Source: Spirochaetia bacterium (GTDB taxonomy: Bacteria > Spirochaetota > Spirochaetia > SZUA-6 > Bin103). From it: a stretch of 64,000 nt of DNA. Both the position numbers and the translations under genes were made by a program. The stretch covers positions 1,437,730 through 1,501,729 of the forward strand of contig OZ241907.1 in NCBI GenBank assembly GCA_965203515.1. Reading direction: 5' to 3'. The notes under the pieces are model-generated. The model was not told the DNA's origin. It saw only the letters and a list, made by a program, of their open reading frames with translations, and did no database searches. Positions 1-64,000 of this stretch are shown here, piece after piece; positions within the stretch are counted from its first letter, which is position 1, and each line of letters begins with the position of its first letter.

Positions 1-292
1 GTGAGCCGACTCGGGTAGCGTGGTCGAACTCCCGCTCCGTCGGAGATATTCCTGTGCCGTTCTCACTCCCATACTCGTGACCGAACAGCCCCAGATAGAT
101 GTCCGACCGTCCAACTTCGTCCAGATAGAGATGATCGGGACTGCGATCCGCCGCCGGAGCATCCTCAAACAGAAATACGTCGAAGAACCGGCGCATCAGA
201 ACGTCGTCACGTATGTAGGCGCGTAACGTGTTCCGCTCTTCGGCAAACTCGCTCTGTACACTGCTGACGAAGATGCGGATGGGCGTCATGAG
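1..292 (-). CDS. DUF4062 domain-containing protein, N-terminal 97 codons; 3' end lies beyond the window start
   Basis: Own translation of the minus strand from ATG at 290-292: MTPIRIFVSSVQSEFAEERNTLRAYIRDD...SDIYLGLFGHEYGSENGTGISPTEREFDHA matches the DUF4062 signature. Absent from the ORF track because there is no in-window stop. Local GC is lower (about 55%). Confidence 0.6.
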
Positions 293-556
293 AAAGGAAA
301 TCTCGATCGTTCGGGGATGGCGGAGCGCCAAGAGTTGCGGACTTTGAATGCAGGCATCTCCTCATCCTGAGCCGTGGTCCATACAATCGTGGCCTTTGCG
401 TGGCACGCCAAGTGTGCGAGCAGACCCTACATCACGCGTATGCCTGCCTCCAACCGACATGTCGACCCAAATCCTCGCCTGAAGGCTCGCCGGCGACGAC
501 GGGCCTCGACGAGGTCGGCGGCGGCTCTGGGCAGGATCCCCGCCGGCTCCCTTGCC

Positions 557-1609
557 TCAGCCGGCCGCGTCCGCCGGCGACGACTCGAACCACTCGATGA
601 ATCCGGTGACGCCATCGTAGATGCCTTGCGTGAGATCGTTCAAGTAGTCCGCCTGCGTCATCAACCGCGCCTCGGCCGGGTTGGAGACGAAGCCGAGCTC
701 GACCAGCACCGCCGGCATGCGGGAGTGCCGCAGCACCGAGAAGTTTTCGTCGCGTACGCCCCGGTTCTGCGAGCGCGTTCCGACGTGGGCGTCGAGGCCG
801 TCCAGGATCTCGTTCGCCAGCACGACGCTCTCGCGGCTGATCTGCTCTTCCAGCATCGCGTTGAAGATCGGTTGGGTGTCGCGGTCGCCGCTCGGCACCC
901 GGTCGGCCGACACCACGTTCCGCTTGTGGCTGTCGGGCAGCACCCAGACCTCGAAGCCGCTGGCCTGCGCGCGGAACGCGGCGTTCGCGTGGATGGAGAT
1001 GAACAGCATGACGTCCGGATCTTCGGGAAGCTCGTCATTGGCGCGCACCGACCGTTCCTCCAGCACCACGAAGAAGTCGGCGTCGCGGGTGATCAGGACC
1101 CGTTTGTCCGGAAAGCCCTTCGTGAGCCGGGCGTACAGCCTGCGGCCGACGTCCAGCACGATGTCCTTCTCGCGCACCTCGACCCGCCGGCCGCCGAATC
1201 GGTGCCTGCCGACGGCGCCGGGGTCTTGGCCGCCGTGACCGGGATCGATCATGATCGCGGCCACCCGCAGCGCCCCCTCCGGCCGCGGCGGGTTCAGCAC
1301 CGCCGCGATCTGCTCGGCGCCGTCGTCGGTGAAGCGGATGGCGGCGCCCTGCCGCGTGACCGGGCCGATGTCGAGGCGCCGGTCGTAGTCGATCACCGCC
1401 CACGACACGCCAACCCCGAACGCCACCGTAGTGTCGCGGCGCAGCAGCAGCCCCTTCTGCGACCAGGGATCCCACTCCAGGGTGGCGCCGGTCTCGCGCC
1501 GCAGGTCCATCAGATCGGTCTCGCCCCACGCCGCGGCAGCCCCGCAGGCGAGCACGGCGGCGAACATCGTGACAAGGCGGACCCGTGAGCAGACCATCCG
1601 TCGATTCAT
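557..1609 (-). CDS. N-acetylmuramoyl-L-alanine amidase (Amidase_3, AmiC/CwlD-like) with signal peptide
   Basis: C-terminal 350 aa of track ORF 557..2872 carry the IDPGHGGQDPGA motif and HANA region. N-terminus MNRRMVCSRVRLVTMFAAVLACGAAAAWG is signal-peptide-like. The upstream part of the track ORF is a high-Arg shadow. Confidence 0.8.
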   Translation of the reverse strand: MNRRMVCSRVRLVTMFAAVLACGAAAAWGETDLMDLRRETGATLEWDPWSQKGLLLRRDTTVAFGVGVSWAVIDYDRRLDIGPVTRQGAAIRFTDDGAEQIAAVLNPPRPEGALRVAAIMIDPGHGGQDPGAVGRHRFGGRRVEVREKDIVLDVGRRLYARLTKGFPDKRVLITRDADFFVVLEERSVRANDELPEDPDVMLFISIHANAAFRAQASGFEVWVLPDSHKRNVVSADRVPSGDRDTQPIFNAMLEEQISRESVVLANEILDGLDAHVGTRSQNRGVRDENFSVLRHSRMPAVLVELGFVSNPAEARLMTQADYLNDLTQGIYDGVTGFIEWFESSPADAAG

Positions 1610-1723
1610 GTATCGGCAGTCCGGCGCCGCGGGTGCAGAGCCGGCCGGCGCCCGCCCAGGCGCGGGCGCGCCGCGTTGCACCGCCGGGCGAGCGCCACGT
1701 ACCCTTGCCGCGTGCTGGGGCGA

Positions 1724-2935
1724 ATGCAGATCTATTCGGTGGCCGAGATTACCCGTCGGGTCAGGGGCATGCTCGGCGGCGCCTTTCCCGACATCACCGT
1801 CGAAGGCGAGGTCTCCAACGCCCACCGGGCGGCCAGCGGCCACCTCTACTTCAGCCTGAAGGACCGCCGCGCCATGCTGCAGGCGGCGATGTTCCGCACC
1901 CAGCTCGCGCGGGCCGACTTCGTCCCGCGCGACGGCATGCTGATCCGCGCGCGCGGCGCCATCGACGTGTACGAGCAACGTGGCACGTACCAGTTGGTGG
2001 TCCAATCGGTGCAACGGGCCGGCGCCGGCGACCTGCTGGCGCTGCTGGAGGAACGCAAGCGACGGCTGGCCGCGCGCGGCTGCTTCGACCTGGAGCGCAA
2101 GCGGTCGATCCCCCGCGTGCCGCGGCGCGTGGTGGTGATCACCTCGCCGGCCGGAGCGGCGCTGCGCGACATCCTCGACGTGCTGCGGCGGCGGCATGCC
2201 GGCATCGATCTGGTGATCCTGCCGGCGCAGGTACAGGGCGCCGGAGCGGGCGGCTTCATCGCCTCCCGGCTGCGGACCGCCAGCCGCCACCGCATGGGCG
2301 ACGTGATCATCCTGGCCCGCGGCGGCGGCTCGCTGGAGGACCTGCTGCCGTTCTCCGACGAAGCGGTGGTAGAGGCGATCGTGCGGTCCGAGCTGCCGGT
2401 GGTGAGCGCGGTCGGCCACCAGACCGACACGTCGCTGGCCGATCTGGCCGCCGACGTGCGCGCCCCTACCCCGTCGGCCGCCGCCGAGCTGGTCTCCAGC
2501 GAACGCGACGACCTGCTGCGCCGCCTGCGCGCCGCCGCCGCGTCGATGCTCGCCGGTCTGGACCGGCGGCGCGAACGGGCGCGCTTCATCCTGGAGCGCT
2601 TTCAGCCGGCCGGGCTGGAGCGGAGCCTCCGCCTGGCGCTGGCGCCGGCCACGCAACGGCTCGATGACGCGGTGGCGGCGGCCACGCGCGCCATGCAGTC
2701 GCGGCTGCTGGAGAGCCGCCACCGCCTGCTGCTGGCCGCCGACGCCGTCCGCTCCCGTTCGCCGCTCGACATCCTGGCCCGCGGGTACGCGGTGGTCACC
2801 GGCGCCGGCGGCGCCGCGATCACCGACGCCGCGCAGGTCGGCAGGGGCGATCCGTTGCGGGTGCGCCTGCACCGCGGCCGGTTCCGGGCCACCGTCACCG
2901 ACACCGAACCCGAATCGGGAGGCCCTGATGGATAG
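1724..2935 (+). CDS. xseA: exodeoxyribonuclease VII large subunit
   Basis: MQIYSVAEITRRVRGMLGGAFPDITVEGEVSN... has the OB-fold N-terminus and catalytic core typical of XseA. The TAG stop overlaps the xseB ATG (ATGGATAG). Confidence 0.9.
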   Translation: MQIYSVAEITRRVRGMLGGAFPDITVEGEVSNAHRAASGHLYFSLKDRRAMLQAAMFRTQLARADFVPRDGMLIRARGAIDVYEQRGTYQLVVQSVQRAGAGDLLALLEERKRRLAARGCFDLERKRSIPRVPRRVVVITSPAGAALRDILDVLRRRHAGIDLVILPAQVQGAGAGGFIASRLRTASRHRMGDVIILARGGGSLEDLLPFSDEAVVEAIVRSELPVVSAVGHQTDTSLADLAADVRAPTPSAAAELVSSERDDLLRRLRAAAASMLAGLDRRRERARFILERFQPAGLERSLRLALAPATQRLDDAVAAATRAMQSRLLESRHRLLLAADAVRSRSPLDILARGYAVVTGAGGAAITDAAQVGRGDPLRVRLHRGRFRATVTDTEPESGGPDG

Positions 2936-3299
2936 CGCCGGCGCCGCTGACCGGCATCCGGCCGGCGCGCAGTCGGCCGACGCTCAGTCAGCCGGAGCGC
3001 AGTCGGCCGGCTCGCCGGACGGCCCGCAGCGCCGCAGCTTCGAGGAGCGCCTGCAGGAGCTGGAAACGCTCGCGGAGCGGCTCAAGGACGGTGAGGTACC
3101 GCTTGCGGAGGCGGTCGAACTGTTCGAGCGCGGCATGCAGCTCGCCCGCGGCCTCGGCGCCGAGCTGTCCCGGGTCGAACGGCGCATCGAGATCATGATC
3201 AACGAGCCCGAACTGACCGGCGACGCGCCGCTCCTGGAGCCGTTCGCGGACCACGGTTCGCCGCCGCGCGGCCGGGGTCAGGAAGAGGCCCCGCCCTGA
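2928..3299 (+). CDS. xseB: exodeoxyribonuclease VII small subunit
   Basis: SFEERLQELETLAERLKDGEVPLAEAVELFERGMQLARGLGAEL is a canonical XseB coiled-coil motif. It is translationally coupled to xseA. Confidence 0.85.
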   Translation: MDSAGAADRHPAGAQSADAQSAGAQSAGSPDGPQRRSFEERLQELETLAERLKDGEVPLAEAVELFERGMQLARGLGAELSRVERRIEIMINEPELTGDAPLLEPFADHGSPPRGRGQEEAPP

Positions 3300-3345
3300 C
3301 CGGATCGGTGGCAGGCCGGCGTCCCGGCGTCTCCGGGCAGCCGGC

Positions 3346-3816
3346 TCACCGCCAGTTGCGCGGGAAGCCGATCACGTCCCCGACCGCGGCGTCCGCCTCC
3401 GCGAAGGCGCCGTCGTTCACCTCCAGCGCATAGCGCGCCGCCTGCCGGGACCGCACCACCAGCTCCGAGTAGGGGATCAGCGACTCGATCTGCAGGATCT
3501 CGCCGCGGGCGGAGAGGAACGCGATGGAGAGCGGCAGCGGCGTGTGCTTCATCCAGAAGCCCCGCACCTGATCGTCGTCGAACACGAACAGCATGCCCTG
3601 GCGCGGGCCCAGTTCGGTCCGATACATCAGCCCGCGCTCGCGCTGGTCCGGCGTGCGCGCGACCTGGACGACGAACCGGTCGTTCCCCACCTGCAGCGTG
3701 ACGGTCTCCATCCGGTCGCCCCGGCAGGCGGCGAGCGCGGCGCCTGCCGTCAAGCTCAACGCCAGGCTCAGCGCCGCCAGTCTCAGCGCCGCCCCGGCGC
3801 TCCGTACGGCGTTCAC
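3346..3816 (-). CDS. DUF192 domain-containing secreted protein
   Basis: Signal peptide, then GLMYRTELGPRQGMLFVF...FWMKHTPLPLSIAF, which is the DUF192 pattern. Confidence 0.7.
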   Translation of the reverse strand: MNAVRSAGAALRLAALSLALSLTAGAALAACRGDRMETVTLQVGNDRFVVQVARTPDQRERGLMYRTELGPRQGMLFVFDDDQVRGFWMKHTPLPLSIAFLSARGEILQIESLIPYSELVVRSRQAARYALEVNDGAFAEADAAVGDVIGFPRNWR

Positions 3817-3865
3817 GGCCGGTCGTCGTTCACGACCCGGTCGTCGTTCACGACCCGGTCGTCGT

Positions 3866-4684
3866 TCACGGCCGGTCGGCGTACACGTGCGCGGTCGGCA
3901 CCCCCCACCCCACGGCGATCCCGAGTGCGGCGCCGGCCAGCACGTCGGTCACGAAGTGCCGCCCGGCAGCGATGCGCAGAACCGCCGCCAGAGAGGCGGT
4001 CGCGTAGGCAGCGACCCTGATCAGCGTCGTGTACCGGCCTTGCCAGTACCGCTCGGCGACGGTGCTGATGAAGGAGGCGCTGGCGAAGGCGATGGCGACG
4101 TGACTCGACGGGAACGAGTTGGCTCCCGCCGGGTCGGCGGCCCGGTCCGGGGACACGTCCGGGTGATACAGGTACGGACGCGCCCGCCAGACGGCCGCCT
4201 TGAGCAGGTATGCGCTGCCGTATGTGATCGACAGCACCTGATAGTGGCGGGCCAGCAGGTCCGTCGCATCGCGGCGCTGCAGCCCGAACGCCGCCGCCCC
4301 CACCGGCGCCAGCACGTGACCGTAGGAGACCATGTCGCTGATGGCGGCGAGCAGCGGTTGGTCCGGAAAGACCAGCAGGCGGTCGATCACCGGCAGATCC
4401 TTGACCCGGAGCGTCAAGCGCTGCTCCTCGGTCACGGACCGCACCCGGTCGGCCACCAGCAGGCCGGCGCCGGTCATGGTGGTCCCCGCCAGGGACAGCG
4501 CCAGGTCGAGCTGCTGCAGGGCGCCCGCGCGGCCGCCGAGCAGCAGGACGGCGGCCAGCACGGCGCACGCGCGGGGGACGCCGAGGCGGCGCTGTCGGTG
4601 CTTCAGCGCACCCGCTCGACCGTACGCTTGAAGCGCTTGTATACCGCGTAGAGCGGGAAGTCGAGCCGTTGCGACTCCGCCCAC
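3866..4684 (-). CDS. PAP2-family phosphatase (membrane phosphatidic-acid-phosphatase superfamily)
   Basis: Motifs KxxxxxxRP (LKAAVWRARP), PSSH (FPSSHV) and SRxxxxxHxxxD (RIAAGRHFVTDV) are present. The GTG start at 4684 overlaps the upstream gene; the true start is probably internal (GTG near 4561 or ATG near 4477). Confidence 0.7.
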   Translation of the reverse strand: MGGVATARLPALRGIQALQAYGRAGALKHRQRRLGVPRACAVLAAVLLLGGRAGALQQLDLALSLAGTTMTGAGLLVADRVRSVTEEQRLTLRVKDLPVIDRLLVFPDQPLLAAISDMVSYGHVLAPVGAAAFGLQRRDATDLLARHYQVLSITYGSAYLLKAAVWRARPYLYHPDVSPDRAADPAGANSFPSSHVAIAFASASFISTVAERYWQGRYTTLIRVAAYATASLAAVLRIAAGRHFVTDVLAGAALGIAVGWGVPTAHVYADRP

Positions 4685-5415
4685 CGGCGCAGGCTGGTGC
4701 CCCGCTCCGCGCCGCGTTCGGTCAGGAAGTTCTTCAACTCCCGCTCGCCCTTGCGCAGGCGGCCGAAGTTGAAGTGGTCCTCCAGCAGCCTGACGAACTC
4801 GACCGCCTCGGTCCGTTCCGGCTCGTCCAGCACCTCGTCGCTGGGGTTGAGGATCTCCGATACCAGCGCCTCCAGGTTCTCCGATTCGTAGCGGCGCAGC
4901 GTCTCTTCCACGCGGACCAGCAGCCGGCTGGGCACGAAGGTGATGCGGTCGATGGCGTTCCTGAGCGTCACCCGCTTGCGGGTCGCCGCGTCCGAGGTCA
5001 ACTCCTTCCTGCCGATCGCCAGGTACGCGGCGACGCTGGCGCCCAGCGCGATCGCCAACTCGTCGATCACCGGGATCGGCAGCCCGCCGCGCAGGACGTA
5101 GGCCATCACGAACATCGCCAGCACGAACACCCCGGCCGACGCCAGGAAGCGCGGTATGAACCGGTTCTCCGACAGCCAGCGGCGCACCGCGGCGTCGACC
5201 GTCCGGTACAGCTCGTCGCGGAACATGGTAAGCACTTCGACGCGCGGTTCGGCGCCGAAGCGGCCCTCCACGGTGCGTTCCGCAAGGGTGCCCTCCAGCC
5301 GCTCCACGCCGCGGAACGGATCGAGCAGCAGCGACTCTCCGTCTTTGAGGAGCACGTGAAAGATGTATGCCTTTTCCCTGCCAGCTTCCTCTGCAGCCAT
5401 CTCCTTGTCAGCCAT
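4603..5415 (-). CDS. hypothetical membrane protein (two predicted TM segments), unbiased composition
   Basis: MADKEMAAEEAGREKAYIFHVLLKDGESLLLDPFRG...; no recognisable family. Start is set at the ATG (M24 of the track ORF). Confidence 0.55.
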   Translation of the reverse strand: MADKEMAAEEAGREKAYIFHVLLKDGESLLLDPFRGVERLEGTLAERTVEGRFGAEPRVEVLTMFRDELYRTVDAAVRRWLSENRFIPRFLASAGVFVLAMFVMAYVLRGGLPIPVIDELAIALGASVAAYLAIGRKELTSDAATRKRVTLRNAIDRITFVPSRLLVRVEETLRRYESENLEALVSEILNPSDEVLDEPERTEAVEFVRLLEDHFNFGRLRKGERELKNFLTERGAERGTSLRRWAESQRLDFPLYAVYKRFKRTVERVR

Positions 5416-5496
5416 GGGTACGATCCGCCGCCACCGGCAATATAAGCCGCTCGGCGGCGAATCCGCAAGCGAACCCGCAAGCATCGCGCCCGCGCG

Positions 5497-6624
5497 TCAT
5501 CGCGCCGCCTTGACCCCGCCGCCGCGGCGGACCCGCTCCACCTCCGCGATCACCTGTTCCTGCCGGACCATGGTGGTGTCGCCGGGCGTGGACTGCACCA
5601 GGATGCCGTGCGCGGCGCCCCATTCGACCGCCTGCTGCAGGTCGCGCCCCTGCAGCAGGGCGCTGAGGACGCCGGCGGTGAAGGAATCCCCGCCGCCGGT
5701 GCGGTCGGCGATGTGGACGCGCTCGCGGACCGGCGCCACGTACCAGCGGCGCGCCGCCGTCTCGTACAGCACGGCGCCCCAGCTCACCGTGTCGGCATCG
5801 TGCGCGCCGCGCCACTGCGTGCCGATCAGGCGCAGGCCCGGATAGTCGGCCGCCACCCGTTCGATCGTCGACCGGTAGCGCTCCAGCCACGGTTCGAAGC
5901 GATCGTCGCCGTCCGGGGTTTCGTAGCCCAGGGCGTCGCCGAGGTCCGAGTCGTTGCCGACCAGGAAGTCGATGCTGGGGATCAGCCGCCGGTTGATCCG
6001 GCGGGCGCGTTCCCGGTCGGGCTCCACCTTGGAGCGGTAGTTGAGGTCGGCGGCGACGAACGTGCCGGACGCTCGGGCCGCCTGCGCCGCGGCGATCGCG
6101 GTGTCGGCGGTGCGCGCGCCGATCAGGGTGAAGATGCCGCCGGTGTTGAATACCCGCACGCCGTCCCCGGCGAACAGGCCGTACAGATCGAAGTCGTTCG
6201 GGGTGAGCAGCGACGCCGCGGTGTGCGCGCGGTAGTAGAGCGTTTCGGACGGGAGCACGCCCTTGCCGGCGAAGGTGATCGACATGCCGTTGTGGACCGT
6301 GCCCTTGGCGTCGGTGCTGTGCGCGCCGCCGGAGCCGGCGGTGTCCCACCAGATGATCCGGCCCGGATCGACCCCCAGCTCCGCGAGCTGGTTGACGATG
6401 TTGCGGCCGATGTCGTCGGCCACCAGGGCGGTCAGCACGGCCGCGCGCAGGCCGAACGTAGCGGAGACTCCGCAGGCCACGTTGGTCTCTCCGCCGCCCT
6501 GAAAGACCCGCACCGAGTCGCGTACGCGGGCCAGCGGAACGTCGCGCGGGTCGAGCCGCCAGAGCACTTCGCCCAGCGAGACGAGGTCATGGCGGCAACG
6601 GTCGGCGGCCGGCAGATCGATCAC
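5497..6624 (-). CDS. PfkB-family carbohydrate kinase (2-dehydro-3-deoxygluconokinase-like)
   Basis: Ribokinase-superfamily motifs, including the C-terminal DRTGGGDSFTAGVL anion hole (GG...D.F). Confidence 0.8.
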   Translation of the reverse strand: MIDLPAADRCRHDLVSLGEVLWRLDPRDVPLARVRDSVRVFQGGGETNVACGVSATFGLRAAVLTALVADDIGRNIVNQLAELGVDPGRIIWWDTAGSGGAHSTDAKGTVHNGMSITFAGKGVLPSETLYYRAHTAASLLTPNDFDLYGLFAGDGVRVFNTGGIFTLIGARTADTAIAAAQAARASGTFVAADLNYRSKVEPDRERARRINRRLIPSIDFLVGNDSDLGDALGYETPDGDDRFEPWLERYRSTIERVAADYPGLRLIGTQWRGAHDADTVSWGAVLYETAARRWYVAPVRERVHIADRTGGGDSFTAGVLSALLQGRDLQQAVEWGAAHGILVQSTPGDTTMVRQEQVIAEVERVRRGGGVKAAR

Positions 6625-6737
6625 GGCGGCAGCCTATCACAACACCCGATCAGCGCGGGCCGTCAAAAGCGGGCCGGCCGATCGCAGACCGGCCGCGGCG
6701 GGTTGTGCCGCGCCGTCCCGGCCGCCACCCTGTCGGC

Positions 6738-7412
6738 ATGTCCGCCGCGCCGCGACCGCTGTTCCCGATCGGGCTCGACCTGGTGGGGCAGCCGGTACTG
6801 GTCATCGGCGGCAGGGCCGAAGCGGAGGACAAGGCGGGGCGGTTGCTCGACGCCCGGGCGCAGGTCATCGTGGTCAGCCCGGCGGTGGAGCCGAGGCTGC
6901 GGTCCTGGGCCTGCGCCGGCCGGCTGATCTGGCGGCGCAGGCCCGTGCGGCCGGCCGACCTGCACGGCTGCCGCCTGGTGATCAATACCCTGGGCGCCGG
7001 CAACCCCGCCCACCCCGCGATCACCGGCTGGGCGCGCCGGCAGCGGGTGCTGCTGTCGACCTATGACCAGCCGGAGCGATCCGATCTGGGGATGCCGGCG
7101 GTGGTCAGCCGCGGCCATCTCCGCATCGCCGTCGCCACCAGCAACGCCAGCCCGTCGCTCGCCGGATCGCTGCGCCGCGAGCTGGAGCGACTGGTCGACG
7201 CGTCGGAGCTGGTCTCGTTTCTCGACGAGCTGGGCGCGCTGCGCGGCGACCTGCGCGAACGGGTGACCGACGGCGAAACGCGCCGGAGTTTGCTGCGGCA
7301 GGCGGCCGCCGGTCTGGAGGTCGCCGGGAGCATCCGCACGCCGCCGCGCTGGCGCGAACGGCTGGCCGATATACGGCGGCGGTATTGCATGCTAAGTTCC
7401 GACTCCACGTGA
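6738..7412 (+). CDS. siroheme-synthase N-terminal-domain protein (precorrin-2 dehydrogenase / sirohydrochlorin ferrochelatase, SirC/CysG-N like)
   Basis: LFPIGLDLVGQPVLVIGGRAEAEDKAGRLLDARAQVIVVSP is a Rossmann fold typical of the CysG N-domain. Stop TGA overlaps the serS GTG (GTGA). Confidence 0.6.
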   Translation: MSAAPRPLFPIGLDLVGQPVLVIGGRAEAEDKAGRLLDARAQVIVVSPAVEPRLRSWACAGRLIWRRRPVRPADLHGCRLVINTLGAGNPAHPAITGWARRQRVLLSTYDQPERSDLGMPAVVSRGHLRIAVATSNASPSLAGSLRRELERLVDASELVSFLDELGALRGDLRERVTDGETRRSLLRQAAAGLEVAGSIRTPPRWRERLADIRRRYCMLSSDST

Positions 7413-8689
7413 TCGATATCGCCCTGATCCGGGAATCGCCGGAGTCGGTCCGCGCCGCGCTCGGCAAGCGGCTCGACACCGTGGACCTGCAACCGATTCA
7501 GACTCTGGACGCCGCGCGGCGCGAGCTGCTCACCACCGTCGAGCGGCTCAAGGCGCGGCGCAACGACGCCTCTCGACAGGTGCCGCGCATCAGGAGCGCC
7601 GGCGGCGACGCGGCCGGGCTCATCGCCGAGATGCGGGCGGTGGGCGACCGCATCAAGGAGCTGGAGACGCAGCTCAGCCGGATCACCGACCAGCTCGACG
7701 ACCTGCTGGCGCACCTCCCCAACCTGCCGGACGACGACGTTCCGGCCGGCGGCAAGGAGGCCAATCAGGTGCTCCGCGAGTGGGGGGAACGGCCCGCGCC
7801 CGGCGCCGACGGCACCGACCACGTGGCGATCGCGCGCGCGCTCGGACTGATCGATTACGAGCGCGGCGCCAAGCTGGCCGGCCACGGCTTCTGGGTATAC
7901 CGCGGCTGGGGAGCGCGCCTGGAATGGGCGCTGCTCAATTACTTCATCGACACCCACGTCGCCGACGGCTTCGAGCTGATCCTGCCGCCCCACCTGCTGA
8001 GCTACCGTTGCGGGTTCAACGCCGGACAGTTTCCGCGCTTCGGCGTCGATGACGTCTACTTCCTGCGGGACGACGACGGCCGCGGCGCGGCGCCGTTCCT
8101 GGTGCCGACCGCAGAGACGGCGTTGGCCAGTCTGCACGCCGGCGAGCTGCTGCAGGAGTCGGAGCTGCCGAAGCGTTACGTCGCCTATACGCCGTGCTAC
8201 CGGCGCGAGGCGGGATCGTACCGCACGCACGACCGCGGCACCCTGCGCGGCCATCAGTTCAACAAGGTCGAGCTGTTCCAGTTCGTGATGCCGGATCGCT
8301 CGGAAGCCGCCCTGGAGGAGATGATCGCTCGCGCCGAGCGGCTGGTGCAGGGGCTGCAGCTCCACTACCGGGTAACCCGGCTGGCCGCCCGCGACGCGTC
8401 GTCGGCGATGGCGCGCACGCTCGACCTGGAGGTCTACCTGCCCAGCACCGGCAGCTACGAGGAAGTGAGCTCCGCGTCGAATGCCCGCGACTACCAGACG
8501 CGCCGCGCGGGCACGCGGGTGCGCTGCGCGCGCGGCACCCGCTTCGTCCACACCCTCAACGCTTCCGGCCTGGCGACCAGTCGCTTGCTGCCCGCGCTGC
8601 TGGAGACCCACCGGCGCCCGGACGGCGCTCTGACGGTGCCCGAGCCGCTGCGCGCCGCGCTCGGCGCCGACCGGCTGCCGCCGGCCTAG
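7409..8689 (+). CDS. serS: serine--tRNA ligase
   Basis: VIDIALIRESPESVRAALGKR, a long coiled-coil arm and the class II core (motif 2/3: RYVAYTPCYRREAGS, HTLNASGLATSR). Confidence 0.92.
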   Translation: MIDIALIRESPESVRAALGKRLDTVDLQPIQTLDAARRELLTTVERLKARRNDASRQVPRIRSAGGDAAGLIAEMRAVGDRIKELETQLSRITDQLDDLLAHLPNLPDDDVPAGGKEANQVLREWGERPAPGADGTDHVAIARALGLIDYERGAKLAGHGFWVYRGWGARLEWALLNYFIDTHVADGFELILPPHLLSYRCGFNAGQFPRFGVDDVYFLRDDDGRGAAPFLVPTAETALASLHAGELLQESELPKRYVAYTPCYRREAGSYRTHDRGTLRGHQFNKVELFQFVMPDRSEAALEEMIARAERLVQGLQLHYRVTRLAARDASSAMARTLDLEVYLPSTGSYEEVSSASNARDYQTRRAGTRVRCARGTRFVHTLNASGLATSRLLPALLETHRRPDGALTVPEPLRAALGADRLPPA

Positions 8690-8704
8690 GAGCGGGAGGC
8701 GCCG

Positions 8705-10210
8705 TTGGCCGTCGTCATCGACGAAGTTTCGCGCACGTTCAGCGAATACCTGCTGCTGCCGAACCTCACGCGCAAGGAGAACGTGCCCGCCAACGTGCGG
8801 CTGCAGACCCCGCTGGTCAGCCACCCGATCGGCGAGCCCGCCTCGATCTACCTGAACGTCCCGATGGCCTCCGCGGTCATGCAGACCGTCTCCGACGACC
8901 GCATGGCGGTGGCGCTGGCGCGCTGCGGCGGCCTCTCCTTCATCTTCGGCTCGCAACCGATCGACCGGCAGGTGGAGATGGTGCGGCGCGTCAAGAAGTT
9001 CAAGGCCGGCTTCGTCGTGTCCGACTCCAACCTCAGGCCCGACGCGACGCTGCGCGACGTGGTCGCCCTGGCCGACCGCACCGGACACACCACCATGGCG
9101 GTGACCGGGGACGGCCGTCCCGACGGGCCGTTGCTCGGCATCGTCACCAGCCGCGACTACCGGGTGAATCGCCAGGACCCGGCCAGCCGCGTCGACACGC
9201 TCATGACCCCGTTCGACCGGCTGGTGGTCGGGCACGACGGCATCAGCCTCAACGCCGCCAACGACCTGATCTGGGAGCACGGCCTGAGCTGCCTGCCGAT
9301 CATCGACGGCGGCCGGCGCCTGCGCCACCTGGTGTTCCGCAGGGACTACGACGCCCACCGGGAGAACCCGGACGAGCTGGTCGATGAGGAAAAGCGGTTG
9401 GTGGTAGGCGCCGGCATTTCCTCGCACGACTACCGCGACCGCGTGCCCCCGCTGGTCGAGGCCGGCGCCTCGGTGCTGTGCATCGACTCCTCCGACGGGT
9501 TCAACGAATGGCAGGCGGAGTGCCTGGACTTCGTCCGCGGCCGCTACCGGGATCGCGTGAAGATCGGCGCCGGCAACGTGGTGGAGCCCGACGGGTTCGA
9601 GTACCTGGCCGACGCCGGCGCCGATTTCGTCAAGGTCGGCATCGGCGGCGGCTCGATCTGCGTCACGCGCGAGCAGAAGGGGATCGGCCGGGGACAGGCG
9701 ACCGCGGTGCTCGACGTGGCCGCCGCGCGCGACCGCTATGCGGAGCGGACCGGCCGCTACGTTCCGGTCTGCTCCGACGGCGGCATCGTCTTCGACTACC
9801 ATATCGTACTGGCGCTGGCGATGGGCGCCGACTTCGTGATGATGGGCCGCTACTTCGCGCGCTTCGACGAGAGCCCCGGACGGCAGATCCGGCTGGGCAC
9901 CAACGTCGTCAAGGAATACTGGGGCGAAGGCACCAACCGGGCGCAGAACTGGGCGCGGTACGACGCGGCCGGCGGTCAACTCGCCTTCGAGGAAGGGGTC
10001 GACGGCTACGTGCCGTACGCCGGATCGCTCGGTTCCAATCTGCAACAGACGCTTGCCAAGATCAGGGCGACGATGTGCAACTGCGGCGCGCTCGACATTC
10101 CCGAGCTGCGCAGCAAGGCGCGGTTGACCGTCGTTTCCGCCACCAGCCTGCGGGAAGGCGGCATACACGACGTGCTGCAGAAAGAGCGCGAGCTGGTGAC
10201 GGAGCTGTAG
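8705..10210 (+). CDS. IMP dehydrogenase family protein (GuaB-like, with CBS pair)
   Basis: CBS pair followed by the catalytic loop [12 protein letters not shown] (IMPDH GIGPGSICTTR-like). Confidence 0.8.
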
Positions 10211-10212
10211 GC

Positions 10213-10950
10213 GTGTGCGGCCGCTTTACGCTGACGGCCGACCTCGACGCGGTGACTTTGGCGGAGTCGTTCGGCGCCGAAGCGGGCGCCGCGGCGCCTG
10301 CCGGCGAGATCGGCCCGCGCTACAACATCGCCCCCACGCAGCCGGCGGCGGCGGTGCTGATCGACGGCGGCCGGCGCGTGCTCGACTCGCTTTGCTGGGG
10401 ACTGGTGCCCGCGTGGGCGCGGGACCGCAGCATCGCCGGCCGCCTGATCAACGCCCGCGCGGAGACGCTTCAGCGGCGGCCGGTCTTCCGCGATGCGTTC
10501 GCCCGGCGCCGGTGCCTGATCCCCAGCGACGGTTTCTTCGAGTGGAGCGCCCGCGACCGGACCCCGCACTGGCTCCGGCTCCGCGACGGCGGCCTGCTGG
10601 CGTACGCCGGCCTCTACGATCGGCGCACCGAACGCGACGGCACCGAGTTGCGCACCTTTACGATCGTCACCACGGAGCCGAATGAGCTGGTGAGGCCGCT
10701 GCATGACCGCATGCCGGTCATCATCCCGCCGGACGGTTATGACCGCTGGCTCGACCCGTCGCGGAGCGGCGCCGAGCTGCGCACGCTGCTGCGCCCGTAC
10801 CCGGCTGCGGAGATGACCGCGCGGCGGGTCGCGCGCACCGTCAACCGCGCCGACGCGGAGGGCCCGGCGTGCGTCCTGCCGGCGCCCGCGACCGACTGTC
10901 CGGGCGCGAATCTCGAACTGTTCGTGGAGGGAACCCATGGAGACGCTTGA
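10213..10950 (+). CDS. SOS-response-associated peptidase (SRAP/YedK, abasic-site processing protein)
   Basis: GTG start followed by CGRF (N-terminal catalytic Cys2 after Met removal). VCGRFTLTADLDAV...YNIAPTQP...FFEW is the SRAP signature. Confidence 0.8.
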   Translation: MCGRFTLTADLDAVTLAESFGAEAGAAAPAGEIGPRYNIAPTQPAAAVLIDGGRRVLDSLCWGLVPAWARDRSIAGRLINARAETLQRRPVFRDAFARRRCLIPSDGFFEWSARDRTPHWLRLRDGGLLAYAGLYDRRTERDGTELRTFTIVTTEPNELVRPLHDRMPVIIPPDGYDRWLDPSRSGAELRTLLRPYPAAEMTARRVARTVNRADAEGPACVLPAPATDCPGANLELFVEGTHGDA

Positions 10951-11713
10951 CGGCCGGGTGGCGATCGTCACCGGCGGAAGCTCCGGCATCGGCCGCGGCA
11001 TCGCTATCGCGTTGGCCCGCGCCGGCGCCCGCGTGGCGGTCGCCGACGTACGGGAAGAGCCGCGCCGCGGCAAATATCATGAGACCGAGCCGCGGCCGCC
11101 GACCGCCGACCGGATCAACGCCGACGGCGGTACGGCCGCGTTCGTGGCGACCGACGTCTCCCGCCCGGAGCAGATAGATCGCATGGTCGACTTCGCCGCC
11201 GACCGCTTCGGCGGCGTCGACATCCTGGTCAACAACGCCGGCGTCGGCATCGTCAGCGCCATCGACCGGCAGACCGACGAGGAGTGGCGGCAGGTCATCG
11301 ACGTCAACCTGCGCGCCCCGTTCCTGGCCATCCGCCGGGCGGTTCCCTGGCTGCGCGCCTCCGCGCACGGGCGGGTGATCAACATCGCTTCGGTGCACGC
11401 CTTCGGCGGCAGCTCCGGCCCGGCGTACGCCTCCTCCAAGGCGGCGCTGGTGAACATGACGCGCGACGCCGCGCTGGCGCTGGGACGGGACGGGATCACG
11501 GTCAACGCGATCTGCCCCGGATACATCGAGACGCCGATTCAGGACTACCTGACCCCGCAGGAGATCGACGAAATGCGCGACCGAACCGTCTTGCCGCGGC
11601 TCGGAAAGCCCCGGGACATCGCGCACGCCGCGCTGTTCTTCGCCTCCGCAGAGGCGGAATGGGTAACCGGCGCCGCCCTGGTCGTCGACGGCGGTCTGAT
11701 CGCTTCGATCTGA
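10937..11713 (+). CDS. SDR-family oxidoreductase
   Basis: TGGSSGIGRGIA cofactor motif, NNAG, and the S...Y..SK catalytic triad (YASSKAAL). Confidence 0.85.
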   Translation: METLDGRVAIVTGGSSGIGRGIAIALARAGARVAVADVREEPRRGKYHETEPRPPTADRINADGGTAAFVATDVSRPEQIDRMVDFAADRFGGVDILVNNAGVGIVSAIDRQTDEEWRQVIDVNLRAPFLAIRRAVPWLRASAHGRVINIASVHAFGGSSGPAYASSKAALVNMTRDAALALGRDGITVNAICPGYIETPIQDYLTPQEIDEMRDRTVLPRLGKPRDIAHAALFFASAEAEWVTGAALVVDGGLIASI

Positions 11714-11723
11714 ACCGAAGGCC

Positions 11724-13586
11724 ATGTGCGGCATCGTCGGATATACCGGGCCGAAGCCCGCCCTGGAGCCGCTCCTTACCGGGCTGGACCGGCTGGAGTA
11801 CCGCGGTTACGACTCGGCGGGATTGGCGCTGCTCTCCGAGCGCGGCGGCCTGTCGATTTCCCGATCGGTCGGGCCGGTTCGGAAGCTGCGGCGGCGCGTG
11901 GCGGCGGCCGCGAGCGACGGCGAAGCGCGCGCTACGTGCGGAATAGCCCATACCCGCTGGGCGACCCACGGCGCGCCCAGCGAGCGCAACGCGCACCCGC
12001 ACACCGACGCCTCCGGGCGCATCGCGCTGGTCCACAACGGCATCGTGGAAAACCATCGCGCTATCCGACAATACCTTTCCAAGCAAGGCGTTACGTTCAC
12101 GAGTGAGACCGATACCGAGGCGTTGGCGCAGCTGATCGGCTTCCTGTACGAAGACGGCAACGGCACCGGCCCGGACGCGCTGCTGGCGGCGGTGTGCGGC
12201 GCCCTGCGCGAAGTGCAGGGCACGTTCGGGATCGCGGTCGCCTGCGTCGACTATCCGGGACGCCTGATCGCGGCCCGCCGCGGCAGTCCGCTGCTGATCG
12301 GGATCGGCGACGGCGAGCACCTGATCTCCTCCGACGGCGCGGCGATCGTCGAGCATACCAGCCGCGTCGTCTACCTGCACGACGACGAGGTGGTGACCCT
12401 CGACGGCGACGTCCTCAGCGCCAGCACGATCGACGCCCTGCCGCTGCGCAAGCAGGTCGATCGCCTGGAGATGTCGCTCGAACAGATCGAGCGAGGCGGC
12501 TACCCGCACTACATGCTCAAGGAGATCCACGAGCAGCCGGAGGCGCTGCGCAACACGCTGCGGGGGCGGATCGACCCGGCCGGAGCGGACGTGAACCTGC
12601 GCGGCCTGGAGAGCGTCGACTGCTCGCCGGCCGATCTGCGGCGCGTGGTGATCGCCGGCTGCGGCACCTCCTGGCACGCCGGACTGGTCGGCAAATACCT
12701 GATCGAGGAGATCGCTCGCGTGCCGACCGACGTCGAGTACTCCAGCGAGCTGCGCTACCGCAACGCGATCGTCGAGGAAGGGACGATCGCGTTCTTCATC
12801 AGCCAATCGGGAGAGACCGCCGACACCATCGCCGCGATGCACGAGATGCGCGCCAAGGGCGCGGCGGTGCTGGGCGTGGTCAACGTGGTCGGCTCGACGC
12901 TCGCCCGCGAGACGCAGGCCGGCGTCTATCTGCACGCCGGACCGGAGATCGGCGTCGCCTCCACCAAGGCGTTCATCGCGCAGGTGGCGGTGCTGACCCT
13001 GATCTCCGTCCGCCTCGGCCGCCGGCGCCACCTGTCGGCGGAGCGCTGCGCGGAGTTGCTGCAGGGTCTGCGGTCGAGCGCCCGCGCGATCGAGTCGGTC
13101 CTGCAGCTCGACGGGGCTATCCGCGAACTGGTCTCGCGGCACATCGACCGGCAGAACTGGCTCTATCTGGGCAGGGGCGTCAACTTTCCGGTCGCCCTGG
13201 AAGGCGCCCTGAAGCTCAAGGAGCTGAGCTACATCCACGCCGAGGGGATGCCCGCCGCGGAGATGAAGCACGGCCCGCTGGCGCTCATCGATCGCGGCAT
13301 GCCGGTGGTATTCGTGGCGCCGCGCGACCGCACCACCGACAAGGTCATCGCCAACATCGAGGAGGTGCGCAGCCGCGGCGGCCACGTGATAGCGATCGCT
13401 ACCGAAGGCGATCACGAGCTGGCGTCGGCCGCCGACGACGCGGTCTTCGTACCGCCGGTGCTGCCGGCGTTGTCGCCGCTGGTGACCACCGTGCCGTTGC
13501 AGCTCATCGCCTACCACGCCTCCGTGCTGCGCGGCCACGACGTCGACCGGCCGCGCAACCTGGCCAAGAGCGTCACCGTCGAATGA
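11724..13586 (+). CDS. glmS: glutamine--fructose-6-phosphate aminotransferase (isomerising)
   Basis: MCGIVGY N-terminal nucleophile, two SIS domains, and conserved C-terminal ...VDRPRNLAKSVTVE. Confidence 0.95.
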   Translation: MCGIVGYTGPKPALEPLLTGLDRLEYRGYDSAGLALLSERGGLSISRSVGPVRKLRRRVAAAASDGEARATCGIAHTRWATHGAPSERNAHPHTDASGRIALVHNGIVENHRAIRQYLSKQGVTFTSETDTEALAQLIGFLYEDGNGTGPDALLAAVCGALREVQGTFGIAVACVDYPGRLIAARRGSPLLIGIGDGEHLISSDGAAIVEHTSRVVYLHDDEVVTLDGDVLSASTIDALPLRKQVDRLEMSLEQIERGGYPHYMLKEIHEQPEALRNTLRGRIDPAGADVNLRGLESVDCSPADLRRVVIAGCGTSWHAGLVGKYLIEEIARVPTDVEYSSELRYRNAIVEEGTIAFFISQSGETADTIAAMHEMRAKGAAVLGVVNVVGSTLARETQAGVYLHAGPEIGVASTKAFIAQVAVLTLISVRLGRRRHLSAERCAELLQGLRSSARAIESVLQLDGAIRELVSRHIDRQNWLYLGRGVNFPVALEGALKLKELSYIHAEGMPAAEMKHGPLALIDRGMPVVFVAPRDRTTDKVIANIEEVRSRGGHVIAIATEGDHELASAADDAVFVPPVLPALSPLVTTVPLQLIAYHASVLRGHDVDRPRNLAKSVTVE

Positions 13587-13623
13587 CCGCGCACCGCGGC
13601 CTCGACGGCCGGCCCGCCCCCCT

Positions 13624-13651
13624 TTGCACGACGCTGCGACCATGCTATACT
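13624..13651 (+). promoter_or_regulatory. sigma70-like promoter for the small basic protein gene
   Basis: TTGCAC (13624-13629), 16-nt spacer, TATACT (13646-13651). GAGGTG SD lies 7 nt before the GTG at 13707. Confidence 0.5.
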
Positions 13652-13706
13652 CGACTTGGGTTCGCCCTGTGATGAACCCGCAATCCAAACGATACGAGGT
13701 GTAATC

Positions 13707-14204
13707 GTGCCGAAGCTCATAATCCCCGGCGATGCTCAGGAAGCTGCCGGGATCGCGCCGAAAGTCATCGCGCAGTACCGGCGCTTCATCGACCGCCTGC
13801 CGGAGAAAAAGGCCGGCTTCCTGCAGTTCTCGGCCAAGGAGGACATCGGCCTGGGCCGCGAAGCGCTCCTGGAAGCGGCAGGGAAGTCCAAGAAGTACAT
13901 CAAGATCCGCAAGGCACGCGGTCAGGACCGCACGCTGCAGCTGCAGCGCTGCACCAAGGCCGAATGGGACAAGGCGAACAAGACGGCGCAAGCCTCGACC
14001 AAGTCCGCGACAAAGGGGCGCCGCAAGCGCAAGACCGGCCCGAAGCCCAAGGTTCAACAGGCCGCCGCGGCTGCTGCCCCGCAACCCACCGACGCCCAAC
14101 CCACCGACGCCCAACCCGCCGACGCCCAACCCGCCGACGCGCCGCAAGCCGCCGATACTTCGGACGCGCCTCACACCTCCGAAGAGACCGCGGCGCAGGA
14201 GTAG
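13707..14204 (+). CDS. small basic Lys-rich protein with AT-hook-like tail (KGRRKRKTGPKPK) and (P[TA]DAQ)x4 repeat
   Basis: GTG start with SD. VPKLIIPGD...KKYIKIRKARG...KGRRKRKTGPKPK. No family recognised. Carries 15-bp tandem repeats. Confidence 0.55.
   Translation: MPKLIIPGDAQEAAGIAPKVIAQYRRFIDRLPEKKAGFLQFSAKEDIGLGREALLEAAGKSKKYIKIRKARGQDRTLQLQRCTKAEWDKANKTAQASTKSATKGRRKRKTGPKPKVQQAAAAAAPQPTDAQPTDAQPADAQPADAPQAADTSDAPHTSEETAAQE
14082..14141 (+). repeat. 4 x 15-bp tandem repeat (caaccc[a/g]ccgacgcc) inside the coding sequence
   Basis: Direct reading. Encodes PTDAQ-PTDAQ-PADAQ-PADA in frame 1, and THRRP repeats in the overlapping uvrC-like frame. Confidence 0.9.
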
Positions 14205-15262
14205 CGATCGACGGCATACCGCGCTCTGGCGGTTGCTATCTGTTTCGGAACGCGGCGGCCGAGGTCGTGTACGTCGGCAAGGCGACCGACCTCCGTCACC
14301 GCGTCCGTTCCCACCTCAACGCTCAGGGCCGGGGTCGAGCGATCGCCGCACGCGCGGCGACGCTCGACCTCATCCTGACCCGTACCCCGTACGAAGCGGC
14401 GGTTCTGGAAAGTTCGCTCATCCGGCATCACCGGCCGCCGCTCAACCGCGCCGATCCGCTCGCGCTCGGATTCTGGTACCTGCGCCTGAGCGACGGGCCG
14501 TTTCCCCGGCTGGAGCGCTTTCGCCCCGACCGCGGCGAGCCGTGCGCCGCTGACCGGACGTTCGGGCCCTGCGTCTCCTATCGGGAGGCGGAGGACCTGA
14601 TCGCCGCGGTGAGCGACCACTTCCGGCTGCGCACCTGCCGGCTCGACGGCTCGGGTCGCTGCGCGCGCGCCTACGCCGATCACTGCATTCCGGTCTGCGA
14701 GGAGCCGGAGCGGCGCGAGCGGTACGCGCGCGCCGTCGCGCAGGCGTCACGGCTGCTGCGCGGCGACACCGCCGCGCTGGCGCCGCTGCGCCGCCGCATC
14801 GCCGCGGCGGCGGCCGAGCGCCGCTTCGAGACGGCGGCGGCGCTTGCCCGGCGGCTGCGAGCGCTGGAACGGGGCGCGATCCCGCAGTCGGTGGTCAGGC
14901 CGGGCGGCGGTGACGCCGCGGTCGCCTGCGCGCGGCGTTGCCCGGACGGTCACTGCCGGGCGGCGGCGCTGCGGGTGCAAGGCGGTGCGCTGATCGCCGT
15001 GATCGGCGTCGACGCCGGGCCGGCGGCCACAGCGCCGGCGGCGGCGCAACGCGCGGCGCTGAGAACGGCCGCCGGCGGACTGCGCGATCCGGTCATCGTC
15101 ACCGCCACCGCAGGCCGTACCGGCGGCGGCTGGGTGACGCGCGAGCACGCGCGCGGATTGCTGGAGCTGGCGCTGCTCAACCTGCCCCATGCGGCGGCCG
15201 TCCGGGTATCCAGTCCGTGCCGGCCAGCGGCACCCCGGCCATCGCCGCCGCCTCCACCGTGA
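14190..15262 (+). CDS. UvrC-like GIY-YIG nuclease paralog (GIY-YIG + UvrB-interaction region), degenerate: no canonical start, endonuclease domain largely missing
   Basis: GCYLFRNAAAEVVYVGKATDLRHRVRSHL (GIY-YIG), the C-rich segment and ERRFETAAALARRLRALERG (UvrBC domain), then TREHARGLLEL (RDEAHRF-like). Only about 88 aa separate the last two, versus about 235 in UvrC. No ATG/GTG/TTG lies in frame between the upstream stop and the GIY motif. Confidence 0.5.
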
Positions 15263-17240
15263 GCGCCGCCAGGTCCTCGCGCTCCAGGTGGTGGACGTCC
15301 GACTTGCCGCAGGCGCGCGCCAGGGTAGCCAGTTCCATGGTCAGCGTCGCCAGATAGTTGCGCACGCGCCGCGCCCCCCACTCCGGATCGAGCCGCTGCT
15401 CCAGCTCCGGGTCCTGCGTGGTCACCCCGACCGGGCAGAGCCCGGTCTGGCACTGGTGGCAGCGGCCCGGCGCGGTACCCAGGCGGTGGTAGTCAGCGGT
15501 GGCGTCGACCCGTTCACCGCCGCGCACGTAGGCAGGGCTGTTGCAGCCGAGCGCCATGAGCACCGCCTGGCCGATCGACACCGCGTCCGCTCCCAGGGCC
15601 AGCGCCTTGGCGACGTCCGCCCCGGAACGGATGCCGCCCGACACCACCAACTGCACCTCGCGCGCCGGGTCGACCTCCTCCAGCGCCTCGACCGCCTGCC
15701 GCACCGCCGGCAGCGTAGGGATGCCGGCGTGCTCGATGAAGACCTGCTGGGTCGCCGCGGTGCCGCCCTGCATGCCGTCCAGGACGATCACGTCGGCGCC
15801 CGACTTCACGCACAGCTTGACGTCGTCGGTGACGCGGGTGGCGCCGATCTTGATGAAGACCGGGATGCGGTTGTCGGTGATCTCGCGCAACTCCTCGATC
15901 TTGATCGCCAGATCGTCCGGCCCCACCCAGTCGGGGTGCCGACACGCCGAGCGCTGATCGATGCCGGCCGGCAGCGTGCGCATGGCGGCGACCCGCTCGG
16001 AGACCTTGAGGCCGAGCAGCATGCCGCCGCCGCCGGGCTTGGCGCCCTGACCGACCACGATCTCGACCGCGTCGGCGCGGCGCAGGTCGTCCGGGTTGAA
16101 CCCGTACCGCGACGGCAGGCACTGGTAGACCAGCGTCCGCGACGCCCGGCGCTCCTCCGGGGTCATGCCGCCGTCGCCGGTGGTCGTGGAGGTGCCGGCG
16201 GCGGTGGCCGCGCGGCCCAACGCCTCCTTCACGTTGGCCGACAGCGATCCGAAGCTCATGCCGGCGATCGTGATCGGCGTGGCCAGGGTGAGCGGGCGCT
16301 CGGCGCGCCGCGAACCGAGCACGGTCTCCGTCGAGCAGCGCTCGCGGTAGCCCTCCAGCGGATAGCGCGACATCGACGCGGTCAGGAACGTCAGGTCGTC
16401 GAAACTCGGCACGCGGCGCTTGGCGCCGAGCCCGCGGATGTCGTAGACGCCGGTCTCGGCGGCGCGCTGGATGTAGTCGAGCGTCTCCGCGTCGTAGTGG
16501 CGGCTCACGGCGCCGGCCCAGCGCGGCGCTTCGGACCGGCGGTCCTGCCGCGGCGGGCCCGATCGGACCGCCGTGCCGCGCTCGCTGTCCGGAATCCAGT
16601 GGTAGAGCTGCCTGGCGGAGGCGACGCGGGTGAACGATTCCGGCGCCTCGTCCCGGCCGGCGCGGCGCAGCAGTTCGCCGAGCGCCTGCCGGTCCTCCTC
16701 GCCGAGCGGCTCGATGCGCGCGTCGGCGCCCAGGCCGCGGATGCGGCCGCGCACGTAGATCACCGCCTCGTACAGTGAGTCGCCGAGCCCGGCGCCGGCG
16801 TCGCCGCAGACGACGATCCGGCCGGCTTGCGCCATGAAGGCGCTCATGTGGCCGACGCTGCCGCCGACCACGATGTCGCCGCCCTTGAGGGAGATGCCGC
16901 ACCGGGAGGAGGCGTCGCCGTCGATCACCAGCAGCCCGCCGTGCGCGGATGCTCCGGCGCACTCGGAGGCGAAGCCGGCGACCCGCACGGTTCCCGACAT
17001 CATGTTCTCCGCGACGCTCCACCCGACGTTGCCGTGCACGGTCACCGACGCGCGCTGGTTCATGCCGGCGGTGAAGTAGCCGCTGTGGCCGCGTACGTGC
17101 ACGTCGAGCGGCGCGTTCAGCCCGCAGGCGACGTTGTGGCGGCCGAGCGGGTGGAGCAGCTCGACGGCGGCGGGGCCGGTGAGCGCGTGCAGGCGGCGGT
17201 TGACCTCCGTGACCGAGCGTTCGGCCAGGTCGAAGGTCAC
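15177..17240 (-). CDS. glutamate-synthase-family protein, fused GXGXG domain + FMN-dependent domain (N-methylglutamate synthase MgsB-MgsC-like fusion)
   Basis: The N-terminal half has GXGXG-domain repeats (GISLKGGDIVVGGSVGHMSAFMAQAGRIVVCGDAG). The C-terminal half has the GltB FMN/FeS region (FIKIGATRV...VIVLDGMQGGTAA...VSGGIRSGADVAKALALGADAVSIG). The GTG start overlaps the upstream stop (GTGA). Confidence 0.75.
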   Translation of the reverse strand: MTFDLAERSVTEVNRRLHALTGPAAVELLHPLGRHNVACGLNAPLDVHVRGHSGYFTAGMNQRASVTVHGNVGWSVAENMMSGTVRVAGFASECAGASAHGGLLVIDGDASSRCGISLKGGDIVVGGSVGHMSAFMAQAGRIVVCGDAGAGLGDSLYEAVIYVRGRIRGLGADARIEPLGEEDRQALGELLRRAGRDEAPESFTRVASARQLYHWIPDSERGTAVRSGPPRQDRRSEAPRWAGAVSRHYDAETLDYIQRAAETGVYDIRGLGAKRRVPSFDDLTFLTASMSRYPLEGYRERCSTETVLGSRRAERPLTLATPITIAGMSFGSLSANVKEALGRAATAAGTSTTTGDGGMTPEERRASRTLVYQCLPSRYGFNPDDLRRADAVEIVVGQGAKPGGGGMLLGLKVSERVAAMRTLPAGIDQRSACRHPDWVGPDDLAIKIEELREITDNRIPVFIKIGATRVTDDVKLCVKSGADVIVLDGMQGGTAATQQVFIEHAGIPTLPAVRQAVEALEEVDPAREVQLVVSGGIRSGADVAKALALGADAVSIGQAVLMALGCNSPAYVRGGERVDATADYHRLGTAPGRCHQCQTGLCPVGVTTQDPELEQRLDPEWGARRVRNYLATLTMELATLARACGKSDVHHLEREDLAALTVEAAAMAGVPLAGTDWIPGRPPHGAG

Positions 17241-18148
17241 GGGCAGCCCGCCGCGGCGCGCTCGGGCGCCGGGACGCTCCACGAATAGATCTCCTCCGGC
17301 GCCGGCTCGAACAGGTTGGCGTGCTCGATGCCCGGCAGGTGCGCCAGCGTGCGGAACTCCGAGCCGATCGCGACGTAATCGTCGGTCTCCGCCGCCACCG
17401 CCGGCTTGCACGCGAACGCGTCGCGCACCAGCACCAGCCGGTCGGCGGTGCCGATCAGCAGCGTGAAGAACCCGTCGAGCTCCCCGAACGCGCCGGCGAT
17501 CGCCGACTCGATCGTCGCGCCTTCGCGCATGCGCCATTGCAGGTAGCGGCACGCCGCCTCCGTGTCGTTGTCGGTGTCGAAGTCGATGCCGAAGCGGCGC
17601 AGGCGCCGGCGGATCTGCCACGGGTTGGAGATCGAGCCGTTGTGCACCAGGCAGAAGTCGGCGCCGGCGGTGAACGGATGCGAGTGGGCCGGCGTGACCG
17701 CCGACTCGGTGGCCATGCGGGTATGGCCCACGCAGTGGGAGCCCCGTACCCGGTCGAGGCGGCAGGCGGCGATCAGCTCGCGGGGATGGCCGGCGTCCTT
17801 GTAGACGCGCATGCGGCGCCCGTATCCGAAGGTGTCGATCCGTTCGGGCCGCTCGGCGAGCGCGGCCCCGACCTGGTCAGGAGCGGCGGCGGTCGCCAGG
17901 ACCGCGCACCGGCCGACCGCTTCGACGCTCCCGTCCGGGAACCGGCCGGCCAGACCGTCCCAGTCGGTCCCGCCCTCGGCGAAGAGGCTGTAGCGGTAGC
18001 GCCGCGGGTCGCCCTCCTCCTCGAAGACCGCCAGGCCGGCCGAGTCCGGACCCCGGTCCCCCATGCAGGCGAGCATGGGCGCGACCAGTCGGCCGAGCTG
18101 CCGGCGGCCGTCCGCCCGTTTCGCCGCGAAGCCGACGATGCCGCACAT
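17237..18148 (-). CDS. class II glutamine amidotransferase domain protein (glutamate synthase N-domain-like; MgsA-like)
   Basis: MCGIVGF N-terminal Cys nucleophile and Ntn-hydrolase fold motifs. Confidence 0.7.
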   Translation of the reverse strand: MCGIVGFAAKRADGRRQLGRLVAPMLACMGDRGPDSAGLAVFEEEGDPRRYRYSLFAEGGTDWDGLAGRFPDGSVEAVGRCAVLATAAAPDQVGAALAERPERIDTFGYGRRMRVYKDAGHPRELIAACRLDRVRGSHCVGHTRMATESAVTPAHSHPFTAGADFCLVHNGSISNPWQIRRRLRRFGIDFDTDNDTEAACRYLQWRMREGATIESAIAGAFGELDGFFTLLIGTADRLVLVRDAFACKPAVAAETDDYVAIGSEFRTLAHLPGIEHANLFEPAPEEIYSWSVPAPERAAAGCP

Positions 18149-18172
18149 GATCCGCCAACCCCGATCCGGCGC

Positions 18173-19507
18173 TCAGTAATACTCGAGGTAGCGCTCGATC
18201 TCCCAGTCGGAGACGTGCCGCTGGTACTCGATCCATTCCATCTCCTTGACGGTGATGAACTCCCGCACCACGGCGCCGAGCCGGTCGCCGAACAGCGGGT
18301 CGGCGGCCAGCGCGTCGAGCGCCTCGCGCAGCGTCTGCGGCAGCGTGCCGATGCCGATCTCCCGGAGCTGCTCCGGCGTGTAGTCGTACAGGTTGAGATT
18401 GTGCGGATCGCCGGGGTCGAGCCGGCGGTCCACGCCGTCGAGCCCGGCCGCCAGCATCGCGGCGGTGGCCAGGTAGGGGTTGCAGCTCGAATCGCTGAGG
18501 CGCAGCTCCAGGTGCCCGCGCGGCACCCGGACCATGGCGGTCCGGTTGTTGTCGCCGTAGGCGACGTGCGCGGGCGCCCAGGTGGCGCCGGACAGGGCGC
18601 GGCCGACCACCAGACGCTTGTAGGAGTTGACCGACGGCGCGACCAGGGCGGTCAGCGCCGGCGCGTGGCGCAGCAGGCCGCCCAGGAAGTGGTAGGCGAG
18701 CTCCGACAGTCCCAGTCCGCGGCGGTCGGAATCGTCCTCGAACAACGACGTTCCCTGCGCGTCGGCGATCGACAGATGGACGTGCATGCCGCTGCCGGTG
18801 CGCGCCGACATCGGCTTGGGCATGAACGAGCAGATCATGCCGAGGTCGCGGGCGATCTCGCCGGCGGCCATGCGGAAGAAGACGTAACGGTCGGCCGAGG
18901 TGAGCGCGTCGGTGTAGGTGTAGTTGATCTCGAACTGGCCGTTGGCGTCCTCGTGGTCGACCTGATAGACGTCGAAGCCGACCTCCTGCAGCGACGCGAC
19001 CAGCTTCTCGATGAAGTGCCGGCTGCGCGACAGGCCCTTGTAGTCGTAGCACGGCTTGTCGAGCAGGTCGGTGCGGTCGGCGGGATGGATGCTGCCGTCA
19101 TCGTCTCGGCGCAGCAGCATGAACTCCGGCTCCAGTCCCGTGTTGAGCGTCCAGCCGCGGTCGCCGAGCGCGCGGAGTTGCTCCTTGAGCACGTGGCGGG
19201 TGTCGTACGGCCACGGCTGCCCGTCGACCCGCCCGTCGCAGACGATGCGGGCGTAGCCCGGCTGCCACGGCACCGGCGACAGCGTGGCCAGATCGCCCAC
19301 CGCCATGAAGTCCGGGTCGTGCGGTTGCTGGCCCATGCCCCACACCGCGAAGCCGGCGAACCCGGCGCCGGCATCGAGCACGTCGTCGAAGTGCGCCGCC
19401 GGCACCGCCTTGGTCTTGGCGACGCCGTGCAGGTCGACGAACTGAGCGAGCACGAACTTGATGTCGTGCCGTCTGAGCAGTTGGTGCGCGTCCTCGCGTG
19501 TCATCTC
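18173..19507 (-). CDS. glutamine-synthetase-family protein, 444 aa (gamma-glutamylmethylamide synthetase GmaS-like)
   Basis: GS catalytic-domain motifs ([41 protein letters not shown]). The 444-aa length and the context with mgs/mgd-like genes fit GmaS. The ATG overlaps the soxG stop (ATGA). Confidence 0.7.
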
Positions 19508-20247
19508 TCTCCTTCGTCCTGCCGTTCCGTCGGCCGCGCCGGCAGCAGCGCCGCGGCGGCCAGCTCCCCTACCGGGCCGCCGCCGCACTCCCGCACGATC
19601 GTCAGCAGCTCGTCCCACAGCCAGGGGCCGTAGCTCGGCGCGGCCCACAGATGGTAAACCGGGACGGGCGGCGCGTCTTCCTCCCGCATCGCCTCCCCGC
19701 GGTCGGCCAGGACCGCGCAGGAGACCAGCGCCACCCGCGTCATCACGAAGCGGCCGGCGGCGCCGCGAAAATCATACGCGCAGGTCTGCGCCAACACATC
19801 CGGCGCGCGCCGGCCGCAGAGCAGCAGCGCCGCATCCTCCCGCCGCACCGGCCAACAGGCGGCCGGCGGCGCCGCAGCGAGCGCCGCCGCCACCGCCGCG
19901 GCGCCGGCTCCCTCCAGGAACAGCTCGCCTTGGCCCACCCGCACGGCGAGCGTGCCGTCGACCGCGCGCGTCCAGCCGTACCGCTCGGTCGGGACCGCCA
20001 CCCCCTGCGTCCGCGCCCACGCGACCGCGCCCGGCCCCGTCAGGCCGATACGCGGCAGCGCGCCGCGATCGGCCAACCCCAGCACCGGCGCGGTCGCCGC
20101 CTCCGCCGCCGCATCCCCGAAGTGGAGCGCGCGCAACGCGCCGTCGCGCTCTTCCCAGGCCGCTCCGAGCCGCTCCAGACAGGCGTGCACGGCGCTAACG
20201 CGCGCGCTGTAGCCCGCGCTATGGCGCGGCGCCGGCGGCGGGGTCAC
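19501..20247 (-). CDS. soxG: sarcosine oxidase gamma-subunit family protein (MgdD/SoxG-like)
   Basis: Position after soxA, size, and a weak SoxG-family pattern. ATGA overlap with the soxA stop. Confidence 0.55.
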
Positions 20248-23222
20248 GAGCGCAGCCTCGCCCCGTCCGGATCGAAGAACGGCGTCGCCGCCACCCGCGC
20301 CGCGACGATCGCGCCGCCGTCGCCCTTGATCCGCAGCGCGGCTCCCACCCGCGCCGCCGCCGGCGGTACGTAGGCCAGCCCGATCGTGCGCCCGACCGCG
20401 CCGCTGCGGCCGACGCTGGTGACCCGGCCGGCGATGCCGCCGCCGGCGTCGACGATCAGGTGGTTTTCACGCGGCGCCGGCGCGGATGCGGGCAGCTCGA
20501 ATCCGACCAGCCGGCGGCGCGGCTCCTTGCCGGCGATGATCTGCAGGCTGCGCTTGCCCACGAAGAACCGCTTGTCGAGCTTCACCGCCCAGCCGAGTTC
20601 GGCCTCGAACGGATCGGTGAGACCGTCGGTATCCTGACTGACGATCAGGTGCCCCTTTTCCAGGCGGAGCAGACGCTGCGCCTCCACGCCGAACGGGACG
20701 ATGCCGTGCTCCCGGCCGGCGCGCAGCAGCTCGTCCCAGACGCCGGCGGCGTAGCCGGCAGGGACGTGCACCTCGTAGCCCAGCTCCCCCACGAACCCGA
20801 CCCGCGACACGCGCGCCGGCGCGCCGGCCACCGTCCCTTCGCGGATGCCCAGGTACGGGAACGCGTCCGGCGACAGGTCGATGTCGGTGAGCCCGGCCAG
20901 CACGTGCCGGGCATACGGACCGGCGAGGTTGCAGGCGCCGTAGCTGCCGGTCGCGTTGACCAGCGTGACGTCGAGCCGCCAGACCGCCGCCCAGCGCTGC
21001 AGCTCGCGGTAGACCTGATCCGCCCCGGAGGAGGTGGTCGACACGTAGAAGCTGTCGGCGTCGAGGCGGGCCACCACGCCGTCGTCGATCACCACGCCGG
21101 ACTCGTCGCACATCACCCCGTAGCGGGTCATGCCGATCCGCAACCGCGCGAAGCGGCCGGTGTATACGCGCTCCAGGAAGCGGACGGCGTCCGTGCCGCT
21201 CACCTCCAGCTTGCCGAGCGTACCGACGTCGATCAGCCCGACGCGGGAGCGCACGTCGCGGGCTTCCGCGTCGATGCAGCCGGCGCGATCCAGACCCTCC
21301 CGGGGATACCAGGCCGGCCGCAGCCAGGCGCCGGCGTGCGTCATCCGCGCTCCCAGCCGCTCGTGCCGGTCGTGGACCGGCGTGCGCTGCACCGGCGTGA
21401 AGCCGCGGCCGGCCAGATGCGCCATCGGCACCGGCGCGGTGAACGGCCGCGCGGTGGTGAGCCGGGCGCCGGCGAGCGGCCGGCCGGTCAGGCGGGCCAG
21501 CACGCGCGCCGCGTTGACGTTGGCGTGCTGCCCCTGGCTCGGCCCCATGCCGACCGTGGCGTACCGCTTGAGGAGCTCCGGGTGATCGAAGCCCTCCTGC
21601 ACCGCGTGGGCCAGATCGTCGACGGTCACGTCCTCGTCCAGGTCGACGAACGCCTTGGCGTCCGCCTTGGCGTCGGGTTCCGCAAAGATCGGATACGGGT
21701 GGCCCGGCTCCGCTGGCTCCACCGGCTCCGGGGCCGGCGGTCCGCTCGCCCCCTCGGCTCCGGCGCCGGCCCCGGCGGACGCTCTGCCCACGTGCGCCGC
21801 GGCCGCCCTGCCCGCGCGACGGCCGTCGGCCGCCGCCGCGACGACGCCGGTCACGCTGCCCGCCGCGAACACGCCGGCCGGCAGCTCGTCCGGCACGTGC
21901 CGATGGAGCGTTTCGTCATACGCCATGGCAGCGCCGGCCTGCCGCAGCAGCCCGTCGCGCGGAGCGGCGCCGACGCAGACGATTATGCCGTCGCACGGTA
22001 TGGTCCGCGCCGGGCCGGTCGGCCGACCGGCCGCGTCGAGCGCCCGGATGCGGGCCGCCCGCACGCCGGCGTTCCCCGGCAGCGGCAGCGCCTCCACCAC
22101 CGCGTGCCCGCGGTAGACCGGCGCCCCTGCCGGTTCAGTCGCTCCCGCCGCCTCGGTCGCTCCCGCCGCCTCGGTCGCCCCCGCCACGCCGCTCGCGCCG
22201 CCGGCCGGCGCTCCGTCGCCAGGAGCCTCCGCGCGCAGGTCGACCACGGCGGCGACGCCGATGCCACGCTCCGCCATGGCGTCCGCCAGGCGGTAGCCGC
22301 CGCTCCCGGCGGTCAGCACCAGCGGCCGGTCCGCCGGGCGGACCGCGTAGCGCTCCATCAGCCGCCGCGCCGCTTCGCCCAGCATGACGCCCGGCAGGTC
22401 GTTGTTGCCGAACACCGCCGGCTGGTCCTGGCAGCCGGCGGTGACCACCAGCGACCGGGCGCGCACCTTGGTGAGCCGCCGCGCGTCGACGACCGCCGCC
22501 CACAGGTCGGCGTAGACGCCGACGCAGGCGGCGCCAAAGCGGCGCTCCACCCCGCTGCCGACCGCCTCGGTCACGGAACCGTCGAGCCGTCCGCTCGACT
22601 CGACCAGCATGACCGCCGCCCCCTGCTCGGCGGCGGCGTTGGCCGCCGCCACCCCCGCCGGCCCGGCGCCGACCACCAGCACGTCGCAGAACGCGTAATC
22701 CTTGGGCGACGGCGGGCGGCGCCCGCCGCCGCGACGCCCGTCGCCGCGACGCCCGTCGCCGGGCACGCGGCCCAGGCCGGCCAGCGCGCGCAGCCCCCGC
22801 TCGTAGAGCGGGAACAGCCAGCGCGGGGTGTGCATGGCCTTGTAGTAGAAGCCGACCGGCGTGAAGGCCGACAGGCGGCCGAGCACCGCCAACAGGTCGC
22901 GCCGCACGCCGCCCAGCGTGTTGACCGCGCGCAGGTCAAGGCCGTCAGTCAACGGCAGCTCGTCGCCGCGCAGGTTGACGCCCGCCGGCCCCTCCAGCAT
23001 CACGTTGGCGTCCGCGCCGGTCAGGCTGTAGACGCCGCGCGGCCGGTGATACTTGAAGCTGCGGCCGAGCACCTGCACGCCGGCCGCCAGCAGCGCGGAG
23101 CTCACCGTGTCGCCATGCAGGCCGCGGCAGTCCCGCCCCTCGAAGCGAAACGCGATCGGCCGCGACCGGTCGATCCATTCGCCCGGCCGCGGCGGCAGGC
23201 GCCGGCCGGCCGGCGCGCTCAC
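20244..23222 (-). CDS. soxA: sarcosine oxidase alpha-subunit family protein (MgdC/SoxA-like; aminomethyltransferase folate-binding C-terminus)
   Basis: GRSFKYHRPRG, FAD/NAD Rossmann motif (DVLVVGAGPAGVAAA) and GcvT-like C-terminal domains. The GTG start overlaps the soxD stop (GTGA). Confidence 0.85.
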   Translation of the reverse strand: MSAPAGRRLPPRPGEWIDRSRPIAFRFEGRDCRGLHGDTVSSALLAAGVQVLGRSFKYHRPRGVYSLTGADANVMLEGPAGVNLRGDELPLTDGLDLRAVNTLGGVRRDLLAVLGRLSAFTPVGFYYKAMHTPRWLFPLYERGLRALAGLGRVPGDGRRGDGRRGGGRRPPSPKDYAFCDVLVVGAGPAGVAAANAAAEQGAAVMLVESSGRLDGSVTEAVGSGVERRFGAACVGVYADLWAAVVDARRLTKVRARSLVVTAGCQDQPAVFGNNDLPGVMLGEAARRLMERYAVRPADRPLVLTAGSGGYRLADAMAERGIGVAAVVDLRAEAPGDGAPAGGASGVAGATEAAGATEAAGATEPAGAPVYRGHAVVEALPLPGNAGVRAARIRALDAAGRPTGPARTIPCDGIIVCVGAAPRDGLLRQAGAAMAYDETLHRHVPDELPAGVFAAGSVTGVVAAAADGRRAGRAAAAHVGRASAGAGAGAEGASGPPAPEPVEPAEPGHPYPIFAEPDAKADAKAFVDLDEDVTVDDLAHAVQEGFDHPELLKRYATVGMGPSQGQHANVNAARVLARLTGRPLAGARLTTARPFTAPVPMAHLAGRGFTPVQRTPVHDRHERLGARMTHAGAWLRPAWYPREGLDRAGCIDAEARDVRSRVGLIDVGTLGKLEVSGTDAVRFLERVYTGRFARLRIGMTRYGVMCDESGVVIDDGVVARLDADSFYVSTTSSGADQVYRELQRWAAVWRLDVTLVNATGSYGACNLAGPYARHVLAGLTDIDLSPDAFPYLGIREGTVAGAPARVSRVGFVGELGYEVHVPAGYAAGVWDELLRAGREHGIVPFGVEAQRLLRLEKGHLIVSQDTDGLTDPFEAELGWAVKLDKRFFVGKRSLQIIAGKEPRRRLVGFELPASAPAPRENHLIVDAGGGIAGRVTSVGRSGAVGRTIGLAYVPPAAARVGAALRIKGDGGAIVAARVAATPFFDPDGARLRS

Positions 23223-23476
23223 GGCAGGCGGTCCGGCAGATAGGTGCGCACCACCCGGTCCGCGCCGGTGTCGCGCTCGGCGATGAACCAGGTGCCGCTC
23301 GGCGCGTGATACCACCACTCGCGCCGCACCGCAGCCGCGCCCGCGCGGTCGAAGACGTAGGACGCCCAGACCTCGTCGGAGACCGCGTCCGGGTCCGGCT
23401 GCGGGCGGTACTCGCCCCCGTAGTCGAACTCCTGCAGCGGCCGTTCGCCGTTCACCGGGCAGCGCAGCAGCTTCAT
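23219..23476 (-). CDS. soxD: sarcosine oxidase delta-subunit family protein (MgdB/SoxD-like)
   Basis: MKLLRCPVNGERPLQEFDYGGE matches the SoxD N-terminus (zinc-binding motif). Confidence 0.8.
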   Translation of the reverse strand: MKLLRCPVNGERPLQEFDYGGEYRPQPDPDAVSDEVWASYVFDRAGAAAVRREWWYHAPSGTWFIAERDTGADRVVRTYLPDRLP

Positions 23477-23540
23477 CTCGGTGCGCGACGATGCGCCACA
23501 CCGGCCATGCGCGGCAAGGGTGCGGGCAGAGGGCGGGAAC
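23477..23540. repeat. conserved approx. 50-bp sox 5' leader (copy 1, upstream of soxD); second copy lies upstream of soxB at 27386-27442
   Basis: ggtgcgc..ccggccatgcgcggcaagggtgcgggcagagggcgg is present at both places immediately 5' of the soxD and soxB ATGs. Confidence 0.7.
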
Positions 23541-24147
23541 CGGCGTCCCCGACCGGGTTGCCCCGACGATCACGGCGGAAGGCTTTGATGCCATCCTCGC
23601 CACGGCGTGCAAGTCCAGGAAAACCGGCCGCGGCGTGGAGTCCCCGGCGCGCGCCCAAGCCCGCGGACGGGTCGATCGCGCGATCGCGGCGCTCCTGTTT
23701 CAGGCCGGCCTGCGGAGAAGCGAGGCCGCCGCTCTCACCTGGGACGACGTGCACCGAGCGAACGACGGCGTCGGGGTGTTGGTCTGCGTATCCCGTTCAA
23801 AGACCGATCAGGAAGGCGCCTCCGCCGACACGCGGTATCTCAAGGACGGCGCCGCCCGCGCCGTTTGGGAACTCCGGCCGGCCGGCCCGCCAGCGGGGGC
23901 TCGCGTGCTCGGCGGCCTGAATGGCGCGTCGGTCGCCCGCCGCTTCGGAGCAGCCGCCCGGGCGGCCGGAGTGGTCGGTCGAATCACCGGTCACTCCGGC
24001 CGCATTGGCCTCGCTTCGGAACTCACGCGCCGCGGCGCCACCACCACGGAGACGATGCTCGCCGGCGGATGGAAGACGGCCCGTATGGTCGCCCACTACT
24101 CGGCAGGCGCCACCGCCGAACGGGGCGCCGTCGCCAAGTACCTGTGA
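23541..24147 (+). pseudogene. tyrosine recombinase/integrase fragment (catalytic C-terminal domain only)
   Basis: LLFQAGLRRSEAAALTWDDV (Arg), GHSGRIGLASELTRRG (H..R) and MVAHYS (Tyr) are present, but there is no N-terminal core-binding domain. The 5' part of track ORF 23491..24147 is antisense to the sox leader. Confidence 0.6.
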
Positions 24148-24197
24148 GCGATGAAGAACCAAGACGGTCCGGAAACCTGGTGACTGCTTGACTGAGC

Positions 24198-25055
24198 TCA
24201 GCCATCCGTCGTCGCCTCAGGGTCGTCATCCCACGGCGAGGAGCTTCTCATATAGTAGAACTTCCCGTTTTGCATCGGGCCCCTCGTAGCGCCGTCGGTC
24301 CGAGACCGGTGCACGTAACGGCACCGCCGGCACGCAGACCGGTACTCCGCCCCATCGTGCCCGAGGTCGGACGCAGGCAGGGTCGAACGCCATTCCGGCG
24401 ACCACTCGTGCGGCTCACCGTCCGGGCAAAGGTCATCCGTGGCATCCATCCACGGCGGCCAGGCCACGTCACGGGGTACCGTGAGTTCCGGTTCCTGAGG
24501 CGGCGCATCGTCCTCCACGGCGTCCATGCCTTCTCCGTCCAGATCGCCCTTGACACCGCCGTAGGGTTGCGCTTCGTCGACGAACCAGAAGGCACCGTCG
24601 GTACGGTCCCCATACCTCCACTCACGGGTCTTCCCTATCGCCACGAGCACCACGCGCTGCACGTTGTCGGAGTCTCCTTCCAGAAACACCGCTTCGCGCA
24701 ACGCCTCCCCGCGGCTTGGTGCCAACACGTACTCCGCGCCTTGCGTTTCGCGGAACACCTCGACGCTCAGTTCGTAGGGGCGTAGATGGTCCTCATCGTC
24801 CTCGTACAGAGACGACGGTTCCACATCCGGCTTGACGTACGGGACGCCGCCGAACCATAGCGACGGATCGACCGTGCGGCCGTCGTCGCTCAACAACTCC
24901 ACGTAATGGAGGTTGTCGGCGTCGCGGCTTGCCTTGATGGCGGCGGCGAACGCGTCGCGCCGGGTCTGCGCTTCAACGGTCACGCGCGTCTGCGCGCCGC
25001 CGAACTCCCGAAGGAGCATCTCGTAACGTCGCAGAGCGGCTCCGGCCGTGGTCAT
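24198..25055 (-). CDS. uncharacterised acidic protein with C-terminal C-x(n)-CRRC motif, paralog A of 3
   Basis: AGGAGG SD plus ATG. About 90% identical to copy C. No family recognised (MTTAGAALRRYEMLLREFGG...CPDGEPHEW...CRRCRYVH...DDDPEATTDG). Confidence 0.7.
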   Translation of the reverse strand: MTTAGAALRRYEMLLREFGGAQTRVTVEAQTRRDAFAAAIKASRDADNLHYVELLSDDGRTVDPSLWFGGVPYVKPDVEPSSLYEDDEDHLRPYELSVEVFRETQGAEYVLAPSRGEALREAVFLEGDSDNVQRVVLVAIGKTREWRYGDRTDGAFWFVDEAQPYGGVKGDLDGEGMDAVEDDAPPQEPELTVPRDVAWPPWMDATDDLCPDGEPHEWSPEWRSTLPASDLGHDGAEYRSACRRCRYVHRSRTDGATRGPMQNGKFYYMRSSSPWDDDPEATTDG

Positions 25056-25094
25056 GGTTGGCCTCCTCTTGACAGGGTGACTGCTTGACTGGGC

Positions 25095-26066
25095 TCAGCC
25101 ATCCGTCGTCGCCTCAGGGTCGTCATCCCACGGCTCAGGGTCGTCCTCCCACGGGGTGTCGCATATGAAGTAGCTTTCGCGGTTCCATTCCGAACGTTTG
25201 GCTCCCTCGACTCGAGACCGGTGCACGTAACGGCAACGCCGGCACGCAGACCGGTACTCCGCCCCATCGTGCCCGAGTTCGGACGCGGGCAGGGTCGAAC
25301 GCCATTCCGGCGACCACTCGTGCGGCTCACCGTCAGGACAAAGGTCCTCCGTGGCATCCATCCACGGCGGCCAGACCACGTCACGGGGTACCGTGAGTTC
25401 CGGTTCCTGAGGCGGCGCATCGTCCTCCACGGCGTCCATGCCTTCTCCGTGCAGGTCGCCCATGACCCCGCCGTACCGTCGGGCTTCGTCGACGAACCAG
25501 TAGTCGCCGCTATCGAGGCGCGTCTTGCCGATCGCCACCAGCACGATCCGCAGGACGTTGTCGGAGTCTCCTTCCAGAAACACTGCTTCGCGCAGCGCTT
25601 CCGCGCGGCTCGGCGCCCACAAGTACACAGAGCCTTCGCTGCCGCCGAACACCTCGACGCTCAGTTCGTAGGGGCGTAGATGGTCCTCATTGCCTTCGTA
25701 CAGAGGCGACGGTTCCACATCCGGCTTGACGTACGGGACGCCGCCGAACCATAGCGACGGATCGACCGTGCGGCCGTCGTCGCTCAACAACTCCACGTAA
25801 TAGAGGTTGTCGGCGTCGCGGCTTGCCTTGATGGCGGCGGCGAACGCGTCGCGGCGGGTCTGCGCTTCAACCGTCACGCGCGTTTGCAAGCCGCCGAATT
25901 CACGAAGGAGCATCTCGTAACGCCGCATAGCGGCTCCGGCCGCGGTCATGAAGGCGCCGTCGTCATCGGGCGAGCCGTCGCCCGGCTGCTGAGCGGCCCA
26001 GGTGGCGAGCGGCGCCAGCAGGAGCGCGGCGCAGAGCGCGAATCGCAGGCTGCGGTTGGTTATCAT
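25095..26066 (-). CDS. paralog B of the same acidic protein family, with an added N-terminal signal peptide (MITNRSLRFALCAALLLAPLATWAAQQ) and an internal 13-aa deletion
   Basis: Start ATG with GAGGAGG upstream. In tandem with copy A, separated by 39 bp. Confidence 0.7.
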   Translation of the reverse strand: MITNRSLRFALCAALLLAPLATWAAQQPGDGSPDDDGAFMTAAGAAMRRYEMLLREFGGLQTRVTVEAQTRRDAFAAAIKASRDADNLYYVELLSDDGRTVDPSLWFGGVPYVKPDVEPSPLYEGNEDHLRPYELSVEVFGGSEGSVYLWAPSRAEALREAVFLEGDSDNVLRIVLVAIGKTRLDSGDYWFVDEARRYGGVMGDLHGEGMDAVEDDAPPQEPELTVPRDVVWPPWMDATEDLCPDGEPHEWSPEWRSTLPASELGHDGAEYRSACRRCRYVHRSRVEGAKRSEWNRESYFICDTPWEDDPEPWDDDPEATTDG

Positions 26067-26143
26067 GGCGCGCGGGATTGGCCTCCTCGACAGGATGTTT
26101 GCGCGAGCAAAGGCAGCAGTCATCGACGCGGTCCGGCGCCATC

Positions 26144-27385
26144 TCAGTGGCCGACCGCGGCCGCGCCCTTTTCGCCGACCAGATCGTACTCCGCGAACCG
26201 GGACAGGCGGAACGGCTCGATCAGCGGATGCGGCCGGCCGTGCGCGACCGTCCAGGCCATGGTGCTGCCGCTGGCCGGCGTCGCCTTGAAGCCCCAGGTC
26301 CCCCAGCCGGCGTCCAGGAAGAAGCCCTCCACCGGCGTCAGCCCCATGATCGGCGAGAAGTCCGGGGTCACGTCGGCCAGCCCCGCCCACTGGCGCAGCA
26401 CCTTCACCTCGCCCAGATGCGGGAAGACCGCCAGCACGTGCGCGGACAGGCCCTCGACGAACTCCAGCGTCGATCGGGTCGAGTGGACCTCGTACGGGTC
26501 GAGCGACGCCCCCATCACCATCTCCCCGCGCGATGACTGGCTGACGTAGATGTGAAACGAACCGGAGACCACGATCACGTGCAGCCACGGCTTCAGCGGC
26601 TCGGTCACGCACGCCTGCAGCGGATGGATCACCAGCGGCGTGCGGATGCCGGCCATCTCCGTGATCGCCGGCGTGTAGCCGGCGACGGCGCTCACCACCC
26701 GGTCGGTCTCGATCACGCCCCGATCGGTCTCCACGCCGGTGACGCGCCCGCCGGCCAGCCGCAGCCCGGTCACCGGCGTATGCTGATGTATCTCCACGCC
26801 GAGCCGGTCGGCGCCGCGGGCATAGGCCCAGGCGACCGCATCGTGCCGGGCGATCGCCCCCGGCGGATGCCACAGCGCGCCCAGCACCGGCAGGTCGTGG
26901 CCGCAGTCCAGGTCGAGCAGCGGGCAGGAGCGGGCGATGAAGTCCCGGCCGACCAGCTCGCTGCGCACGCCCAGGTGCTTGTTGACCTCCGCCCGCCAGC
27001 GCATGGTGCGCACCGCCGAGTCGGTATGGGCCAGCGTGAAGTGGCCCCGCTCGCTGTACAGCAGGTTGTAGTCGAGGTCGGCGGAGAGGCGCCGGAAGAG
27101 CTGCACGCTCTCCTCGTAGAAGTTGACCCCTTCCGGGGTCAGGTAGTTGGAACGGATGATGGCGGTGTTGCGCCCGGTGCCGCCGGCGCCGACGTAGCTC
27201 CGCTCCAGCACGGCGACGTCGCGCAGGCCGTGATCGCGCGCCAGGTAGTAGGCGCAGGCGAGCCCGTGGCCGCCGCCGCCGATCACCACGGCGTCGTAGC
27301 GGCGCTTGAGGCGCGGCGGCGCCCGGAACATGCGCGGTTCGCGGTAGGTCCGCCGCAGGGCGAACCGGATCAGTCGATGCGGCAC
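26144..27385 (-). CDS. soxB: sarcosine oxidase beta-subunit family protein (MgdA/SoxB-like FAD oxidoreductase)
   Basis: YDAVVIGGGGHGLACAYYLA (GxGxxG) and DAO-family motifs throughout. Separated from soxDAG by the insertion. Confidence 0.85.
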   Translation of the reverse strand: MPHRLIRFALRRTYREPRMFRAPPRLKRRYDAVVIGGGGHGLACAYYLARDHGLRDVAVLERSYVGAGGTGRNTAIIRSNYLTPEGVNFYEESVQLFRRLSADLDYNLLYSERGHFTLAHTDSAVRTMRWRAEVNKHLGVRSELVGRDFIARSCPLLDLDCGHDLPVLGALWHPPGAIARHDAVAWAYARGADRLGVEIHQHTPVTGLRLAGGRVTGVETDRGVIETDRVVSAVAGYTPAITEMAGIRTPLVIHPLQACVTEPLKPWLHVIVVSGSFHIYVSQSSRGEMVMGASLDPYEVHSTRSTLEFVEGLSAHVLAVFPHLGEVKVLRQWAGLADVTPDFSPIMGLTPVEGFFLDAGWGTWGFKATPASGSTMAWTVAHGRPHPLIEPFRLSRFAEYDLVGEKGAAAVGH

Positions 27386-27407
27386 GGTTCGGCGGCACGG
27401 TGCGCCA

Positions 27408-27540
27408 TTCCGGCCATGCGCGGCAAGGGTGCGGGCAGAGGGCGGCGGATGGAAGACGGCCCGTATGGTCGCCCACTACTCGGCAGGGGCGACCGCCGAA
27501 CGGGGCGCCGTCGCCAAGTACCTGTGAGCGATGAAGAACC
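27408..27540 (+). repeat. internally deleted second copy of the integrase remnant (first 35 bp joined to last approx. 95 bp) plus conserved linker
   Basis: 27408-27442 equals 23505-23539, then jumps to the equivalent of 24064-24160. Same linker ...gtgagcgatgaagaacca.gacggtccggaaac..ggtgactgcttgactgagctcagcc as at 24144-24200. Confidence 0.8.
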
Positions 27541-27577
27541 ATGACGGTCCGGAAACCCGGTGACTGCTTGACTGAGC

Positions 27578-28459
27578 TCAGCCATCCGTTGTCGCCGCCT
27601 CAGGGTCGTCATCCCACGGCTCAGGGTCGTCATCCCACGGCGAGGAGCTTCTCATATAGTAGAACTTCCCGTTTTGCATCGGGCCCCTCGTAGCGCCGTC
27701 GGTCCGAGACCGGTGCACGTAACGGCACCGCCGGCACGCAGACCGGTACTCCGCCCCATCGTGCCCGAGTTCGGACGCAGGCAGGATCGAACGCCATTCC
27801 GGCGACCACTCGTGCGGCTCACCGTCCGGGCAAAGGTCATCCGTGGCATCCATCCACGGCGGCCAGGCCACGTCACGGGGTACCGTGAGTTCCGGTTCCT
27901 GAGGCGGCGCATCGTCCTCCACGGCGTCCATGCCTTCTCCGTGCAGGTCGCCCATGACCCCGCCGTAGGGTTGCGCTTCGTCGACGAACCAGAAGGCACC
28001 GTCGGTACGGTCCCCATACCTCCACTCACGGGTCTTCCCTATCGCCACGAGCACCACGCGCTGCACGTTGTCGGAGGCTCCTTCCAGAAACACTGTTTCC
28101 CGCAACGCCTCCCCGCGGCTTGGCGCCAACACGTACTCCCCGCCTTCGACGCCGCCGAACACCTCGACGCTCAGGTCGTAGGGGCGTAGATGGTCCTCAT
28201 CGCCTTCGTACAGAGGCGACGGCTCCGTATCCGGCTTGACGTACGGGACGCCGCCGAACCGTAGCGACGGATCGACCGTGCGGCCGTCGTCGCTCAACAA
28301 CTCCACGTAATAGAGGTTGTCGGCGTCGCGGCTTGCCTTGATGGCGGCGGCGAACGCGTCGCGGCGGGTCTGCGCTTCAACGGTCACGCGCGTCTGCAGG
28401 CCGCCGAATTCCCGAAGGAGCATCTCGTAACGCCGCAGAGCGGCGCCGGCCGTGGTCAT
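27578..28459 (-). CDS. paralog C of the acidic protein family
   Basis: GAGGAGG SD plus ATG (MTTAGAALRRYEML). Differs from A in a short variable patch and an extended acidic tail (DDDPEPWDDDPEAATTDG). Confidence 0.7.
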   Translation of the reverse strand: MTTAGAALRRYEMLLREFGGLQTRVTVEAQTRRDAFAAAIKASRDADNLYYVELLSDDGRTVDPSLRFGGVPYVKPDTEPSPLYEGDEDHLRPYDLSVEVFGGVEGGEYVLAPSRGEALRETVFLEGASDNVQRVVLVAIGKTREWRYGDRTDGAFWFVDEAQPYGGVMGDLHGEGMDAVEDDAPPQEPELTVPRDVAWPPWMDATDDLCPDGEPHEWSPEWRSILPASELGHDGAEYRSACRRCRYVHRSRTDGATRGPMQNGKFYYMRSSSPWDDDPEPWDDDPEAATTDG

Positions 28460-28701
28460 GGTTGGCCTCCTCGACAGGATGTTCGCGCGAGCATAGCAGC
28501 AAACCGAGTCAAGCACATCACCGGTTCTGGCGTTGGTCGCGTCGCTCGATCAATCGCATCCACCGTATCTCCGTACGTGCGGCGGGCAACTGATCGGCGG
28601 ACTCGTGTGCCCGCCGCCACCCGGAAGGAGACCGCGCGGTCGTGAACCAGGCTGTTGCGCACGTGTCGGCTTTGGCTTTGCGACGGCGCGTCTTTTATTC
28701 G

Positions 28702-29046
28702 TCAGGTTGTAGCCACGTGATCTGTACTGATCCATGAAGTGCTGCTCCAAATTTTGGCTTCCTGATAAGCCGTTCCCGAGCCTGCCGGGACGTTGCCGGA
28801 GTAGTATCTCCGCCACAGCACGGTAGCCTGCTGTTCCACCCAGCGCGTACGCCTCCGGGGTAGCGCCTGCTCATGACGGCGCCGAATCTGCGATTCCCTG
28901 CCAGGCTGCTCTGCCGACGTCTGTTCGTGTTCAGGTTCTCCGTTCTTCCTGCGGTTTCTGATCGATGCCGCTATCCCTGCGCCAACCAACACGAGCAAAC
29001 CGGTGCTGGCAACCACTACAAGCACCGTAACGAGATGGTCAGCCAT
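28702..29046 (-). CDS. possible small membrane protein in a low-GC spacer (weak)
   Basis: MADHLVTVLVVVASTGLLVLVGAGIAASIRNRRKNG...; the region is markedly AT-richer than its surroundings. Confidence 0.25.
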   Translation of the reverse strand: MADHLVTVLVVVASTGLLVLVGAGIAASIRNRRKNGEPEHEQTSAEQPGRESQIRRRHEQALPRRRTRWVEQQATVLWRRYYSGNVPAGSGTAYQEAKIWSSTSWISTDHVATT

Positions 29047-29142
29047 ATTCGCGATCCTCCTCATGGTTCCAGGACATACTACCAACGCTGAATAGCGCCG
29101 TCCGGCCAGCGCCAGCGCCTCCACGGTTTCCGGGCGACGAAC

Positions 29143-29171
29143 TTGACTCAACTACTTTCCATGGTTATACT
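29143..29171 (+). promoter_or_regulatory. consensus-like sigma70 promoter, leaderless transcript for DUF222/HNH copy 1
   Basis: TTGACT (29143-29148), 17-nt spacer, TATACT (29166-29171). The ATG at 29178 is only 6 nt after the -10. Confidence 0.55.
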
Positions 29172-29177
29172 TATTCC

Positions 29178-30569
29178 ATGAACGGCACTCGTTCCGACAC
29201 CGCCGACGCAGCCATCACGACCACCGTTTCAGCTCTCTCCGACGACCGCCTGCTGGAGCGGACCAAGGAACTGTCCGGCATCGAACACCAGCTCGAAGTC
29301 GTCGTCATCGACCACCTGCGCGAGATAGATAAGCGCCACCTGTACCTGCGCCGCGGGTTCTCAAGCCTCTTCGATTACGCGGTCCGCGAGCTCGGATACA
29401 GCGACGCCGCCGCTTGGCGGCGCCTCAAGGCGATGCGCCTCTGCGCCGACATCGACGGCGTGCGCGAGCGCCTGCAGGACGGCTCGATGACCCTGAACGC
29501 CGCCGCGCAGTTGCAGAACGCCTTTGATCGGCAGGAGCGCAACAGGGATCGCGCGGCGCGCAGCGCGCCGGGCGAGGACGGGTTCGGGGCCGCCGCGCGG
29601 TCGCAGGACGGCTCGGCGCCGGGGCCGACTCAGCCGGCGGAACGGAAGCCGGCGCCGGTGCTGGACCGGTCGGCGCGGCGGGCGCTGGTGGAGCAGGCGG
29701 CCGGCAAGAGCAGCCGGCAGGTGATGCAGTTGCTGGCCGAGGTGGACCCGGAGATGACGGCGCCGCCGGATCGGGTACGCCCGCTCGGCGCCGGGCGCTG
29801 GGAGCTCAAGGCGGTCATCGACGATGAGTGCCGGCGCGGTTTGGAGCTGCTCAAGGGCCTCCTGTCCCACGTCGATCCACACATGACGTTGGGTCAGCTC
29901 ATGGGGCGGCTGGTGCGGGAAGGGCTCGACCGCCACGACCCGGCCCGTCCGCCGCGCGGGAGCCGCACCGGCTCACACGCCGCAGGCGCCGAGCAGACTT
30001 CGGCGGCGAAGACGCAGGCGGCCAGCTCGGCCCAGGCGGCCGGGCAGCCGGGGAACGAAGCGGCTTCGCCGTTGAAGGCGTACCTCGGCCCGGAACACCC
30101 GGACACTTCGGCAGCGAAGCCGGCGGGCGATACCACTTCGGCGCCGAAGCAGGATGCCAACGCGGACAGCGCCGCTCCTTCGGCGGCGAAGGTATCGGCC
30201 CAGGCGACGGGGCAGCCGGGAGACGAAGCCGCTTCGCGGCTGCAGGCGGACCGCTGCCCGGACACTTCGGCGCCGAAGACGCGGTGCCTCGGCCGGCAGG
30301 CTGCGGCGTGTGCAGAGCGGGCGGCTGGCGCGACCGGCCGCTCCATCCCGGCGGCGGTCAAGCGCGCGGTCTGGCGGCGCGACCGGGGCCGCTGCAGCTA
30401 CGTCGACCGCACCAGCGGGCGCTGCTGCGGCTCTCAACACCTGCTGCAGATCGATCACGTCGTGCCGTACGCCCAGGGCGGCGCCGCCGAGCCGAACAAT
30501 CTCCGACTGCTGTGCGCCGCGCATCACCGCCACCGCCACGCAGGCACCGGATTCGGCCGCCCCGGCTGA
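29178..30569 (+). CDS. DUF222 + HNH endonuclease domain protein (REP13E12-like), copy 1
   Basis: N-terminal DUF222-like region and C-terminal HNH (CSYVDRTSGRCCGSQHLLQIDHVVPYAQGGAAEPNNLRLLCAAHHRHRH). The central part is low-complexity with TSAAK/ASPLKA repeats. About 90% identical to 60565..62001. Confidence 0.8.
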   Translation: MNGTRSDTADAAITTTVSALSDDRLLERTKELSGIEHQLEVVVIDHLREIDKRHLYLRRGFSSLFDYAVRELGYSDAAAWRRLKAMRLCADIDGVRERLQDGSMTLNAAAQLQNAFDRQERNRDRAARSAPGEDGFGAAARSQDGSAPGPTQPAERKPAPVLDRSARRALVEQAAGKSSRQVMQLLAEVDPEMTAPPDRVRPLGAGRWELKAVIDDECRRGLELLKGLLSHVDPHMTLGQLMGRLVREGLDRHDPARPPRGSRTGSHAAGAEQTSAAKTQAASSAQAAGQPGNEAASPLKAYLGPEHPDTSAAKPAGDTTSAPKQDANADSAAPSAAKVSAQATGQPGDEAASRLQADRCPDTSAPKTRCLGRQAAACAERAAGATGRSIPAAVKRAVWRRDRGRCSYVDRTSGRCCGSQHLLQIDHVVPYAQGGAAEPNNLRLLCAAHHRHRHAGTGFGRPG

Positions 30570-30703
30570 GGATCGTCAGGCGCCGGTCCCGTTCAGCCCG
30601 CTGCTGCCGAAGGCGGAAACCGCGATCAGGATCGCCGAGATCAAGTCGGCATATCAGGGCAGGGCGCTTGCCGGCCGGCGGGCCGCCGGGGGAGACTGGC
30701 GGC

Positions 30704-31852
30704 ATGAAGATCGCACGGATCGAGACGCACGTCGTCCGGGGCGGACGCCGCAACCTCTGCATAATCCGCATCGAGTCGAGCGACGGCTTCGTCGGCATCG
30801 GCGAATCGGGGCTGACCGGCCGCGAGCTGGCCGTGCGCGGCGCGGTCGACCACTTCCGGGAGTTCCTGACCGGCCGCGACCCGCGCCGCATCGGGGCGAT
30901 CTGGCAGGAGGTCTACCGCAGCCAGTACTTCGAGGGCGGACGCGTGCTCACCGCGGCGCTGTCGGCGATCGACATAGCCCTGCACGACCTGGTCGCCCGC
31001 TCGCTGGGCGTGCCGGTCTACCAGCTCCTGGGCGGCCGGCAGCGCGACCGCGTGCCGTGCTTCGCCACCACCCGGCGCGGCTTCGGCGCGGAGGCGGTGT
31101 CCGACGTGGTGGGCTTGGTCGACGACGGCTGGCCGTGCGTGCGGCTGCCGGTGCCGGTCGACGACAAGGCCGGCGTCTTCGATCCGCGCGGGTCGATCGG
31201 CGCGGCGGCCGAGACGCTGATCGCGGCCCGCCAGGCGATCGGCCGCCGGGCGGCGCTCGGCATCGATTACCACCACCGCCTGTCGGTGGCGGAGGCGGCC
31301 AGCTTCTGTCAGGCGATGCCGCCCGGCACCATCGACTTCCTGGAAGAGCCGATCCGCGACGAGACGCCGGCGGCCTATCAGGCGCTGCAGCGCATGACGC
31401 ACGTACCGATGGCGATCGGCGAGGAGTTCGCCAGCAAGTGGCAGTTCCTGCCCTACCTGGAGGCCGGCATCCCGGCGTTCGCGCGAGTCGACATCTGCAA
31501 CGTCGGCGGCTTTACCGAGGCCATGAAGGTCGCCGGCTGGTGCGAGGCGCATTACGTCGACCTGATGCCGCATAACCCGCTGGGGCCGGTGAGCACCGCC
31601 GCCAACCTCCATCTGGCCGCCGCCTCCGCGCAGTACGCGTGGCTTGAGGATCGCGGTTCGGAAGGGCTCAACCACTTCGACCGGGAGATGTTCCCGGTCA
31701 TGCCGTTGCTCGACGGGGTCACCTACGCGGTGCCGGACGGCCCGGGCCTTGGCGTCGAGTTCGACCCGGAGGCGCCGCTGGCCAAGGAGCCGTTGCAGCT
31801 CTGGGAGGCGCCCCACCTGCGCCGGCCGGACGGCTCGTACACCAACTGGTAG
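30704..31852 (+). CDS. enolase-superfamily dehydratase (mandelate racemase/muconate lactonizing family; D-galactonate/D-mannonate dehydratase-like)
   Basis: MKIARIETHVVRGG...; metal ligands in the typical DxH...E...D spacing (IDYHH, LEEPI, CNVGG); SD GGGGGAG. Confidence 0.75.
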   Translation: MKIARIETHVVRGGRRNLCIIRIESSDGFVGIGESGLTGRELAVRGAVDHFREFLTGRDPRRIGAIWQEVYRSQYFEGGRVLTAALSAIDIALHDLVARSLGVPVYQLLGGRQRDRVPCFATTRRGFGAEAVSDVVGLVDDGWPCVRLPVPVDDKAGVFDPRGSIGAAAETLIAARQAIGRRAALGIDYHHRLSVAEAASFCQAMPPGTIDFLEEPIRDETPAAYQALQRMTHVPMAIGEEFASKWQFLPYLEAGIPAFARVDICNVGGFTEAMKVAGWCEAHYVDLMPHNPLGPVSTAANLHLAAASAQYAWLEDRGSEGLNHFDREMFPVMPLLDGVTYAVPDGPGLGVEFDPEAPLAKEPLQLWEAPHLRRPDGSYTNW

Positions 31853-31901
31853 CCCTGCCTGACAGCCCTGCCTGGTCGCGCTGCCGCTCCGTCCGGCGGA
31901 C

Positions 31902-33128
31902 CTACTCCCGCTTGACCCGCACCCGGAATCCGCGCGGTATCTCCCTGACGTCCCGATCCGTGGCGATGATCGCGTAACCGCCGCCGGAGTGGCTGGTCGT
32001 CCGGCCCGTACCCAGCGCGTCATAGCGGTCGAGCACGGCATCGATCTCCGCGTCGGTGCTGAGCGGCAGTATCTCCCTCCACGTGTCGTGGGTCCGGGTC
32101 AGACACCGCCCCAGTGCATCGAGGTCCCGGTTCAGGATGGCGTCGTAGCAATCCCTGCCCGCGGCGCCCAGCTCCCGAATCGCCGCCGGCGTGAAGTTCC
32201 GAATCGCCAACGGATCGTATCCGGCCGGCGTCTCGCCGATCGGCGCCAGGACCAGGTGCTCCTGCAGCCACGCGCAGACGCCCGCATCGGTAGTCGACTC
32301 GATCTTCTTCGGCCAATACCCCTTGTGCACGCCGTGATCGTAATCGAGCCGGCTGACGCCGGGATGGGTGAGACCGACGTGATCCTGGCTCCCCGACAGG
32401 TAGCCGCTTCGGTGCGCAGGGTCCCGATACCCGTTCGTCAGCTCCCTGCCGTTCTCGACGTGGTACAGCAGGACCGCCAGCTCCTCCGCGGGCAGGTCGG
32501 TGCGCAACCCCTTGCCGACCAGATCGCTCCATACCTTGCGGGTACTGGTGGCAAGGCCGGAGTGCGCGAAGAGATCCGGCCGATATTCGATGCGGACGAC
32601 CGTCGCCGACCCGGGTCCATACCGGTTCACGTACGGCTGGTCGATCCATCCGCCGGCCAGACAGAGCCGGTAGGGAAGATGACGGCCGCTCTTCGCCCGC
32701 AATTCGGTCGAACTCCTGCCTGGCAGGCCCGGGTGCGGCTCCCGCTTCAGGACCACGTACTCGACGCCCAACGACCGGCACAGCTTCCGCTTGCCGGGCG
32801 TGTGGCCATCTTCGTTGACCACGAAGTAATCCGGGCGAATGGCCGTCAACTCATTGCGGAAGTCGAGCATGCCGAAGCCGGTGGCGATCATCGCCTCCTT
32901 GACCGGCTTGAGGTTCCGTACGATGTACGCGCGTTCCTCCTGACCATAGGTTGGATCGACCTGCTTCAGCATCCTGATGCTGGCGTCCGTACCGATCACC
33001 ACGTACAGATCGCCGAACGCCGATGCCTGCATGAGAAACTCGAGATGTCCCGCGTGAAACAGATCGAAACATCCGCTCACCATCACCTTCTTGTGGTTCA
33101 CCTTCTTGTCGTTCGCCATCATCTCCAT
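31902..33128 (-). CDS. bifunctional nucleotidyltransferase (cytidylyltransferase-like, HxGH) / GHMP-family kinase
   Basis: N-terminus VMVSGCFDLFHAGHLEFL is the PF01467-type H-x-G-H motif (TagD/RfaE-II-like). The C-terminal half has a GHMP-like P-loop remnant (HSGLATSTRKV) and a TSHSGGGYAII tail. Gene GC of about 60% versus about 72% nearby. Confidence 0.5.
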   Translation of the reverse strand: MEMMANDKKVNHKKVMVSGCFDLFHAGHLEFLMQASAFGDLYVVIGTDASIRMLKQVDPTYGQEERAYIVRNLKPVKEAMIATGFGMLDFRNELTAIRPDYFVVNEDGHTPGKRKLCRSLGVEYVVLKREPHPGLPGRSSTELRAKSGRHLPYRLCLAGGWIDQPYVNRYGPGSATVVRIEYRPDLFAHSGLATSTRKVWSDLVGKGLRTDLPAEELAVLLYHVENGRELTNGYRDPAHRSGYLSGSQDHVGLTHPGVSRLDYDHGVHKGYWPKKIESTTDAGVCAWLQEHLVLAPIGETPAGYDPLAIRNFTPAAIRELGAAGRDCYDAILNRDLDALGRCLTRTHDTWREILPLSTDAEIDAVLDRYDALGTGRTTSHSGGGYAIIATDRDVREIPRGFRVRVKRE

Positions 33129-34402
33129 CCCAGGGTCGCGGCGCCGAAGGCGCGTTCGAACTCGTCATTGGATGCGTACCGCCACCCGAACGCCCGGTCC
33201 CAGATCGCCGCCTTCTCCATGCACAGGTACAGGAACACCCGGCCGTGCCACGGCGCCAGCGCCCGATACATGGTGTGGAACATCCGCACCTTGAGGTCGT
33301 CGGGATAGGTGAGCTTGCCGTGCGGGTCGGCGACCAGGTCGGCCTGCAGGATGCGGGTCGGCTCGCCGCGCTGCCGGATGCGCTTCATCACCGGCTTGAT
33401 GAAGGTGACCGATCCCAGCGAGATGAAGGCGACCTCCGCCGGGTCGAACCGGTCGATCAGGCGGGCCGCCAGCGCCGGATACTCGGTCTCCCAGCCGTCG
33501 TAGTGGACCATCGGATGGAAGTGGAACGCCACCTTGCGGCCAAGATCCGCGAAGCGGCGGGCGGCGGCCAGCCGGCGCTCCAGGGGAGCGGTGAAGTGCT
33601 CCTCGTGCTCGATGACGGCCGCGGTGTTGAGCGACCAGCTACAGACCAGGTTCGGCGGCGGCGCCGGGCGCTCCAGGAAGTAGCTGACGTTGGCCGACTT
33701 GGTCTTCAGCTCCAGCAGGACGTTGGGATGCTCGGCCGCGAACCGGCACAGCTCGTCCAGGATGCCGCCGCGGTTGCCCCAGACCAGCGAATCGGAGGAC
33801 TGGCCGGTGCCGATGTGGTAGAAGCGCCGGTCGTCCAGCTCGATCGCGCGCAACTTGCGTCCCAGGTCGCGGTCGACGGTCACGCGGTCGCCGTAGAAGG
33901 TCTGGATCGTGCAGTAGCTGCAGCCGAACGAGCAGTTTTGCACCGCGTCGATCGTCTTGAGGTTGCAGCACAGGGTGCGGTCGGATCGAACCGGGCAGTC
34001 GCCGAACACCTCCGCCTCCCCGGCCGCGTCGGCAAAGCGGAGCGGCGGCCGGCGCGGCGCCGGCGCCGGGCGGCGGTCGTACCGGGTCGGCTCGCGCCGC
34101 AGCCGGTCCAGGTGCTCGCGCAGCGCGCCGATCAGCCGCTTCTTGCGCTCGCGCGCCGGCAGGGCGGAGTCGATATCCGACTCGGCGCGCGCCCACCACG
34201 CGCCGATGCCGGGCTCGCCCCACATCGCCAGGTCGCGGGCGGCCTGGCACAGGTGCCGCACCTCCTGCGCCGTGCAGCGGTAGCGCGACACCGCGCCGTC
34301 GATGCAGGCGCGCGCAGCCGGATCAAGCCGGTCGTACAAGGTCCCCGGATACCGGGTCGGCCCCTGATGCACGGTCGTCCCCGGATGCCGGGTCGCCGCC
34401 AT
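33119..34402 (-). CDS. radical SAM protein, spore-photoproduct-lyase (SplB) family, with about 120-aa N-terminal extension
   Basis: NCSFGCSYCTIQ matches the SPL-type CX3CXYCX2Q cluster (compare B. subtilis GCMGHCHYCYLQ). Confidence 0.55.
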   Translation of the reverse strand: MAATRHPGTTVHQGPTRYPGTLYDRLDPAARACIDGAVSRYRCTAQEVRHLCQAARDLAMWGEPGIGAWWARAESDIDSALPARERKKRLIGALREHLDRLRREPTRYDRRPAPAPRRPPLRFADAAGEAEVFGDCPVRSDRTLCCNLKTIDAVQNCSFGCSYCTIQTFYGDRVTVDRDLGRKLRAIELDDRRFYHIGTGQSSDSLVWGNRGGILDELCRFAAEHPNVLLELKTKSANVSYFLERPAPPPNLVCSWSLNTAAVIEHEEHFTAPLERRLAAARRFADLGRKVAFHFHPMVHYDGWETEYPALAARLIDRFDPAEVAFISLGSVTFIKPVMKRIRQRGEPTRILQADLVADPHGKLTYPDDLKVRMFHTMYRALAPWHGRVFLYLCMEKAAIWDRAFGWRYASNDEFERAFGAATLGWR

Positions 34403-34429
34403 GCGCTACGTCTCGCGCGCCGGCAAACC

Positions 34430-35149
34430 TCAGCCGGCCACCGGCACGCCGTCGAGCTTGCCGTCGGCGTGCATGGCGTTCCATTCGTCCAGGAAGGTGC
34501 GGTTCCACTGATCGGTGAGCGGGTGGTCCATCATCTCCTTGAGGGTCGTCCAGAAGATGATGATGCCGTCCGCGCCGGCCCGCAGCGCTGCGTACGCCAC
34601 GTCGACCGAGCGCACCAGCGCCGCCGTGACGAACGGGCGCTGCGCCCAGCCGTCGAACATGGCGCGGCACTCGCGCACCAGCCGCACCGGATCGTCCTGG
34701 AGCTGCTTGACCGGCTCGCAGAACGGCAGCACGTGCGTGGCGCCCGCCTGCGCGACCGCGGCCGCCTGCGTCAGCGAGAAGACCGTGGTGCAGAAGGTCT
34801 CCACGCCTTCGGCGGCGAACGCCCGAAAGGCGCCAAGACCCTGCGTCGTGCACGGCACCTTGATGATGATGTTGTCCGCCATGGCCGTGAAGACGTGCCC
34901 GACGTCGATCAGCTCGGCCGTGGTGTGGCCATCGATCTCCACCACGACCGGCTTGTCCGTCATGTCCAGGTAGCGCCGGATCACCTGCTGCAAGGTCCCG
35001 TACTTCTTGACCAACTGGTTCTGCACGACCGTGTTGGTGACGATCCCGGCAGCGCCGCGGTCCATCCACTCGCCCAGGTCGGCCGGGTCGCCCGCCAGCC
35101 AGATCGCCGGCCCCCGCCCCTCGCTACGCGCCTGCTGCGCGGTCTTCAT
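34430..35149 (-). CDS. transaldolase-family protein (fructose-6-phosphate aldolase / TalC-like, short form)
   Basis: IIIKVPCTTQGLGAF (Schiff-base Lys region) and VSPF-like ATHVLPF; 239 aa is typical of the FSA/TalC subfamily. Confidence 0.7.
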   Translation of the reverse strand: MKTAQQARSEGRGPAIWLAGDPADLGEWMDRGAAGIVTNTVVQNQLVKKYGTLQQVIRRYLDMTDKPVVVEIDGHTTAELIDVGHVFTAMADNIIIKVPCTTQGLGAFRAFAAEGVETFCTTVFSLTQAAAVAQAGATHVLPFCEPVKQLQDDPVRLVRECRAMFDGWAQRPFVTAALVRSVDVAYAALRAGADGIIIFWTTLKEMMDHPLTDQWNRTFLDEWNAMHADGKLDGVPVAG

Positions 35150-35171
35150 GTTGATCGTCCTCCTCCAGCGC

Positions 35172-35825
35172 TCAGAACGCGATGGCCAGCTCGATGCTCC
35201 ACGGAAAGCGCAGGCCGCTGTTCACGTTGGCCACGACGTTTTCCATACCTTTCATGCCGGTCTTGAATCCGGTGAAGGGGCTGAGCGCGAGCTGGTAGCT
35301 CACGCCGACGCGCGGAGTGAGCGCGACCGGTCCCCAGATGACCCGGTAGCCGACGTGCGCGCCCGCTCCTATCAGCACCGTCCACGACTCCAGTTTTGTC
35401 CCGGTCGGATCTTTGAGCGCCGAATCCTGGAACCGGGCGGAGGCGTACCCCGGGGAGATCCACGCCCCCGCGAACACGCCGGTCGGCGACACGCCGTTCA
35501 CGTAGTAGTTGGCGCCGGCGGCGATCGACACGGACCAGACGTCGTAGTCATCCCGCACGATGCCCGTGCTAGCGGGCGGCAGCGGATTGAAGATACCAAA
35601 TTTCGCGTTGTAATAGGCGGGGATGACGAAGATGCTGAGGTCGTCGTCGAGCACCTGCTCGAAGGACCCGCTGTAGAGGCCGACCATCGGTCCCAGGAGG
35701 TTGAGGCCGATGACCGTGGTCTTGTCCTCCGCCGTCTGGGCGAAGCTCGGCGCGGCGACCAGCATGCCGAGCGCGACGATCAGCGGCGCGAACCTGAAGC
35801 GAAACGACCGATTCATGGCCGTCAT
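35172..35825 (-). CDS. outer-membrane beta-barrel protein (signal peptide, C-terminal ...LAIAF)
   Basis: Signal peptide MTAMNRSFRFRFAPLIVALGMLVAAPSFAQ, alternating amphipathic strands and a terminal Phe. Implies a diderm host. Confidence 0.55.
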   Translation of the reverse strand: MTAMNRSFRFRFAPLIVALGMLVAAPSFAQTAEDKTTVIGLNLLGPMVGLYSGSFEQVLDDDLSIFVIPAYYNAKFGIFNPLPPASTGIVRDDYDVWSVSIAAGANYYVNGVSPTGVFAGAWISPGYASARFQDSALKDPTGTKLESWTVLIGAGAHVGYRVIWGPVALTPRVGVSYQLALSPFTGFKTGMKGMENVVANVNSGLRFPWSIELAIAF

Positions 35826-35829
35826 GGTA

Positions 35830-36987
35830 TCACCGGGACAGCACGTTGCAAAGCGCGGCCACCACCGCCTCGATCTGCGCCGGCTCGATGATCAGCGGCG
35901 GCAGCAGGCGGATCACGGTGGTGCCGGCCGGCAGCGCCAGCACCCCCTGTTCCATCAGCGCGGTCAGGTGCGGCTGCGACCGTTCCTTGAGCTCGATGCC
36001 GATCATCAGGCCGTACTGGCGGAGCTCCCGCACGCAGGCCGGCCGCGACCGCTCGAACAGCTCCGCAAAGTACGCTCCGGACTCGGCCGCCCGGCGGGCC
36101 AGGTCGTGCGCGACCAGGTAATCGATGGTGGCCGCCGCCGCCGCGCAGGCCAGCGGGTTGCCGCCGAACGTGGAGCCGTGCACGCCGACCGCCGGCTTGA
36201 CCGCATCGCTGAACAACGCCGCCCCCATCGGCACGCCGCCGGCGATGCCCTTGGCCACGCACATGACGTCCGGCTGCACGCCGCTGTGCTCGACCGCGAA
36301 CATGCGGCCGGTGCGGCAGAAGCCGGTCTGGATCTCGTCGGCGATCAACAGCGCGCCGCGCTCGTCGCACAGCCGGCGGACGCCGCGCAGGTACGCGTCG
36401 TCGGCGCGGTGCACCCCGCCCTCCCCCTGGATCGGCTCCAGCACCACCGCCGCGGTGCGGTCGGTGACCGCCTCCGCCAGCTTGGCGAGGTTGTTGTACG
36501 GGACGTGCGCGATGCCGGGAACCAGCGGCGCGAACGGCTCCCGGTACTGCTTCTTGTGGGTGGCGCTCAGCGCCCCCATGGTGCGGCCGTGGAACCCGCG
36601 CATCGCGGCGACGATGCCGGTGCGGCCGGTCGCCAGACGCGCGAACTTGAAGGCGGTCTCGATCGCCTCCGCGCCGGAGTTGCACAGATAGGCGCGCGTC
36701 AGGCGCTCGGGCGCCGCCGACACCAGCTTGGCCAGGAGCGCCGCGCGCCGGTCGTTGTAGAACACGCCGCCGCAGGTGATCAGCGTCCGCGCCTGCCGGC
36801 CGATCGCCTCCGCCACCACCGGGTGGGCATGACCCAGGCAGGCCACGCCGGTGCCGGCGGCGCAGTCGAGGTAGCTGCGCCCCGCCTCGTCCCAGACCAC
36901 CGCGCCTTCGCCCCGCACCAGGGTCAGGTCGCGCTTCGGATAGACCTCGAACGCGTAGCGTCGTTCCGTCTCTTGAACGTTCATCAT
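35830..36987 (-). CDS. lysJ: class III aminotransferase, acetylornithine/[LysW]-aminoadipate-semialdehyde aminotransferase (ArgD/LysJ)
   Basis: PLP-lysine region (CVAKGIAGGVPMGA), class III fold, context with lysWXYZ. Confidence 0.8.
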   Translation of the reverse strand: MMNVQETERRYAFEVYPKRDLTLVRGEGAVVWDEAGRSYLDCAAGTGVACLGHAHPVVAEAIGRQARTLITCGGVFYNDRRAALLAKLVSAAPERLTRAYLCNSGAEAIETAFKFARLATGRTGIVAAMRGFHGRTMGALSATHKKQYREPFAPLVPGIAHVPYNNLAKLAEAVTDRTAAVVLEPIQGEGGVHRADDAYLRGVRRLCDERGALLIADEIQTGFCRTGRMFAVEHSGVQPDVMCVAKGIAGGVPMGAALFSDAVKPAVGVHGSTFGGNPLACAAAAATIDYLVAHDLARRAAESGAYFAELFERSRPACVRELRQYGLMIGIELKERSQPHLTALMEQGVLALPAGTTVIRLLPPLIIEPAQIEAVVAALCNVLSR

Positions 36988-37775
36988 CCGATGCTGGTGC
37001 CGCGTCCCGCCAAGCCGTCGCGCAGGGGGTGTTCGGTGCGCCCGTCGCAGAGTATGACCTGCGCGCCGCCCAGCGCAATCAGCTCCTTGAGCGCGCGCAG
37101 CTTGCGCCGGATGCGGCCGACGGCCTGCTCCTCGAAGCGGTCGAGCGCGGCGGCGTCGAGTTCGCGCACGACCGAAGTCTCGTCATCCGCGCGCGCCAGG
37201 AACCCCGGCGCTTCGATGAGCTGGAACACGCGCCGCGCGCGCAGCTCGGCGTGCAGCGCCACCACGATGTCGTCGTTCTCGGAATTGATGGCGATGCCTT
37301 CTTCGTCCGCGATCGGGATGCTGATCACCGGCGTATAGCCGCCGTCGAGCAGCGTGCGCAGCAGCGCGCCGTTGACGCCCGCCGGCTTGCCGGAGCGGTC
37401 GCGCACGATGAACGTCCGGCCGTCGCGCCGCACGCGGATCCCCCGGTTGCGCCGCCCCCGGATCAGGCGCCCGTCCAGACCGGTCAGCCCGACCGCGTCG
37501 ACGCCGGACCGCTGGCAGAGCTCGACGAGCTGCGTGTTCCGCAGCCCTGCGTAGGCCAGCATGATCATGTCGAGGGCGCGATCGTCGGAGTAGACGCTGG
37601 AGTAGCCGGCCATCGACGTCAGCACCTGCTTGGGGGCGCCCAGGCGCTCGGCCAGCTCGTCGCGCAACGCGTTGGCGCCGTGCACGACCACCGCCGGTTC
37701 GCCCAGCTCGGCCAGGTCCGCCGCGATCGCCGGCAGGTTGATGGCGCTGCCGCCGCCGACCTTGATGATGTTCAC
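36984..37775 (-). CDS. lysZ: amino-acid kinase family, [LysW]-aminoadipate/glutamate kinase (LysZ/ArgB)
   Basis: MNIIKVGGGSAINL N-terminus, AAK fold, ATGA overlap with lysJ. Confidence 0.75.
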   Translation of the reverse strand: MNIIKVGGGSAINLPAIAADLAELGEPAVVVHGANALRDELAERLGAPKQVLTSMAGYSSVYSDDRALDMIMLAYAGLRNTQLVELCQRSGVDAVGLTGLDGRLIRGRRNRGIRVRRDGRTFIVRDRSGKPAGVNGALLRTLLDGGYTPVISIPIADEEGIAINSENDDIVVALHAELRARRVFQLIEAPGFLARADDETSVVRELDAAALDRFEEQAVGRIRRKLRALKELIALGGAQVILCDGRTEHPLRDGLAGRGTSIG

Positions 37776-37778
37776 CGT

Positions 37779-38459
37779 TCAGGGTCCCGTGGATGTGGTT
37801 GGGTAGGCGCGCACGTCACCGGTGGGGAGCGGCCGCCACTCGCCCGCGCGGGGCGCGCCGGCTGCGCCGCCCGCAGGCAGCGGATCGGAACAGACTACCA
37901 GCCGCCCCGGACCGCGCGCAACGTGCATCCGAAAGTAGTCCGGCGAGTCGTTGAACCGGTTGGTGACCCGGACCGCCGCGGCGTCGGCGATGATGACGTT
38001 CATCGCGCGCACGTAGCGCGTCCTTCTCTCGATGATCGCAAGCCCCTTGCGCATCGCTTCGGTCAGGTCGCCGCGGTCGAAGCGGCGGATGAAGTTGTAG
38101 ACCTTCTCGGCCCCGATGCGACCGGTCTCCTTCACCCGCACGCCGCGCAACTCGCCATTGAACAGGAACACGGACCGCCCGTCGGTGAACGGCATGTTGT
38201 TGCGCACCTCGATCCCTTCGTCGCGGAACGCGCTGCGGGCGTGCGCGACCAGCAACCGCGTGCGCGCGCGCGGCGGCGACCGGTCCTCCCAGACCGGGGC
38301 GATGTCGTGATGGAGCCGCCAGCCGTCCGGCGTCATCCAGGCGCAGCCCCAGCCGTGGCCCTGGTACTCGGAGCTGGTGCGGGCGATCTCCGCGAACGGC
38401 TGCAGGTAGCGCTGCAGCTCGAACGGCTCGGCGGCCTGGACCGCAAGCAGGCGACACAC
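37779..38459 (-). CDS. class II glutamine amidotransferase (YafJ-type, N-terminal Cys) embedded in the LysW cluster
   Basis: MCRLLAV... followed by the GHGWG and NG Ntn-amidotransferase motifs. Unusual position between lysY and lysZ. Confidence 0.65.
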   Translation of the reverse strand: MCRLLAVQAAEPFELQRYLQPFAEIARTSSEYQGHGWGCAWMTPDGWRLHHDIAPVWEDRSPPRARTRLLVAHARSAFRDEGIEVRNNMPFTDGRSVFLFNGELRGVRVKETGRIGAEKVYNFIRRFDRGDLTEAMRKGLAIIERRTRYVRAMNVIIADAAAVRVTNRFNDSPDYFRMHVARGPGRLVVCSDPLPAGGAAGAPRAGEWRPLPTGDVRAYPTTSTGP

Positions 38460-38478
38460 GGGCGGGACGCGCGAACGC

Positions 38479-39507
38479 TCAGACCGGATGCAGGCCGGGA
38501 AAGCCGAGTCCGGCGCGCTCGTCGAATCCGTACATGACGTTGAACGCCTGCACCGCCTGGCCGGCCGCTCCCTTCATCAGATTGTCCAGCGCGCTCATCA
38601 CCACCAGACGCCGCGAGCCGGCGTCGAGCTCGAAGCCGACGTCGCAGTAGTTGCTGCCGGCCAGGATCTTCGGCTCCGGGTAGCGGTAGATGCCGCGGCG
38701 GCCCTTGACGATCCGCACGAACGGCTCGTCCGCGTAGGCGCGGCGGAAGATGCGCCACACCGCCTTCTCATCGAGCGATTCCGTGAGGAAGACGTGCGCG
38801 GTCGCCAGCAGGCCGCGCACCAGCTCCACCGCGGTCGCGGAGAAGCTGAGCGGCAGCCGGTCGCCGAGCTCCTGCCGTATCTCCGCCTGGTGACGGTGTC
38901 CGGTCGGCTTGTAGGAGCGCACGCTGCCGGCTCGCTCGGGGTGGTGGCTGGCCGCGGTCGCCTCGTTGCCGCCTTCGCTCGACCCGGCCTTGACCTCCAC
39001 CACGACCTGGTCGACCACGCCGGCGGCCGCCAGCGGGAGCAGCGCCAGGATCGTCGCGGTGGCGTTGCACCCGCAGCCGGAGACCAGCGCCGCTCCCGCC
39101 AGCCGGTCGCGGTGCAGCTCCGGCATCCCGTACACGGCGTCGGCCAGCAGCTCCGGCCGCGGATGGCTGCGTCCGTACCAGCGCTCGTAGCCATCGGGGT
39201 CGCGCAGGCGGAAGTCGGCGCTGAGGTCGACGATGCGCTCGGCGACGCCGCGGAACCGGTCGATCCGGCCCATCGCCCGCCCGTGCGGGAGACACAGGAA
39301 CAACGCGTCGCACGGGTCCAGCTCGTCGGCCCTGACGAACTGCAGGTCGGTGACCCCGCGCAGGTTGGGATGCGCGTGGTGGACGTAGGTGCCGGCCAGC
39401 CGCTCGGAGGTCGCCTGCGCGACCGATACCTGCGGGTGGAACAGCAGCAGCCGCAGCAGCTCGCCGCCCACGTAGCCGGAGGCGCCGGCGATCGACGCGC
39501 GTATCAC
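38479..39507 (-). CDS. lysY: N-acetyl-gamma-glutamyl-phosphate / [LysW]-aminoadipyl-phosphate reductase (ArgC/LysY)
   Basis: [21 protein letters not shown] (NADP Rossmann) and catalytic Cys (SGCGCNATA). Confidence 0.85.
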
Positions 39508-40349
39508 GCCCCGGTCTGGCTGGCGCGGGCGATGGTGTAATCGACGACGTGGCCGGGAATGTCGACGCCGGTGGTGTCGATGCTGTTGCTGAACTCCATC
39601 GTGTAGTTTACCTCGTTGACCAGCAGGCCGTCATCGCTCTCCAGCAGGTCGACGCCGACCAGGCCGCCGCCCACGGCCCGCGCCGCGCGCACGGCAAGCT
39701 CGCCCAGTTCCGCGGTGACCGGCGCGCCGCTGGCGGTGCCGCCGAGCGCGGTATTGGTCTTCCAGTGCGCGGATGTCCGGTAGATGGCGGCGATGCAGCG
39801 GTCCCCCACCACGAAGCAGCGGATGTCGCGGCCCGGCTTGTCGATGTACTTCTGCACGAAGAAGATCGAGTGGTGGTAGGAACCGAGGATGCGCTTGTGC
39901 TCCAGGATCGATTCGGCCGCTTCCCGGTCGTTCACCTTGGCGAGCAGACGCCCCCAGGAGCCGACCGCCGGCTTCAGGACCACCGGGTAGCCGATCTCCT
40001 CGATCGCCTGCAGCGCGGACCGGTCGGTAAAGGCCACGCGGACCTCCGGCTGCGGCACGCCGTGCTCGCGCAGCGCGACGGCGGTGAGGATCTTGTCGCC
40101 GCACACCTGCGCGACCCGGTAGCTGTTGAGGCAGCGTATGCCGGCGCTTTCCAGGAGGCGCAGGGCGTGCAGCGCCCGCGAGTGGTTGATGCACCGCTCC
40201 AGGACCACGTCGACCGGCGGGCAGCGGTGCAGGTCGAATACCAGCTCGCGGTCGTCGATCAGCGTCACCTGCACGCCGCGCGCGCGGAACGCGGCAAGGA
40301 GGAGCTTCTCCTCCTTGCGTATCAGCGAGTGCAGGACGCCGATTCTCAC
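39504..40349 (-). CDS. lysX: ATP-grasp ligase, RimK/LysX family (attaches amino acid to the LysW C-terminus)
   Basis: ATP-grasp motifs ([28 protein letters not shown]). The GTG start overlaps the lysW stop (GTGA). Confidence 0.8.
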
Positions 40350-40510
40350 TCGCCCCAGTCCTCGTCTTCCTCCGGCGCCTCGGCCAGCGTGACGGGATCG
40401 AGCGAGGTCACCTCCAACCCCGTGCCGCACTCGGGACAGTCCTTCGTCTCCGACTTCTCGACGTTGGCGGGCAGCGGTACGTCGGCATCGCACACGGGAC
40501 AAGCAGGCAT
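40346..40510 (-). CDS. lysW: amino-group carrier protein LysW (54 aa; zinc ribbon + acidic C-terminal EDWGE)
   Basis: Own translation (below the track size cutoff): [54 protein letters not shown], with AGGAGG SD 7 nt upstream. Coordinates are plus or minus 2 nt. Confidence 0.8.
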
Positions 40511-40612
40511 CGATTCATCCTCCTATCGAATGGATGGTGTTCTGAATCGGTAACTGTACTGCGATGACCGGCATACGGACAAGGGGAGCCGCCGTCGCGG
40601 GCGCCGCCTCCG

Positions 40613-40680
40613 ATTTTCATTAATTCACGTTCATCTCATTAATGCGACTTGACAAGGATAATGAACCTTGCTTCACTGCC
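40613..40680. promoter_or_regulatory. AT-rich island in the divergent lysW/fbpA intergenic region with Fur-box-like hexamers and a -35-like TTGACA
   Basis: ttttCATTAATtcacgttcatcTCATTAATgcgacTTGACAagGATAATGAAccttgcttcact sits in an otherwise 70% GC context, directly upstream of an iron ABC transporter. Confidence 0.4.
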
Positions 40681-40707
40681 TCCATTCTCATCAAGGAGGT
40701 CTCCCCC

Positions 40708-41730
40708 ATGAGACGCATGTTCCTCTGCCTTACCGTGATCGCCGCCGCGCTGGCCGCGGCCGGCCCGGCCCTGGCCGACGGTGAGGTCAACGTCTACTCG
40801 CATCGCCACTACGACACCGATCAGGCGCTCTACGACCGGTTCAGGGAGCTGACCGGGATCACGGTCAACGTGCTGCAGGGCAGCGCCGACGAGCTGATCG
40901 AGCGCCTGTCCCGCGAGGGCGCGGCATCGCCGGCCGACGTGCTGATGACCGTCGACGCCGGCCGCCTGGTACGGGCGCAGGCGATGGGCCTGCTGCAGCC
41001 GGCCTCGTCGGCGCTGCTGGACGCCAACGTTCCGGCCCACCTGCGCGACCCGGACGGCCACTGGTTCGGACTCACGCGGCGCGCCCGGGTCATCGTCTAC
41101 CACCCGGACCGCGTCTCGCCGGCCGCGCTGTCGACCTACGCCGACCTCACGCATCCCCGTTGGCAGGGGCGCATCCTGATCCGGTCGTCGTCGAACATCT
41201 ACAACCAGTCGTTGCTGGCGTCGATCATCGCCCATGAGGGCGAGGCGGCGGCCGCCGCCTGGGCCGCCGGGCTGGTCGCCAACATGGCGCGCGCGCCGCA
41301 GGGCAATGACCGCGACCAGATGAAGGCGGTCGTCGCCGGCGAAGGCGACCTGGCGATCGTGAACACCTACTACGTCGGCCGTCTGATCGAATCCGCCGAC
41401 CGATACGAGCGAGAGGTCGGCGCGCAGGTGCGGGTGTTCTTCCCGAATCAGGGCGACCGCGGCGCCCACGTCAACGTCAGCGGCGCCGGGGTCACGGCCG
41501 GCGCCGGGAACCGCGGCAACGCGGTCGAGCTGCTGGAGTTCCTGACCGGCGCGGAGGCGCAGGAGCGGTTCTCCGCGGCCAACTACGAGTATCCGGTCAA
41601 TCCCGCGGTGAGCCCGTCGCCGCTGCTGCAGTCGTGGGGCGCATTCGTCGCCGACGATCTGCCGTTGCACCGGCTGGGCGATCTGAACGCGGACGCGGTG
41701 CGCGTCTTCGACCACGCCGGCTGGCGGTAG
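40708..41730 (+). CDS. Fe(3+) ABC transporter substrate-binding protein (FbpA/AfuA family)
   Basis: Signal peptide, then GEVNVYSHRHYDTDQALYDRFRELTGITVNV...SPADV...; AGGAGG SD. Confidence 0.8.
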   Translation: MRRMFLCLTVIAAALAAAGPALADGEVNVYSHRHYDTDQALYDRFRELTGITVNVLQGSADELIERLSREGAASPADVLMTVDAGRLVRAQAMGLLQPASSALLDANVPAHLRDPDGHWFGLTRRARVIVYHPDRVSPAALSTYADLTHPRWQGRILIRSSSNIYNQSLLASIIAHEGEAAAAAWAAGLVANMARAPQGNDRDQMKAVVAGEGDLAIVNTYYVGRLIESADRYEREVGAQVRVFFPNQGDRGAHVNVSGAGVTAGAGNRGNAVELLEFLTGAEAQERFSAANYEYPVNPAVSPSPLLQSWGAFVADDLPLHRLGDLNADAVRVFDHAGWR

Positions 41731-41754
41731 CGCGGCCGCCCGACAACGCGAAAC

Positions 41755-41789
41755 GCGGGCCGGGAAACGCCGCCGGCGGTCCGGCCCGC
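41755..41789 (+). terminator. GC-rich intercistronic stem-loop after fbpA (9-bp stem GCGGGCCGG/CCGGCCCGC), probable attenuator or terminator without U-tract
   Basis: Inverted repeat read directly, followed by an AT-rich stretch (ttgaatatgcctatacc...) before fbpB. Confidence 0.4.
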
Positions 41790-41865
41790 CCTTGCGCAAT
41801 CGGTTTGAATATGCCTATACCTACTTAACGTAGCTTGATTCATATGGTACCGGCTCGGACACGGC

Positions 41866-43647
41866 ATGGCTGACCTGCTGGCGGTACGGCTGCCCCGCCT
41901 CCTGCGCACCGGTGCGCTCCGGCGGCGGGCTGCCTGCGCCGCCGCGTCACGCGGCTGGCTGGCGGCGCCGATCACGGCCGGCGTGCTGATCGGCGCGCCG
42001 CTCCTGGTCGTGATCGCCAACCTGGGCGGCGTCTTCTCGGCGGAGATGGGTCACCTGCTGCGCACGGTGCTGCCGCGCTACGCGGGCACCACGGCCGCCC
42101 TGGTCGCCCTGGTCGCCGCGCTCTGCGCGCTGGTCGGCGTGACCGCCGCGTGGCTGGTGACCGTATACGATTTTCCCGGGCGGCGGGCGTTCGGGTGGCT
42201 CCTGGTGCTGCCGCTGGCCATCCCGACCTACATCGGCGCGCTGGCCTACGGCGGCATCTTCGACTACACGGGGCCGGCGCAGTTGCTGTTCCGGGAGGTG
42301 CTGGGCGTGCCGGCCGGCGCCTATCCGACCCTGCGGGTGCGCGGCTTCGGCGGGCTGACGTTCGTGCTCGCGGCGCTCCTGTATCCGTACGTCTACCTCA
42401 CCGCGCGCGCGGCCTTCACCCAGCAGGGCGCGACCCTGCTGGAGGTGACCCGCAGCCTGGGAAGCTCCGGCGCGGAGGCGTTCGCCCGCGCGGTGCTCCC
42501 CGCGACCCGGCCGGCCCTGGCCGCCGGCGTGATGCTGGCGGCGATGGAAGCGCTCGGCGAGTTCGGCGCCTCGCACTACCTGGGGGTCGATACCCTGACG
42601 ATCGGCATCTTTCGCGGCTGGTTCGGGCTCGGCAGCATACGCGTCGCGCTGGCGATGGGGGCGCTGCTGCTGATCGCCGTCGCGCTGCTGCAGGCGGTCG
42701 AGCACCGCCGGCGCGGCGCGGCGCGGTTCTGCGGCGCGGCGCTGCACGACCGCCCCCTGGTCCGCCGCCGGCTGCGCGGCGCCGCGGCGCTGGCCGCCTG
42801 GGTCGCCTGCGCGGTGCCGGTGATCACGGGATTCGCGCTGCCGGCGGGGCAGCTCCTGTGGTGGGCCGGCCGCCGCCTGCCGGCCTTCGACGCCGATCTG
42901 CTCCGGCTGACGGCCACCAGCATCGGCCTGGCCGCGACCGCGACCGGGGCCACGGTGGTGCTGGCCGTGCTGGTGGCATACGCGGCCCGGGTTCGCAAGG
43001 ATCGGCTGGCCGGCGCGCTGGCGCGCTGGTCGGCCGCCGGCTACGCGGTGCCGGCGGCGGTGCTGGCGGTCGGCATCGCCACCGCCTACACCTGGGTCGA
43101 CCATCGGCTGAACGGCGCGGCGCGCGCCCTGCTCGGCGTCTCGCCCGGGCTGCTGTTGACCGCTTCCGGCCTGGCGCTGATCGCCGGCTACGTGGTGCGG
43201 TTCTTCGCCGTGGGATACCACGCGGTCGATGCCGGCTTCGCCCGCATCCCGGCCCGGTTCGACGAGGTGGGCCGCGTGCTGGGATTCCGGCCAGGGCGCG
43301 GGCTGCTGCACGTCGCGTTGCCGAATCTGCGGCCCGCCTTGCTGACGGCGTCGATCCTGATGATCGTGGAGATGCTGAAGGAGCTGCCGTTGACGCTGAT
43401 CCTGCGGCCGTTTCGCCTGGAGACGCTGGCCACCAACGTGTTCCGGTTGGCCGGCAACGAACAGCTCATCGACGCGGCGCCGTACGCGCTGGTGATCATC
43501 GCCGCCGGACTCGGCCCGGTCCTGATCCTCAATCGCGCGGTCGGGGCCAATCGCGCGGCCGGGGCCAGTCGCGCGGCCGGGGCCGGCCGCCGGCGCGCAC
43601 GGCCGCGGTCACGGCCGGTCGATGCTGCGGCTCCGGCGCAAGCGTAA
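41866..43647 (+). CDS. iron ABC transporter permease (fused two-domain FbpB-like)
   Basis: 12-TM duplicated BPD_transp_1 architecture, with EAA-like loops. Confidence 0.8.
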   Translation: MADLLAVRLPRLLRTGALRRRAACAAASRGWLAAPITAGVLIGAPLLVVIANLGGVFSAEMGHLLRTVLPRYAGTTAALVALVAALCALVGVTAAWLVTVYDFPGRRAFGWLLVLPLAIPTYIGALAYGGIFDYTGPAQLLFREVLGVPAGAYPTLRVRGFGGLTFVLAALLYPYVYLTARAAFTQQGATLLEVTRSLGSSGAEAFARAVLPATRPALAAGVMLAAMEALGEFGASHYLGVDTLTIGIFRGWFGLGSIRVALAMGALLLIAVALLQAVEHRRRGAARFCGAALHDRPLVRRRLRGAAALAAWVACAVPVITGFALPAGQLLWWAGRRLPAFDADLLRLTATSIGLAATATGATVVLAVLVAYAARVRKDRLAGALARWSAAGYAVPAAVLAVGIATAYTWVDHRLNGAARALLGVSPGLLLTASGLALIAGYVVRFFAVGYHAVDAGFARIPARFDEVGRVLGFRPGRGLLHVALPNLRPALLTASILMIVEMLKELPLTLILRPFRLETLATNVFRLAGNEQLIDAAPYALVIIAAGLGPVLILNRAVGANRAAGASRAAGAGRRRARPRSRPVDAAAPAQA

Positions 43648-44740
43648 CGCGCCGACCCGCTCCGGCGGCGACCTGACGCTCAGCGCCGTAAGCAAGCGGT
43701 TCAAGGGGAGCGCGGCGCCGGCCCTGGACCGCGTTTCGCTCACCGTTCAGGAAGGGGGGACCACCGCCGTCCTGGGCGAGAGCGGCAGCGGCAAGACCAC
43801 GCTGCTGCGCCTGGTGGCCGGCTTCGAGGAGCTCGATGCCGGCACGATCGAAGTGGGCGATCTGCGGGTCGCCGGCGGCCGGCGCTCGCTGCCGCCGGAG
43901 GAGCGCAACGTCGGCGTCGTCTTTCAGGACACCGCGCTGCTGCCCCACCTGACGCTGCGGCAGAACATCGCGTTCGGGTTGCAGCGCCTGCCGGAACCGG
44001 CGCGCGAGCAGCGCGTCGACGCGGTCGTCGAGCTGGTGCGGGTCGGCGACGCGCAGGACCGTTATCCGCATCAGGTGTCGGGCGGCCAGGCGCAGCGCGC
44101 TGCGATCGGCCGCGCGCTGGCGCCGCGGCCGCGCGTGCTGCTGCTCGACGAACCGCTCAACAACCTGGATGGCCCGCTGCGCGATCGGCTCATCGACGAG
44201 CTGCGTTCGATCCTGGCTCTGCGCACCACCACGGCGATCTTCGTCACGCACGACCGTGACGAGGCGTTCCGCATCGCCGACCGGGTGGCCGTGCTGCGCA
44301 ACGGCCGCCTGCAGCAGACCGGCACGCCCGAAGAGCTCTACTGGTCGCCCGCCAACGGCTTCGTCGCTTCCTTGCTGGGCAAGACCAACCTGCTCGGGGT
44401 GCGGCGCAACGGCGCCGGCTGGGTCACCGATCTGGGGCCGGTCGACGCCGCGCAGCCGATCGACGCCGGCGGCCGGCGCGTGGTGTCGATCCGTCCCGGC
44501 CAGGTGCGCGTGTCGGCCGCGGCGACCGACGGCCCGAGCCGCGCCGGCCCGAGCCGGCCCGGCACGGTGGTGACCGAGCGGTTCCTGGGCGAGGTGCGGG
44601 AGCTGACGATCGCCCTGCACGGCGAACGCGGACCGTTGCAGGTCATCGCCCACGCCGGCGCCGCAACCCGCTTCGCCGCCGGCGACCACGTGTTCGTCTC
44701 CCTGCGGACGGATCAGGAAAGGCGCGGCCGACCGGGCTAG
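43622..44740 (+). CDS. ABC transporter ATP-binding protein (FbpC-like, with C-terminal TOBE-like domain)
   Basis: Walker A GESGSGKTTLLR, signature VSGGQAQRAAIGRAL, Walker B LLLDEP. Confidence 0.85.
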   Translation: MLRLRRKRNAPTRSGGDLTLSAVSKRFKGSAAPALDRVSLTVQEGGTTAVLGESGSGKTTLLRLVAGFEELDAGTIEVGDLRVAGGRRSLPPEERNVGVVFQDTALLPHLTLRQNIAFGLQRLPEPAREQRVDAVVELVRVGDAQDRYPHQVSGGQAQRAAIGRALAPRPRVLLLDEPLNNLDGPLRDRLIDELRSILALRTTTAIFVTHDRDEAFRIADRVAVLRNGRLQQTGTPEELYWSPANGFVASLLGKTNLLGVRRNGAGWVTDLGPVDAAQPIDAGGRRVVSIRPGQVRVSAAATDGPSRAGPSRPGTVVTERFLGEVRELTIALHGERGPLQVIAHAGAATRFAAGDHVFVSLRTDQERRGRPG

Positions 44741-45861
44741 GCCAGCCGGCCGAGCAGCGCCGGCGCCGGCGCCAGACGAATCCCTTCCGGCGTCCGAGCG
44801 TCTTTGGCGCCGACGGCGCTGATCTGCCACGCGGCGGCATCCGGAAAGCGGAGCTTCAGGTACCGAAGGCCGCCGTCTACCTTCGCGTCCGACCACTTCG
44901 TCTCCACCAGCAGCACCGGGACGTTCCGTTCGGTCACGACGAAGTCGACCTCACGACCGTCCCGGTCGCGGAAGTAGCGAAGGTCCAGGTCTCTCCCTTC
45001 GGCGTCCTGTTGCTGGTCGACCCACTTCAGGAGCGCCATCGCCACCAGGTTCTCGAATCGCTGCGGCAGCTCGGGAACCAGCGTCCAGTCGAACAGGTAG
45101 TGCTTCTGCGCCTTCTTGACGGCGCGAATCGCCGGCGATCCGAACGGACTCACCCGCACCAGGGCGTACAGACGCTCCAGGGCCGCAACCCAGCGCCGCA
45201 CCGCGTCGTGGCTGACGCCGAGATCCTCGCGCACCGCGTTGAGCGAAAGCGGCGCGCCGACCAGCTCCGGCAGCCTCAGCGCCAGCAGCTCCAGGTTGCC
45301 CAGATCGACGATCTGCTCCAGCGATCCGACCTCCTCGCGGATCAGCAGCGTCCGGTAGTCGCGCGACCAGCGGCGCGCGGCGCGCTCGGAGCCGGAGAAG
45401 AACGGCTCCGGGAATCCGCCCAGACGCAGCAGATCGTGCAGCGACGCCGGGTCGCCCAGCTCCGCGACCGACAGCGGATGCAGCCGATGCAGGTGGTACC
45501 GTCCCTGCAACGAGTCGCCGCCGCGGCGGTAGGCGTCCAGCCGAGCGCTGCCGGTCACCAGGATGCGCGGCTCCCGGCCGGCTCCGTCGTACAGGCCCTT
45601 CAAATAATCCCGCCAGGATCGATACTTGTGCAGCTCGTCGAACGCGATCACGTTCACCGGCGGCAATTCGCGGGCCAGGATCGATCGGCGGTGCTCGGGG
45701 ACGTCCCAGCTCAGGTAGCCGGCGGGATCGATCAGAATCGCCTTCGCCAGCGTCGTCTTGCCGACCTGCCGGGGGCCGGCCACGAAGACCATCTTGGTCT
45801 CCAGGTCCGCCCGCACGGCCGCTTCCAGGGAGCGCCGAAGCATGGACGCACCATACGGCAA
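44737..45861 (-). CDS. AAA-family ATPase with DUF4143 (ATP-binding protein)
   Basis: VFVAGPRQVGKTTLAK Walker A, then the DUF4143-like C-terminus. The track TTG start may be replaced by the ATG at 45843. Confidence 0.7.
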   Translation of the reverse strand: MPYGASMLRRSLEAAVRADLETKMVFVAGPRQVGKTTLAKAILIDPAGYLSWDVPEHRRSILARELPPVNVIAFDELHKYRSWRDYLKGLYDGAGREPRILVTGSARLDAYRRGGDSLQGRYHLHRLHPLSVAELGDPASLHDLLRLGGFPEPFFSGSERAARRWSRDYRTLLIREEVGSLEQIVDLGNLELLALRLPELVGAPLSLNAVREDLGVSHDAVRRWVAALERLYALVRVSPFGSPAIRAVKKAQKHYLFDWTLVPELPQRFENLVAMALLKWVDQQQDAEGRDLDLRYFRDRDGREVDFVVTERNVPVLLVETKWSDAKVDGGLRYLKLRFPDAAAWQISAVGAKDARTPEGIRLAPAPALLGRLA

Positions 45862-45925
45862 TTTTTGGCGGGTGCCAAAAACCGCCGCGTCAATTTTCGG
45901 CTCCTGCCAAAAACTGCCGACGGCC
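45862..45925. promoter_or_regulatory. AT-rich element with palindrome TTTTTGGCgggtGCCAAAAA and two further TTTTTGGCA/GCCAAAAAC repeats upstream of the DUF4143 ATPase gene
   Basis: Direct reading of the 45.86-45.93 kb spacer between the ABC-2 permease and the ATPase. Candidate dimeric-regulator operator. Confidence 0.3.
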
Positions 45926-45946
45926 GCTCAGTCGGTCAGGAGCGGC

Positions 45947-46732
45947 TCATGCCGACGCCCCGGAGTAGCGGCGCAGTCCGCGCGTCCAGACGAGGCGCGC
46001 GGCCGCCAGGGCGCCGGCCGCCACGCCCCAGGCCAGCAGGACGCGGCCGCCGGTGAGCCGGCCGACCAGCGCCTCGGCCGGCACCGTGATGGCGATCGCC
46101 ACCGGCACCACGAAGGTGAGCACCATGCGCAGCCAGTTCGGGTAGATGCCGATCGGCCACCGCGCCGCCCCATACAGGTCGCTGAAGATCAACAGGATGT
46201 TGTCGATGCGCAGGAACCAGAAGGAGACCGACGCCAGGGCCAGCAGGAAGCTGTAGATGATCGCGCCGCCGGCCAGCAGCATCAGCGCGAACAGGGCCAG
46301 GTCGGCCGGCCCCACCGCCGCGCTGCGCCGCGCCAGCGCCACCCCCAGCACGACCAGCCCCAGCGCCACGTCGACCAGCTTCCACACCCGCATCTCGGCT
46401 ACGCTGACCAGGAACTGCGCCTCCTCCGGCTTGGTCAAGGTATAGTCCAGGGTGCCCTGCCGCACGTCCTCTATCAGCTTCTGCATGCTCGGCTCGATCA
46501 CCCCGCCCATCGCGGCGCCCATCAACAGATAGACGCCGAGCACGGCCAGCACCTCGTTCGGCCCCCACCCGCGCAGCGTGTCGGTATGGCCGAACACCAC
46601 CACCAGCCCGCCAATCGCCCCCGCCACCGCCACGCCCGACTGCATGACCTGCAGGTACAGGTTGGCGCGATACGCCAGCTCGTTCAGCAGGCCGATCCGC
46701 AAGAAGGTCCATGCCACCCGCAGGCGGTGCAT
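45947..46732 (-). CDS. ABC-2 family transporter permease
   Basis: MHRLRVAWTFLRIGLLNELAYRANLYLQV..., a 6-TM ABC-2 membrane-protein pattern. The upstream part of the track ORF is shadow. Confidence 0.7.
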   Translation of the reverse strand: MHRLRVAWTFLRIGLLNELAYRANLYLQVMQSGVAVAGAIGGLVVVFGHTDTLRGWGPNEVLAVLGVYLLMGAAMGGVIEPSMQKLIEDVRQGTLDYTLTKPEEAQFLVSVAEMRVWKLVDVALGLVVLGVALARRSAAVGPADLALFALMLLAGGAIIYSFLLALASVSFWFLRIDNILLIFSDLYGAARWPIGIYPNWLRMVLTFVVPVAIAITVPAEALVGRLTGGRVLLAWGVAAGALAAARLVWTRGLRRYSGASA

Positions 46733-46734
46733 GC

Positions 46735-47526
46735 TCAGGACCCCACCGCCGCGTACTTGCGGACGCCCAGCCGCCATACCGCGCCGAGCAGCGCCAGGCC
46801 GATCGCCAGCCAGAGCGCCTGCATACGGAATCCGGCGGCGATCAGCTCGGGGCCGAGCCGGCCGAGCGCCAACTCGACCGGGAACCACACCACCCACCGG
46901 AACGGCAGGTACCAGGTGGCGCGCTCCATCCAGCCCGGCAACAACTCCAGCGGGGCCAGCCGCCCGGAGCAGAACAGCAGCGCCAGGAAGTAGATCTGGT
47001 TGAGCGCCGCGGTGCGCGTGGTCCAGAACGCGGTCAACGCGAATGTCCAATCGAAGAGGAAGCGGATACCGTACCCGGCCGCCAGCGCGGCCGCCGCCAA
47101 TGCCAGCATCGCCGCGTCCGGCTCGAAGGCGGGCTTGAACAGGACCGACAGCAGCGCCGCCGCCGGCACGATGATCACCAGCGTCAGCGCCTTGTAGCCG
47201 AGGTTTTCGGCGATGTCGCTGTGGATGGGATGGATCGGCTTGAGCAGCAGCGACGACAACTCGCCGGAGCGCACGCGCCACCCGAACTCGTGGATGATCC
47301 AGGCGAAGGTGAGCTGGTTCACCACCATCAGGACGATGAAGTAGGCGGCGAAGTCGGCGGCTTCGTACCCGCCCACGCCGCCGCGCGCCGCGGCCACGGT
47401 CCGCCACACCACCAGATAGACCGTCGGCTCGACGATTCGGTTCAGCATCCAGATCGCCAGGGCGACGCGGTACTGGAACTGCTCCGCCAGCGACGTCTTC
47501 AGATAGACCCAGTAGATGCGGAGCAC
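46735..47526 (-). CDS. ABC-2 family transporter permease (second subunit)
   Basis: MLRIYWVYLKTSLAEQFQYRVALAIWML...; paralogous to the downstream permease. Confidence 0.7.
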   Translation of the reverse strand: MLRIYWVYLKTSLAEQFQYRVALAIWMLNRIVEPTVYLVVWRTVAAARGGVGGYEAADFAAYFIVLMVVNQLTFAWIIHEFGWRVRSGELSSLLLKPIHPIHSDIAENLGYKALTLVIIVPAAALLSVLFKPAFEPDAAMLALAAAALAAGYGIRFLFDWTFALTAFWTTRTAALNQIYFLALLFCSGRLAPLELLPGWMERATWYLPFRWVVWFPVELALGRLGPELIAAGFRMQALWLAIGLALLGAVWRLGVRKYAAVGS

Positions 47527-47535
47527 GGGCCTGGC

Positions 47536-48552
47536 CTAGCTAGCCTGGCGCCGCTCGCCCGGCTCGGCCCGTTCCGCCGCGTCCAGGGCGCCGGCGAACA
47601 CCTGCTCGATCACGTCCTCGATCGGCGGGTCCTCGACCGTCAGGTCGCCGACCGGCAGATCGGCCAGCAGCCGCGCCGTGACCTGCGGCGTCTCCGCCTT
47701 GGGCACCCGCAGCGTGTGGCGGCTCCCCTCGGAGGCGACCACCTCGCCGTAGCGCGACAGGTCGGCCGCGTCGCGGTCCAGCTCGACGATGATCGTCTTG
47801 AGCGGAGAGAACCGGCGGACCAGCTCCTGCAGCGCGCCGTCGAACAGGATGCGGCCGTGGTCGATGACGATGATGCGGCTGCAGAGCGCCTCGACGTCGG
47901 CCATGTAGTGGCTGGTCAGCAGCACGGTCGTGTGGCGCCGGCGGTTGTAGTCGGCCAGAAACGAGCGGATGCGCCGCTGCATGGTCACGTCCAGCCCGAT
48001 GGTCGGCTCGTCCAGGAACAGCACCTGCGGCCGATGCAGGAGCGCCACCGCGATCTCGCACTTCATCCGCTCGCCCAGCGACAGATTGCGCACCGGGCGC
48101 TCGAGCAGCGGCGCCAGGTCGAGCAGGTCGGTCAGCTCGTCCAGGGTCCGCCGGTAGTCGGCCGTCGGCACCCGATAGACGACCCGGTTGCGCTCGAACG
48201 AGTCGATCACGGGGATGTCCCAGAGGAGCTGGTTGCGCTGCCCCATCACCAGCGTGATGCGGCGCAGGAAGGCGCGCTCGCGCCGCGCCGGCACGTGGCC
48301 CAGCACCCGCGCCTGGCCCGCGGTCGGATAGAGCAGGCCGGAGAGCATCTTCAGCGTGGTGGTCTTGCCGGCGCCGTTGGGGCCCACGAAGCCCACGAAC
48401 TCGCCCGGCTGCAGGGCGAAGGAGACCCGGTCGACCGCCTCCACGGCGCGGGTGGTGCGCCGCACCACGCTGCGCAGGGCGGCGCGCAGGCCGGCCCCCC
48501 GTTCCGGTACGAGGTAGGTCTTGGTGAGCTGCCGGACGTCGACCGCGAGCAT
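47536..48552 (-). CDS. ABC transporter ATP-binding protein (ABC-2/DrrA type)
   Basis: Walker A GPNGAGKTTTLKML, signature LSLGERMKCEIAVAL, Walker B VLFLDEPT. Real start is M96 of the track ORF. Confidence 0.8.
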   Translation of the reverse strand: MLAVDVRQLTKTYLVPERGAGLRAALRSVVRRTTRAVEAVDRVSFALQPGEFVGFVGPNGAGKTTTLKMLSGLLYPTAGQARVLGHVPARRERAFLRRITLVMGQRNQLLWDIPVIDSFERNRVVYRVPTADYRRTLDELTDLLDLAPLLERPVRNLSLGERMKCEIAVALLHRPQVLFLDEPTIGLDVTMQRRIRSFLADYNRRRHTTVLLTSHYMADVEALCSRIIVIDHGRILFDGALQELVRRFSPLKTIIVELDRDAADLSRYGEVVASEGSRHTLRVPKAETPQVTARLLADLPVGDLTVEDPPIEDVIEQVFAGALDAAERAEPGERRQAS

Positions 48553-48673
48553 CCCGGCATCATAGCGCCGGCGGGCGGCGCGCGCCGGACGCCGCCCGCG
48601 CGCCCCGGGCACGGAGACGCCGCGCGACGGGTCGGCGGTCATGGCGCGCCCGTCGGTGCATAATGACCGGCCG

Positions 48674-49708
48674 ATGCCGATCGAAGTGCCCCGCGCCCCG
48701 CGCCGCCTGCGTCCGGCGGCGGCGCTGCTGGCCGCGGCGGCGGTGGCCGCCGCCGCGCTGACCGGCGCCGGCTGCTTCCTGCTGCCGCAGGAGGAGGAGA
48801 TCCTGGCGCCGCCGCTGGTCGAGCCGCCGCCGATCACCTACCGCACGGTGACCGTGGAGCGGGACACCATCGAACGCCGCGTCGTGGTCGGCGGCGCCAT
48901 CGTCTACCCAATGCAGATCGCGCTGCAGTTCGGCGAGCGCTCCGGGCGGCTGGAGGAGGTGCGCGTGCGGCTCGGCGACCGGGTCGAGGCCGGTCAGGTC
49001 CTGGCGACGCTCGACACCGACACGCTGCGCCTCGACGTGGAGCGCCAGCGGATCAAGCTGCGCCGCGCGGAGCTCGGCCTGCAGCGGGCCGCGGCGCTGG
49101 GCGCCGACCGCCTGCAGCAGGAGATCAGCCGGCTCGACGTGGCGTTGGAACGCCTGGCGCTGGAGCAGCTCGAAACCGAGCTGGCCAAGTCGACGCTGCG
49201 CTCGCCGATCGACGGGGAGGTGGTGTTCGTCACCCGCGTCTTTCCCGGCGAGCCGATCGGCGCCCGCCAGACCGTGGTGCAGGTGGCCGACCCGCGCGAG
49301 CTGCTGTTCGCCTATCAGGGGCAGCGGGACGACGAGTTCTCCCTCGGCAGAGCGGTCACCGTCAACCTGCGCGGCGACACCTACCCCGGCGCGGTCGTCA
49401 TGACCCCGCGCAACGTCCCGCTCGACGCGCCGGAGGAGCTGCGCGACGTGGTGCTGATCCGCGTCGACGCGCCGCCGGAGGCGCTGACGCGCGGCCAGAC
49501 CGGCACCGCGTCGATGGTGGCCGACCGCCGCGAGGACGTGATCGTGCTGCCCGCCGACGCCGTGCAGACCTACGTCAACCGCAAGTTCGTGTTCGTCCTG
49601 GAGGATGAGCTGCGGACCGAACGGACCGTGGAGGTGGGCCTCTCCACCCCCACGCAGGTGGAGATCGTCGACGGCCTGCGGGTCGGCGAGCAGGTGGTGC
49701 TCCGCTGA
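48674..49708 (+). CDS. HlyD/MacA-family periplasmic adaptor (membrane-fusion) lipoprotein
   Basis: Lipobox LTGAGC, coiled-coil hairpin and beta-barrel MFP domains. Confidence 0.7.
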   Translation: MPIEVPRAPRRLRPAAALLAAAAVAAAALTGAGCFLLPQEEEILAPPLVEPPPITYRTVTVERDTIERRVVVGGAIVYPMQIALQFGERSGRLEEVRVRLGDRVEAGQVLATLDTDTLRLDVERQRIKLRRAELGLQRAAALGADRLQQEISRLDVALERLALEQLETELAKSTLRSPIDGEVVFVTRVFPGEPIGARQTVVQVADPRELLFAYQGQRDDEFSLGRAVTVNLRGDTYPGAVVMTPRNVPLDAPEELRDVVLIRVDAPPEALTRGQTGTASMVADRREDVIVLPADAVQTYVNRKFVFVLEDELRTERTVEVGLSTPTQVEIVDGLRVGEQVVLR

Positions 49709-49716
49709 GCGCGCCG

Positions 49717-52578
49717 TTGATCGCCCGCCGCGTTCGCGGCCGCGGCTGGCTGGCGATCGCGCTGGCGGCGGCGGCCACGCTCAGCGTGGCGCTGCTCGCC
49801 TCCACGCCGATGTACGCCGACGGGGTGCTGCAGCGGCTGCTCACCCGCGACCTGGAGCGCCACCAGCAGCGCACCGGGCGCTACCCCGGCGCCGCCGTCC
49901 TGGAAATCGATCTGTATGGGCTGCGCCGGCGCGCCGAGCGCGCGCCCTACGTCCATGAGATCGACCGGGAGCTGACCGAGCGCCTGGTGCCGGCGCTGCG
50001 GGTGCCGATCATCGCCGAGATGCGGCAGTTGCGTATGGACTACCTGTACGACGTCCGGCCCGCCGAGCACGGCGAAACCAAGGTGTTCGCCCGGGTCGAG
50101 GCGATCGAGCACCTGGACCGGCACGTGACGATACGCCACGGCCGCATGTTCGAGCCGCGCCCGGCCGGTCCGGCCGGAGACGGGCCGGGCGGAGACGGTA
50201 CGGCCGTCTATGAGGCGATCGTGACCGAGGAGGCGTTTCGCGATCTGGATCTGCAGCTTGGACGCACCTATCAGTTGTATGACCTGCTCGGCCACGTGCC
50301 GCGGCTGCGCATCGAGGTGGTGGGGACATTCACCAAGAGCGACCCGCGCGACCCGTTCTGGTTCGGCCGCTTTGCCCGGCTTTCCACCAGCTACCTGATC
50401 GACTTCCCGACCTTCGAGCGCGACTTCCTGCAGACCGAGGCGCGCAACATGACGCGCGCCTGGTGGCACTACGCCATCGACTACCACGAACTGACGATCC
50501 GCGACGTGCCGAACGTGATGCGGCGCCACGCGGACTACGTGCGCCTGGCGTCGCCCGCCGGCGTCAGCTTCAGCTTTGCCATCGCCCCGCTCCTGGAATC
50601 CTATCTGCTGCGCGCGGCCACGCTGCGGCGGACCCTGTCGTTCCTGCAGATACCGTCGGCGTTGCTGCTGTTGCTGTTCGTGGCGATGCTGTCGCAACTG
50701 GTCATCGACGGCGACCGCGCGGAGATCGCCGTGCTGAAGAGCCGCGGCGCCGCCGGCCGGCAGATCCTCTCCGCCTACCTGATCGAGGCGCTGCTGTTGG
50801 GGGCGGTCGGCCTGGGGCTCGGCCTGCCGCTGGCGGTGCTGATCGTGCGGGTGATCGGCGCCTCCAACGGCTTCCTGGACTTCGTGGCGCGGCCGGCGCT
50901 GCCGCTGCTGCTGAGCTGGCGCATGCTGGGCTACGCCCTGCTCGGCGTTGCGATCTTCGTCGGCTCGCTGGTCGTGCCGCTGGCGCGCGCCACCGGCCTG
51001 TCGATCGTGGGCCTGAAGAGCCGGCACGGGCGCGCGCCGCGCTCGCTGCCGTGGCAGCGGTACGGGCTCGACGCGCTGCTGCTGGCCGTGGCCGGCTACG
51101 CGTTCTTCTCGTTCCGGCAGCGGCAGGCGATCCGGGAGCTGATCCCGGCCGAATCGGCGCCGCTCGACCCGCTGCTGTTCCTGGCGTCGACCGCCTTCAT
51201 CCTGGGCGCCGGTCTGCTGACGCTGCGCCTGTTTCCGATCGCGGTGCGCGCCGTCTTCCGCCTGGGGCGCGGCGTGTGGCCGCCGGCCCTGTACGCCGGT
51301 CTGGTGCAGGTGGGCCGCTCCCGCGGGCGCGAGTACTTCGCCATGACCTTCCTGATCCTGACCCTGGGGGTGGGCCTTGCCAGCAGCACCACCGCCCGCA
51401 CGATCAATCGGAGCGCGGAAGACGACATCTCCTATCAGGTGGGAGCGGACGTCGTGCTGCTGCCGGAGTTCCAGAGCGACGCGCCGCCGGCGAGCGAGGA
51501 GGATCTCGACCCGCTGGCGGCCCCGGCGGCGCCGACCGGCGCGGCGCCGGCGGTCCAGTACCGGGCGCCGCCGCTGGAGCCGTTCCGGGCGCTGCCAGGC
51601 GTGGAGCGGCTCACCACCGTGTTCCGCGCCCCGTCCGCCGGCATGGTGATCCCCGGCAACCGGCGGGTGGCGGTGCAGGTGATGGCGGTGGTGCCGCACG
51701 AGTTCGGACGCATCACCTGGTTCCGCAACGATCTGCTGCCGGCCCACCTCAACCGTCACCTCAACCTGATCGCCGACGCGCCGACCGGCGTCCTCCTGTC
51801 GGCCGACGCCCGCGACCGGCACGGCGTGCGGCTCGGCGACCTGGTGCGGCTCACCTGGAAGCGGCAACTGCCGATCCAGGCGGCGGTGCTCGGCTTCGTC
51901 GACTATTGGCCATCGTTCGACCCGACCGCCGCGGCCGGCGGCGGCCGCCCCCCGCCGACGTTCGCGGTGGCCAACTTCGATTACGTGTTCGCCAAGATGG
52001 CCACGGAGCCGTACGAGCTGTGGATCGACCTGCAGCCGGGCGCGCCGAGCGGTCCGCTGTACGCCGCCGTGGAGGAGCGGGAGCTCCGCGTGCTGGAGAT
52101 CCGGGATACCTCGCAGCTCACCATCGAGGCCAAGAACGACCCGCTGCTGCAGGGCACCAACGGCGTCCTCACCTTCGGCTTCATCACCGCCGTGCTGGTG
52201 AGCGTGACCGGCTACGTGCTGTTCCTGGTCTTCGCCTTGCGCGAGCGCGCCCTGCAGTTCGGACTGCTGCGCGCCCTGGGTCTGCGCCGGCGGCAGGTGG
52301 TCGGCATGCTGGTGCTGGAACAGCTCCTCACCGGCGGGTTCGCGATCGTCGCCGGGCTGGCGATCGGGCAGCTCGCGGCGCTGCTGTTCGTGCCGCTGCT
52401 GCAGCTTGCCGGGCCTGCCGCCGAGCAGCTCCTCCCCTTCCGGGTGGTCGCCCTGCGCAGCGACTACCTCCGCTTCTATGCGCTGGCGCTCATCATCATG
52501 GCGGCCGGCGGGGCGCTGTTCCAGTCACTGGTGCGCCGGCTGCGCGTCCACGAGGCGCTCAAGCTGGGCGAGGAGTGA
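49717..52578 (+). CDS. large FtsX-family ABC transporter permease (two FtsX domains, MacB/DevC-like)
   Basis: 953 aa with two 4-TM FtsX modules and large extracytoplasmic domains. No cognate ATPase is adjacent. Confidence 0.7.
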   Translation: MIARRVRGRGWLAIALAAAATLSVALLASTPMYADGVLQRLLTRDLERHQQRTGRYPGAAVLEIDLYGLRRRAERAPYVHEIDRELTERLVPALRVPIIAEMRQLRMDYLYDVRPAEHGETKVFARVEAIEHLDRHVTIRHGRMFEPRPAGPAGDGPGGDGTAVYEAIVTEEAFRDLDLQLGRTYQLYDLLGHVPRLRIEVVGTFTKSDPRDPFWFGRFARLSTSYLIDFPTFERDFLQTEARNMTRAWWHYAIDYHELTIRDVPNVMRRHADYVRLASPAGVSFSFAIAPLLESYLLRAATLRRTLSFLQIPSALLLLLFVAMLSQLVIDGDRAEIAVLKSRGAAGRQILSAYLIEALLLGAVGLGLGLPLAVLIVRVIGASNGFLDFVARPALPLLLSWRMLGYALLGVAIFVGSLVVPLARATGLSIVGLKSRHGRAPRSLPWQRYGLDALLLAVAGYAFFSFRQRQAIRELIPAESAPLDPLLFLASTAFILGAGLLTLRLFPIAVRAVFRLGRGVWPPALYAGLVQVGRSRGREYFAMTFLILTLGVGLASSTTARTINRSAEDDISYQVGADVVLLPEFQSDAPPASEEDLDPLAAPAAPTGAAPAVQYRAPPLEPFRALPGVERLTTVFRAPSAGMVIPGNRRVAVQVMAVVPHEFGRITWFRNDLLPAHLNRHLNLIADAPTGVLLSADARDRHGVRLGDLVRLTWKRQLPIQAAVLGFVDYWPSFDPTAAAGGGRPPPTFAVANFDYVFAKMATEPYELWIDLQPGAPSGPLYAAVEERELRVLEIRDTSQLTIEAKNDPLLQGTNGVLTFGFITAVLVSVTGYVLFLVFALRERALQFGLLRALGLRRRQVVGMLVLEQLLTGGFAIVAGLAIGQLAALLFVPLLQLAGPAAEQLLPFRVVALRSDYLRFYALALIIMAAGGALFQSLVRRLRVHEALKLGEE

Positions 52579-52629
52579 CTGGGCGAGGAGTGAACGAGCC
52601 GGCCGCCTGCCGCATGCGGACCGGCCGGC
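52564..52629 (+). repeat. perfect 15-bp tandem duplication of the FtsX stop region (ctgggcgaggagtga x2) followed by a GC hairpin (GCCGGCCG...CGGCCGGC with internal CCGCATGCGG palindrome)
   Basis: Direct reading. The first TGA is the gene stop; the duplication creates a second in-frame copy of the last 4 codons plus stop. Confidence 0.8.
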
Positions 52630-52654
52630 AATCGGTATAGAATGGCGCCGCGCG

Positions 52655-53665
52655 ATGGCTGAACTACCGACCACGGTCACCCCGCCGGCGCCGCCGGCCG
52701 AGACGGCCGCCTCGCAGGCGCTGCCGGCCGATCTGCGCCGGCGCCTGCGCGCCGAGCGCTGGCAGCGCGTCAGGCAGATGCGGACGCTCTACCTGCTGTT
52801 CCTGCTGCCGCTGGCGATCTTCGTCGTCTTCCACTACCTGCCGATGTACGGCAACATCATCGCCTTCAAGGACTTCCGGCTCGGCCGGGGCTTCTGGGGC
52901 AGCCGCTGGGTCGGCCTGCAGCACTACGAGGACTTCTTCCGCAACCCGTACGCGTGGCGGATCATCCGCAACACCGTGGTCATCAGCGGCCTCAAGCTGC
53001 TGTACGGCTTTCCGGTGCCGATCCTGCTGGCGCTGCTGATCAACGAGCTGAACAGTCAGTCCTTCAAGAAGACGGTGCAGACCGTCTCCTACCTGCCGCA
53101 CTTCATGTCCTGGGTCATCCTGGCCACGATCCTGCACGAGATCCTGTCGCCGCAGAGCGGCCCGCTCGCGCAGATCGCCATCTGGATGGGCCGGCCTCCG
53201 CCGGAGGTGCTCACCACCGGCTCCCTGTTCCGGCCCATGCTGATCGTCACCGAGATCTGGAAGGAGATGGGCTGGCAATCGGTGATCTATCTGGCGGCGC
53301 TCGCCTCGATCGACCCGGAGCTCTACGAGTCGGCCACCGTCGACGGCGCCAACCGGGTACAGCGGGCGGTCCACATCACGCTGCCGTCGCTGCTGCCGGT
53401 CATCACCATCCTGGCGATCCTGCGCATCGGCAACCTGCTCAACGCCGGCTTCGACCAGATATTCAACCTGTACAATCCGCTGGTCCGTGAGGTGGCCGAC
53501 ATCATCGACACCTTCGTCTACCGGCGTGGCCTGGGCGGCGAAGGCGGCCGCCACCAATACGACTTCGCCGCCGCGGTGGGGCTGTTCAAGAGCGTGATGG
53601 CGGTCCTGCTGATCCTGGGCGCCCACAAGATCGCCCGCCGGCTGACCGGCCAGGGGGTCTGGTAG
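52655..53665 (+). CDS. carbohydrate ABC transporter permease (LplB-like)
   Basis: BPD_transp_1 with EAA loop (LYESATVDGANRVQRAVHITLPSL). Confidence 0.8.
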   Translation: MAELPTTVTPPAPPAETAASQALPADLRRRLRAERWQRVRQMRTLYLLFLLPLAIFVVFHYLPMYGNIIAFKDFRLGRGFWGSRWVGLQHYEDFFRNPYAWRIIRNTVVISGLKLLYGFPVPILLALLINELNSQSFKKTVQTVSYLPHFMSWVILATILHEILSPQSGPLAQIAIWMGRPPPEVLTTGSLFRPMLIVTEIWKEMGWQSVIYLAALASIDPELYESATVDGANRVQRAVHITLPSLLPVITILAILRIGNLLNAGFDQIFNLYNPLVREVADIIDTFVYRRGLGGEGGRHQYDFAAAVGLFKSVMAVLLILGAHKIARRLTGQGVW

Positions 53666-53666
53666 T

Positions 53667-54572
53667 TTGGCCGAGGCACGGGCGCTGCGGCGGCGGAGCG
53701 CGGGAGCGGTCGTCTTCGACCTGGGCAATACGCTGCTCATGACGCTGTTCGCGCTGTCGATCCTGCTGCCGTTCTGGATCATGCTGGTGCTCTCCTTCAC
53801 GCCCAACGAATGGGCCAACGACCTGGGTCTGAAGCTCTGGACCCGCGAGTGGAGCACGGCGACCTACCGGTTCGCCCTCTCCAGCTACGGCGACGTGGTG
53901 CAGGCGTACGGCAACTCCATCCTGCGCACGGTGCTGGGCACGGCCGCGATCCTGGCCGCCACGGTGGCGGCCGCCTATCCGCTGTCGAAGAAGCGGCTGC
54001 CGGGCCGGACCTTCATGACGGTCGTGATCCTGATCACCATGGTCTTTTCCGGCGGCTTCATCACCCTGTGGCTGGTGGTGCGCAGCGTGGGACTGCTCGA
54101 CTCGCGCTGGGCGCTGATCCTGCCCAGCATGGCCAACGGCTTCTACATCCTGATCATGCGCAACTTCCTGATGACCATCGACGACGCCTACGAGGAGGCG
54201 GCCTTGATCGATGGGGCCGGCTACCTGCAGATACTCACGCGCGTGGTGCTGCCGCTCTCCAAGCCGGTGCTGGCGGTGATCGCCCTGTGGGCGGCGGTGT
54301 TCTATTGGAACGAGTGGTTCCACGCCCTGATCTTCATCAACGACGAATCGAAGCTGGTGCTGCAGCTCATCCTGCGCCGCATGATGCGGCTGCTCACCTC
54401 CGACGATCTGTTCGACATGCTCGACTGGGCCGATCAGCAAGGCATCATCCTGCCGACCAAGGCGGTGCGCGCCGCGGTGATGATCCTGACCATCGGCCCG
54501 ATCGTGCTGGCCTATCCGTTCCTGCAGCGCCACTTCGTCAAGGGCATCTTCGTGGGCGGGCTGAAGGGATAG
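53667..54572 (+). CDS. carbohydrate ABC transporter permease (LplC-like)
   Basis: EAA loop AYEEAALIDGAGYLQILTRVVLPLSKP. Confidence 0.8.
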   Translation: MAEARALRRRSAGAVVFDLGNTLLMTLFALSILLPFWIMLVLSFTPNEWANDLGLKLWTREWSTATYRFALSSYGDVVQAYGNSILRTVLGTAAILAATVAAAYPLSKKRLPGRTFMTVVILITMVFSGGFITLWLVVRSVGLLDSRWALILPSMANGFYILIMRNFLMTIDDAYEEAALIDGAGYLQILTRVVLPLSKPVLAVIALWAAVFYWNEWFHALIFINDESKLVLQLILRRMMRLLTSDDLFDMLDWADQQGIILPTKAVRAAVMILTIGPIVLAYPFLQRHFVKGIFVGGLKG

Positions 54573-54662
54573 GCCAGGATGACGATGACGTATCCGTATA
54601 CCGGCGCGTTGCCGCCGGTTTGCGCCGGACGGCGCAGAAAACACATTTCACAGGTGGTACGA

Positions 54663-56306
54663 ATGAAACGAGTACTATTCATGACTTGCGCCGCAGCGCT
54701 GCTGCTGGCTCCGATGGCGCTTTACGCCGAAGGCCAGGACGAAGCCGGCGCGGCCGAGGTGACCGAGATGACGTGGATGAGCCAGTACACCGACTCCTAC
54801 GCATTCAAGGACATGCAGGAGCGGTTCGGCGTCACGGTCACCAGCAACGGCATCTTCGAGAACGACGGCGAGAAGCGCAACCTGATGCTGGCCGCCGGCG
54901 AGCAGCCGGACTTCGGCAACTGGTGGGGCAATCCGGTCGAGTTCTATCAGGATGGAGTCAACCGGCCCATACCCAAGGCGTGGGTCCGCGAATACGCGCC
55001 CAACATCGCCCAGATGTACGACGACTATCCGCTGGCCTGGAACACCTGGGAGAACCCCGACAATCCCGACGAGCTGCTGGCGATCAACGGCATCTCCCTC
55101 AACACCGACGGCAACCTGATGCTGCCGTTCTTTCGCTACGACCGCGCCGCCGAGGTCGGGCTGGAGATGCCCGGCTATGACGACGGCAAGGTCTCCCTCG
55201 ACGTGCACGGCCGGGTCTTCTACTACGACTACGACATGACCTGGGCCGAGATGGGCGACCTGCTGCGCGGCTATCGCGATGTGCAGCCGGGCACGGTCGA
55301 GATCCCGCTGGGCGCCTGCAACCTCACCCACTGGTGCCTCAATCAGTGGCTGGGCGCGTTCGGCATTCGCGGCGACGGCACCAACCGTGAGGTCGACGGT
55401 CAGCTCTACTACTTCCATACCGACCCCGGCATGAAGGAGTTCATCAAGGCGTTCGGCGCGTGGTTCGAGGAGGGGCTGATCGACCGCGAGCTGCCGACCC
55501 TGAACCGCGACAAGTACTGGGAGAAGGGCCAGGCCGGCCTGTACGGCGTGCAGTCGGAGCCGTACACCAACGCCGGTCAGACCTATGCCATGTACCGGAC
55601 CCCCAACAACATGGTGCCGGCCGAGGAGCTGGGGCAGCCCGGCGCCGAGGTGGTCGGCATCCCGCCGATCATCGGCCCCGGCGGCGAACGCGGCGGACGC
55701 GCCTACTCGCCGATCGCCGGCGTCGGCAACTACAAGTTCTACGCCAGCGCGTCGGTCGATGACGCCAAGCTGATCAGGATGCTGGAGATGTTGGACTTCT
55801 ACATGGGCACCATGGAGGGGTGGATCATCTTCCGCAATGGCCAGGACGGCATCCACTTCGACTGGGACGGCGACCCGTACGAGTCGTTCGCCCGCAACCG
55901 GCCGGAGAGCGAGCTCCCCGCAGGGCAGGGCCACGGCGGCGTATCGGCCTACCCGGTCTTCTACACGCTGGACCGGCTCAAGATCATCGCTCCCCGGCCG
56001 CTGGCCGACTTCCAGAGCGGCTACGCGCTGGTCGACGGCGGCGCCAACGTCTACACGTTGCGCGCGCACCGCGCCGACTTCTTCACCGAGACCGAGTACG
56101 AAGACCTGCGCCAGCGCTTCATGGCGACCTTGAACACGATGTGGGAGGAGTTCTTCTACCGGGGAATCACCGGCCAGATCGACGTCGACGCCGAATGGGA
56201 CGCCTACGTCCAGGCGTGGAGCGACGCCGGCGGGGCGGACATCGTCGCCGAGCTCGCCAAGGCGCCGATCGTCAACGAGTTCCGGCAGGGCCGACGCGTC
56301 TACTGA
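54663..56306 (+). CDS. extracellular solute-binding lipoprotein (LplA-like sugar/oligosaccharide ABC substrate-binding protein)
   Basis: AGGTGG SD, signal peptide with Cys (VLFMTC), approx. 545-aa SBP_bac_1-like. Confidence 0.75.
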   Translation: MKRVLFMTCAAALLLAPMALYAEGQDEAGAAEVTEMTWMSQYTDSYAFKDMQERFGVTVTSNGIFENDGEKRNLMLAAGEQPDFGNWWGNPVEFYQDGVNRPIPKAWVREYAPNIAQMYDDYPLAWNTWENPDNPDELLAINGISLNTDGNLMLPFFRYDRAAEVGLEMPGYDDGKVSLDVHGRVFYYDYDMTWAEMGDLLRGYRDVQPGTVEIPLGACNLTHWCLNQWLGAFGIRGDGTNREVDGQLYYFHTDPGMKEFIKAFGAWFEEGLIDRELPTLNRDKYWEKGQAGLYGVQSEPYTNAGQTYAMYRTPNNMVPAEELGQPGAEVVGIPPIIGPGGERGGRAYSPIAGVGNYKFYASASVDDAKLIRMLEMLDFYMGTMEGWIIFRNGQDGIHFDWDGDPYESFARNRPESELPAGQGHGGVSAYPVFYTLDRLKIIAPRPLADFQSGYALVDGGANVYTLRAHRADFFTETEYEDLRQRFMATLNTMWEEFFYRGITGQIDVDAEWDAYVQAWSDAGGADIVAELAKAPIVNEFRQGRRVY

Positions 56307-56335
56307 TCCGATACCGTTCGGTTCTACCGGTTATA

Positions 56336-56370
56336 GAGGAGCGGCCGTATCGGCCGCTCCTCGCTTCTAT
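56336..56370 (+). terminator. rho-independent-type terminator after the SBP gene (perfect 11-bp stem GAGGAGCGGCC/GGCCGCTCCTC, 5-nt loop, T-containing tail)
   Basis: Direct reading. Confidence 0.6.
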
Positions 56371-56373
56371 GCT

Positions 56374-56979
56374 GTGGGGCAAACGGTGAAAGCGCTCACG
56401 CGGTCAGGCAACCCTGAGTTCGCGGCGTTGCCGGCGCCCGACGGCGAGTGGACGGCGGAAGACTATCTCCGGCTGAGCGGCCGCACCAATCGGCTCATCG
56501 AGTTCACCTGCGGATGCATCGAGGTGCTGCCCATGCCGACCGACCAACACCAAGCCATGGTCGAGACCCTGTTCCTGCTGCTGCGCGCCTACGCGGCGCG
56601 GACGCACGGCAAGGCGCGCTTCGCCCCGTTGCGGCTCCGCATCGGCCCCGCACGGTACCGGGAGCCCGATATTCTCTTCCTCCGCTCGGCGCAGGATCCG
56701 CGCCGTCAGGATCGCTTCTGGACCGGCGCCGATCTGGTGGCCGAGGTGGTGAGCCCCGACGATCCGGAGCGCGACCGCACCGCCAAGCGCTCCGAGTACG
56801 CCGCGGCGGGAATCCCGGAGTATTGGATCGTCGATCCGCTGGCGGCGTCGATCACGGTGCTGCGGCTCGAAGGCAGCGTCTACGTCGAGAACGGCCGCTT
56901 CCGGCGCGGGCAGACCGCCCGGTCCGCGCTGCTCGACGGGTTCCGTGCCGACGTGTCGGAGATCCTCGACGCCGAGTAG
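56374..56979 (+). CDS. Uma2-family endonuclease (DUF820, PD-(D/E)XK)
   Basis: ...CIEVLPMPTDQHQAMVETL...DILFLRS...GADLVAEVVSP...EYWIVDP is the Uma2 signature. Confidence 0.75.
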   Translation: MGQTVKALTRSGNPEFAALPAPDGEWTAEDYLRLSGRTNRLIEFTCGCIEVLPMPTDQHQAMVETLFLLLRAYAARTHGKARFAPLRLRIGPARYREPDILFLRSAQDPRRQDRFWTGADLVAEVVSPDDPERDRTAKRSEYAAAGIPEYWIVDPLAASITVLRLEGSVYVENGRFRRGQTARSALLDGFRADVSEILDAE

Positions 56980-57034
56980 CGAGTAGCGACGCCTCAGCCG
57001 TCAACGCCCGGTCCGGCCGACGGCGCCGACCGAG

Positions 57035-58555
57035 TCAGCTCAGCGTCACGCGCGCGTCGGCCAGCAGCGCCGGCCGCTCCGCGCCGGCGTCCAGCGTCAC
57101 CTCGATCCGATTCTGGCCCGGCACGATCGCGGCCGGTTCGACCGGCGCGGTGAGCAGGTCGCCCTCACCCGCCTGCAGCGCCAGCGGCTGACCGTTGACG
57201 GCGGCGCCGATCCGCGCCGCCGCGGCGTTCCAGACCCGCAGCTCCACCGCGGCCGAGGTCGGCCCGGGTTCGGCGCGCGGGTCCTCTCCCACCGTCAGGT
57301 ACTCCGCCACCGGCCGGCCCGGAAAGAGCTGCCGCGGGTGCTGCGGCGTGAGGGTCGGCACCCGCAGGAAGCGCTCGTGCGGAAAGCCGTCGCCGGCGAT
57401 GCGCGCCACGCCGCGCACGCTCACGAAGTAGCGCCGTTCGGCGCCCCGAATCGTCTCCATCTCGCCGAGCTGCCGCAGGATCGGGCTGGCCGGATTGAAG
57501 AAGTTGTACAGGTAGACGCCGTCGGCGCCCGCGCGCCACACGTTGGCCGCGCGCGCCCGGTACGAAGCGTCGCTGCCGCGCGGAGTGGTGAAGGTGCCGG
57601 TCTTGACGTCGTGCGAGCCCGGCTCCTTCACGCGCGATTCGTCGAGCGCCGGATAGACCATGACGCCGTAGCGGCGCCCCAACTCGACCGAGGTCTCCCA
57701 GCGGTCGAGCTGCAGGTAGCCGGCGGGAATGAGCAGGTCGAGCAGGTCATCGGCCAGCCACCGCTCCAGGTCGAGTCCGATCGCCCGGCAGTAGGGGACC
57801 GAGTCCGGCAGGCGCGCCGCCACCAGGATCGGCCGGCCGCGGCGCTCGCCCACCTCCTCGGTCATGCGCCGGATGCGCCGCACCAGGCCGGTCATCAGGT
57901 CGCGCTCCACGCCGCTGCACGGAAAGCCGCGCGCCGGCTCGTGGAAGAAGACCGGATGCCGGTAGAAGTCGAGCTCGATGCCGTCCACGTCGTAGCCGCG
58001 GCAGACCTCCTCCACGAACCGGAAGGTGAGGTCGCGTATCTCCGGTTCGGCAAAGTCGACCGCCGACCAGCCGCCGTACCGGGGGCGCGTCTCCGGCGTG
58101 GCGAGCAGGTACTGCGGATTGGCCTGCTTGAAGTCGTTGGCGGCGAACATCTCGGCCGAGTAGCCGCCGCCCTGGCTGTCGTGCGTGTCGTTCATGCGCA
58201 GCGACCAGAAGAACTCCTTGCCCTGCGCGTGGATGAAGTCGTTCATCACCCGCAGCGGGTCGATGCCGGCCGCCGCCAACGCCCCCATCAGGTTGCGGTC
58301 GAACCACTCGCCTTCGACCGTGAAGAGCTGGCCCACCCTGGTGAGGTGGGTGAACATCGTGAAGCCCGAGCACCACGTCGAGTAGAACACCGTGTCGACC
58401 TGGGAGTCGACCAGCGGCCCGGTCCGGTACTTGAGCAGTTCCGCTTCGGTCGGCGCCTCGATCAGGTAGACCGGCTCGTTGCCGTCGTTGTTGAGGATGA
58501 TGCGCCGGCGGCGGCGCTTGCGCGTCTCGCGCTCGGCCCGGAACGCGGCGGTCAC
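57035..58555 (-). CDS. putative glycoside-hydrolase-like TIM-barrel protein (family unassigned)
   Basis: RIILNNDGNEP...FFWSLRMND... resembles GH-like/DUF4015-type hydrolases. The GTG start overlaps the upstream stop (GTGA). Confidence 0.45.
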   Translation of the reverse strand: MTAAFRAERETRKRRRRRIILNNDGNEPVYLIEAPTEAELLKYRTGPLVDSQVDTVFYSTWCSGFTMFTHLTRVGQLFTVEGEWFDRNLMGALAAAGIDPLRVMNDFIHAQGKEFFWSLRMNDTHDSQGGGYSAEMFAANDFKQANPQYLLATPETRPRYGGWSAVDFAEPEIRDLTFRFVEEVCRGYDVDGIELDFYRHPVFFHEPARGFPCSGVERDLMTGLVRRIRRMTEEVGERRGRPILVAARLPDSVPYCRAIGLDLERWLADDLLDLLIPAGYLQLDRWETSVELGRRYGVMVYPALDESRVKEPGSHDVKTGTFTTPRGSDASYRARAANVWRAGADGVYLYNFFNPASPILRQLGEMETIRGAERRYFVSVRGVARIAGDGFPHERFLRVPTLTPQHPRQLFPGRPVAEYLTVGEDPRAEPGPTSAAVELRVWNAAAARIGAAVNGQPLALQAGEGDLLTAPVEPAAIVPGQNRIEVTLDAGAERPALLADARVTLS

Positions 58556-59925
58556 GCGCCCACCCTCGCGATCGCCCGATCGGCCGCTCCGGGCCACAGG
58601 CCGAAGCCGGGCGGGTCGCCCGGGTCGCCGGCGCGCAGCGCGTCGGCGTGGGCGGCCACCTTGCGGAACGCCGCGGCGTACCGTTCGATCACCTCCGCCC
58701 GGTCGTGCTTGAACCAGGGGACGTGGAAGGTGCGCGCGTAGATGCCCTCCGCGACCGGCAGGCCGTCGGTCGGCTCACCGTTGGTCGGCGCGCCGCGGCC
58801 GTAGACGTCGAGGTCCCGGAACAGCGGGTGCAGGTGCAGCGGCAGGTTGATGCCGGCCCCCAGGCGCCCCACCCCCTCGGCCTCCAGGGCGTCCAGAAAC
58901 CGGGTCAGGGAGAGGCCGTCCAGTTCCTCGGCCGCGTACAGGCCGTGCGGATTGTACCAGCCGCCCATGGTGCTGCCGGTCGACTCGTCGACGCGGTGCG
59001 CGCGGAGGCCCGGGCAGCCGGCGAGCAGGTCCCAGAAGCGGTTCATGGCCGCCCTGATCTCGCGCCCGCGATCGTCGAAGTGGCGGAGCTGGACGCGCGC
59101 GATCGCGGCGTTGAGTTGCTGCATGCGGTACTTGTAGCCGCCCAGCGGAACGCCGGCGGTGCGGCGCAGCTCGGGGTCGGTCAGTTCGCGCTGGCCGCGC
59201 GAGTAGTGGCCCCAGGCGAGGGCGCGCTCGTACATGTCGCGCTCCGCGGTCACCAGCACGCCGCCCTCCCCGGCCGGCAGCGCCTTGCCGCTCATCACCG
59301 ACATGGCGGCCGCAGCGCCGAAGGTGCCTACCTTGCGCCCGCGGTAGAGCGCGCCGTGGGCGTGCGAGACGTCCTCCAGCACGGGGATGCCGCGCGGCTC
59401 GGTGATGGCGAGCACCGCGTCCATGTCGGTGGGGTGGCCGCAGTAATGGACCACGATCACGACCTTGGTGCGCGGCGTGAGGCGCCGCTCCAGGTCGGCG
59501 GGGTCGATGCAGAGCGTGTCCGCTTCGACGTCCGCAAAGCGGACCGCGGCGCCGAGCGACAGCGCCGGCGCCGCGGACGCCCAGTAGGTGGTGCTCTGGC
59601 AGACCACCTCATCCCCGGCGCGCACGCCCAGCGCGTAGAGCGCCGCCTGGATGGCGCCGGTGCCGGTGTTGTGGGCCAGGGCGTAGGCCGCGCCCTGCCA
59701 GGCGGCGAACTCGGCCTCGAACCGCCGGGTGACGTCGAAGCCCGACATGCGGCCGGAGTGCAGCACCGCCAGCACCGCCTGCTCGTCCTCTTCCGTGACG
59801 ATCGGCCACGTGAACAGATCATCCGGCACCGAGCCGGCGGCGATCGCGGGCGGACCGCCCAGCAGCGCCGGCCGCTGCTCGACGACGCTATCGGTGCGGA
59901 CCGTGCGGACCGGGGAAATCGGCAT
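58552..59925 (-). CDS. DegT/DnrJ/EryC1/StrS-family PLP-dependent sugar aminotransferase
   Basis: ...MSGFDVTRRFEAEFAAW...VHYCGHPTDMDAV... and the PLP-Lys region SVMSGKALPAGEGG. Confidence 0.8.
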   Translation of the reverse strand: MPISPVRTVRTDSVVEQRPALLGGPPAIAAGSVPDDLFTWPIVTEEDEQAVLAVLHSGRMSGFDVTRRFEAEFAAWQGAAYALAHNTGTGAIQAALYALGVRAGDEVVCQSTTYWASAAPALSLGAAVRFADVEADTLCIDPADLERRLTPRTKVVIVVHYCGHPTDMDAVLAITEPRGIPVLEDVSHAHGALYRGRKVGTFGAAAAMSVMSGKALPAGEGGVLVTAERDMYERALAWGHYSRGQRELTDPELRRTAGVPLGGYKYRMQQLNAAIARVQLRHFDDRGREIRAAMNRFWDLLAGCPGLRAHRVDESTGSTMGGWYNPHGLYAAEELDGLSLTRFLDALEAEGVGRLGAGINLPLHLHPLFRDLDVYGRGAPTNGEPTDGLPVAEGIYARTFHVPWFKHDRAEVIERYAAAFRKVAAHADALRAGDPGDPPGFGLWPGAADRAIARVGA

Positions 59926-59943
59926 CAGAACCTCCGCAACGAT

Positions 59944-60190
59944 CGTATGACGACGAACCGCGCCGCGCAACCTCGGCGACTGCCTGGCGCGCATCGAGCA
60001 CACCGACGATCGGTTCGTGTTGCTCAAGAACGGCAAACCGGTCGCCGAATTGGTTCCGGTTGGTTCGGCGGCAGGTTCGCGCACCGCCACGCTGCGGGAG
60101 GTCTGGGATGCACTCTCCAGCGTTCCCGTCGACGCGCGCTTCGCCGACGACCTGCAGGCGGTCAACTCCGCCGATCGGGTCTTGGACAAC
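59944..60190 (+). pseudogene. Phd/YefM-family antitoxin remnant, 5'-truncated (no start codon), 3' end fused to a REP13E12 fragment
   Basis: NLGDCLARIEHTDDRFVLLKNGKPVAELVPV...LREVWDALSS matches Phd/YefM from about residue 10 onward. An in-frame stop lies immediately upstream. Confidence 0.5.
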
Positions 60191-60400
60191 CCATGGGATT
60201 CGTCCTCGATACCGAGCAGACTTCGGCGGCGAAGGTATCGGCTCAGGCGGCGCCGCCGCCGGGAGACGAAGCCGCTTCGCCGCTAAAGGCGGACCGCGTC
60301 CCGGATCGCCCGCACTTCGGCAGCTACGCCGGCGGGCGACATCACTTCGGCGCCGAAGGCGCGGCGCCTCGGCCGGCAGGCTGCGACGGGCGCAAAGTGG
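60190..60400 (+). repeat. fragment of a third DUF222/HNH (REP13E12-like) gene, central TSAAK-repeat region only
   Basis: ...EQTSAAKVSAQAAPPPGDEAASPLKADRVPDRP...[13 protein letters not shown] equals the central segment of 60565..62001. Confidence 0.6.
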
Positions 60401-60529
60401 GCTGACGACACTCCGCGCTTTGTCTATTCTCCCCGTTTGCGCTGGTCCAACAAGCGAGAATCCCGCCATCTCCGCGCCTACGCGATCAGCTTCTGCCGAG
60501 ACTTCCATCAGGAAACCGTTGCGGATAAC

Positions 60530-60558
60530 TTGACTCAAATACTTTCCATGAGTATACT
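60530..60558 (+). promoter_or_regulatory. consensus-like sigma70 promoter, leaderless transcript for DUF222/HNH copy 2
   Basis: TTGACT, 17-nt spacer, TATACT, then ATG 6 nt later. Identical architecture to 29143-29171. Confidence 0.55.
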
Positions 60559-60564
60559 TATTTC

Positions 60565-62001
60565 ATGAACGGCACTCGTTCCGACACCGCCCACGCAGCC
60601 ATCACGACCACCGTTTCCGCCCTCTCCGACGACCGCCTGCTGGCGCGGACCAAGGAACTGTCCGGCATCGAACACCACCTCGAAGTCGTCGTCATCGACC
60701 ACCTGCGCGAGATCCAGAAGCGCCGTCTGTATCTGCGCCGCGGGTTCTCCAGCCTGTTCGATTACGCGGTGCGCGAACTCCGTTACAGCGACGCCGCCGC
60801 TTGGCGCCGCCTCAAGGCGATGCGCCTCTGCGCGGACATCGACGGCGTGCGCGAGCGCCTGCAGGACGGCTCGATGACGCTCAACGCGGCCGCGCAGTTG
60901 CAGAACGCCTTCGACCGGCAGGACCGCAACAGGGATGGCGCGGCGCGCAGCGCGGGCGGGGACGGGGACGCAGCGCGGTCGCAGGACGGCTCGGCGCTGG
61001 CGCTCGCTCCGGGACCGGCTCAGCCGGCGGAGCGGAAGCCGGCTCCGGTGCTGGACCGGTCGGCGCGGCGGGCGCTGGTGGAGCAGGCGGCCGGCAAGAG
61101 CAGCCGGCAGGTGATGCGGTTGCTGGCCGAGGTCGACCCGGAACTGGCGGTGCCGGCGGATCGGGTGCGCCCGCTGGGCGCCGGGCGCTGGGAGATCAAG
61201 GCGGTCATCGACCATGAGTGCCAGCGCGGCTTGGAGCGGCTCAAGGGCCTCCTGTCCCACGTCGATCCGCACATGACGTTGGGGCAGATCATGGAGCGGC
61301 TGGTGCAGGAAGGGCTCGACCGCCACGATCCGGCCCGACCGCCGCGCGGGCGGCGCACCGGCGCCCGGGCCGCTGGTGCCGAGCGGACTTCGGCGGCGAA
61401 GACGCCGGCGGCCTCGGCTCGCGGCGCAACTTCGGCAGCGAAGCAGGAGGCCCGATCGGACAGCGCCGCTCCTTCGGCGGCGAAGGTATCGGCTCAGACG
61501 GCGGAGCAGCCGGCGGCGGAGCCGGGAGATGAAGCCGCTTCGCCACTGAAGGCAGACCGCGTCCCGGAACGCCCGGACACTTCGGCGGCGAAGACGGCGG
61601 GCGACATCACTTCGGCGGCGAAGACGCGGCGCCTCGGCCGGCCGGCTGCGGCGAGTGCGAAGCGGGCTGCGCCGCCGCCGCGGACCCAAACTTCGGCAGC
61701 GAAGGCGGGCGGCGGGACCGGCCGCGCCATCCCGGCGGCGGTCAAGCGCGCGGTCTGGCGGCGCGACCGGGGCCGCTGCAGCTACGTGGACCGCACCAGC
61801 GGGCGCCGCTGCGGCTCCCAACACCTGCTGCAGATCGATCACGTCGTGCCGTACGCCCAGGGCGGCGCCGCCGAGCCGAACAATCTCCGACTGCTGTGCG
61901 CCGCTCATCACCGCCACCGCCACGCAGGCGCCGGATTCGGCGGCCGACCCGGCGAGGATCGTCAGGCGCCGGATCGATCCAGTCGACGGAGCGCAGGCTG
62001 A
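60565..62001 (+). CDS. DUF222 + HNH endonuclease domain protein (REP13E12-like), copy 2
   Basis: N- and C-terminal domains nearly identical to 29178..30569. The central repeat region differs in repeat number. Confidence 0.8.
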   Translation: MNGTRSDTAHAAITTTVSALSDDRLLARTKELSGIEHHLEVVVIDHLREIQKRRLYLRRGFSSLFDYAVRELRYSDAAAWRRLKAMRLCADIDGVRERLQDGSMTLNAAAQLQNAFDRQDRNRDGAARSAGGDGDAARSQDGSALALAPGPAQPAERKPAPVLDRSARRALVEQAAGKSSRQVMRLLAEVDPELAVPADRVRPLGAGRWEIKAVIDHECQRGLERLKGLLSHVDPHMTLGQIMERLVQEGLDRHDPARPPRGRRTGARAAGAERTSAAKTPAASARGATSAAKQEARSDSAAPSAAKVSAQTAEQPAAEPGDEAASPLKADRVPERPDTSAAKTAGDITSAAKTRRLGRPAAASAKRAAPPPRTQTSAAKAGGGTGRAIPAAVKRAVWRRDRGRCSYVDRTSGRRCGSQHLLQIDHVVPYAQGGAAEPNNLRLLCAAHHRHRHAGAGFGGRPGEDRQAPDRSSRRSAG

Positions 62002-62029
62002 AGATGGATGCCGCCACCGGCCGCCCAGC

Positions 62030-62275
62030 GCCCGACCGCAGCGGACGAGCGGACGCGTCCGATACCCATCACCACGGCAACGATTGGATAGAGACCAGTC
62101 TCGGCCACGTGATCGAACTGAAGCGTGGTTACGACCTCCGCGGCGGCGCGGAAAGCCGGCTCTGTTCCCGTCGTTTCGTCATCGGGGATTACCGACTGAC
62201 TACCACTCGGAAAGCAAGGTGCCGGGGCCGGGCGTGGTAACGGGTCGATACGGCACGATCGGGCGCGTCTTCTAA
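62030..62275 (+). pseudogene. type I R-M specificity subunit (HsdS) target-recognition-domain fragments, frameshifted
   Basis: Two frames give LGHVIELKRGYDL and PGPGVVTGRYGTIGRVF, which match the HsdS TRD start and (T/S)RxG(T/S)IGK motifs. AT-richer sequence. Confidence 0.4.
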
Positions 62276-62376
62276 TCCCGGGCGAACTGCGCGTGGAGGA
62301 TGCCGCCCGCGGGCTATCGGCGGCAGGAGCCGCTGACCGGTGATCCGCCGGCCCGTGGTGGTGTAGACTGGCGGCC

Positions 62377-63339
62377 ATGGGACACGACCTGCGCATCGGC
62401 ATCATCGGCCTCGATTCGAGCCACACGGTGGAGTTCACGCGGCGCCTGCAGGCGCCCGACTGCCCGCCGGACCAGCGGGTCGCGGGCGCCGCGGTGACGC
62501 GCTGCATGCGGTTCGAGACGCCCTTTCAGGACCGGGACGGGCTGGACGGCCGGCAGCGGGAGCTCGAACGCTGGGGCGTCGAGGTGACCGAGGACTTCGA
62601 CGCCGCCGTCGCGGACGCCGATGCCCTGCTGCTCGAGATCAACGACCCGACCCTGCATCTGGAGTACGTGCAGCGCTGCGCCGGTCTGGGCGTGCCGCTG
62701 TTCCTCGACAAGCCGCTGGCGCAGGACCTGGCCGCCGGCCTGCGGATCGCCCGCCTGGCGGCCGAGCACGACCTGCGGCTCTGCTCGGCGTCCTCCCTGC
62801 GGTTCGCGCCCGCGCTCAAGGATGCGTGCGCGGCCGTGCCGGCCCCCCGGCACGTGACTACCTACGGAGCCATCAACCGCGCGCCCGCCGGCAGCTCGCT
62901 GGTCTGGTACGGCGTGCACTCGGTGGAGATGCTGGTCCGCGCCATCGGCCGCGGCGCGGCGACCGCCTCGACCCATGTCTGCGGCGACGGCGCGATCGTC
63001 GTGGTCGAGTACGGGGACGGACGCACCGGCGTCGTCGAGCTGAGCGCCGGCAGCGGCTACGGCGGCGCGCTGCGCAACGGTTCCGACGCGGCCCCGTACA
63101 CCGTGGAGATGGCGGGCGTCTACTCCGCCATGCTCACCGCGCTGGTGCCGTTCCTGGCCGGCGGTGAGGCGCCGGCGCCGCTGGAAGACGCGGTGGAAGT
63201 GATCGCCATCCTGGACGCCGCGGAGCGCTCCGCGCAGGCCGGCAGCGCCGCCGCGATGCCGGTCCGGCCGGCGCCGGACCGTCGGTCGGCGCCGGACCGT
63301 CGGTCGGCGCCGGACCGTCGGCCGGGTTCAGCCGCGTAG
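62377..63339 (+). CDS. Gfo/Idh/MocA-family oxidoreductase
   Basis: MGHDLRIGIIGLDSSHTVEFTRRL Rossmann N-terminus. C-terminus has a (PDRRSA)x3 repeat. Confidence 0.75.
   Translation: MGHDLRIGIIGLDSSHTVEFTRRLQAPDCPPDQRVAGAAVTRCMRFETPFQDRDGLDGRQRELERWGVEVTEDFDAAVADADALLLEINDPTLHLEYVQRCAGLGVPLFLDKPLAQDLAAGLRIARLAAEHDLRLCSASSLRFAPALKDACAAVPAPRHVTTYGAINRAPAGSSLVWYGVHSVEMLVRAIGRGAATASTHVCGDGAIVVVEYGDGRTGVVELSAGSGYGGALRNGSDAAPYTVEMAGVYSAMLTALVPFLAGGEAPAPLEDAVEVIAILDAAERSAQAGSAAAMPVRPAPDRRSAPDRRSAPDRRPGSAA
63271..63324 (+). repeat. 3 x 18-bp tandem repeat (gcgccggaccgtcggtcg) at the 3' end of the oxidoreductase gene
   Basis: Direct reading. Confidence 0.85.
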
Positions 63340-63422
63340 CGCCGGGAGGCATCTTCGAGTACCCGCGCGCTTTCGCTGTACGCCGGCGGTCCGCCGCCCG
63401 CCACAGGGGCTGGTCGGCTTCG

Positions 63423-64000
63423 TCATGAACCGTCGTCCGGCGGGTGTTCGACGGCGCGCAGGACCGCGTCGAGGACGCGCTCGGCGGTGCCGGGCTCGAA
63501 GTGAGCGGAGCCGGTCTGCGATTCGTAGCCGCCGGCAAGAAGGTCGGGCCGGAACGGCAGGTAGCCCTCGTAGCCGTTGGCACAGGAGATGACCAGCGCT
63601 TCCGGGACGCGCGCCTTCACCCTCAGGCCAAGCTCGGCCAGCACCTCGAACGGGAGCGCCACGAGCGGCAGATCGCCGATACGCATCTGCTGAATGCGGA
63701 CGGCGAGCGAACCGGCGGGCCACCGGCGCGCGGCGTAGGCCCGATGGAGCGCTTCCAGATAGGCCGTGCGCGCCGGGCCCTCCTGCCCGGCGGAGGCGGC
63801 CCGCAACCGGTCCGCGGCGGCCGCCAGACGCGCCTCCGGGTCGCCCGTCAGATCGTGGCGTACCCGCGCGTCGAGCTCGTCCCAACGCACGATCACCCGA
63901 TCAGCGGCGAGGGGACGGAACGCACGATCGCCGAGCAGCACCGCATGCGCCAGGCTCTCGCCGATCCAGCGCCGCGACTCGCCCAGACGGCGCATCGGCA
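63423..64000 (-). CDS. hypothetical protein, C-terminal part only (N-terminus beyond window end); possibly ceramidase-like
   Basis: ...LPLVALPFEVLAELGLRVKARVPEALVISCANGYEGYLP... is a weak resemblance only. Confidence 0.35.
   Translation of the reverse strand, partial: PMRRLGESRRWIGESLAHAVLLGDRAFRPLAADRVIVRWDELDARVRHDLTGDPEARLAAAADRLRAASAGQEGPARTAYLEALHRAYAARRWPAGSLAVRIQQMRIGDLPLVALPFEVLAELGLRVKARVPEALVISCANGYEGYLPFRPDLLAGGYESQTGSAHFEPGTAERVLDAVLRAVEHPPDDGS

Follow-up and report, generated by a model that had tools for sequence, protein, structure and literature searches.

Two direct copies of an HNH-nuclease gene 31 kb apart as probable members of a large multicopy cassette family

Two similar genes lie in direct orientation, 31 kb apart, in the 64,000-nucleotide stretch of a Spirochaetia bacterium genome analysed here (the window), and they raise the question of whether the pair delimits a segment prone to deletion or amplification or whether each gene is one of many scattered repeats. 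The evidence favours the second answer: both genes are probably old, immobilised members of a large multicopy, selfish-like family of HNH-nuclease cassettes in an uncultured high-GC lineage. Their nucleotide identity is about 90% and they are only two of many dispersed copies, so the 31-kb spacing is probably incidental.

The two copies and their protein

The features of the two genes are as follows.

29178-30569, plus strand: copy 1 ORF, 463 aa, with a helical DNA-binding N-domain (residues ~13-253), a disordered xSAAK linker (~254-388) and an HNH domain (~389-456)
60565-62001, plus strand: copy 2 ORF, 478 aa, with the same domain layout; protein identical to database entry P0025
29143-29171, plus strand: copy 1 promoter, TTGACT-17-TATACT, with the ATG 6 nt downstream
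60530-60558, plus strand: copy 2 promoter, TTGACT-17-TATACT, with the ATG 6 nt downstream
29998-30278, plus strand: five CTTCG-N4-CGAAG palindromes in the linker of copy 1, every one coding for xS(A)(A/P)K
61388-61704, plus strand: six CTTCG-N4-CGAAG palindromes in the copy 2 linker

Pairwise nucleotide alignment, proposed in an earlier note on this DNA, confirmed two direct repeats that include promoter and ORF, at 29140-30586 and 60527-61972, each ~1.45 kb long. Two blastn blocks (29140-30023 against 60527-61413, 90.2% over 891 nt; 30320-30586 against 61704-61972, 94.8% over 270 nt) enclose a rearranged repeat region, and the longest perfect matches are 86, 73 and 61 nt. The shared block runs from the -35 box to 17 nt beyond the copy 1 stop codon, which identifies it as a gene-sized cassette. 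At 90-95% nucleotide identity, with protein identity of 73% over the full length and 91% in the N-domain and HNH core, the copies are less alike than the "near-identical" genes of the earlier note, and the internal repeat number is not their sole difference because ~8% of N-domain nucleotides also differ; the variable linker of TSAAK type is nevertheless real. Copy 1 shares 93% identity with a copy elsewhere in a sister genome, against 91% with copy 2, and the two are not sister copies and do not form a duplicated pair. The dN/dS ratio between them is 0.26, in the N-domain and HNH domain alike; a seemingly raised divergence in the HNH region probably stems from faulty alignment of the C-terminal tails.

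The promoter architecture described previously (TTGACT-17-TATACT, ATG after 6 nt, no Shine-Dalgarno sequence) is indeed common to both copies. Each promoter is the sole sigma-70-like match in its region, where 0.1 would be expected, and that of copy 1 matches 10 of 12 consensus positions. Since only 6 nt separate the -10 hexamer from the ATG, leaderless mRNAs are predicted for both genes, and the layout is kept in more than 30 paralogs and in relatives of 51-61% identity. An operator-like palindrome in the promoter spacer was discarded as a candidate, as it differs between the copies.

Both proteins match the HNH profile PF01844 (E 3e-8 to 8e-8) at residues 416-455 (32.8 bits) and 415-454 (34.1 bits), above a cutoff of 21.4, and the DH...N...H and Cys residues of the HNH motif are found in the protein sequence. 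In a structure model of copy 1 the mean pLDDT per 10-residue block is 81-98 over residues 21-120 and 161-260, 40-48 over linker residues 271-380 and 92-96 over residues 391-450, so that both domains are confidently modelled and the linker is predicted to be disordered. The best fold matches, to ParB/KorB helix-turn-helix (HTH) domains and to HNH enzymes that carry an N-terminal DNA-binding domain, such as McrA, are weak; the enzymes matched include EcoKMcrA, ScoMcrA and TagI. The genes had been called "DUF222/HNH" and "REP13E12-like". The HNH assignment stands, whereas Pfam DUF222 (PF02720, gathering score 24.4 bits) was matched by neither window protein at E<=0.01, nor by the N-domain alone at E<=10. 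Sub-threshold DUF222 matches of 15.9-22.4 bits occur in 5 of 53 relatives at 35-42% identity, all covering profile positions 6-126 of 306, and in the window protein's relatives the same N-terminal helices align with the first ~100 positions of the profile. With matches confined to sub-threshold hits in relatives, kinship with REP13E12 would be remote; the pattern fits distant homology to DUF222, not membership, and the likeness to REP13E12 is reasonable in the sense of a multicopy HNH repeat gene.

The linker palindromes form a new feature, an array written into coding sequence. CTTCG-N4-CGAAG occurs 13 times in the window against 0.04 expected, always inside these genes; every xSAAK motif is written as this palindrome, which is kept at synonymous sites, as seen in the codon bias. 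The array points to a cis-acting role. Predicted RNA folding of the copy 1 linker is moderately more stable than that of shuffled sequences (z = -2.4), a result that leaves RNA and DNA roles undistinguished, and Rfam gave no RNA family over 28000-63000.

Both loci and the intervening segment in sister genomes

The surroundings of copy 1 contain the following features.

27415-30666, no strand assigned: block present in the window and absent in L062, with one member of an unannotated gene family (~300 aa) and HNH copy 1
29095-29142, plus strand: conserved 5' cassette leader (GCGCCGTCCGGCCAGCG...) before the copy 1 -35 box
30570-30666, plus strand: decayed 3' tail of the copy 1 cassette, aligning with the L006 and L025 3' tails (tcaagatcgccgaga...) and lacking an IS-type inverted end

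L062, from a 4.70-Mb contig, aligns to window positions 26140-27414 and then 30667-31853, where homology restarts, with 24 nt between the blocks; at this empty copy 1 site the DAO and MR_MLE genes lie 94 nt apart. The difference could also reflect a deletion in L062 instead of an insertion in the window, and because a second repeated gene lies in the block, the block's edges cannot be read as those of the HNH cassette by itself. The leader is common to copy 1 and the L061 copy, whose flanks are otherwise unrelated, is missing from copy 2, and is homologous to the stretch that follows an internal 13-mer in the units of the related genome OZ241863.1 described below. In L059 the promoter and start of copy 1 are deleted (window 29156-29320), and in L063 they are removed by different deletions (window 29000-29512 and 30287-30452). 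Copy 1 is thus missing or promoter-deleted in three relatives and is dispensable.

Copy 2 is bordered by remnants of other genes.

59951-60212, plus strand: remnant of an N-truncated Phd/YefM-like antitoxin gene, then codons 1-7 of a VapC/PIN-like toxin gene (toxin ATG at 60193)
60213-60404, plus strand: piece of a third family copy that covers only the linker and holds two palindromes, joined in frame to the start of vapC
61973-62271, plus strand: type I hsdS remnant adjoining the 3' side of copy 2 (last position of family homology, 61972)

A third fragment just inside copy 2 therefore exists, as had been noticed, but it is fused to the toxin start and not to the antitoxin: the chimeric ORF 60193-60405 consists of the vapC start (MGFVLDT, 60193-60212) and the linker fragment, while the truncated antitoxin gains only an out-of-frame tail. 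L060 retains a complete toxin ORF, its homology to the window ending at 60212, and carries at the same spot (L060 9534-9880) a larger 5'-truncated family copy that includes the HNH domain. After copy 2, L060 has a 448-aa Methylase_S gene, ~1 kb of which is absent from the window, and L035 in OZ241863.1 shares the hsdS flank. With hsdS as its downstream neighbour in three genomes, copy 2 looks like a stable resident and not a recent arrival.

In these relatives the segment between the copies is joined to copy 1 or to copy 2 as in the window. Copy 1 runs on into the interior in L059 (window 20117-40529) and in L063 (to window 37822), and the interior runs on into copy 2 in L060 (window 51013-64000). 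All three junctions match the window in collinear order and give no sign of a 31-kb rearrangement, and the deletion or amplification envisaged in the earlier note has no counterpart in these three sister contigs; what is seen is local decay, inside copy 1 in L059 and L063 and beside copy 2 in the window relative to L060. The 31 kb between the copies do not form a defined unit of mobility or excision.

Family size and insertion-sequence ends in a related genome

Beyond the window the family is large. The search gave more than 2000 homologs, with many to a genome, and 7836 protein clusters (50% identity) matched the N-domain alone. The closest genomes are not actinobacteria but MAGs that carry a Spirochaetia label. 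The related 4.56-Mb genome OZ241863.1 has 45 loci, whose flanks are unique past ~400 nt upstream and ~200 nt downstream, a 4.105-Mb sister contig encodes at least nine distinct family proteins and the 4.135-Mb contig with copy 2 at least four. The family is dispersed in many unique sites, and copies are gained and lost among close relatives. Many copies are truncated or frameshifted, the median dN/dS among 24 OZ241863.1 copies is 0.29, and by these ratios the ORF is evidently under purifying selection. No relatives were found in plasmid, phage and viral collections, where the lone plasmid hit was an unrelated short match. As to the role of REP13E12 elements as attachment targets for prophages of the phiRv1 type, the ORF lists and neighbour annotations contain no integrase or prophage adjoining copy 1 or copy 2, and no attachment site was seen.

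In OZ241863.1 the genes sit in ~1.7-kb units with inverted ends (left GGCGCACTTCCAATTTGTTGGTA, right GGCGCATTTCCAAAATGTAGGTA as reverse complement) and 8-10-bp target duplications, and the units have no transposase of their own. Of 16 units, 6 are bordered by exact duplications of 6 nt or more and 4 by duplications of 8 nt or more, against 0.13 and 0 in permuted pairings; examples are CCATTCGTTG (L027), CCACCGTGT (L039), GCCGCCGGG (L030) and ACCGCGGG (L007). An ISKra4-family transposase gene (NF033572, 216.8 bits, cutoff 205) with a 9-bp duplication lies between these same ends, an association that comes from one related genome and one autonomous IS in ~400 kb sampled. This match of ends makes the HNH gene a passenger in OZ241863.1, where the cassette has been amplified in non-autonomous units with ISKra4-family ends, and it displaced an autonomous HNH-only transposon as the leading view. 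Within the TIR-bounded units the HNH ORF has remained intact (dN/dS ~0.3), whereas the restriction-gene fragment captured with it is decaying. A 2-kb repeat beside three HNH units, considered as a transposase candidate, proved to be a repetitive surface-type protein gene.

The window copies differ in this respect. With up to 2 mismatches allowed, the terminal 13-mer TTGGAAATGCGCC occurs nowhere in the window, no inverted ends were found at either copy, and inspection of the cassette edges revealed no target duplication; a scan of JGI metagenomes for the inverted-end sequence returned 0 matches. The absence of inverted ends and target duplication at the window copies counts against the cassette-family explanation, and purifying selection on many old copies, which is also expected of a host-useful family, counts against a selfish one. 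Under the cassette-family explanation, which is still preferred, the unit would comprise a short conserved leader, a strong promoter for a leaderless transcript, a single ORF and a short tail, and the protein would combine a helical HTH-type DNA-binding domain very distantly related to DUF222, a flexible repeat-bearing linker and an HNH nuclease. It may bind specific DNA and nick or cut it, favouring upkeep or copying of the cassette by recombination. The relative OZ241863.1 shows a route to 45 loci per genome, by riding borrowed IS ends; the window copies, which lack such ends, would have come by an older or different route and may now be decaying. For annotation, the genes are to be treated as repeat-family cassettes and not as a segmental duplication.

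Known systems and rival explanations

REP13E12-type multicopy HNH repeat genes have been on record since 1999. The window family resembles those of M. tuberculosis and other actinobacteria in its multicopy ~1.4-kb repeats, helical N-domain and C-terminal HNH domain, and would represent a distant branch of such genes outside the actinobacteria. It differs in escaping Pfam DUF222, in its Spirochaetia-labelled nearest genomes, in its far higher copy number (45 loci in one genome), in the palindrome array of its linker and in the leaderless-type promoter that each copy carries. No defined function has been given for either family, and a 2026 preprint still describes REP13E12-type genes as without one (PMC13061034). 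The OZ241863.1 units are comparable to passenger-carrying non-autonomous IS, such as mobile insertion cassettes and transporter IS, in their ISKra4-type ends and 8-10-bp duplications, but the copy number is unusually high, the passenger ORF is intact under purifying selection and the window copies have no such ends. Free-standing HNH homing endonucleases and McrA-type enzymes likewise tether a DNA-binding module to a C-terminal HNH domain, and homing endonuclease genes have a similarly patchy, selfish-looking distribution; the present family, however, is dispersed in unique chromosomal sites instead of one conserved target gene, and has no phage or viral relatives in the collections searched and no defence-family match.

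Three other explanations have to be weighed against that of an old cassette family. The earlier note saw the pair as two REP13E12-like direct repeats that matter as a recombination substrate driving deletion, excision or amplification of the 31 kb. Their direct orientation, 1.45-kb length and identical runs of up to 86 nt could seed RecA recombination, and 13E12 repeat genes of M. tuberculosis serve as breakpoints for large inversions and as gene-conversion hotspots (PMC13157036; PMC13061034). Identity of only 90-95% would lower homologous recombination, however, the three sister contigs are collinear, the pair is two of many copies and not a recent duplication, and a three-way comparison that included the copy 2 ortholog found no clear tract of conversion between the copies. 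The interior also carries a LysW amino-acid biosynthesis cluster, so its loss would probably be costly. Copies 1 and 2 could recombine, but rearrangement is not their main significance, and this explanation is distinctly improbable. That the proteins are instead host-beneficial nucleases, McrA-like type IV enzymes or damage-induced repair enzymes that were passively amplified and kept as useful, is unlikely. It would accommodate the McrA-type domain order with its weak fold matches, the purifying selection on many copies, the restriction-modification neighbours (hsdS after copy 2 and an MmeI-like gene before the L016 gene) and the SOS induction of mycobacterial 13E12 genes (PMC13157036). Against it, PADLOC returned no defence-family match except a weak generic type II restriction endonuclease hit via the HNH domain (E 8e-4 to 2e-3, 15.6-17.1 bits), 45 loci per genome is far above known defence genes, copy 1 is lost or promoter-deleted in three relatives, and many copies are broken.

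It is also quite unlikely that the HNH protein is itself the mobility enzyme, homing-type or transposase-like, with the IS ends of the relative being secondary. Copy 1, copy 2 and the L061 copy lack TIRs, lie in unrelated sites and have sharply bounded cassettes, the HNH ORF outlasts the decaying restriction fragment in the TIR units, and the palindrome array could be a recognition site. To our knowledge, however, there is no HNH-only transposase, nor any HNH enzyme known for strand transfer; classical homing depends on homologous flanks, which the dispersed sites do not offer; and ISKra4 ends are used by every insertion that bears clear hallmarks.

A more specific proposal, and a very doubtful one, concerns the 4-6 linker palindromes per copy. 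ParB/KorB HTH domains bind palindromes and the N-domain resembles them, which makes the palindromes candidate sites for the gene's own protein. Its tethered HNH domain might then nick its own gene in cis, and such nicks might start recombination that copies, homogenises or rearranges the family. If true, this would be a new mode of self-propagation for an HNH gene and could account for the behaviour of REP13E12-type genes as recombination hotspots.

Two members of a large HNH gene family

The two HNH genes of the window are members of a REP13E12-like family that is very large, unannotated and found outside the actinobacteria, and this family context is more interesting than the repeat pair itself. 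Each gene encodes an N-domain, a linker of xSAAK repeats and an HNH domain, and each is preceded by a predicted promoter.

29143-29171, copy 1 promoter, TTGACT-17 nt-TATACT
29178-30569, copy 1 HNH gene, 463 aa
60530-60558, copy 2 promoter, TTGACT-17 nt-TATACT
60565-62001, copy 2 HNH gene, 478 aa

Repeat finding and blastn agree on two direct copies, with 90.2% identity over 891 nt (29140-30023 vs 60527-61413) and 94.8% over 270 nt (30320-30586 vs 61704-61972), and shuffled short repeats fill the space between the matching blocks. The block common to both copies runs from the -35 box to 17 nt past the copy 1 stop, so the repeat is a gene-sized cassette. Pairwise alignment, as proposed in the earlier note, thus fixed the boundaries, but "near-identical", the term used there, is too strong for copies ~90% identical in nucleotides, whose longest perfect match is 86 nt and whose proteins share 73% identity overall and 91% in the N-domain and HNH core. 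The promoter architecture it described is the same in both copies: each predicted promoter is the sole sigma-70-like match within ~2 kb (0.1 expected), 6 nt separate the -10 hexamer from the ATG, and no Shine-Dalgarno sequence lies ahead of it in either copy. With these corrections the paired repeats are real; as a repeat pair they are ordinary.

The nearest genomes are not actinobacterial but MAGs labelled Spirochaetia. OZ241863.1, a complete 4.56-Mb chromosome, holds 45 family loci and OZ251573.1 holds 8, which are more divergent. A database protein identical to copy 2 is encoded on a 4,135,234-nt contig with at least three further paralogs, and at least nine members lie on a 4.105-Mb sister contig that matches the window at 94-99% identity. 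A conserved-core tree places copy 1 with sister-genome copies (93%) and not with copy 2 (91%), and at least two subfamilies are mixed across genomes; the window genes are therefore two members that by chance lie 31 kb apart. Judged from this grouping, copies 1 and 2 are no duplicated pair. Comparison of the two gives a dN/dS of 0.26 for the N-domain and the HNH domain alike and of 0.75 for the linker; 24 copies of OZ241863.1 have a median of 0.29. The protein thus matters, either to the success of the element or to the host, which keeps rival explanations alive.

The 31-kb interior does carry a LysW-type biosynthesis cluster and transporters, and the earlier note saw in the flanking copies a substrate for its deletion or amplification. 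Recombination is possible in principle because the copies share identical runs of 86, 73 and 61 nt, and in M. tuberculosis 13E12 repeat genes mediate inversions and gene conversion (PMC13157036; PMC13061034). However, the window junctions are retained in three sister contigs and the copies are only ~90% identical; a three-way comparison found no conversion tract between them. Rearrangement is probably a minor aspect of these loci.

Amplification between ISKra4-type ends

In OZ241863.1, flanks are unique beyond ~400 nt upstream and ~200 nt downstream of the HNH gene, and alignment of more than 30 copies revealed a sharp right end, ...TACATTTTGGAAATGCGCC, and a left end, GGCGCACTTCCAATTTGTTGGTA, the two forming an imperfect inverted pair. 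Sixteen units have both ends; six of these are flanked by exact duplications of 6 nt or more and four by duplications of 8 nt or more (0.13 and 0, respectively, in permuted pairings), for example CCATTCGTTG, CCACCGTGT, GCCGCCGGG and ACCGCGGG. At one locus, L042, the same ends bound a 467-aa ISKra4-family transposase gene (NF033572, 216.8 bits, cutoff 205). The left end is separated from the HNH promoter by part of a decaying MmeI-like restriction-modification gene, whose internal deletions differ from copy to copy and whose longest version is found at locus L016.

L042 1436-2956, autonomous ISKra4-family insertion sequence in the leader of another HNH unit, with 9-bp duplication CTTCCGGGC
L016 946-4402, 3.5-kb unit: IS-type left end, frameshifted MmeI/type IIG-like gene (ORF 1044-2879), then intact HNH gene

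The L016 unit probably comes close to the segment that was originally captured. These features lead to the conclusion that in OZ241863.1 a chromosomal segment comprising the restriction-gene tail and the HNH gene was captured between ISKra4-type ends and subsequently multiplied as a non-autonomous unit, transposase presumably acting in trans. OZ241863.1 thereby documents one amplification route, that of borrowed ISKra4 ends. A 720-aa protein of GSGY(A/T)S(A/V)PTVTF-type repeats adjoins HNH units at three loci of this chromosome (L025, 771-2933; also L002 and L023); insertion may favour such a neighbourhood, or the association may be chance.

Protein domains and the linker palindromes

The C-terminal HNH domain (PF01844) is the sole domain found by Pfam, which gives no match to the N-terminal 261 residues even at E=10; NCBIfam, PHROGs and PADLOC matches are likewise confined to the HNH region. 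An AlphaFold model built with 53 relatives has two confident parts, a helical N-domain with a small beta-hairpin (mean pLDDT of 10-residue blocks 81-98, residues 21-120 and 161-260) and the HNH domain (92-96, residues 391-450), separated by ~115 residues modelled as disordered. A search with the N-domain alone over 1.8 billion proteins gave 7836 cluster representatives at E<=1e-3, so this domain is part of a large family that is mostly unannotated. As to the DUF222/HNH assignment made earlier, the HNH half stands, whereas DUF222 matches appear only in 5/53 relatives (35-42% identity), at 15.9-22.4 bits and so below the curated gathering score of 24.4. All five place profile positions 6-126 on the same N-terminal helices, and this consistency suggests distant common ancestry, a remote kinship.

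The palindrome CTTCG-N4-CGAAG occurs 13 times in the window, always in the two linkers or the fragment of a third copy (0.04 expected), and across the fetched loci 228 lie inside family genes vs 7 outside. Each encodes x-S-(A)-(A/P)-K. The motif uses TCG for Ser in 135/136 cases, vs 32% of Ser codons in other parts of these genes. The codon ahead of it ends in CT and is usually ACT (only 6% of Thr codons elsewhere), and the variable bases are confined to the central four positions. Palindromes are kept at ~72-84-nt spacing even in a subfamily that differs from the window copies by an N-domain dS of ~0.5 and has an otherwise unalignable linker. Their persistence indicates that the DNA or RNA itself is constrained, and they may be protein-binding sites, nicking sites or hairpins; the linker RNA folds only modestly more stably than its shuffled versions (z = -2.4) and the linker matches no Rfam family. 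The copy 1 linker also has two sites of the opposite palindrome, CGAAG-N3-CTTCG (30085-30100 and 30249-30265), which encode the EAAS of a DEAASPLKADR-type motif; they lie between the CTTCG-N4-CGAAG sites, and this interleaving makes the linker rich in mutually complementary segments.

Distant relatives examined as proteins only (P0218, P0246, P0261), some apparently from low-GC organisms, have quite different tandem repeats at the same linker position, so a repeat-bearing linker looks like a family-wide trait. The repeats of the low-GC relatives often have a T-S-x-x-K core, for which reason the linker repeats may play a peptide-level role as well.

Gain, loss and decay at the window loci

The terminal 13-mer of the OZ241863.1 units was not found anywhere in the 64-kb window at up to 2 mismatches. 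Copy 1 retains a diverged 5' leader from 29095, common to an unlinked sister-genome copy with different outer flanks (L061), and a diverged 3' tail without the IS-derived last ~30 nt. Copy 2 is trimmed on its left to the -35 box and on its right ends at 61972, where hsdS follows; the same junction in sister contig L060 and in L035 of OZ241863.1, whose orthologous HNH copy is likewise followed by hsdS, indicates that the site is old.

In L062, a related 4.70-Mb genome, the DAO and MR_MLE genes are 94 nt apart, where the window has 3252 nt (27415-30666) containing copy 1 and one copy of a further gene family.

24063-28478, minus strand, three copies of an unannotated ~300-aa gene, 79-99% nucleotide identity (e.g. 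ORF 27578-28516)

These copies, which flank a DAO/SoxB-like gene (26140-27414), have no Pfam, NCBIfam or PADLOC match and one weak PHROGs match (E 0.085). All three are missing from L062, and they therefore constitute a second repeated, possibly mobile family beside copy 1.

Deletions around the window loci follow, by comparison with sister genomes, the pattern of dispensable, decaying DNA. The copy 1 promoter and 5' end are gone in two sister genomes by different deletions, L059 being without 29156-29320 and L063 without 29000-29512 and 30287-30452. Remnants also adjoin copy 2.

59951-60192, Phd/YefM-like antitoxin gene, N-terminus missing, upstream of the chimeric ORF
60193-60405, chimeric ORF: VapC/PIN-like toxin start MGFVLDT in frame with TSAAK linker fragment from a family copy now lost
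61973-62271, hsdS remnant (type I restriction specificity), after copy 2

Upstream of copy 2, L060 has a VapBC-like pair with an intact toxin ORF and a larger, 5'-truncated family copy with an HNH domain, of which the window keeps only 60213-60404. The third fragment noticed earlier is thus present, but its fusion partner is the start of vapC (seven codons), not the antitoxin, and the chimeric ORF arose by deletion. At the hsdS site L060 has a 448-aa Methylase_S gene and is ~1 kb longer, a stretch that the window has lost.

What the first reader, a model, noticed from the sequence alone, without database searches (positions are those of the whole stretch)
31902..40510. LysW amino-group-carrier cluster with an embedded class-II amidotransferase and unusual neighbours (FSA-type aldolase, SPL-family radical SAM, low-GC cytidylyltransferase/GHMP-kinase fusion, enolase-superfamily dehydratase)
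lysW(54 aa)-lysX-lysY-[YafJ-type GATase]-lysZ-lysJ are chained by GTGA/ATGA overlaps. A glutamine amidotransferase inside a LysW operon is not part of the canonical lysine or arginine LysW pathways. No LysK-type deacylase is nearby. Immediately downstream on the same strand are an outer-membrane protein gene, a fructose-6-phosphate-aldolase-family enzyme (an aldehyde + dihydroxyacetone C-C bond former), an SPL-type radical SAM enzyme and a lower-GC bifunctional nucleotidyltransferase/GHMP kinase. Across the gap is a sugar-acid dehydratase. In Streptomyces, LysW homologues (AmCP) carry glutamate semialdehyde into specialised amino-acid biosynthesis via C-C-forming enzymes. This arrangement could be an analogous, undescribed pathway rather than plain lysine/arginine synthesis.
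Basis: partly seen in the sequence, partly recalled or inferred. Interest (0 to 1): 0.65.

Follow-up and report, generated by a model that had tools for sequence, protein, structure and literature searches.

The report
LysW lysine operon with novel release enzyme
This is a carrier-protein (LysW) lysine-synthesis operon in which the usual final release enzyme, LysK, appears to be replaced by an unrelated cysteine amidase found in the same operon across many bacterial phyla; the neighbouring aldolase, radical-SAM and kinase-like genes look like unrelated bystanders.

Summary
On the minus strand, lysW-lysX-lysY-[226-aa class-II-GATase-fold gene]-lysZ-lysJ lie at 35830-40510, followed tightly by four more genes. 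No LysK-type M20 peptidase was found in the 64 kb.

- The six-gene unit recurs, mostly in this order, in 87 non-redundant loci from Spirochaetia, Gammaproteobacteria, Acidobacteriota, Gemmatimonadota, Bacteroidota and Patescibacteria.
- The neighbours occur only in the closest Spirochaetia relatives, with insertions between them.
- The radical SAM gene sits in unrelated contexts elsewhere.

The operon looks like aminoadipate-to-lysine synthesis. LysX carries the Thermus aminoadipate-specific signature F-I-T-NS. Distant versions include homocitrate synthase or abut lysyl-tRNA synthetase.

The embedded gene is the interesting part. It is a stand-alone Ntn hydrolase whose closest solved structure is EgtC, a gamma-glutamyl amidase. 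In distant lineages it occupies the terminal LysK slot (W-X-Y-Z-J-GAT), and it never co-occurs with an M20 gene nearby.

My best explanation, inferred and untested, is that it hydrolyses the LysW-gamma-glutamyl-lysine bond and so replaces LysK. I found no paper making this link.

The parts
40511..40707 (-). Intergenic region upstream of lysW, shared with the divergent ABC-transporter binding-protein gene. It carries an AGGAGG ribosome-binding site 8 nt before the lysW ATG. The presumed operon promoter is not identified.
   Evidence: Sequence read. No Rfam family, including the lysine riboswitch. No sigma-70-like or terminator-like site of note.
40346..40510 (-). lysW: 54-aa amino-group carrier protein with a Cys4 zinc ribbon, an acidic tail and C-terminal EDWGE. 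Its last Glu carries the substrate on its gamma-carboxyl.
   Evidence: PF21344 57.3 bits; TIGR01206 55.8 bits, above the cut-off of 53.2. Aligns end to end with T. kodakarensis and T. thermophilus LysW chains 5k2m_E and 3wwl_A. pI 4.05.
39504..40349 (-). lysX: ATP-grasp ligase that loads the amino acid onto LysW. It is predicted to be alpha-aminoadipate specific. The GTG start overlaps the lysW stop (GTGA).
   Evidence: TIGR02144 331 bits, above 275.6. Best PDB match is T. thermophilus LysX, 3vpd/1uc8, at 304/277 bits; the bifunctional T. kodakarensis enzyme scores 225 and ArgX 177. The signature residues are F-I-T-NS, the LysX type of PMC12998189.
38479..39507 (-). lysY: [LysW]-aminoadipyl-phosphate reductase (ArgC family).
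   Evidence: TIGR01850 382 bits. Best PDB matches are T. thermophilus LysY, 2ozp/5ein/5eio, at about 400 bits.
37779..38459 (-). Stand-alone class-II-GATase-fold Ntn hydrolase, 226 aa, starting Met-Cys. Proposed [LysW]-gamma-glutamyl-lysine hydrolase, a functional replacement for LysK.
   Evidence: AF2 pLDDT 86.9. The top solved structure is EgtC, at TM 0.76 and E 1e-12. C2, R75, N101-G102 and G116-A117-x-K119 are invariant down to 24% identity. 87 of 87 loci have it next to LysW-pathway genes. It takes the LysK slot in L175-L177. No M20 gene lies nearby in 0 of 77 loci, against 7 of 10 without it.
36984..37775 (-). lysZ: [LysW]-aminoadipate kinase (amino-acid kinase family).
   Evidence: NF010659 222.6 bits against a cut-off of 223. 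Best PDB match is T. thermophilus LysZ, 3u6u/3wwm, at 171/168 bits.
35830..36987 (-). lysJ: class-III aminotransferase that converts the LysW-bound semialdehyde to LysW-gamma-lysine. The ATG overlaps the lysZ stop (ATGA).
   Evidence: PF00202 369.5 bits; TIGR00707 430 bits, above 410; best named model is LysJ_Th_th at 440.6 bits, below its strict cut-off.

Best explanation
The six genes at 35830-40510 form a self-contained LysW (amino-group carrier protein) module that converts alpha-aminoadipate to lysine.

Proposed steps:
1. LysX ligates aminoadipate to the gamma-carboxyl of the C-terminal Glu of LysW.
2. LysZ phosphorylates the bound substrate.
3. LysY reduces it to the semialdehyde.
4. LysJ transaminates it to LysW-gamma-lysine.
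5. The embedded Ntn hydrolase carries out the release step, which is normally done by the M20 metallopeptidase LysK.

Proposed release chemistry: after removal of the initiator Met, Cys2 attacks the gamma-glutamyl amide. Lysine leaves through its alpha-amine. The gamma-glutamyl thioester is then hydrolysed, regenerating free LysW. This is the chemistry of class-II amidotransferase glutaminase domains, and of EgtC acting on a gamma-glutamyl-amine.

Shown here: gene identities, operon conservation, fold and catalytic residues, LysK-slot occupancy, and absence of M20 nearby.
Inferred: the substrate of the hydrolase, and lysine rather than ornithine as the product.

The downstream OMP-like, TAL/FSA, SPL radical SAM and cytidylyltransferase-fusion genes are lineage-specific neighbours, not part of the pathway.
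For: 1. Every canonical component has its best match to the T. thermophilus lysine enzymes.

2. The LysX signature is F-I-T-NS, the aminoadipate type of PMC12998189. It is found in the window and in 72 of 82 LysX copies in related loci; 9 more have F-V-T-NS.

3. Distant versions of the operon point to lysine.
- One includes a homocitrate-synthase-like gene: HCS_D2 34.3 bits, above 27; best NCBIfam model is homocitrate synthase (L177).
- Two are followed directly by class-I lysine-tRNA ligase: TIGR00467 354 and 329 bits (L175, L176).

4. The GAT-like gene is a fixed member of the operon.
- 87 of 87 non-redundant loci have it within 400 nt of a LysW-pathway gene on the same strand.
- 66 loci show W-X-Y-GAT-Z-J and 3 show W-X-Y-Z-J-GAT.
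- Two merged gene calls, LysY+GAT and GAT+LysZ, confirm adjacency in further lineages.

5. W-X-Y-Z-J-GAT mirrors the W-X-Y-Z-J-M20 order found in GAT-less LysW loci (L154, L159, L163, L168).

6. GAT and M20 are complementary.
- An ArgE query finds an M20 gene within 10 kb in 0 of 77 GAT loci that contain lysJ.
- It finds one in 7 of 10 GAT-less loci that contain lysJ (Fisher p=2e-8, loci not phylogenetically independent).
- GAT is absent from all 80 Thermus-LysX-seeded loci.

7. The fold is confident (pLDDT 86.9). The nearest solved structure is EgtC, an Ntn amidohydrolase that cleaves a gamma-glutamyl-amine bond (TM 0.76, E 1e-12; sequence profile E 8e-6).

8. The nucleophile Cys2, the Arg of HARSA and the Asn-Gly oxyanion pair are invariant at 24-31% identity.

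9. The protein is always stand-alone, about 210-250 aa, with no acceptor or synthase domain. A hydrolase role is therefore more likely than ammonia transfer.

10. It is basic: pI 10.1 here, family median 8.3, against LysW at pI 4.05. Known AmCP partners use positively charged patches (PMC11726168).
Against: - No biochemical or genetic test exists.
- Whole genomes could not be scanned, so a LysK orthologue elsewhere is not excluded. In Thermus-type loci lysK is also outside the cluster.
- Absence of M20 rests on a single ArgE tblastn query, although that query did detect LysK-like genes at 22-29% identity in control loci.
- The hhalign placement of the GlmS alpha-amino-binding Asp opposite an invariant Gly has very low confidence.
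- Assigning lysine rather than ornithine for this subfamily rests on a five-residue motif and on context in distant lineages. No aminoadipate-supply genes (hcs, lysT/U, hicdh) were found in the 64-kb window.
- A KEGG-based study of marine Gemmatimonadota reads such genes as an ornithine route (PMC11651109).
- Many host phyla need the DAP pathway for peptidoglycan, so a second lysine route is unexplained.
Confidence: 0.6

Rival explanations
1. The ten co-directional genes (lysW through the cytidylyltransferase fusion) form one operon for an undescribed specialised amino acid. The TAL/FSA aldolase would extend a LysW-bound semialdehyde, and the GATase, radical SAM and nucleotidyltransferase/kinase would tailor the product.
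For: All ten genes are on one strand with gaps of -10 to +27 nt, and no terminator-like site lies between lysJ and the next genes. TAL follows lysJ, sometimes after an insertion, in all 12 related Spirochaetia genomes. Streptomyces and Serratia AmCP clusters set a precedent for carrier-bound semialdehyde chemistry (PMC11726168).
Against: - OMP, TAL, SPL and ENO are absent from all non-Spirochaetia loci carrying the six-gene unit.
- A CreD gene interrupts OMP-TAL in relatives.
- SPL is missing in L018, and the cytidylyltransferase fusion is found only in conspecific contigs and has lower GC.
- SPL homologues occur alone in unrelated contexts.
- LysX is aminoadipate-type.
- LysJ is a canonical class-III enzyme that would consume the semialdehyde, whereas the DADH clusters use sugar-aminotransferase-like enzymes.
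Confidence: 0.05
2. The Ntn hydrolase is an accessory enzyme rather than the release enzyme. It might strip mis-loaded or stalled adducts, such as LysW-gamma-Glu or LysW-gamma-aminoadipate, to recycle the carrier. It might act as a small-molecule gamma-glutamyl amidase or glutaminase. A conventional LysK elsewhere in the genome would release lysine.
For: In Thermus the true lysK lies outside the cluster, so absence nearby proves little. Class-II GATase-fold stand-alone proteins such as YafJ and 3mdn have unknown or varied substrates. Whole genomes could not be checked.
Against: - It occupies exactly the LysK slot in W-X-Y-Z-J-GAT operons, including those of small-genome Patescibacteria.
- It is strictly complementary with operon-encoded M20 genes.
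- It is retained next to lysY even where lysZ and lysJ have moved away (7 W-X-Y-GAT loci).
- It is conserved as strongly as the core enzymes, at 55-60% identity across phyla.
Confidence: 0.2
3. The module makes ornithine from glutamate, for arginine or for ornithine-type peptidoglycan, or makes both ornithine and lysine. The Ntn hydrolase would then release ornithine.
For: The KEGG orthologues are shared between the two LysW routes. A study of marine Gemmatimonadota assigns these genes to the LysW-glutamate/ornithine route (PMC11651109). T. thermophilus LysZ and LysY accept LysW-Glu derivatives (PMC12998189). No aminoadipate-supply genes were found in the window.
Against: The LysX motif F-I-T-NS is the strictly aminoadipate-specific Thermus type, not ArgX (I-Y-V-GF) or bifunctional (Y-I-T-NA). 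Homocitrate synthase and lysyl-tRNA synthetase are linked to the operon in distant lineages. All enzymes match Thermus lysine enzymes best.
Confidence: 0.15

Closest known systems
Thermus thermophilus LysW-mediated alpha-aminoadipate lysine pathway (LysW, LysX, LysZ, LysY, LysJ, LysK)
   Same: It has the same carrier protein (zinc ribbon, C-terminal EDWGE) and the same four carrier-dependent enzymes, each matching the Thermus protein best in the PDB. The LysX aminoadipate signature F-I-T-NS is identical.
   Different: No M20 LysK was found in or near the operon. Instead, a class-II-GATase-fold Ntn hydrolase sits between lysY and lysZ. That gene is absent from all 80 Thermus-LysX-seeded loci. 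Homocitrate synthase and homoaconitase are not clustered in this window.
EgtC, the ergothioneine-pathway Ntn amidohydrolase (PDB 4zfj/4zfk/4zfl)
   Same: It is a stand-alone protein of about 230 aa with the class-II amidotransferase fold (TM 0.76) and an N-terminal Cys nucleophile. EgtC hydrolyses a gamma-glutamyl-amine amide bond and releases the amine through its alpha-amino group. That is the same bond type that links LysW to lysine.
   Different: Identity is only about 22%. It scores 36.6 bits on TIGR03442 against a cut-off of 218.65. No egt genes lie nearby, and it is always embedded in LysW operons. The presumed gamma-glutamyl donor is the C-terminal residue of a protein, not a free dipeptide.
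LysK / ArgE-type M20 metallopeptidase ([LysW]-lysine hydrolase)
   Same: It is proposed to catalyse the same reaction. It occupies the same operon position (after lysJ) in Patescibacteria and Aminicenantales loci, compared with M20 in L154, L159, L163 and L168.
   Different: The fold is unrelated and the mechanism differs: a cysteine Ntn hydrolase with a covalent thioester, against a di-metal hydrolase. There is no sequence similarity.
Streptomyces/Serratia AmCP secondary-metabolite clusters (DADH type: vazabitide, ficellomycin, azinomycin)
   Same: They use a LysW-like carrier with LysX-, LysZ- and LysY-like enzymes.
   Different: Those clusters divert the glutamate semialdehyde into C-C bond formation and use fold-type-I sugar-aminotransferase-like enzymes (PMC11726168). 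Here LysX is aminoadipate-type, the aminotransferase is canonical LysJ, and no C-C-forming enzyme is conserved with the operon.

Membership tests
LysW/AmCP-mediated lysine biosynthesis (Thermus type) | Small zinc-ribbon carrier protein with an acidic tail ending in EDWGE | tested here: met
   TIGR01206 55.8 bits, above 53.2; PF21344 57 bits. End-to-end alignment with LysW chains, including CxxC...CxxC and EDWGE.
LysW/AmCP-mediated lysine biosynthesis (Thermus type) | LysX ATP-grasp ligase with the aminoadipate-specific signature (F182-I192-T203-N258-S259 in T. thermophilus) | tested here: met
   TIGR02144 331 bits, above 275.6. Window residues F179-I189-T200-N255-S256 align to the Thermus signature.
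LysW/AmCP-mediated lysine biosynthesis (Thermus type) | LysZ kinase, LysY reductase and LysJ aminotransferase | tested here: met
   LysZ: NF010659 222.6 bits against a cut-off of 223 (borderline); best PDB match TtLysZ 3u6u. LysY: TIGR01850 382 bits; best PDB match TtLysY. LysJ: TIGR00707 430 bits, above 410.
LysW/AmCP-mediated lysine biosynthesis (Thermus type) | LysK, an M20 metallopeptidase that releases lysine from LysW | tested here: not met
   No ArgE-like hit at E<=1 in the window or in 86 related loci. None at E<=1e-3 in six further loci. No M20 Pfam family in the gene lists. The rest of the genome could not be searched.
LysW/AmCP-mediated lysine biosynthesis (Thermus type) | Aminoadipate supply (homocitrate synthase, homoaconitase, homoisocitrate dehydrogenase, aminoadipate aminotransferase) in the same genome | not testable with these tools
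   None was found in the 64-kb window. A homocitrate-synthase-like gene is inside the operon in L177.
Class-II (Ntn) glutamine amidotransferase | N-terminal Cys nucleophile, Asn-Gly oxyanion hole and Arg binding the substrate alpha-carboxylate | tested here: met
   C2, N101-G102 and R75 are invariant in A1, A2 and A3. They align to GlmS R73 and N98-G99 (a low-confidence alignment with a sensible motif match). The fold matches GlmS and PurF glutaminase domains.
Class-II (Ntn) glutamine amidotransferase | A fused or partnered synthase/acceptor domain that receives ammonia | tested here: not met
   Family members are stand-alone proteins of about 200-250 aa. The only long members are merged calls with LysY or LysZ.
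Class-II (Ntn) glutamine amidotransferase | Asp that binds the free alpha-amino group of glutamine (GlmS D123) | tested here: inconclusive
   hhalign puts GlmS D123 opposite the invariant G116 of the G-A-[EQ]-K motif, but the alignment probability is very low.
EgtC (ergothioneine amidohydrolase) | Equivalog-level sequence match and association with egtA/B/D genes | tested here: not met
   TIGR03442 36.6 bits against a cut-off of 218.65. No egt-type neighbours appear in any locus gene list. Only the fold is shared.
AmCP-type secondary-metabolite cluster (DADH type) | A C-C-forming enzyme and a sugar-aminotransferase-like enzyme conserved with the AmCP genes, with glutamate loaded on the carrier | tested here: not met
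   TAL/FSA occurs only in one Spirochaetia clade. The aminotransferase is class-III LysJ. The LysX signature is aminoadipate-type. The comparison features come from PMC11726168.

The most novel reading that the evidence does not exclude
In this Spirochaetia clade, the LysW module and the tightly packed downstream genes (small OMP-like protein, divergent TAL/FSA aldolase, SPL-family radical SAM, recently acquired cytidylyltransferase fusion) are co-transcribed. Together they make or export a modified lysine- or aminoadipate-derived compound. The Ntn hydrolase would release the carrier-bound product. This would be an AmCP-dependent specialised pathway outside the actinomycetes.
Probability: 0.05. 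Interest if true: 0.75.

Novelty: new variant of a known kind. Interest (0 to 1): 0.5.

Why it matters
If the Ntn hydrolase is the LysW-lysine hydrolase, the amino-group carrier protein pathway has a second, mechanistically unrelated release enzyme: a cysteine thioester enzyme in place of a di-metal peptidase.

This enzyme would be widespread.
- At least 507 GTDB species match the conserved peptides.
- 114 clusters at 50% identity score E<=1e-30.
- Carriers span Spirochaetia, Gammaproteobacteria, Acidobacteriota, Gemmatimonadota, Bacteroidota and Patescibacteria.

Pathway-reconstruction tools that require LysK (K05831) would score the route as incomplete. They would then mis-call lysine or ornithine auxotrophy in many uncultured, host-associated and small-genome bacteria.

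It would also give biochemists a new enzyme for cleaving gamma-glutamyl isopeptide bonds at a protein C-terminus, and a further case of non-orthologous gene displacement in core metabolism.

The finding does not point to a new natural-product pathway.

Tried and rejected
- Rfam scan of the whole window, and a permissive scan of the lysW leader: no lysine riboswitch or any other family.
- Promoter and terminator scan of 30.5-41 kb: nothing informative, so operon boundaries remain untested.
- All-vs-all clustering of flank ORFs from 80 loci. Stop-to-stop ORFs in high-GC DNA made it noisy. It showed only lineage-specific neighbours such as NagB/LmbE, SecA, RadC and a glycoside hydrolase in Longimicrobiales, and no conserved lysine or arginine genes.
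- Single-sequence AF2 of the cytidylyltransferase fusion, to test the GHMP-kinase claim: unusable, pLDDT 31.7. PDB sequence search of its C-terminal half: not significant.
- AFDB fold search: the library was unavailable.
- Nishida 1999, for the Thermus cluster map: not held. I answered the question another way, by seeding a metagenome scan with Thermus LysX.
- Cluster-member look-up, to find a cultured carrier or a curated name: no names returned.
- Literature searches pairing LysW or AmCP with amidotransferase, EgtC, YafJ, Ntn hydrolase or 'missing LysK': no relevant paper. Subscription journals are not covered.
- Glutamine-dependent amination by the GATase: considered and rejected. There is no acceptor domain, and LysJ already supplies the amine.
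- hhalign against the GlmS glutaminase domain: gave only a low-confidence alignment.

Full report
**Observation**

The window is about 70% GC. Ten genes lie head to tail on the minus strand between 31902 and 40510.

Profile searches identify them as follows.

| Gene | Coordinates | Main evidence |
|---|---|---|
| lysW | 40346-40510 | 54 aa; TIGR01206 above cut-off |
| lysX | 39504-40349 | TIGR02144 331 bits |
| lysY | 38479-39507 | TIGR01850 382 bits |
| Class-II-GATase-like protein | 37779-38459 | 226 aa; PF13230 21 bits, just below cut-off; weak EgtC hit |
| lysZ | 36984-37775 | NF010659 222.6 bits against 223 |
| lysJ | 35830-36987 | TIGR00707 430 bits |
| OMP-like protein | 35172-35825 | 217 aa; signal-peptide-like N-terminus; no family |
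| TAL/FSA-family protein | 34430-35149 | PF00923 |
| SPL-family radical SAM | 33119-34402 | PF20903 |
| Cytidylyltransferase-like fusion | 31902-33128 | 408 aa; Pfam domain only on residues 17-145 |

- An enolase-superfamily gene lies convergent at 30704-31852.
- Junctions W/X, X/Y and Z/J are 4-nt overlaps. Y/GAT is +19 nt and GAT/Z is +3 nt. The four downstream genes follow with gaps of -10 to +27 nt.
- The 'GHMP kinase' label is not verified: E=0.014, no PDB sequence match, and a failed AF2 model.
- No M20/LysK-like gene was found in the window by ArgE tblastn or by Pfam on most other ORFs.

**Source**

Identical proteins occur on metagenome contigs of up to 457 kb with the same ten-gene arrangement. 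The nearest named genomes are high-GC 'Spirochaetia bacterium' MAGs of 4.6-7.4 Mb, at about 80-85% identity for the GATase-like protein. Many other carriers are MAGs whose names suggest sponge-associated origin. This is my inference from record titles only.

**What is conserved**

I seeded a scan of one genome per GTDB species with an alignment of the GATase-like protein. 507 stretches encoded a relative, and the best 80 loci were fetched.

I then ran tblastn with all window proteins against these loci.
- W-X-Y-GAT-Z-J is kept in order in Gammaproteobacteria, Acidobacteriota, Gemmatimonadota (Longimicrobiales, Palauibacter), Bacteroidota and Spirochaetia.
- OMP, TAL, SPL and the enolase gene appear only in the 12 Spirochaetia genomes.
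- The cytidylyltransferase fusion appears only in conspecific contigs. Together with its lower GC (0.64 against about 0.70), this fits a recent insertion.
- In some relatives a CreD membrane-protein gene is inserted between OMP and TAL.
- SPL is missing in the most distant Spirochaetaceae locus, L018.

Precomputed Pfam gene lists for three further carriers show the same six genes in entirely different surroundings.

SPL homologues at 54-67% identity sit in unrelated neighbourhoods with no LysW, TAL or cytidylyltransferase genes.

Over 87 non-redundant loci, the GATase-like gene always lies within 400 nt of a LysW-pathway gene on the same strand. The gene orders are:

| Order | Loci |
|---|---|
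| W-X-Y-GAT-Z-J | 66 |
| W-X-Y-GAT | 7 |
| W-X-Y-Z-J-GAT | 3 |
| Truncated or variant | 11 |

The functional unit is the six genes.

**Lysine or ornithine**

Each enzyme matches the T. thermophilus lysine enzyme best among solved structures:
- LysX 3vpd/1uc8, at 304/277 bits, against 225 for the bifunctional T. kodakarensis enzyme and 177 for ArgX.
- LysZ 3u6u.
- LysY 2ozp/5ein.
- LysW 3wwl/5k2m.

A published five-residue signature separates LysX (F-I-T-NS), ArgX (I-Y-V-GF) and bifunctional enzymes (Y-I-T-NA) (PMC12998189). The window LysX reads F-I-T-NS. So do 72 of 82 LysX copies in related loci, and nine more read F-V-T-NS.

Distant versions of the operon add independent evidence.
- In an Aminicenantales contig, a homocitrate-synthase-like gene sits between lysY and lysZ (L177). 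It scores HCS_D2 34.3 bits, above 27, and its best NCBIfam model is homocitrate synthase, below cut-off.
- In two Patescibacteria contigs, the operon is followed directly by class-I lysine-tRNA ligase (TIGR00467 354 and 329 bits).

I therefore favour aminoadipate to lysine. Ornithine is not excluded. No aminoadipate-supply genes were found in the window, and a KEGG-based study reads such genes in marine Gemmatimonadota as an ornithine route (PMC11651109).

**The embedded gene**

- Its family is large and well conserved. 2615 database hits score E<=1e-3. In the 50%-identity library, 114 clusters score E<=1e-30, and nearly all are 200-250 aa and stand-alone.
- Two long members are merged calls, LysY+GAT and GAT+LysZ. 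They confirm adjacency in further lineages.
- M1-C2-R3, G36-W37-G38, H73-x-R75-x-A77, F100-N101-G102 and G116-A117-x-K119 are invariant down to 24% identity.
- AF2 gives a confident model: pLDDT 86.9, pTM 0.88.
- Foldseek against the PDB ranks EgtC first (TM about 0.76, E 1e-12). The glutaminase domains of PurF and GlmS and two uncharacterised stand-alone proteins follow.
- A sequence profile finds 3mdn and EgtC at E of 1e-6 to 1e-5.

EgtC is an Ntn amidohydrolase that cleaves a gamma-glutamyl-amine bond. The substrate-carrier linkage in the LysW pathway is exactly such a bond, between the gamma-carboxyl of the C-terminal Glu and the alpha-amine of lysine (PMC12998189; bioRxiv 10.1101/2021.12.28.474397).

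With no acceptor domain, ammonia transfer is unlikely. The protein is basic, with pI 10.1 here and a family median of 8.3, while LysW has pI 4.05. Known carrier-dependent enzymes use positive patches.

**Relation to LysK**

I seeded a metagenome scan with T. thermophilus LysX. This returned 80 LysW loci that all lack the GATase-like gene, with only noise at E<=10.

- In these loci the E. coli ArgE query detects an M20 gene inside or at the end of the operon in eight cases. Examples are W-X-Y-Z-J-M20 in L154, L159, L163 and L168, and W-X-M20-Y-Z-J in L143. This shows the query is sensitive enough.
- The same query finds nothing in the window or in any GAT-type locus.
- Among loci that contain lysJ, an M20 gene lies within 10 kb in 0 of 77 GAT-type loci and in 7 of 10 others (Fisher p=2e-8, not corrected for phylogeny).
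- In Patescibacteria and Aminicenantales the distant subfamily occupies the terminal position, W-X-Y-Z-J-GAT, which is the LysK slot.

This pattern is what non-orthologous displacement of LysK would produce. It is not proof. In Thermus itself lysK lies outside the cluster, and I could not scan whole genomes.

**Mechanism proposed**

1. LysX loads aminoadipate on LysW. This follows from homology and the signature motif.
2. LysZ, LysY and LysJ convert it to LysW-gamma-lysine. This follows from homology.
3. After Met removal, Cys2 of the Ntn hydrolase attacks the gamma-glutamyl amide. R75 holds the free alpha-carboxylate of the terminal Glu, and N101-G102 stabilise the oxyanion. Lysine leaves, and water resolves the thioester to regenerate LysW. 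This step is inferred from the fold, the invariant residues and the gene context.
4. A low-confidence alignment puts the Asp that binds glutamine's free alpha-amine in GlmS opposite an invariant Gly. That would suit a peptide-extended glutamyl group. I treat it only as a lead.

**Comparison and novelty**

The unit is a LysW/AmCP lysine module that fails one defining feature, LysK. In its place it carries an enzyme that resembles EgtC in fold but is not an EgtC family member: 36.6 bits against a cut-off of 218.65, and no egt neighbours.

It does not fit the DADH-type AmCP natural-product clusters. The LysX type is wrong, the aminotransferase is the wrong class, and no C-C-forming partner is conserved.

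Searches of open-access papers and bioRxiv found no link between LysW or AmCP and amidotransferase, EgtC, YafJ or Ntn hydrolases. A Caldithrix abyssi genome paper lists a LysWXZYJ+Hcs locus spanning eight locus tags and names no LysK (PMC5317091). Source databases call the protein only 'glutamine amidotransferase' or 'hypothetical'.

I rate it a new variant of a known kind, with moderate interest. It is testable, and it matters for metabolic reconstruction of uncultured bacteria. The specialised-pathway idea that motivated the finding is not supported.

Noticed in passing
window 31902-33128 (-): A cytidylyltransferase-like fusion protein of 408 aa, with about 260 C-terminal residues of unassigned function. 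Its GC is lower (0.64) than its neighbours'. It is present only in conspecific contigs and absent from the 12 related Spirochaetia genomes, so it looks like a recent insertion between the SPL gene and the enolase-superfamily gene.
   Followed up: partly
window 33119-34402 (-); L172-L174: The SPL-family radical SAM protein has an N-terminal extension of about 150 aa. It belongs to a large family (2203 hits) spread over Omnitrophota, Calditrichota, Gammaproteobacteria, Gemmatimonadota and others. Family members always appear as lone genes in varied contexts, and their function is unknown.
   Followed up: partly
window 24063-28516: Three paralogous copies (79-99% DNA identity) of a gene of about 0.9 kb with unknown function, ending in WDDDPEPWDDDPE. 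They flank a DAO-family FAD oxidoreductase at 26144-27475.
   Followed up: no
window 29140-30569 and 60527-62001 (+): Two copies, about 93% identical, of a gene encoding a long low-complexity protein with a C-terminal HNH endonuclease domain and internal 85-120-nt repeats. One copy lies next to the enolase-superfamily gene at the edge of the cluster. This may be a mobile or selfish element.
   Followed up: no
window 15177-23699 (-): A glutamine-synthetase-like gene, a class-II GATase-domain gene and a sarcosine-oxidase-alpha/GCV_T fusion lie together. This resembles a gamma-glutamylmethylamide/N-methylglutamate methylamine-utilisation cluster. It includes a second, unrelated class-II GATase in the window.
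   Followed up: no
L007 13292-14689; L014 13301-14527: In related Spirochaetia genomes a CreD inner-membrane-protein gene (PF06123, E 1e-128) is inserted between the OMP-like gene and TAL. This breaks the string that is contiguous in the window.
   Followed up: yes
L175 9493-11793; L176 7820-10129: In Patescibacteria (Gottesman- and Roizmanbacteria) the LysW operon is followed directly by a class-I lysyl-tRNA synthetase fused to a B3_4 domain. L175 also has LysE-exporter-like and class-I/II aminotransferase genes upstream. A lysine-synthesis module in such reduced genomes is notable in its own right.
   Followed up: partly
L086 7189 and 9146; L139, L158, L160: Some LysW operons carry two LysX paralogues. 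In L086 the second copy has a divergent signature (I-I-A-SS), which suggests separate loading enzymes for two substrates, as in Sulfolobus LysX/ArgX.
   Followed up: no
window 35172-35825 (-): A 217-aa protein with a signal-peptide-like N-terminus and a C-terminal aromatic residue. It has no family assignment (autotransporter beta-domain E=0.014). It is conserved directly after lysJ at only 55-70% identity in the Spirochaetia clade.
   Followed up: partly
window 58552-60282 (-): A DegT/DnrJ/EryC1-type (sugar) aminotransferase lies about 18 kb from the LysW operon. This is the aminotransferase class used by AmCP natural-product clusters, but here it is not adjacent to any LysW gene.
   Followed up: no
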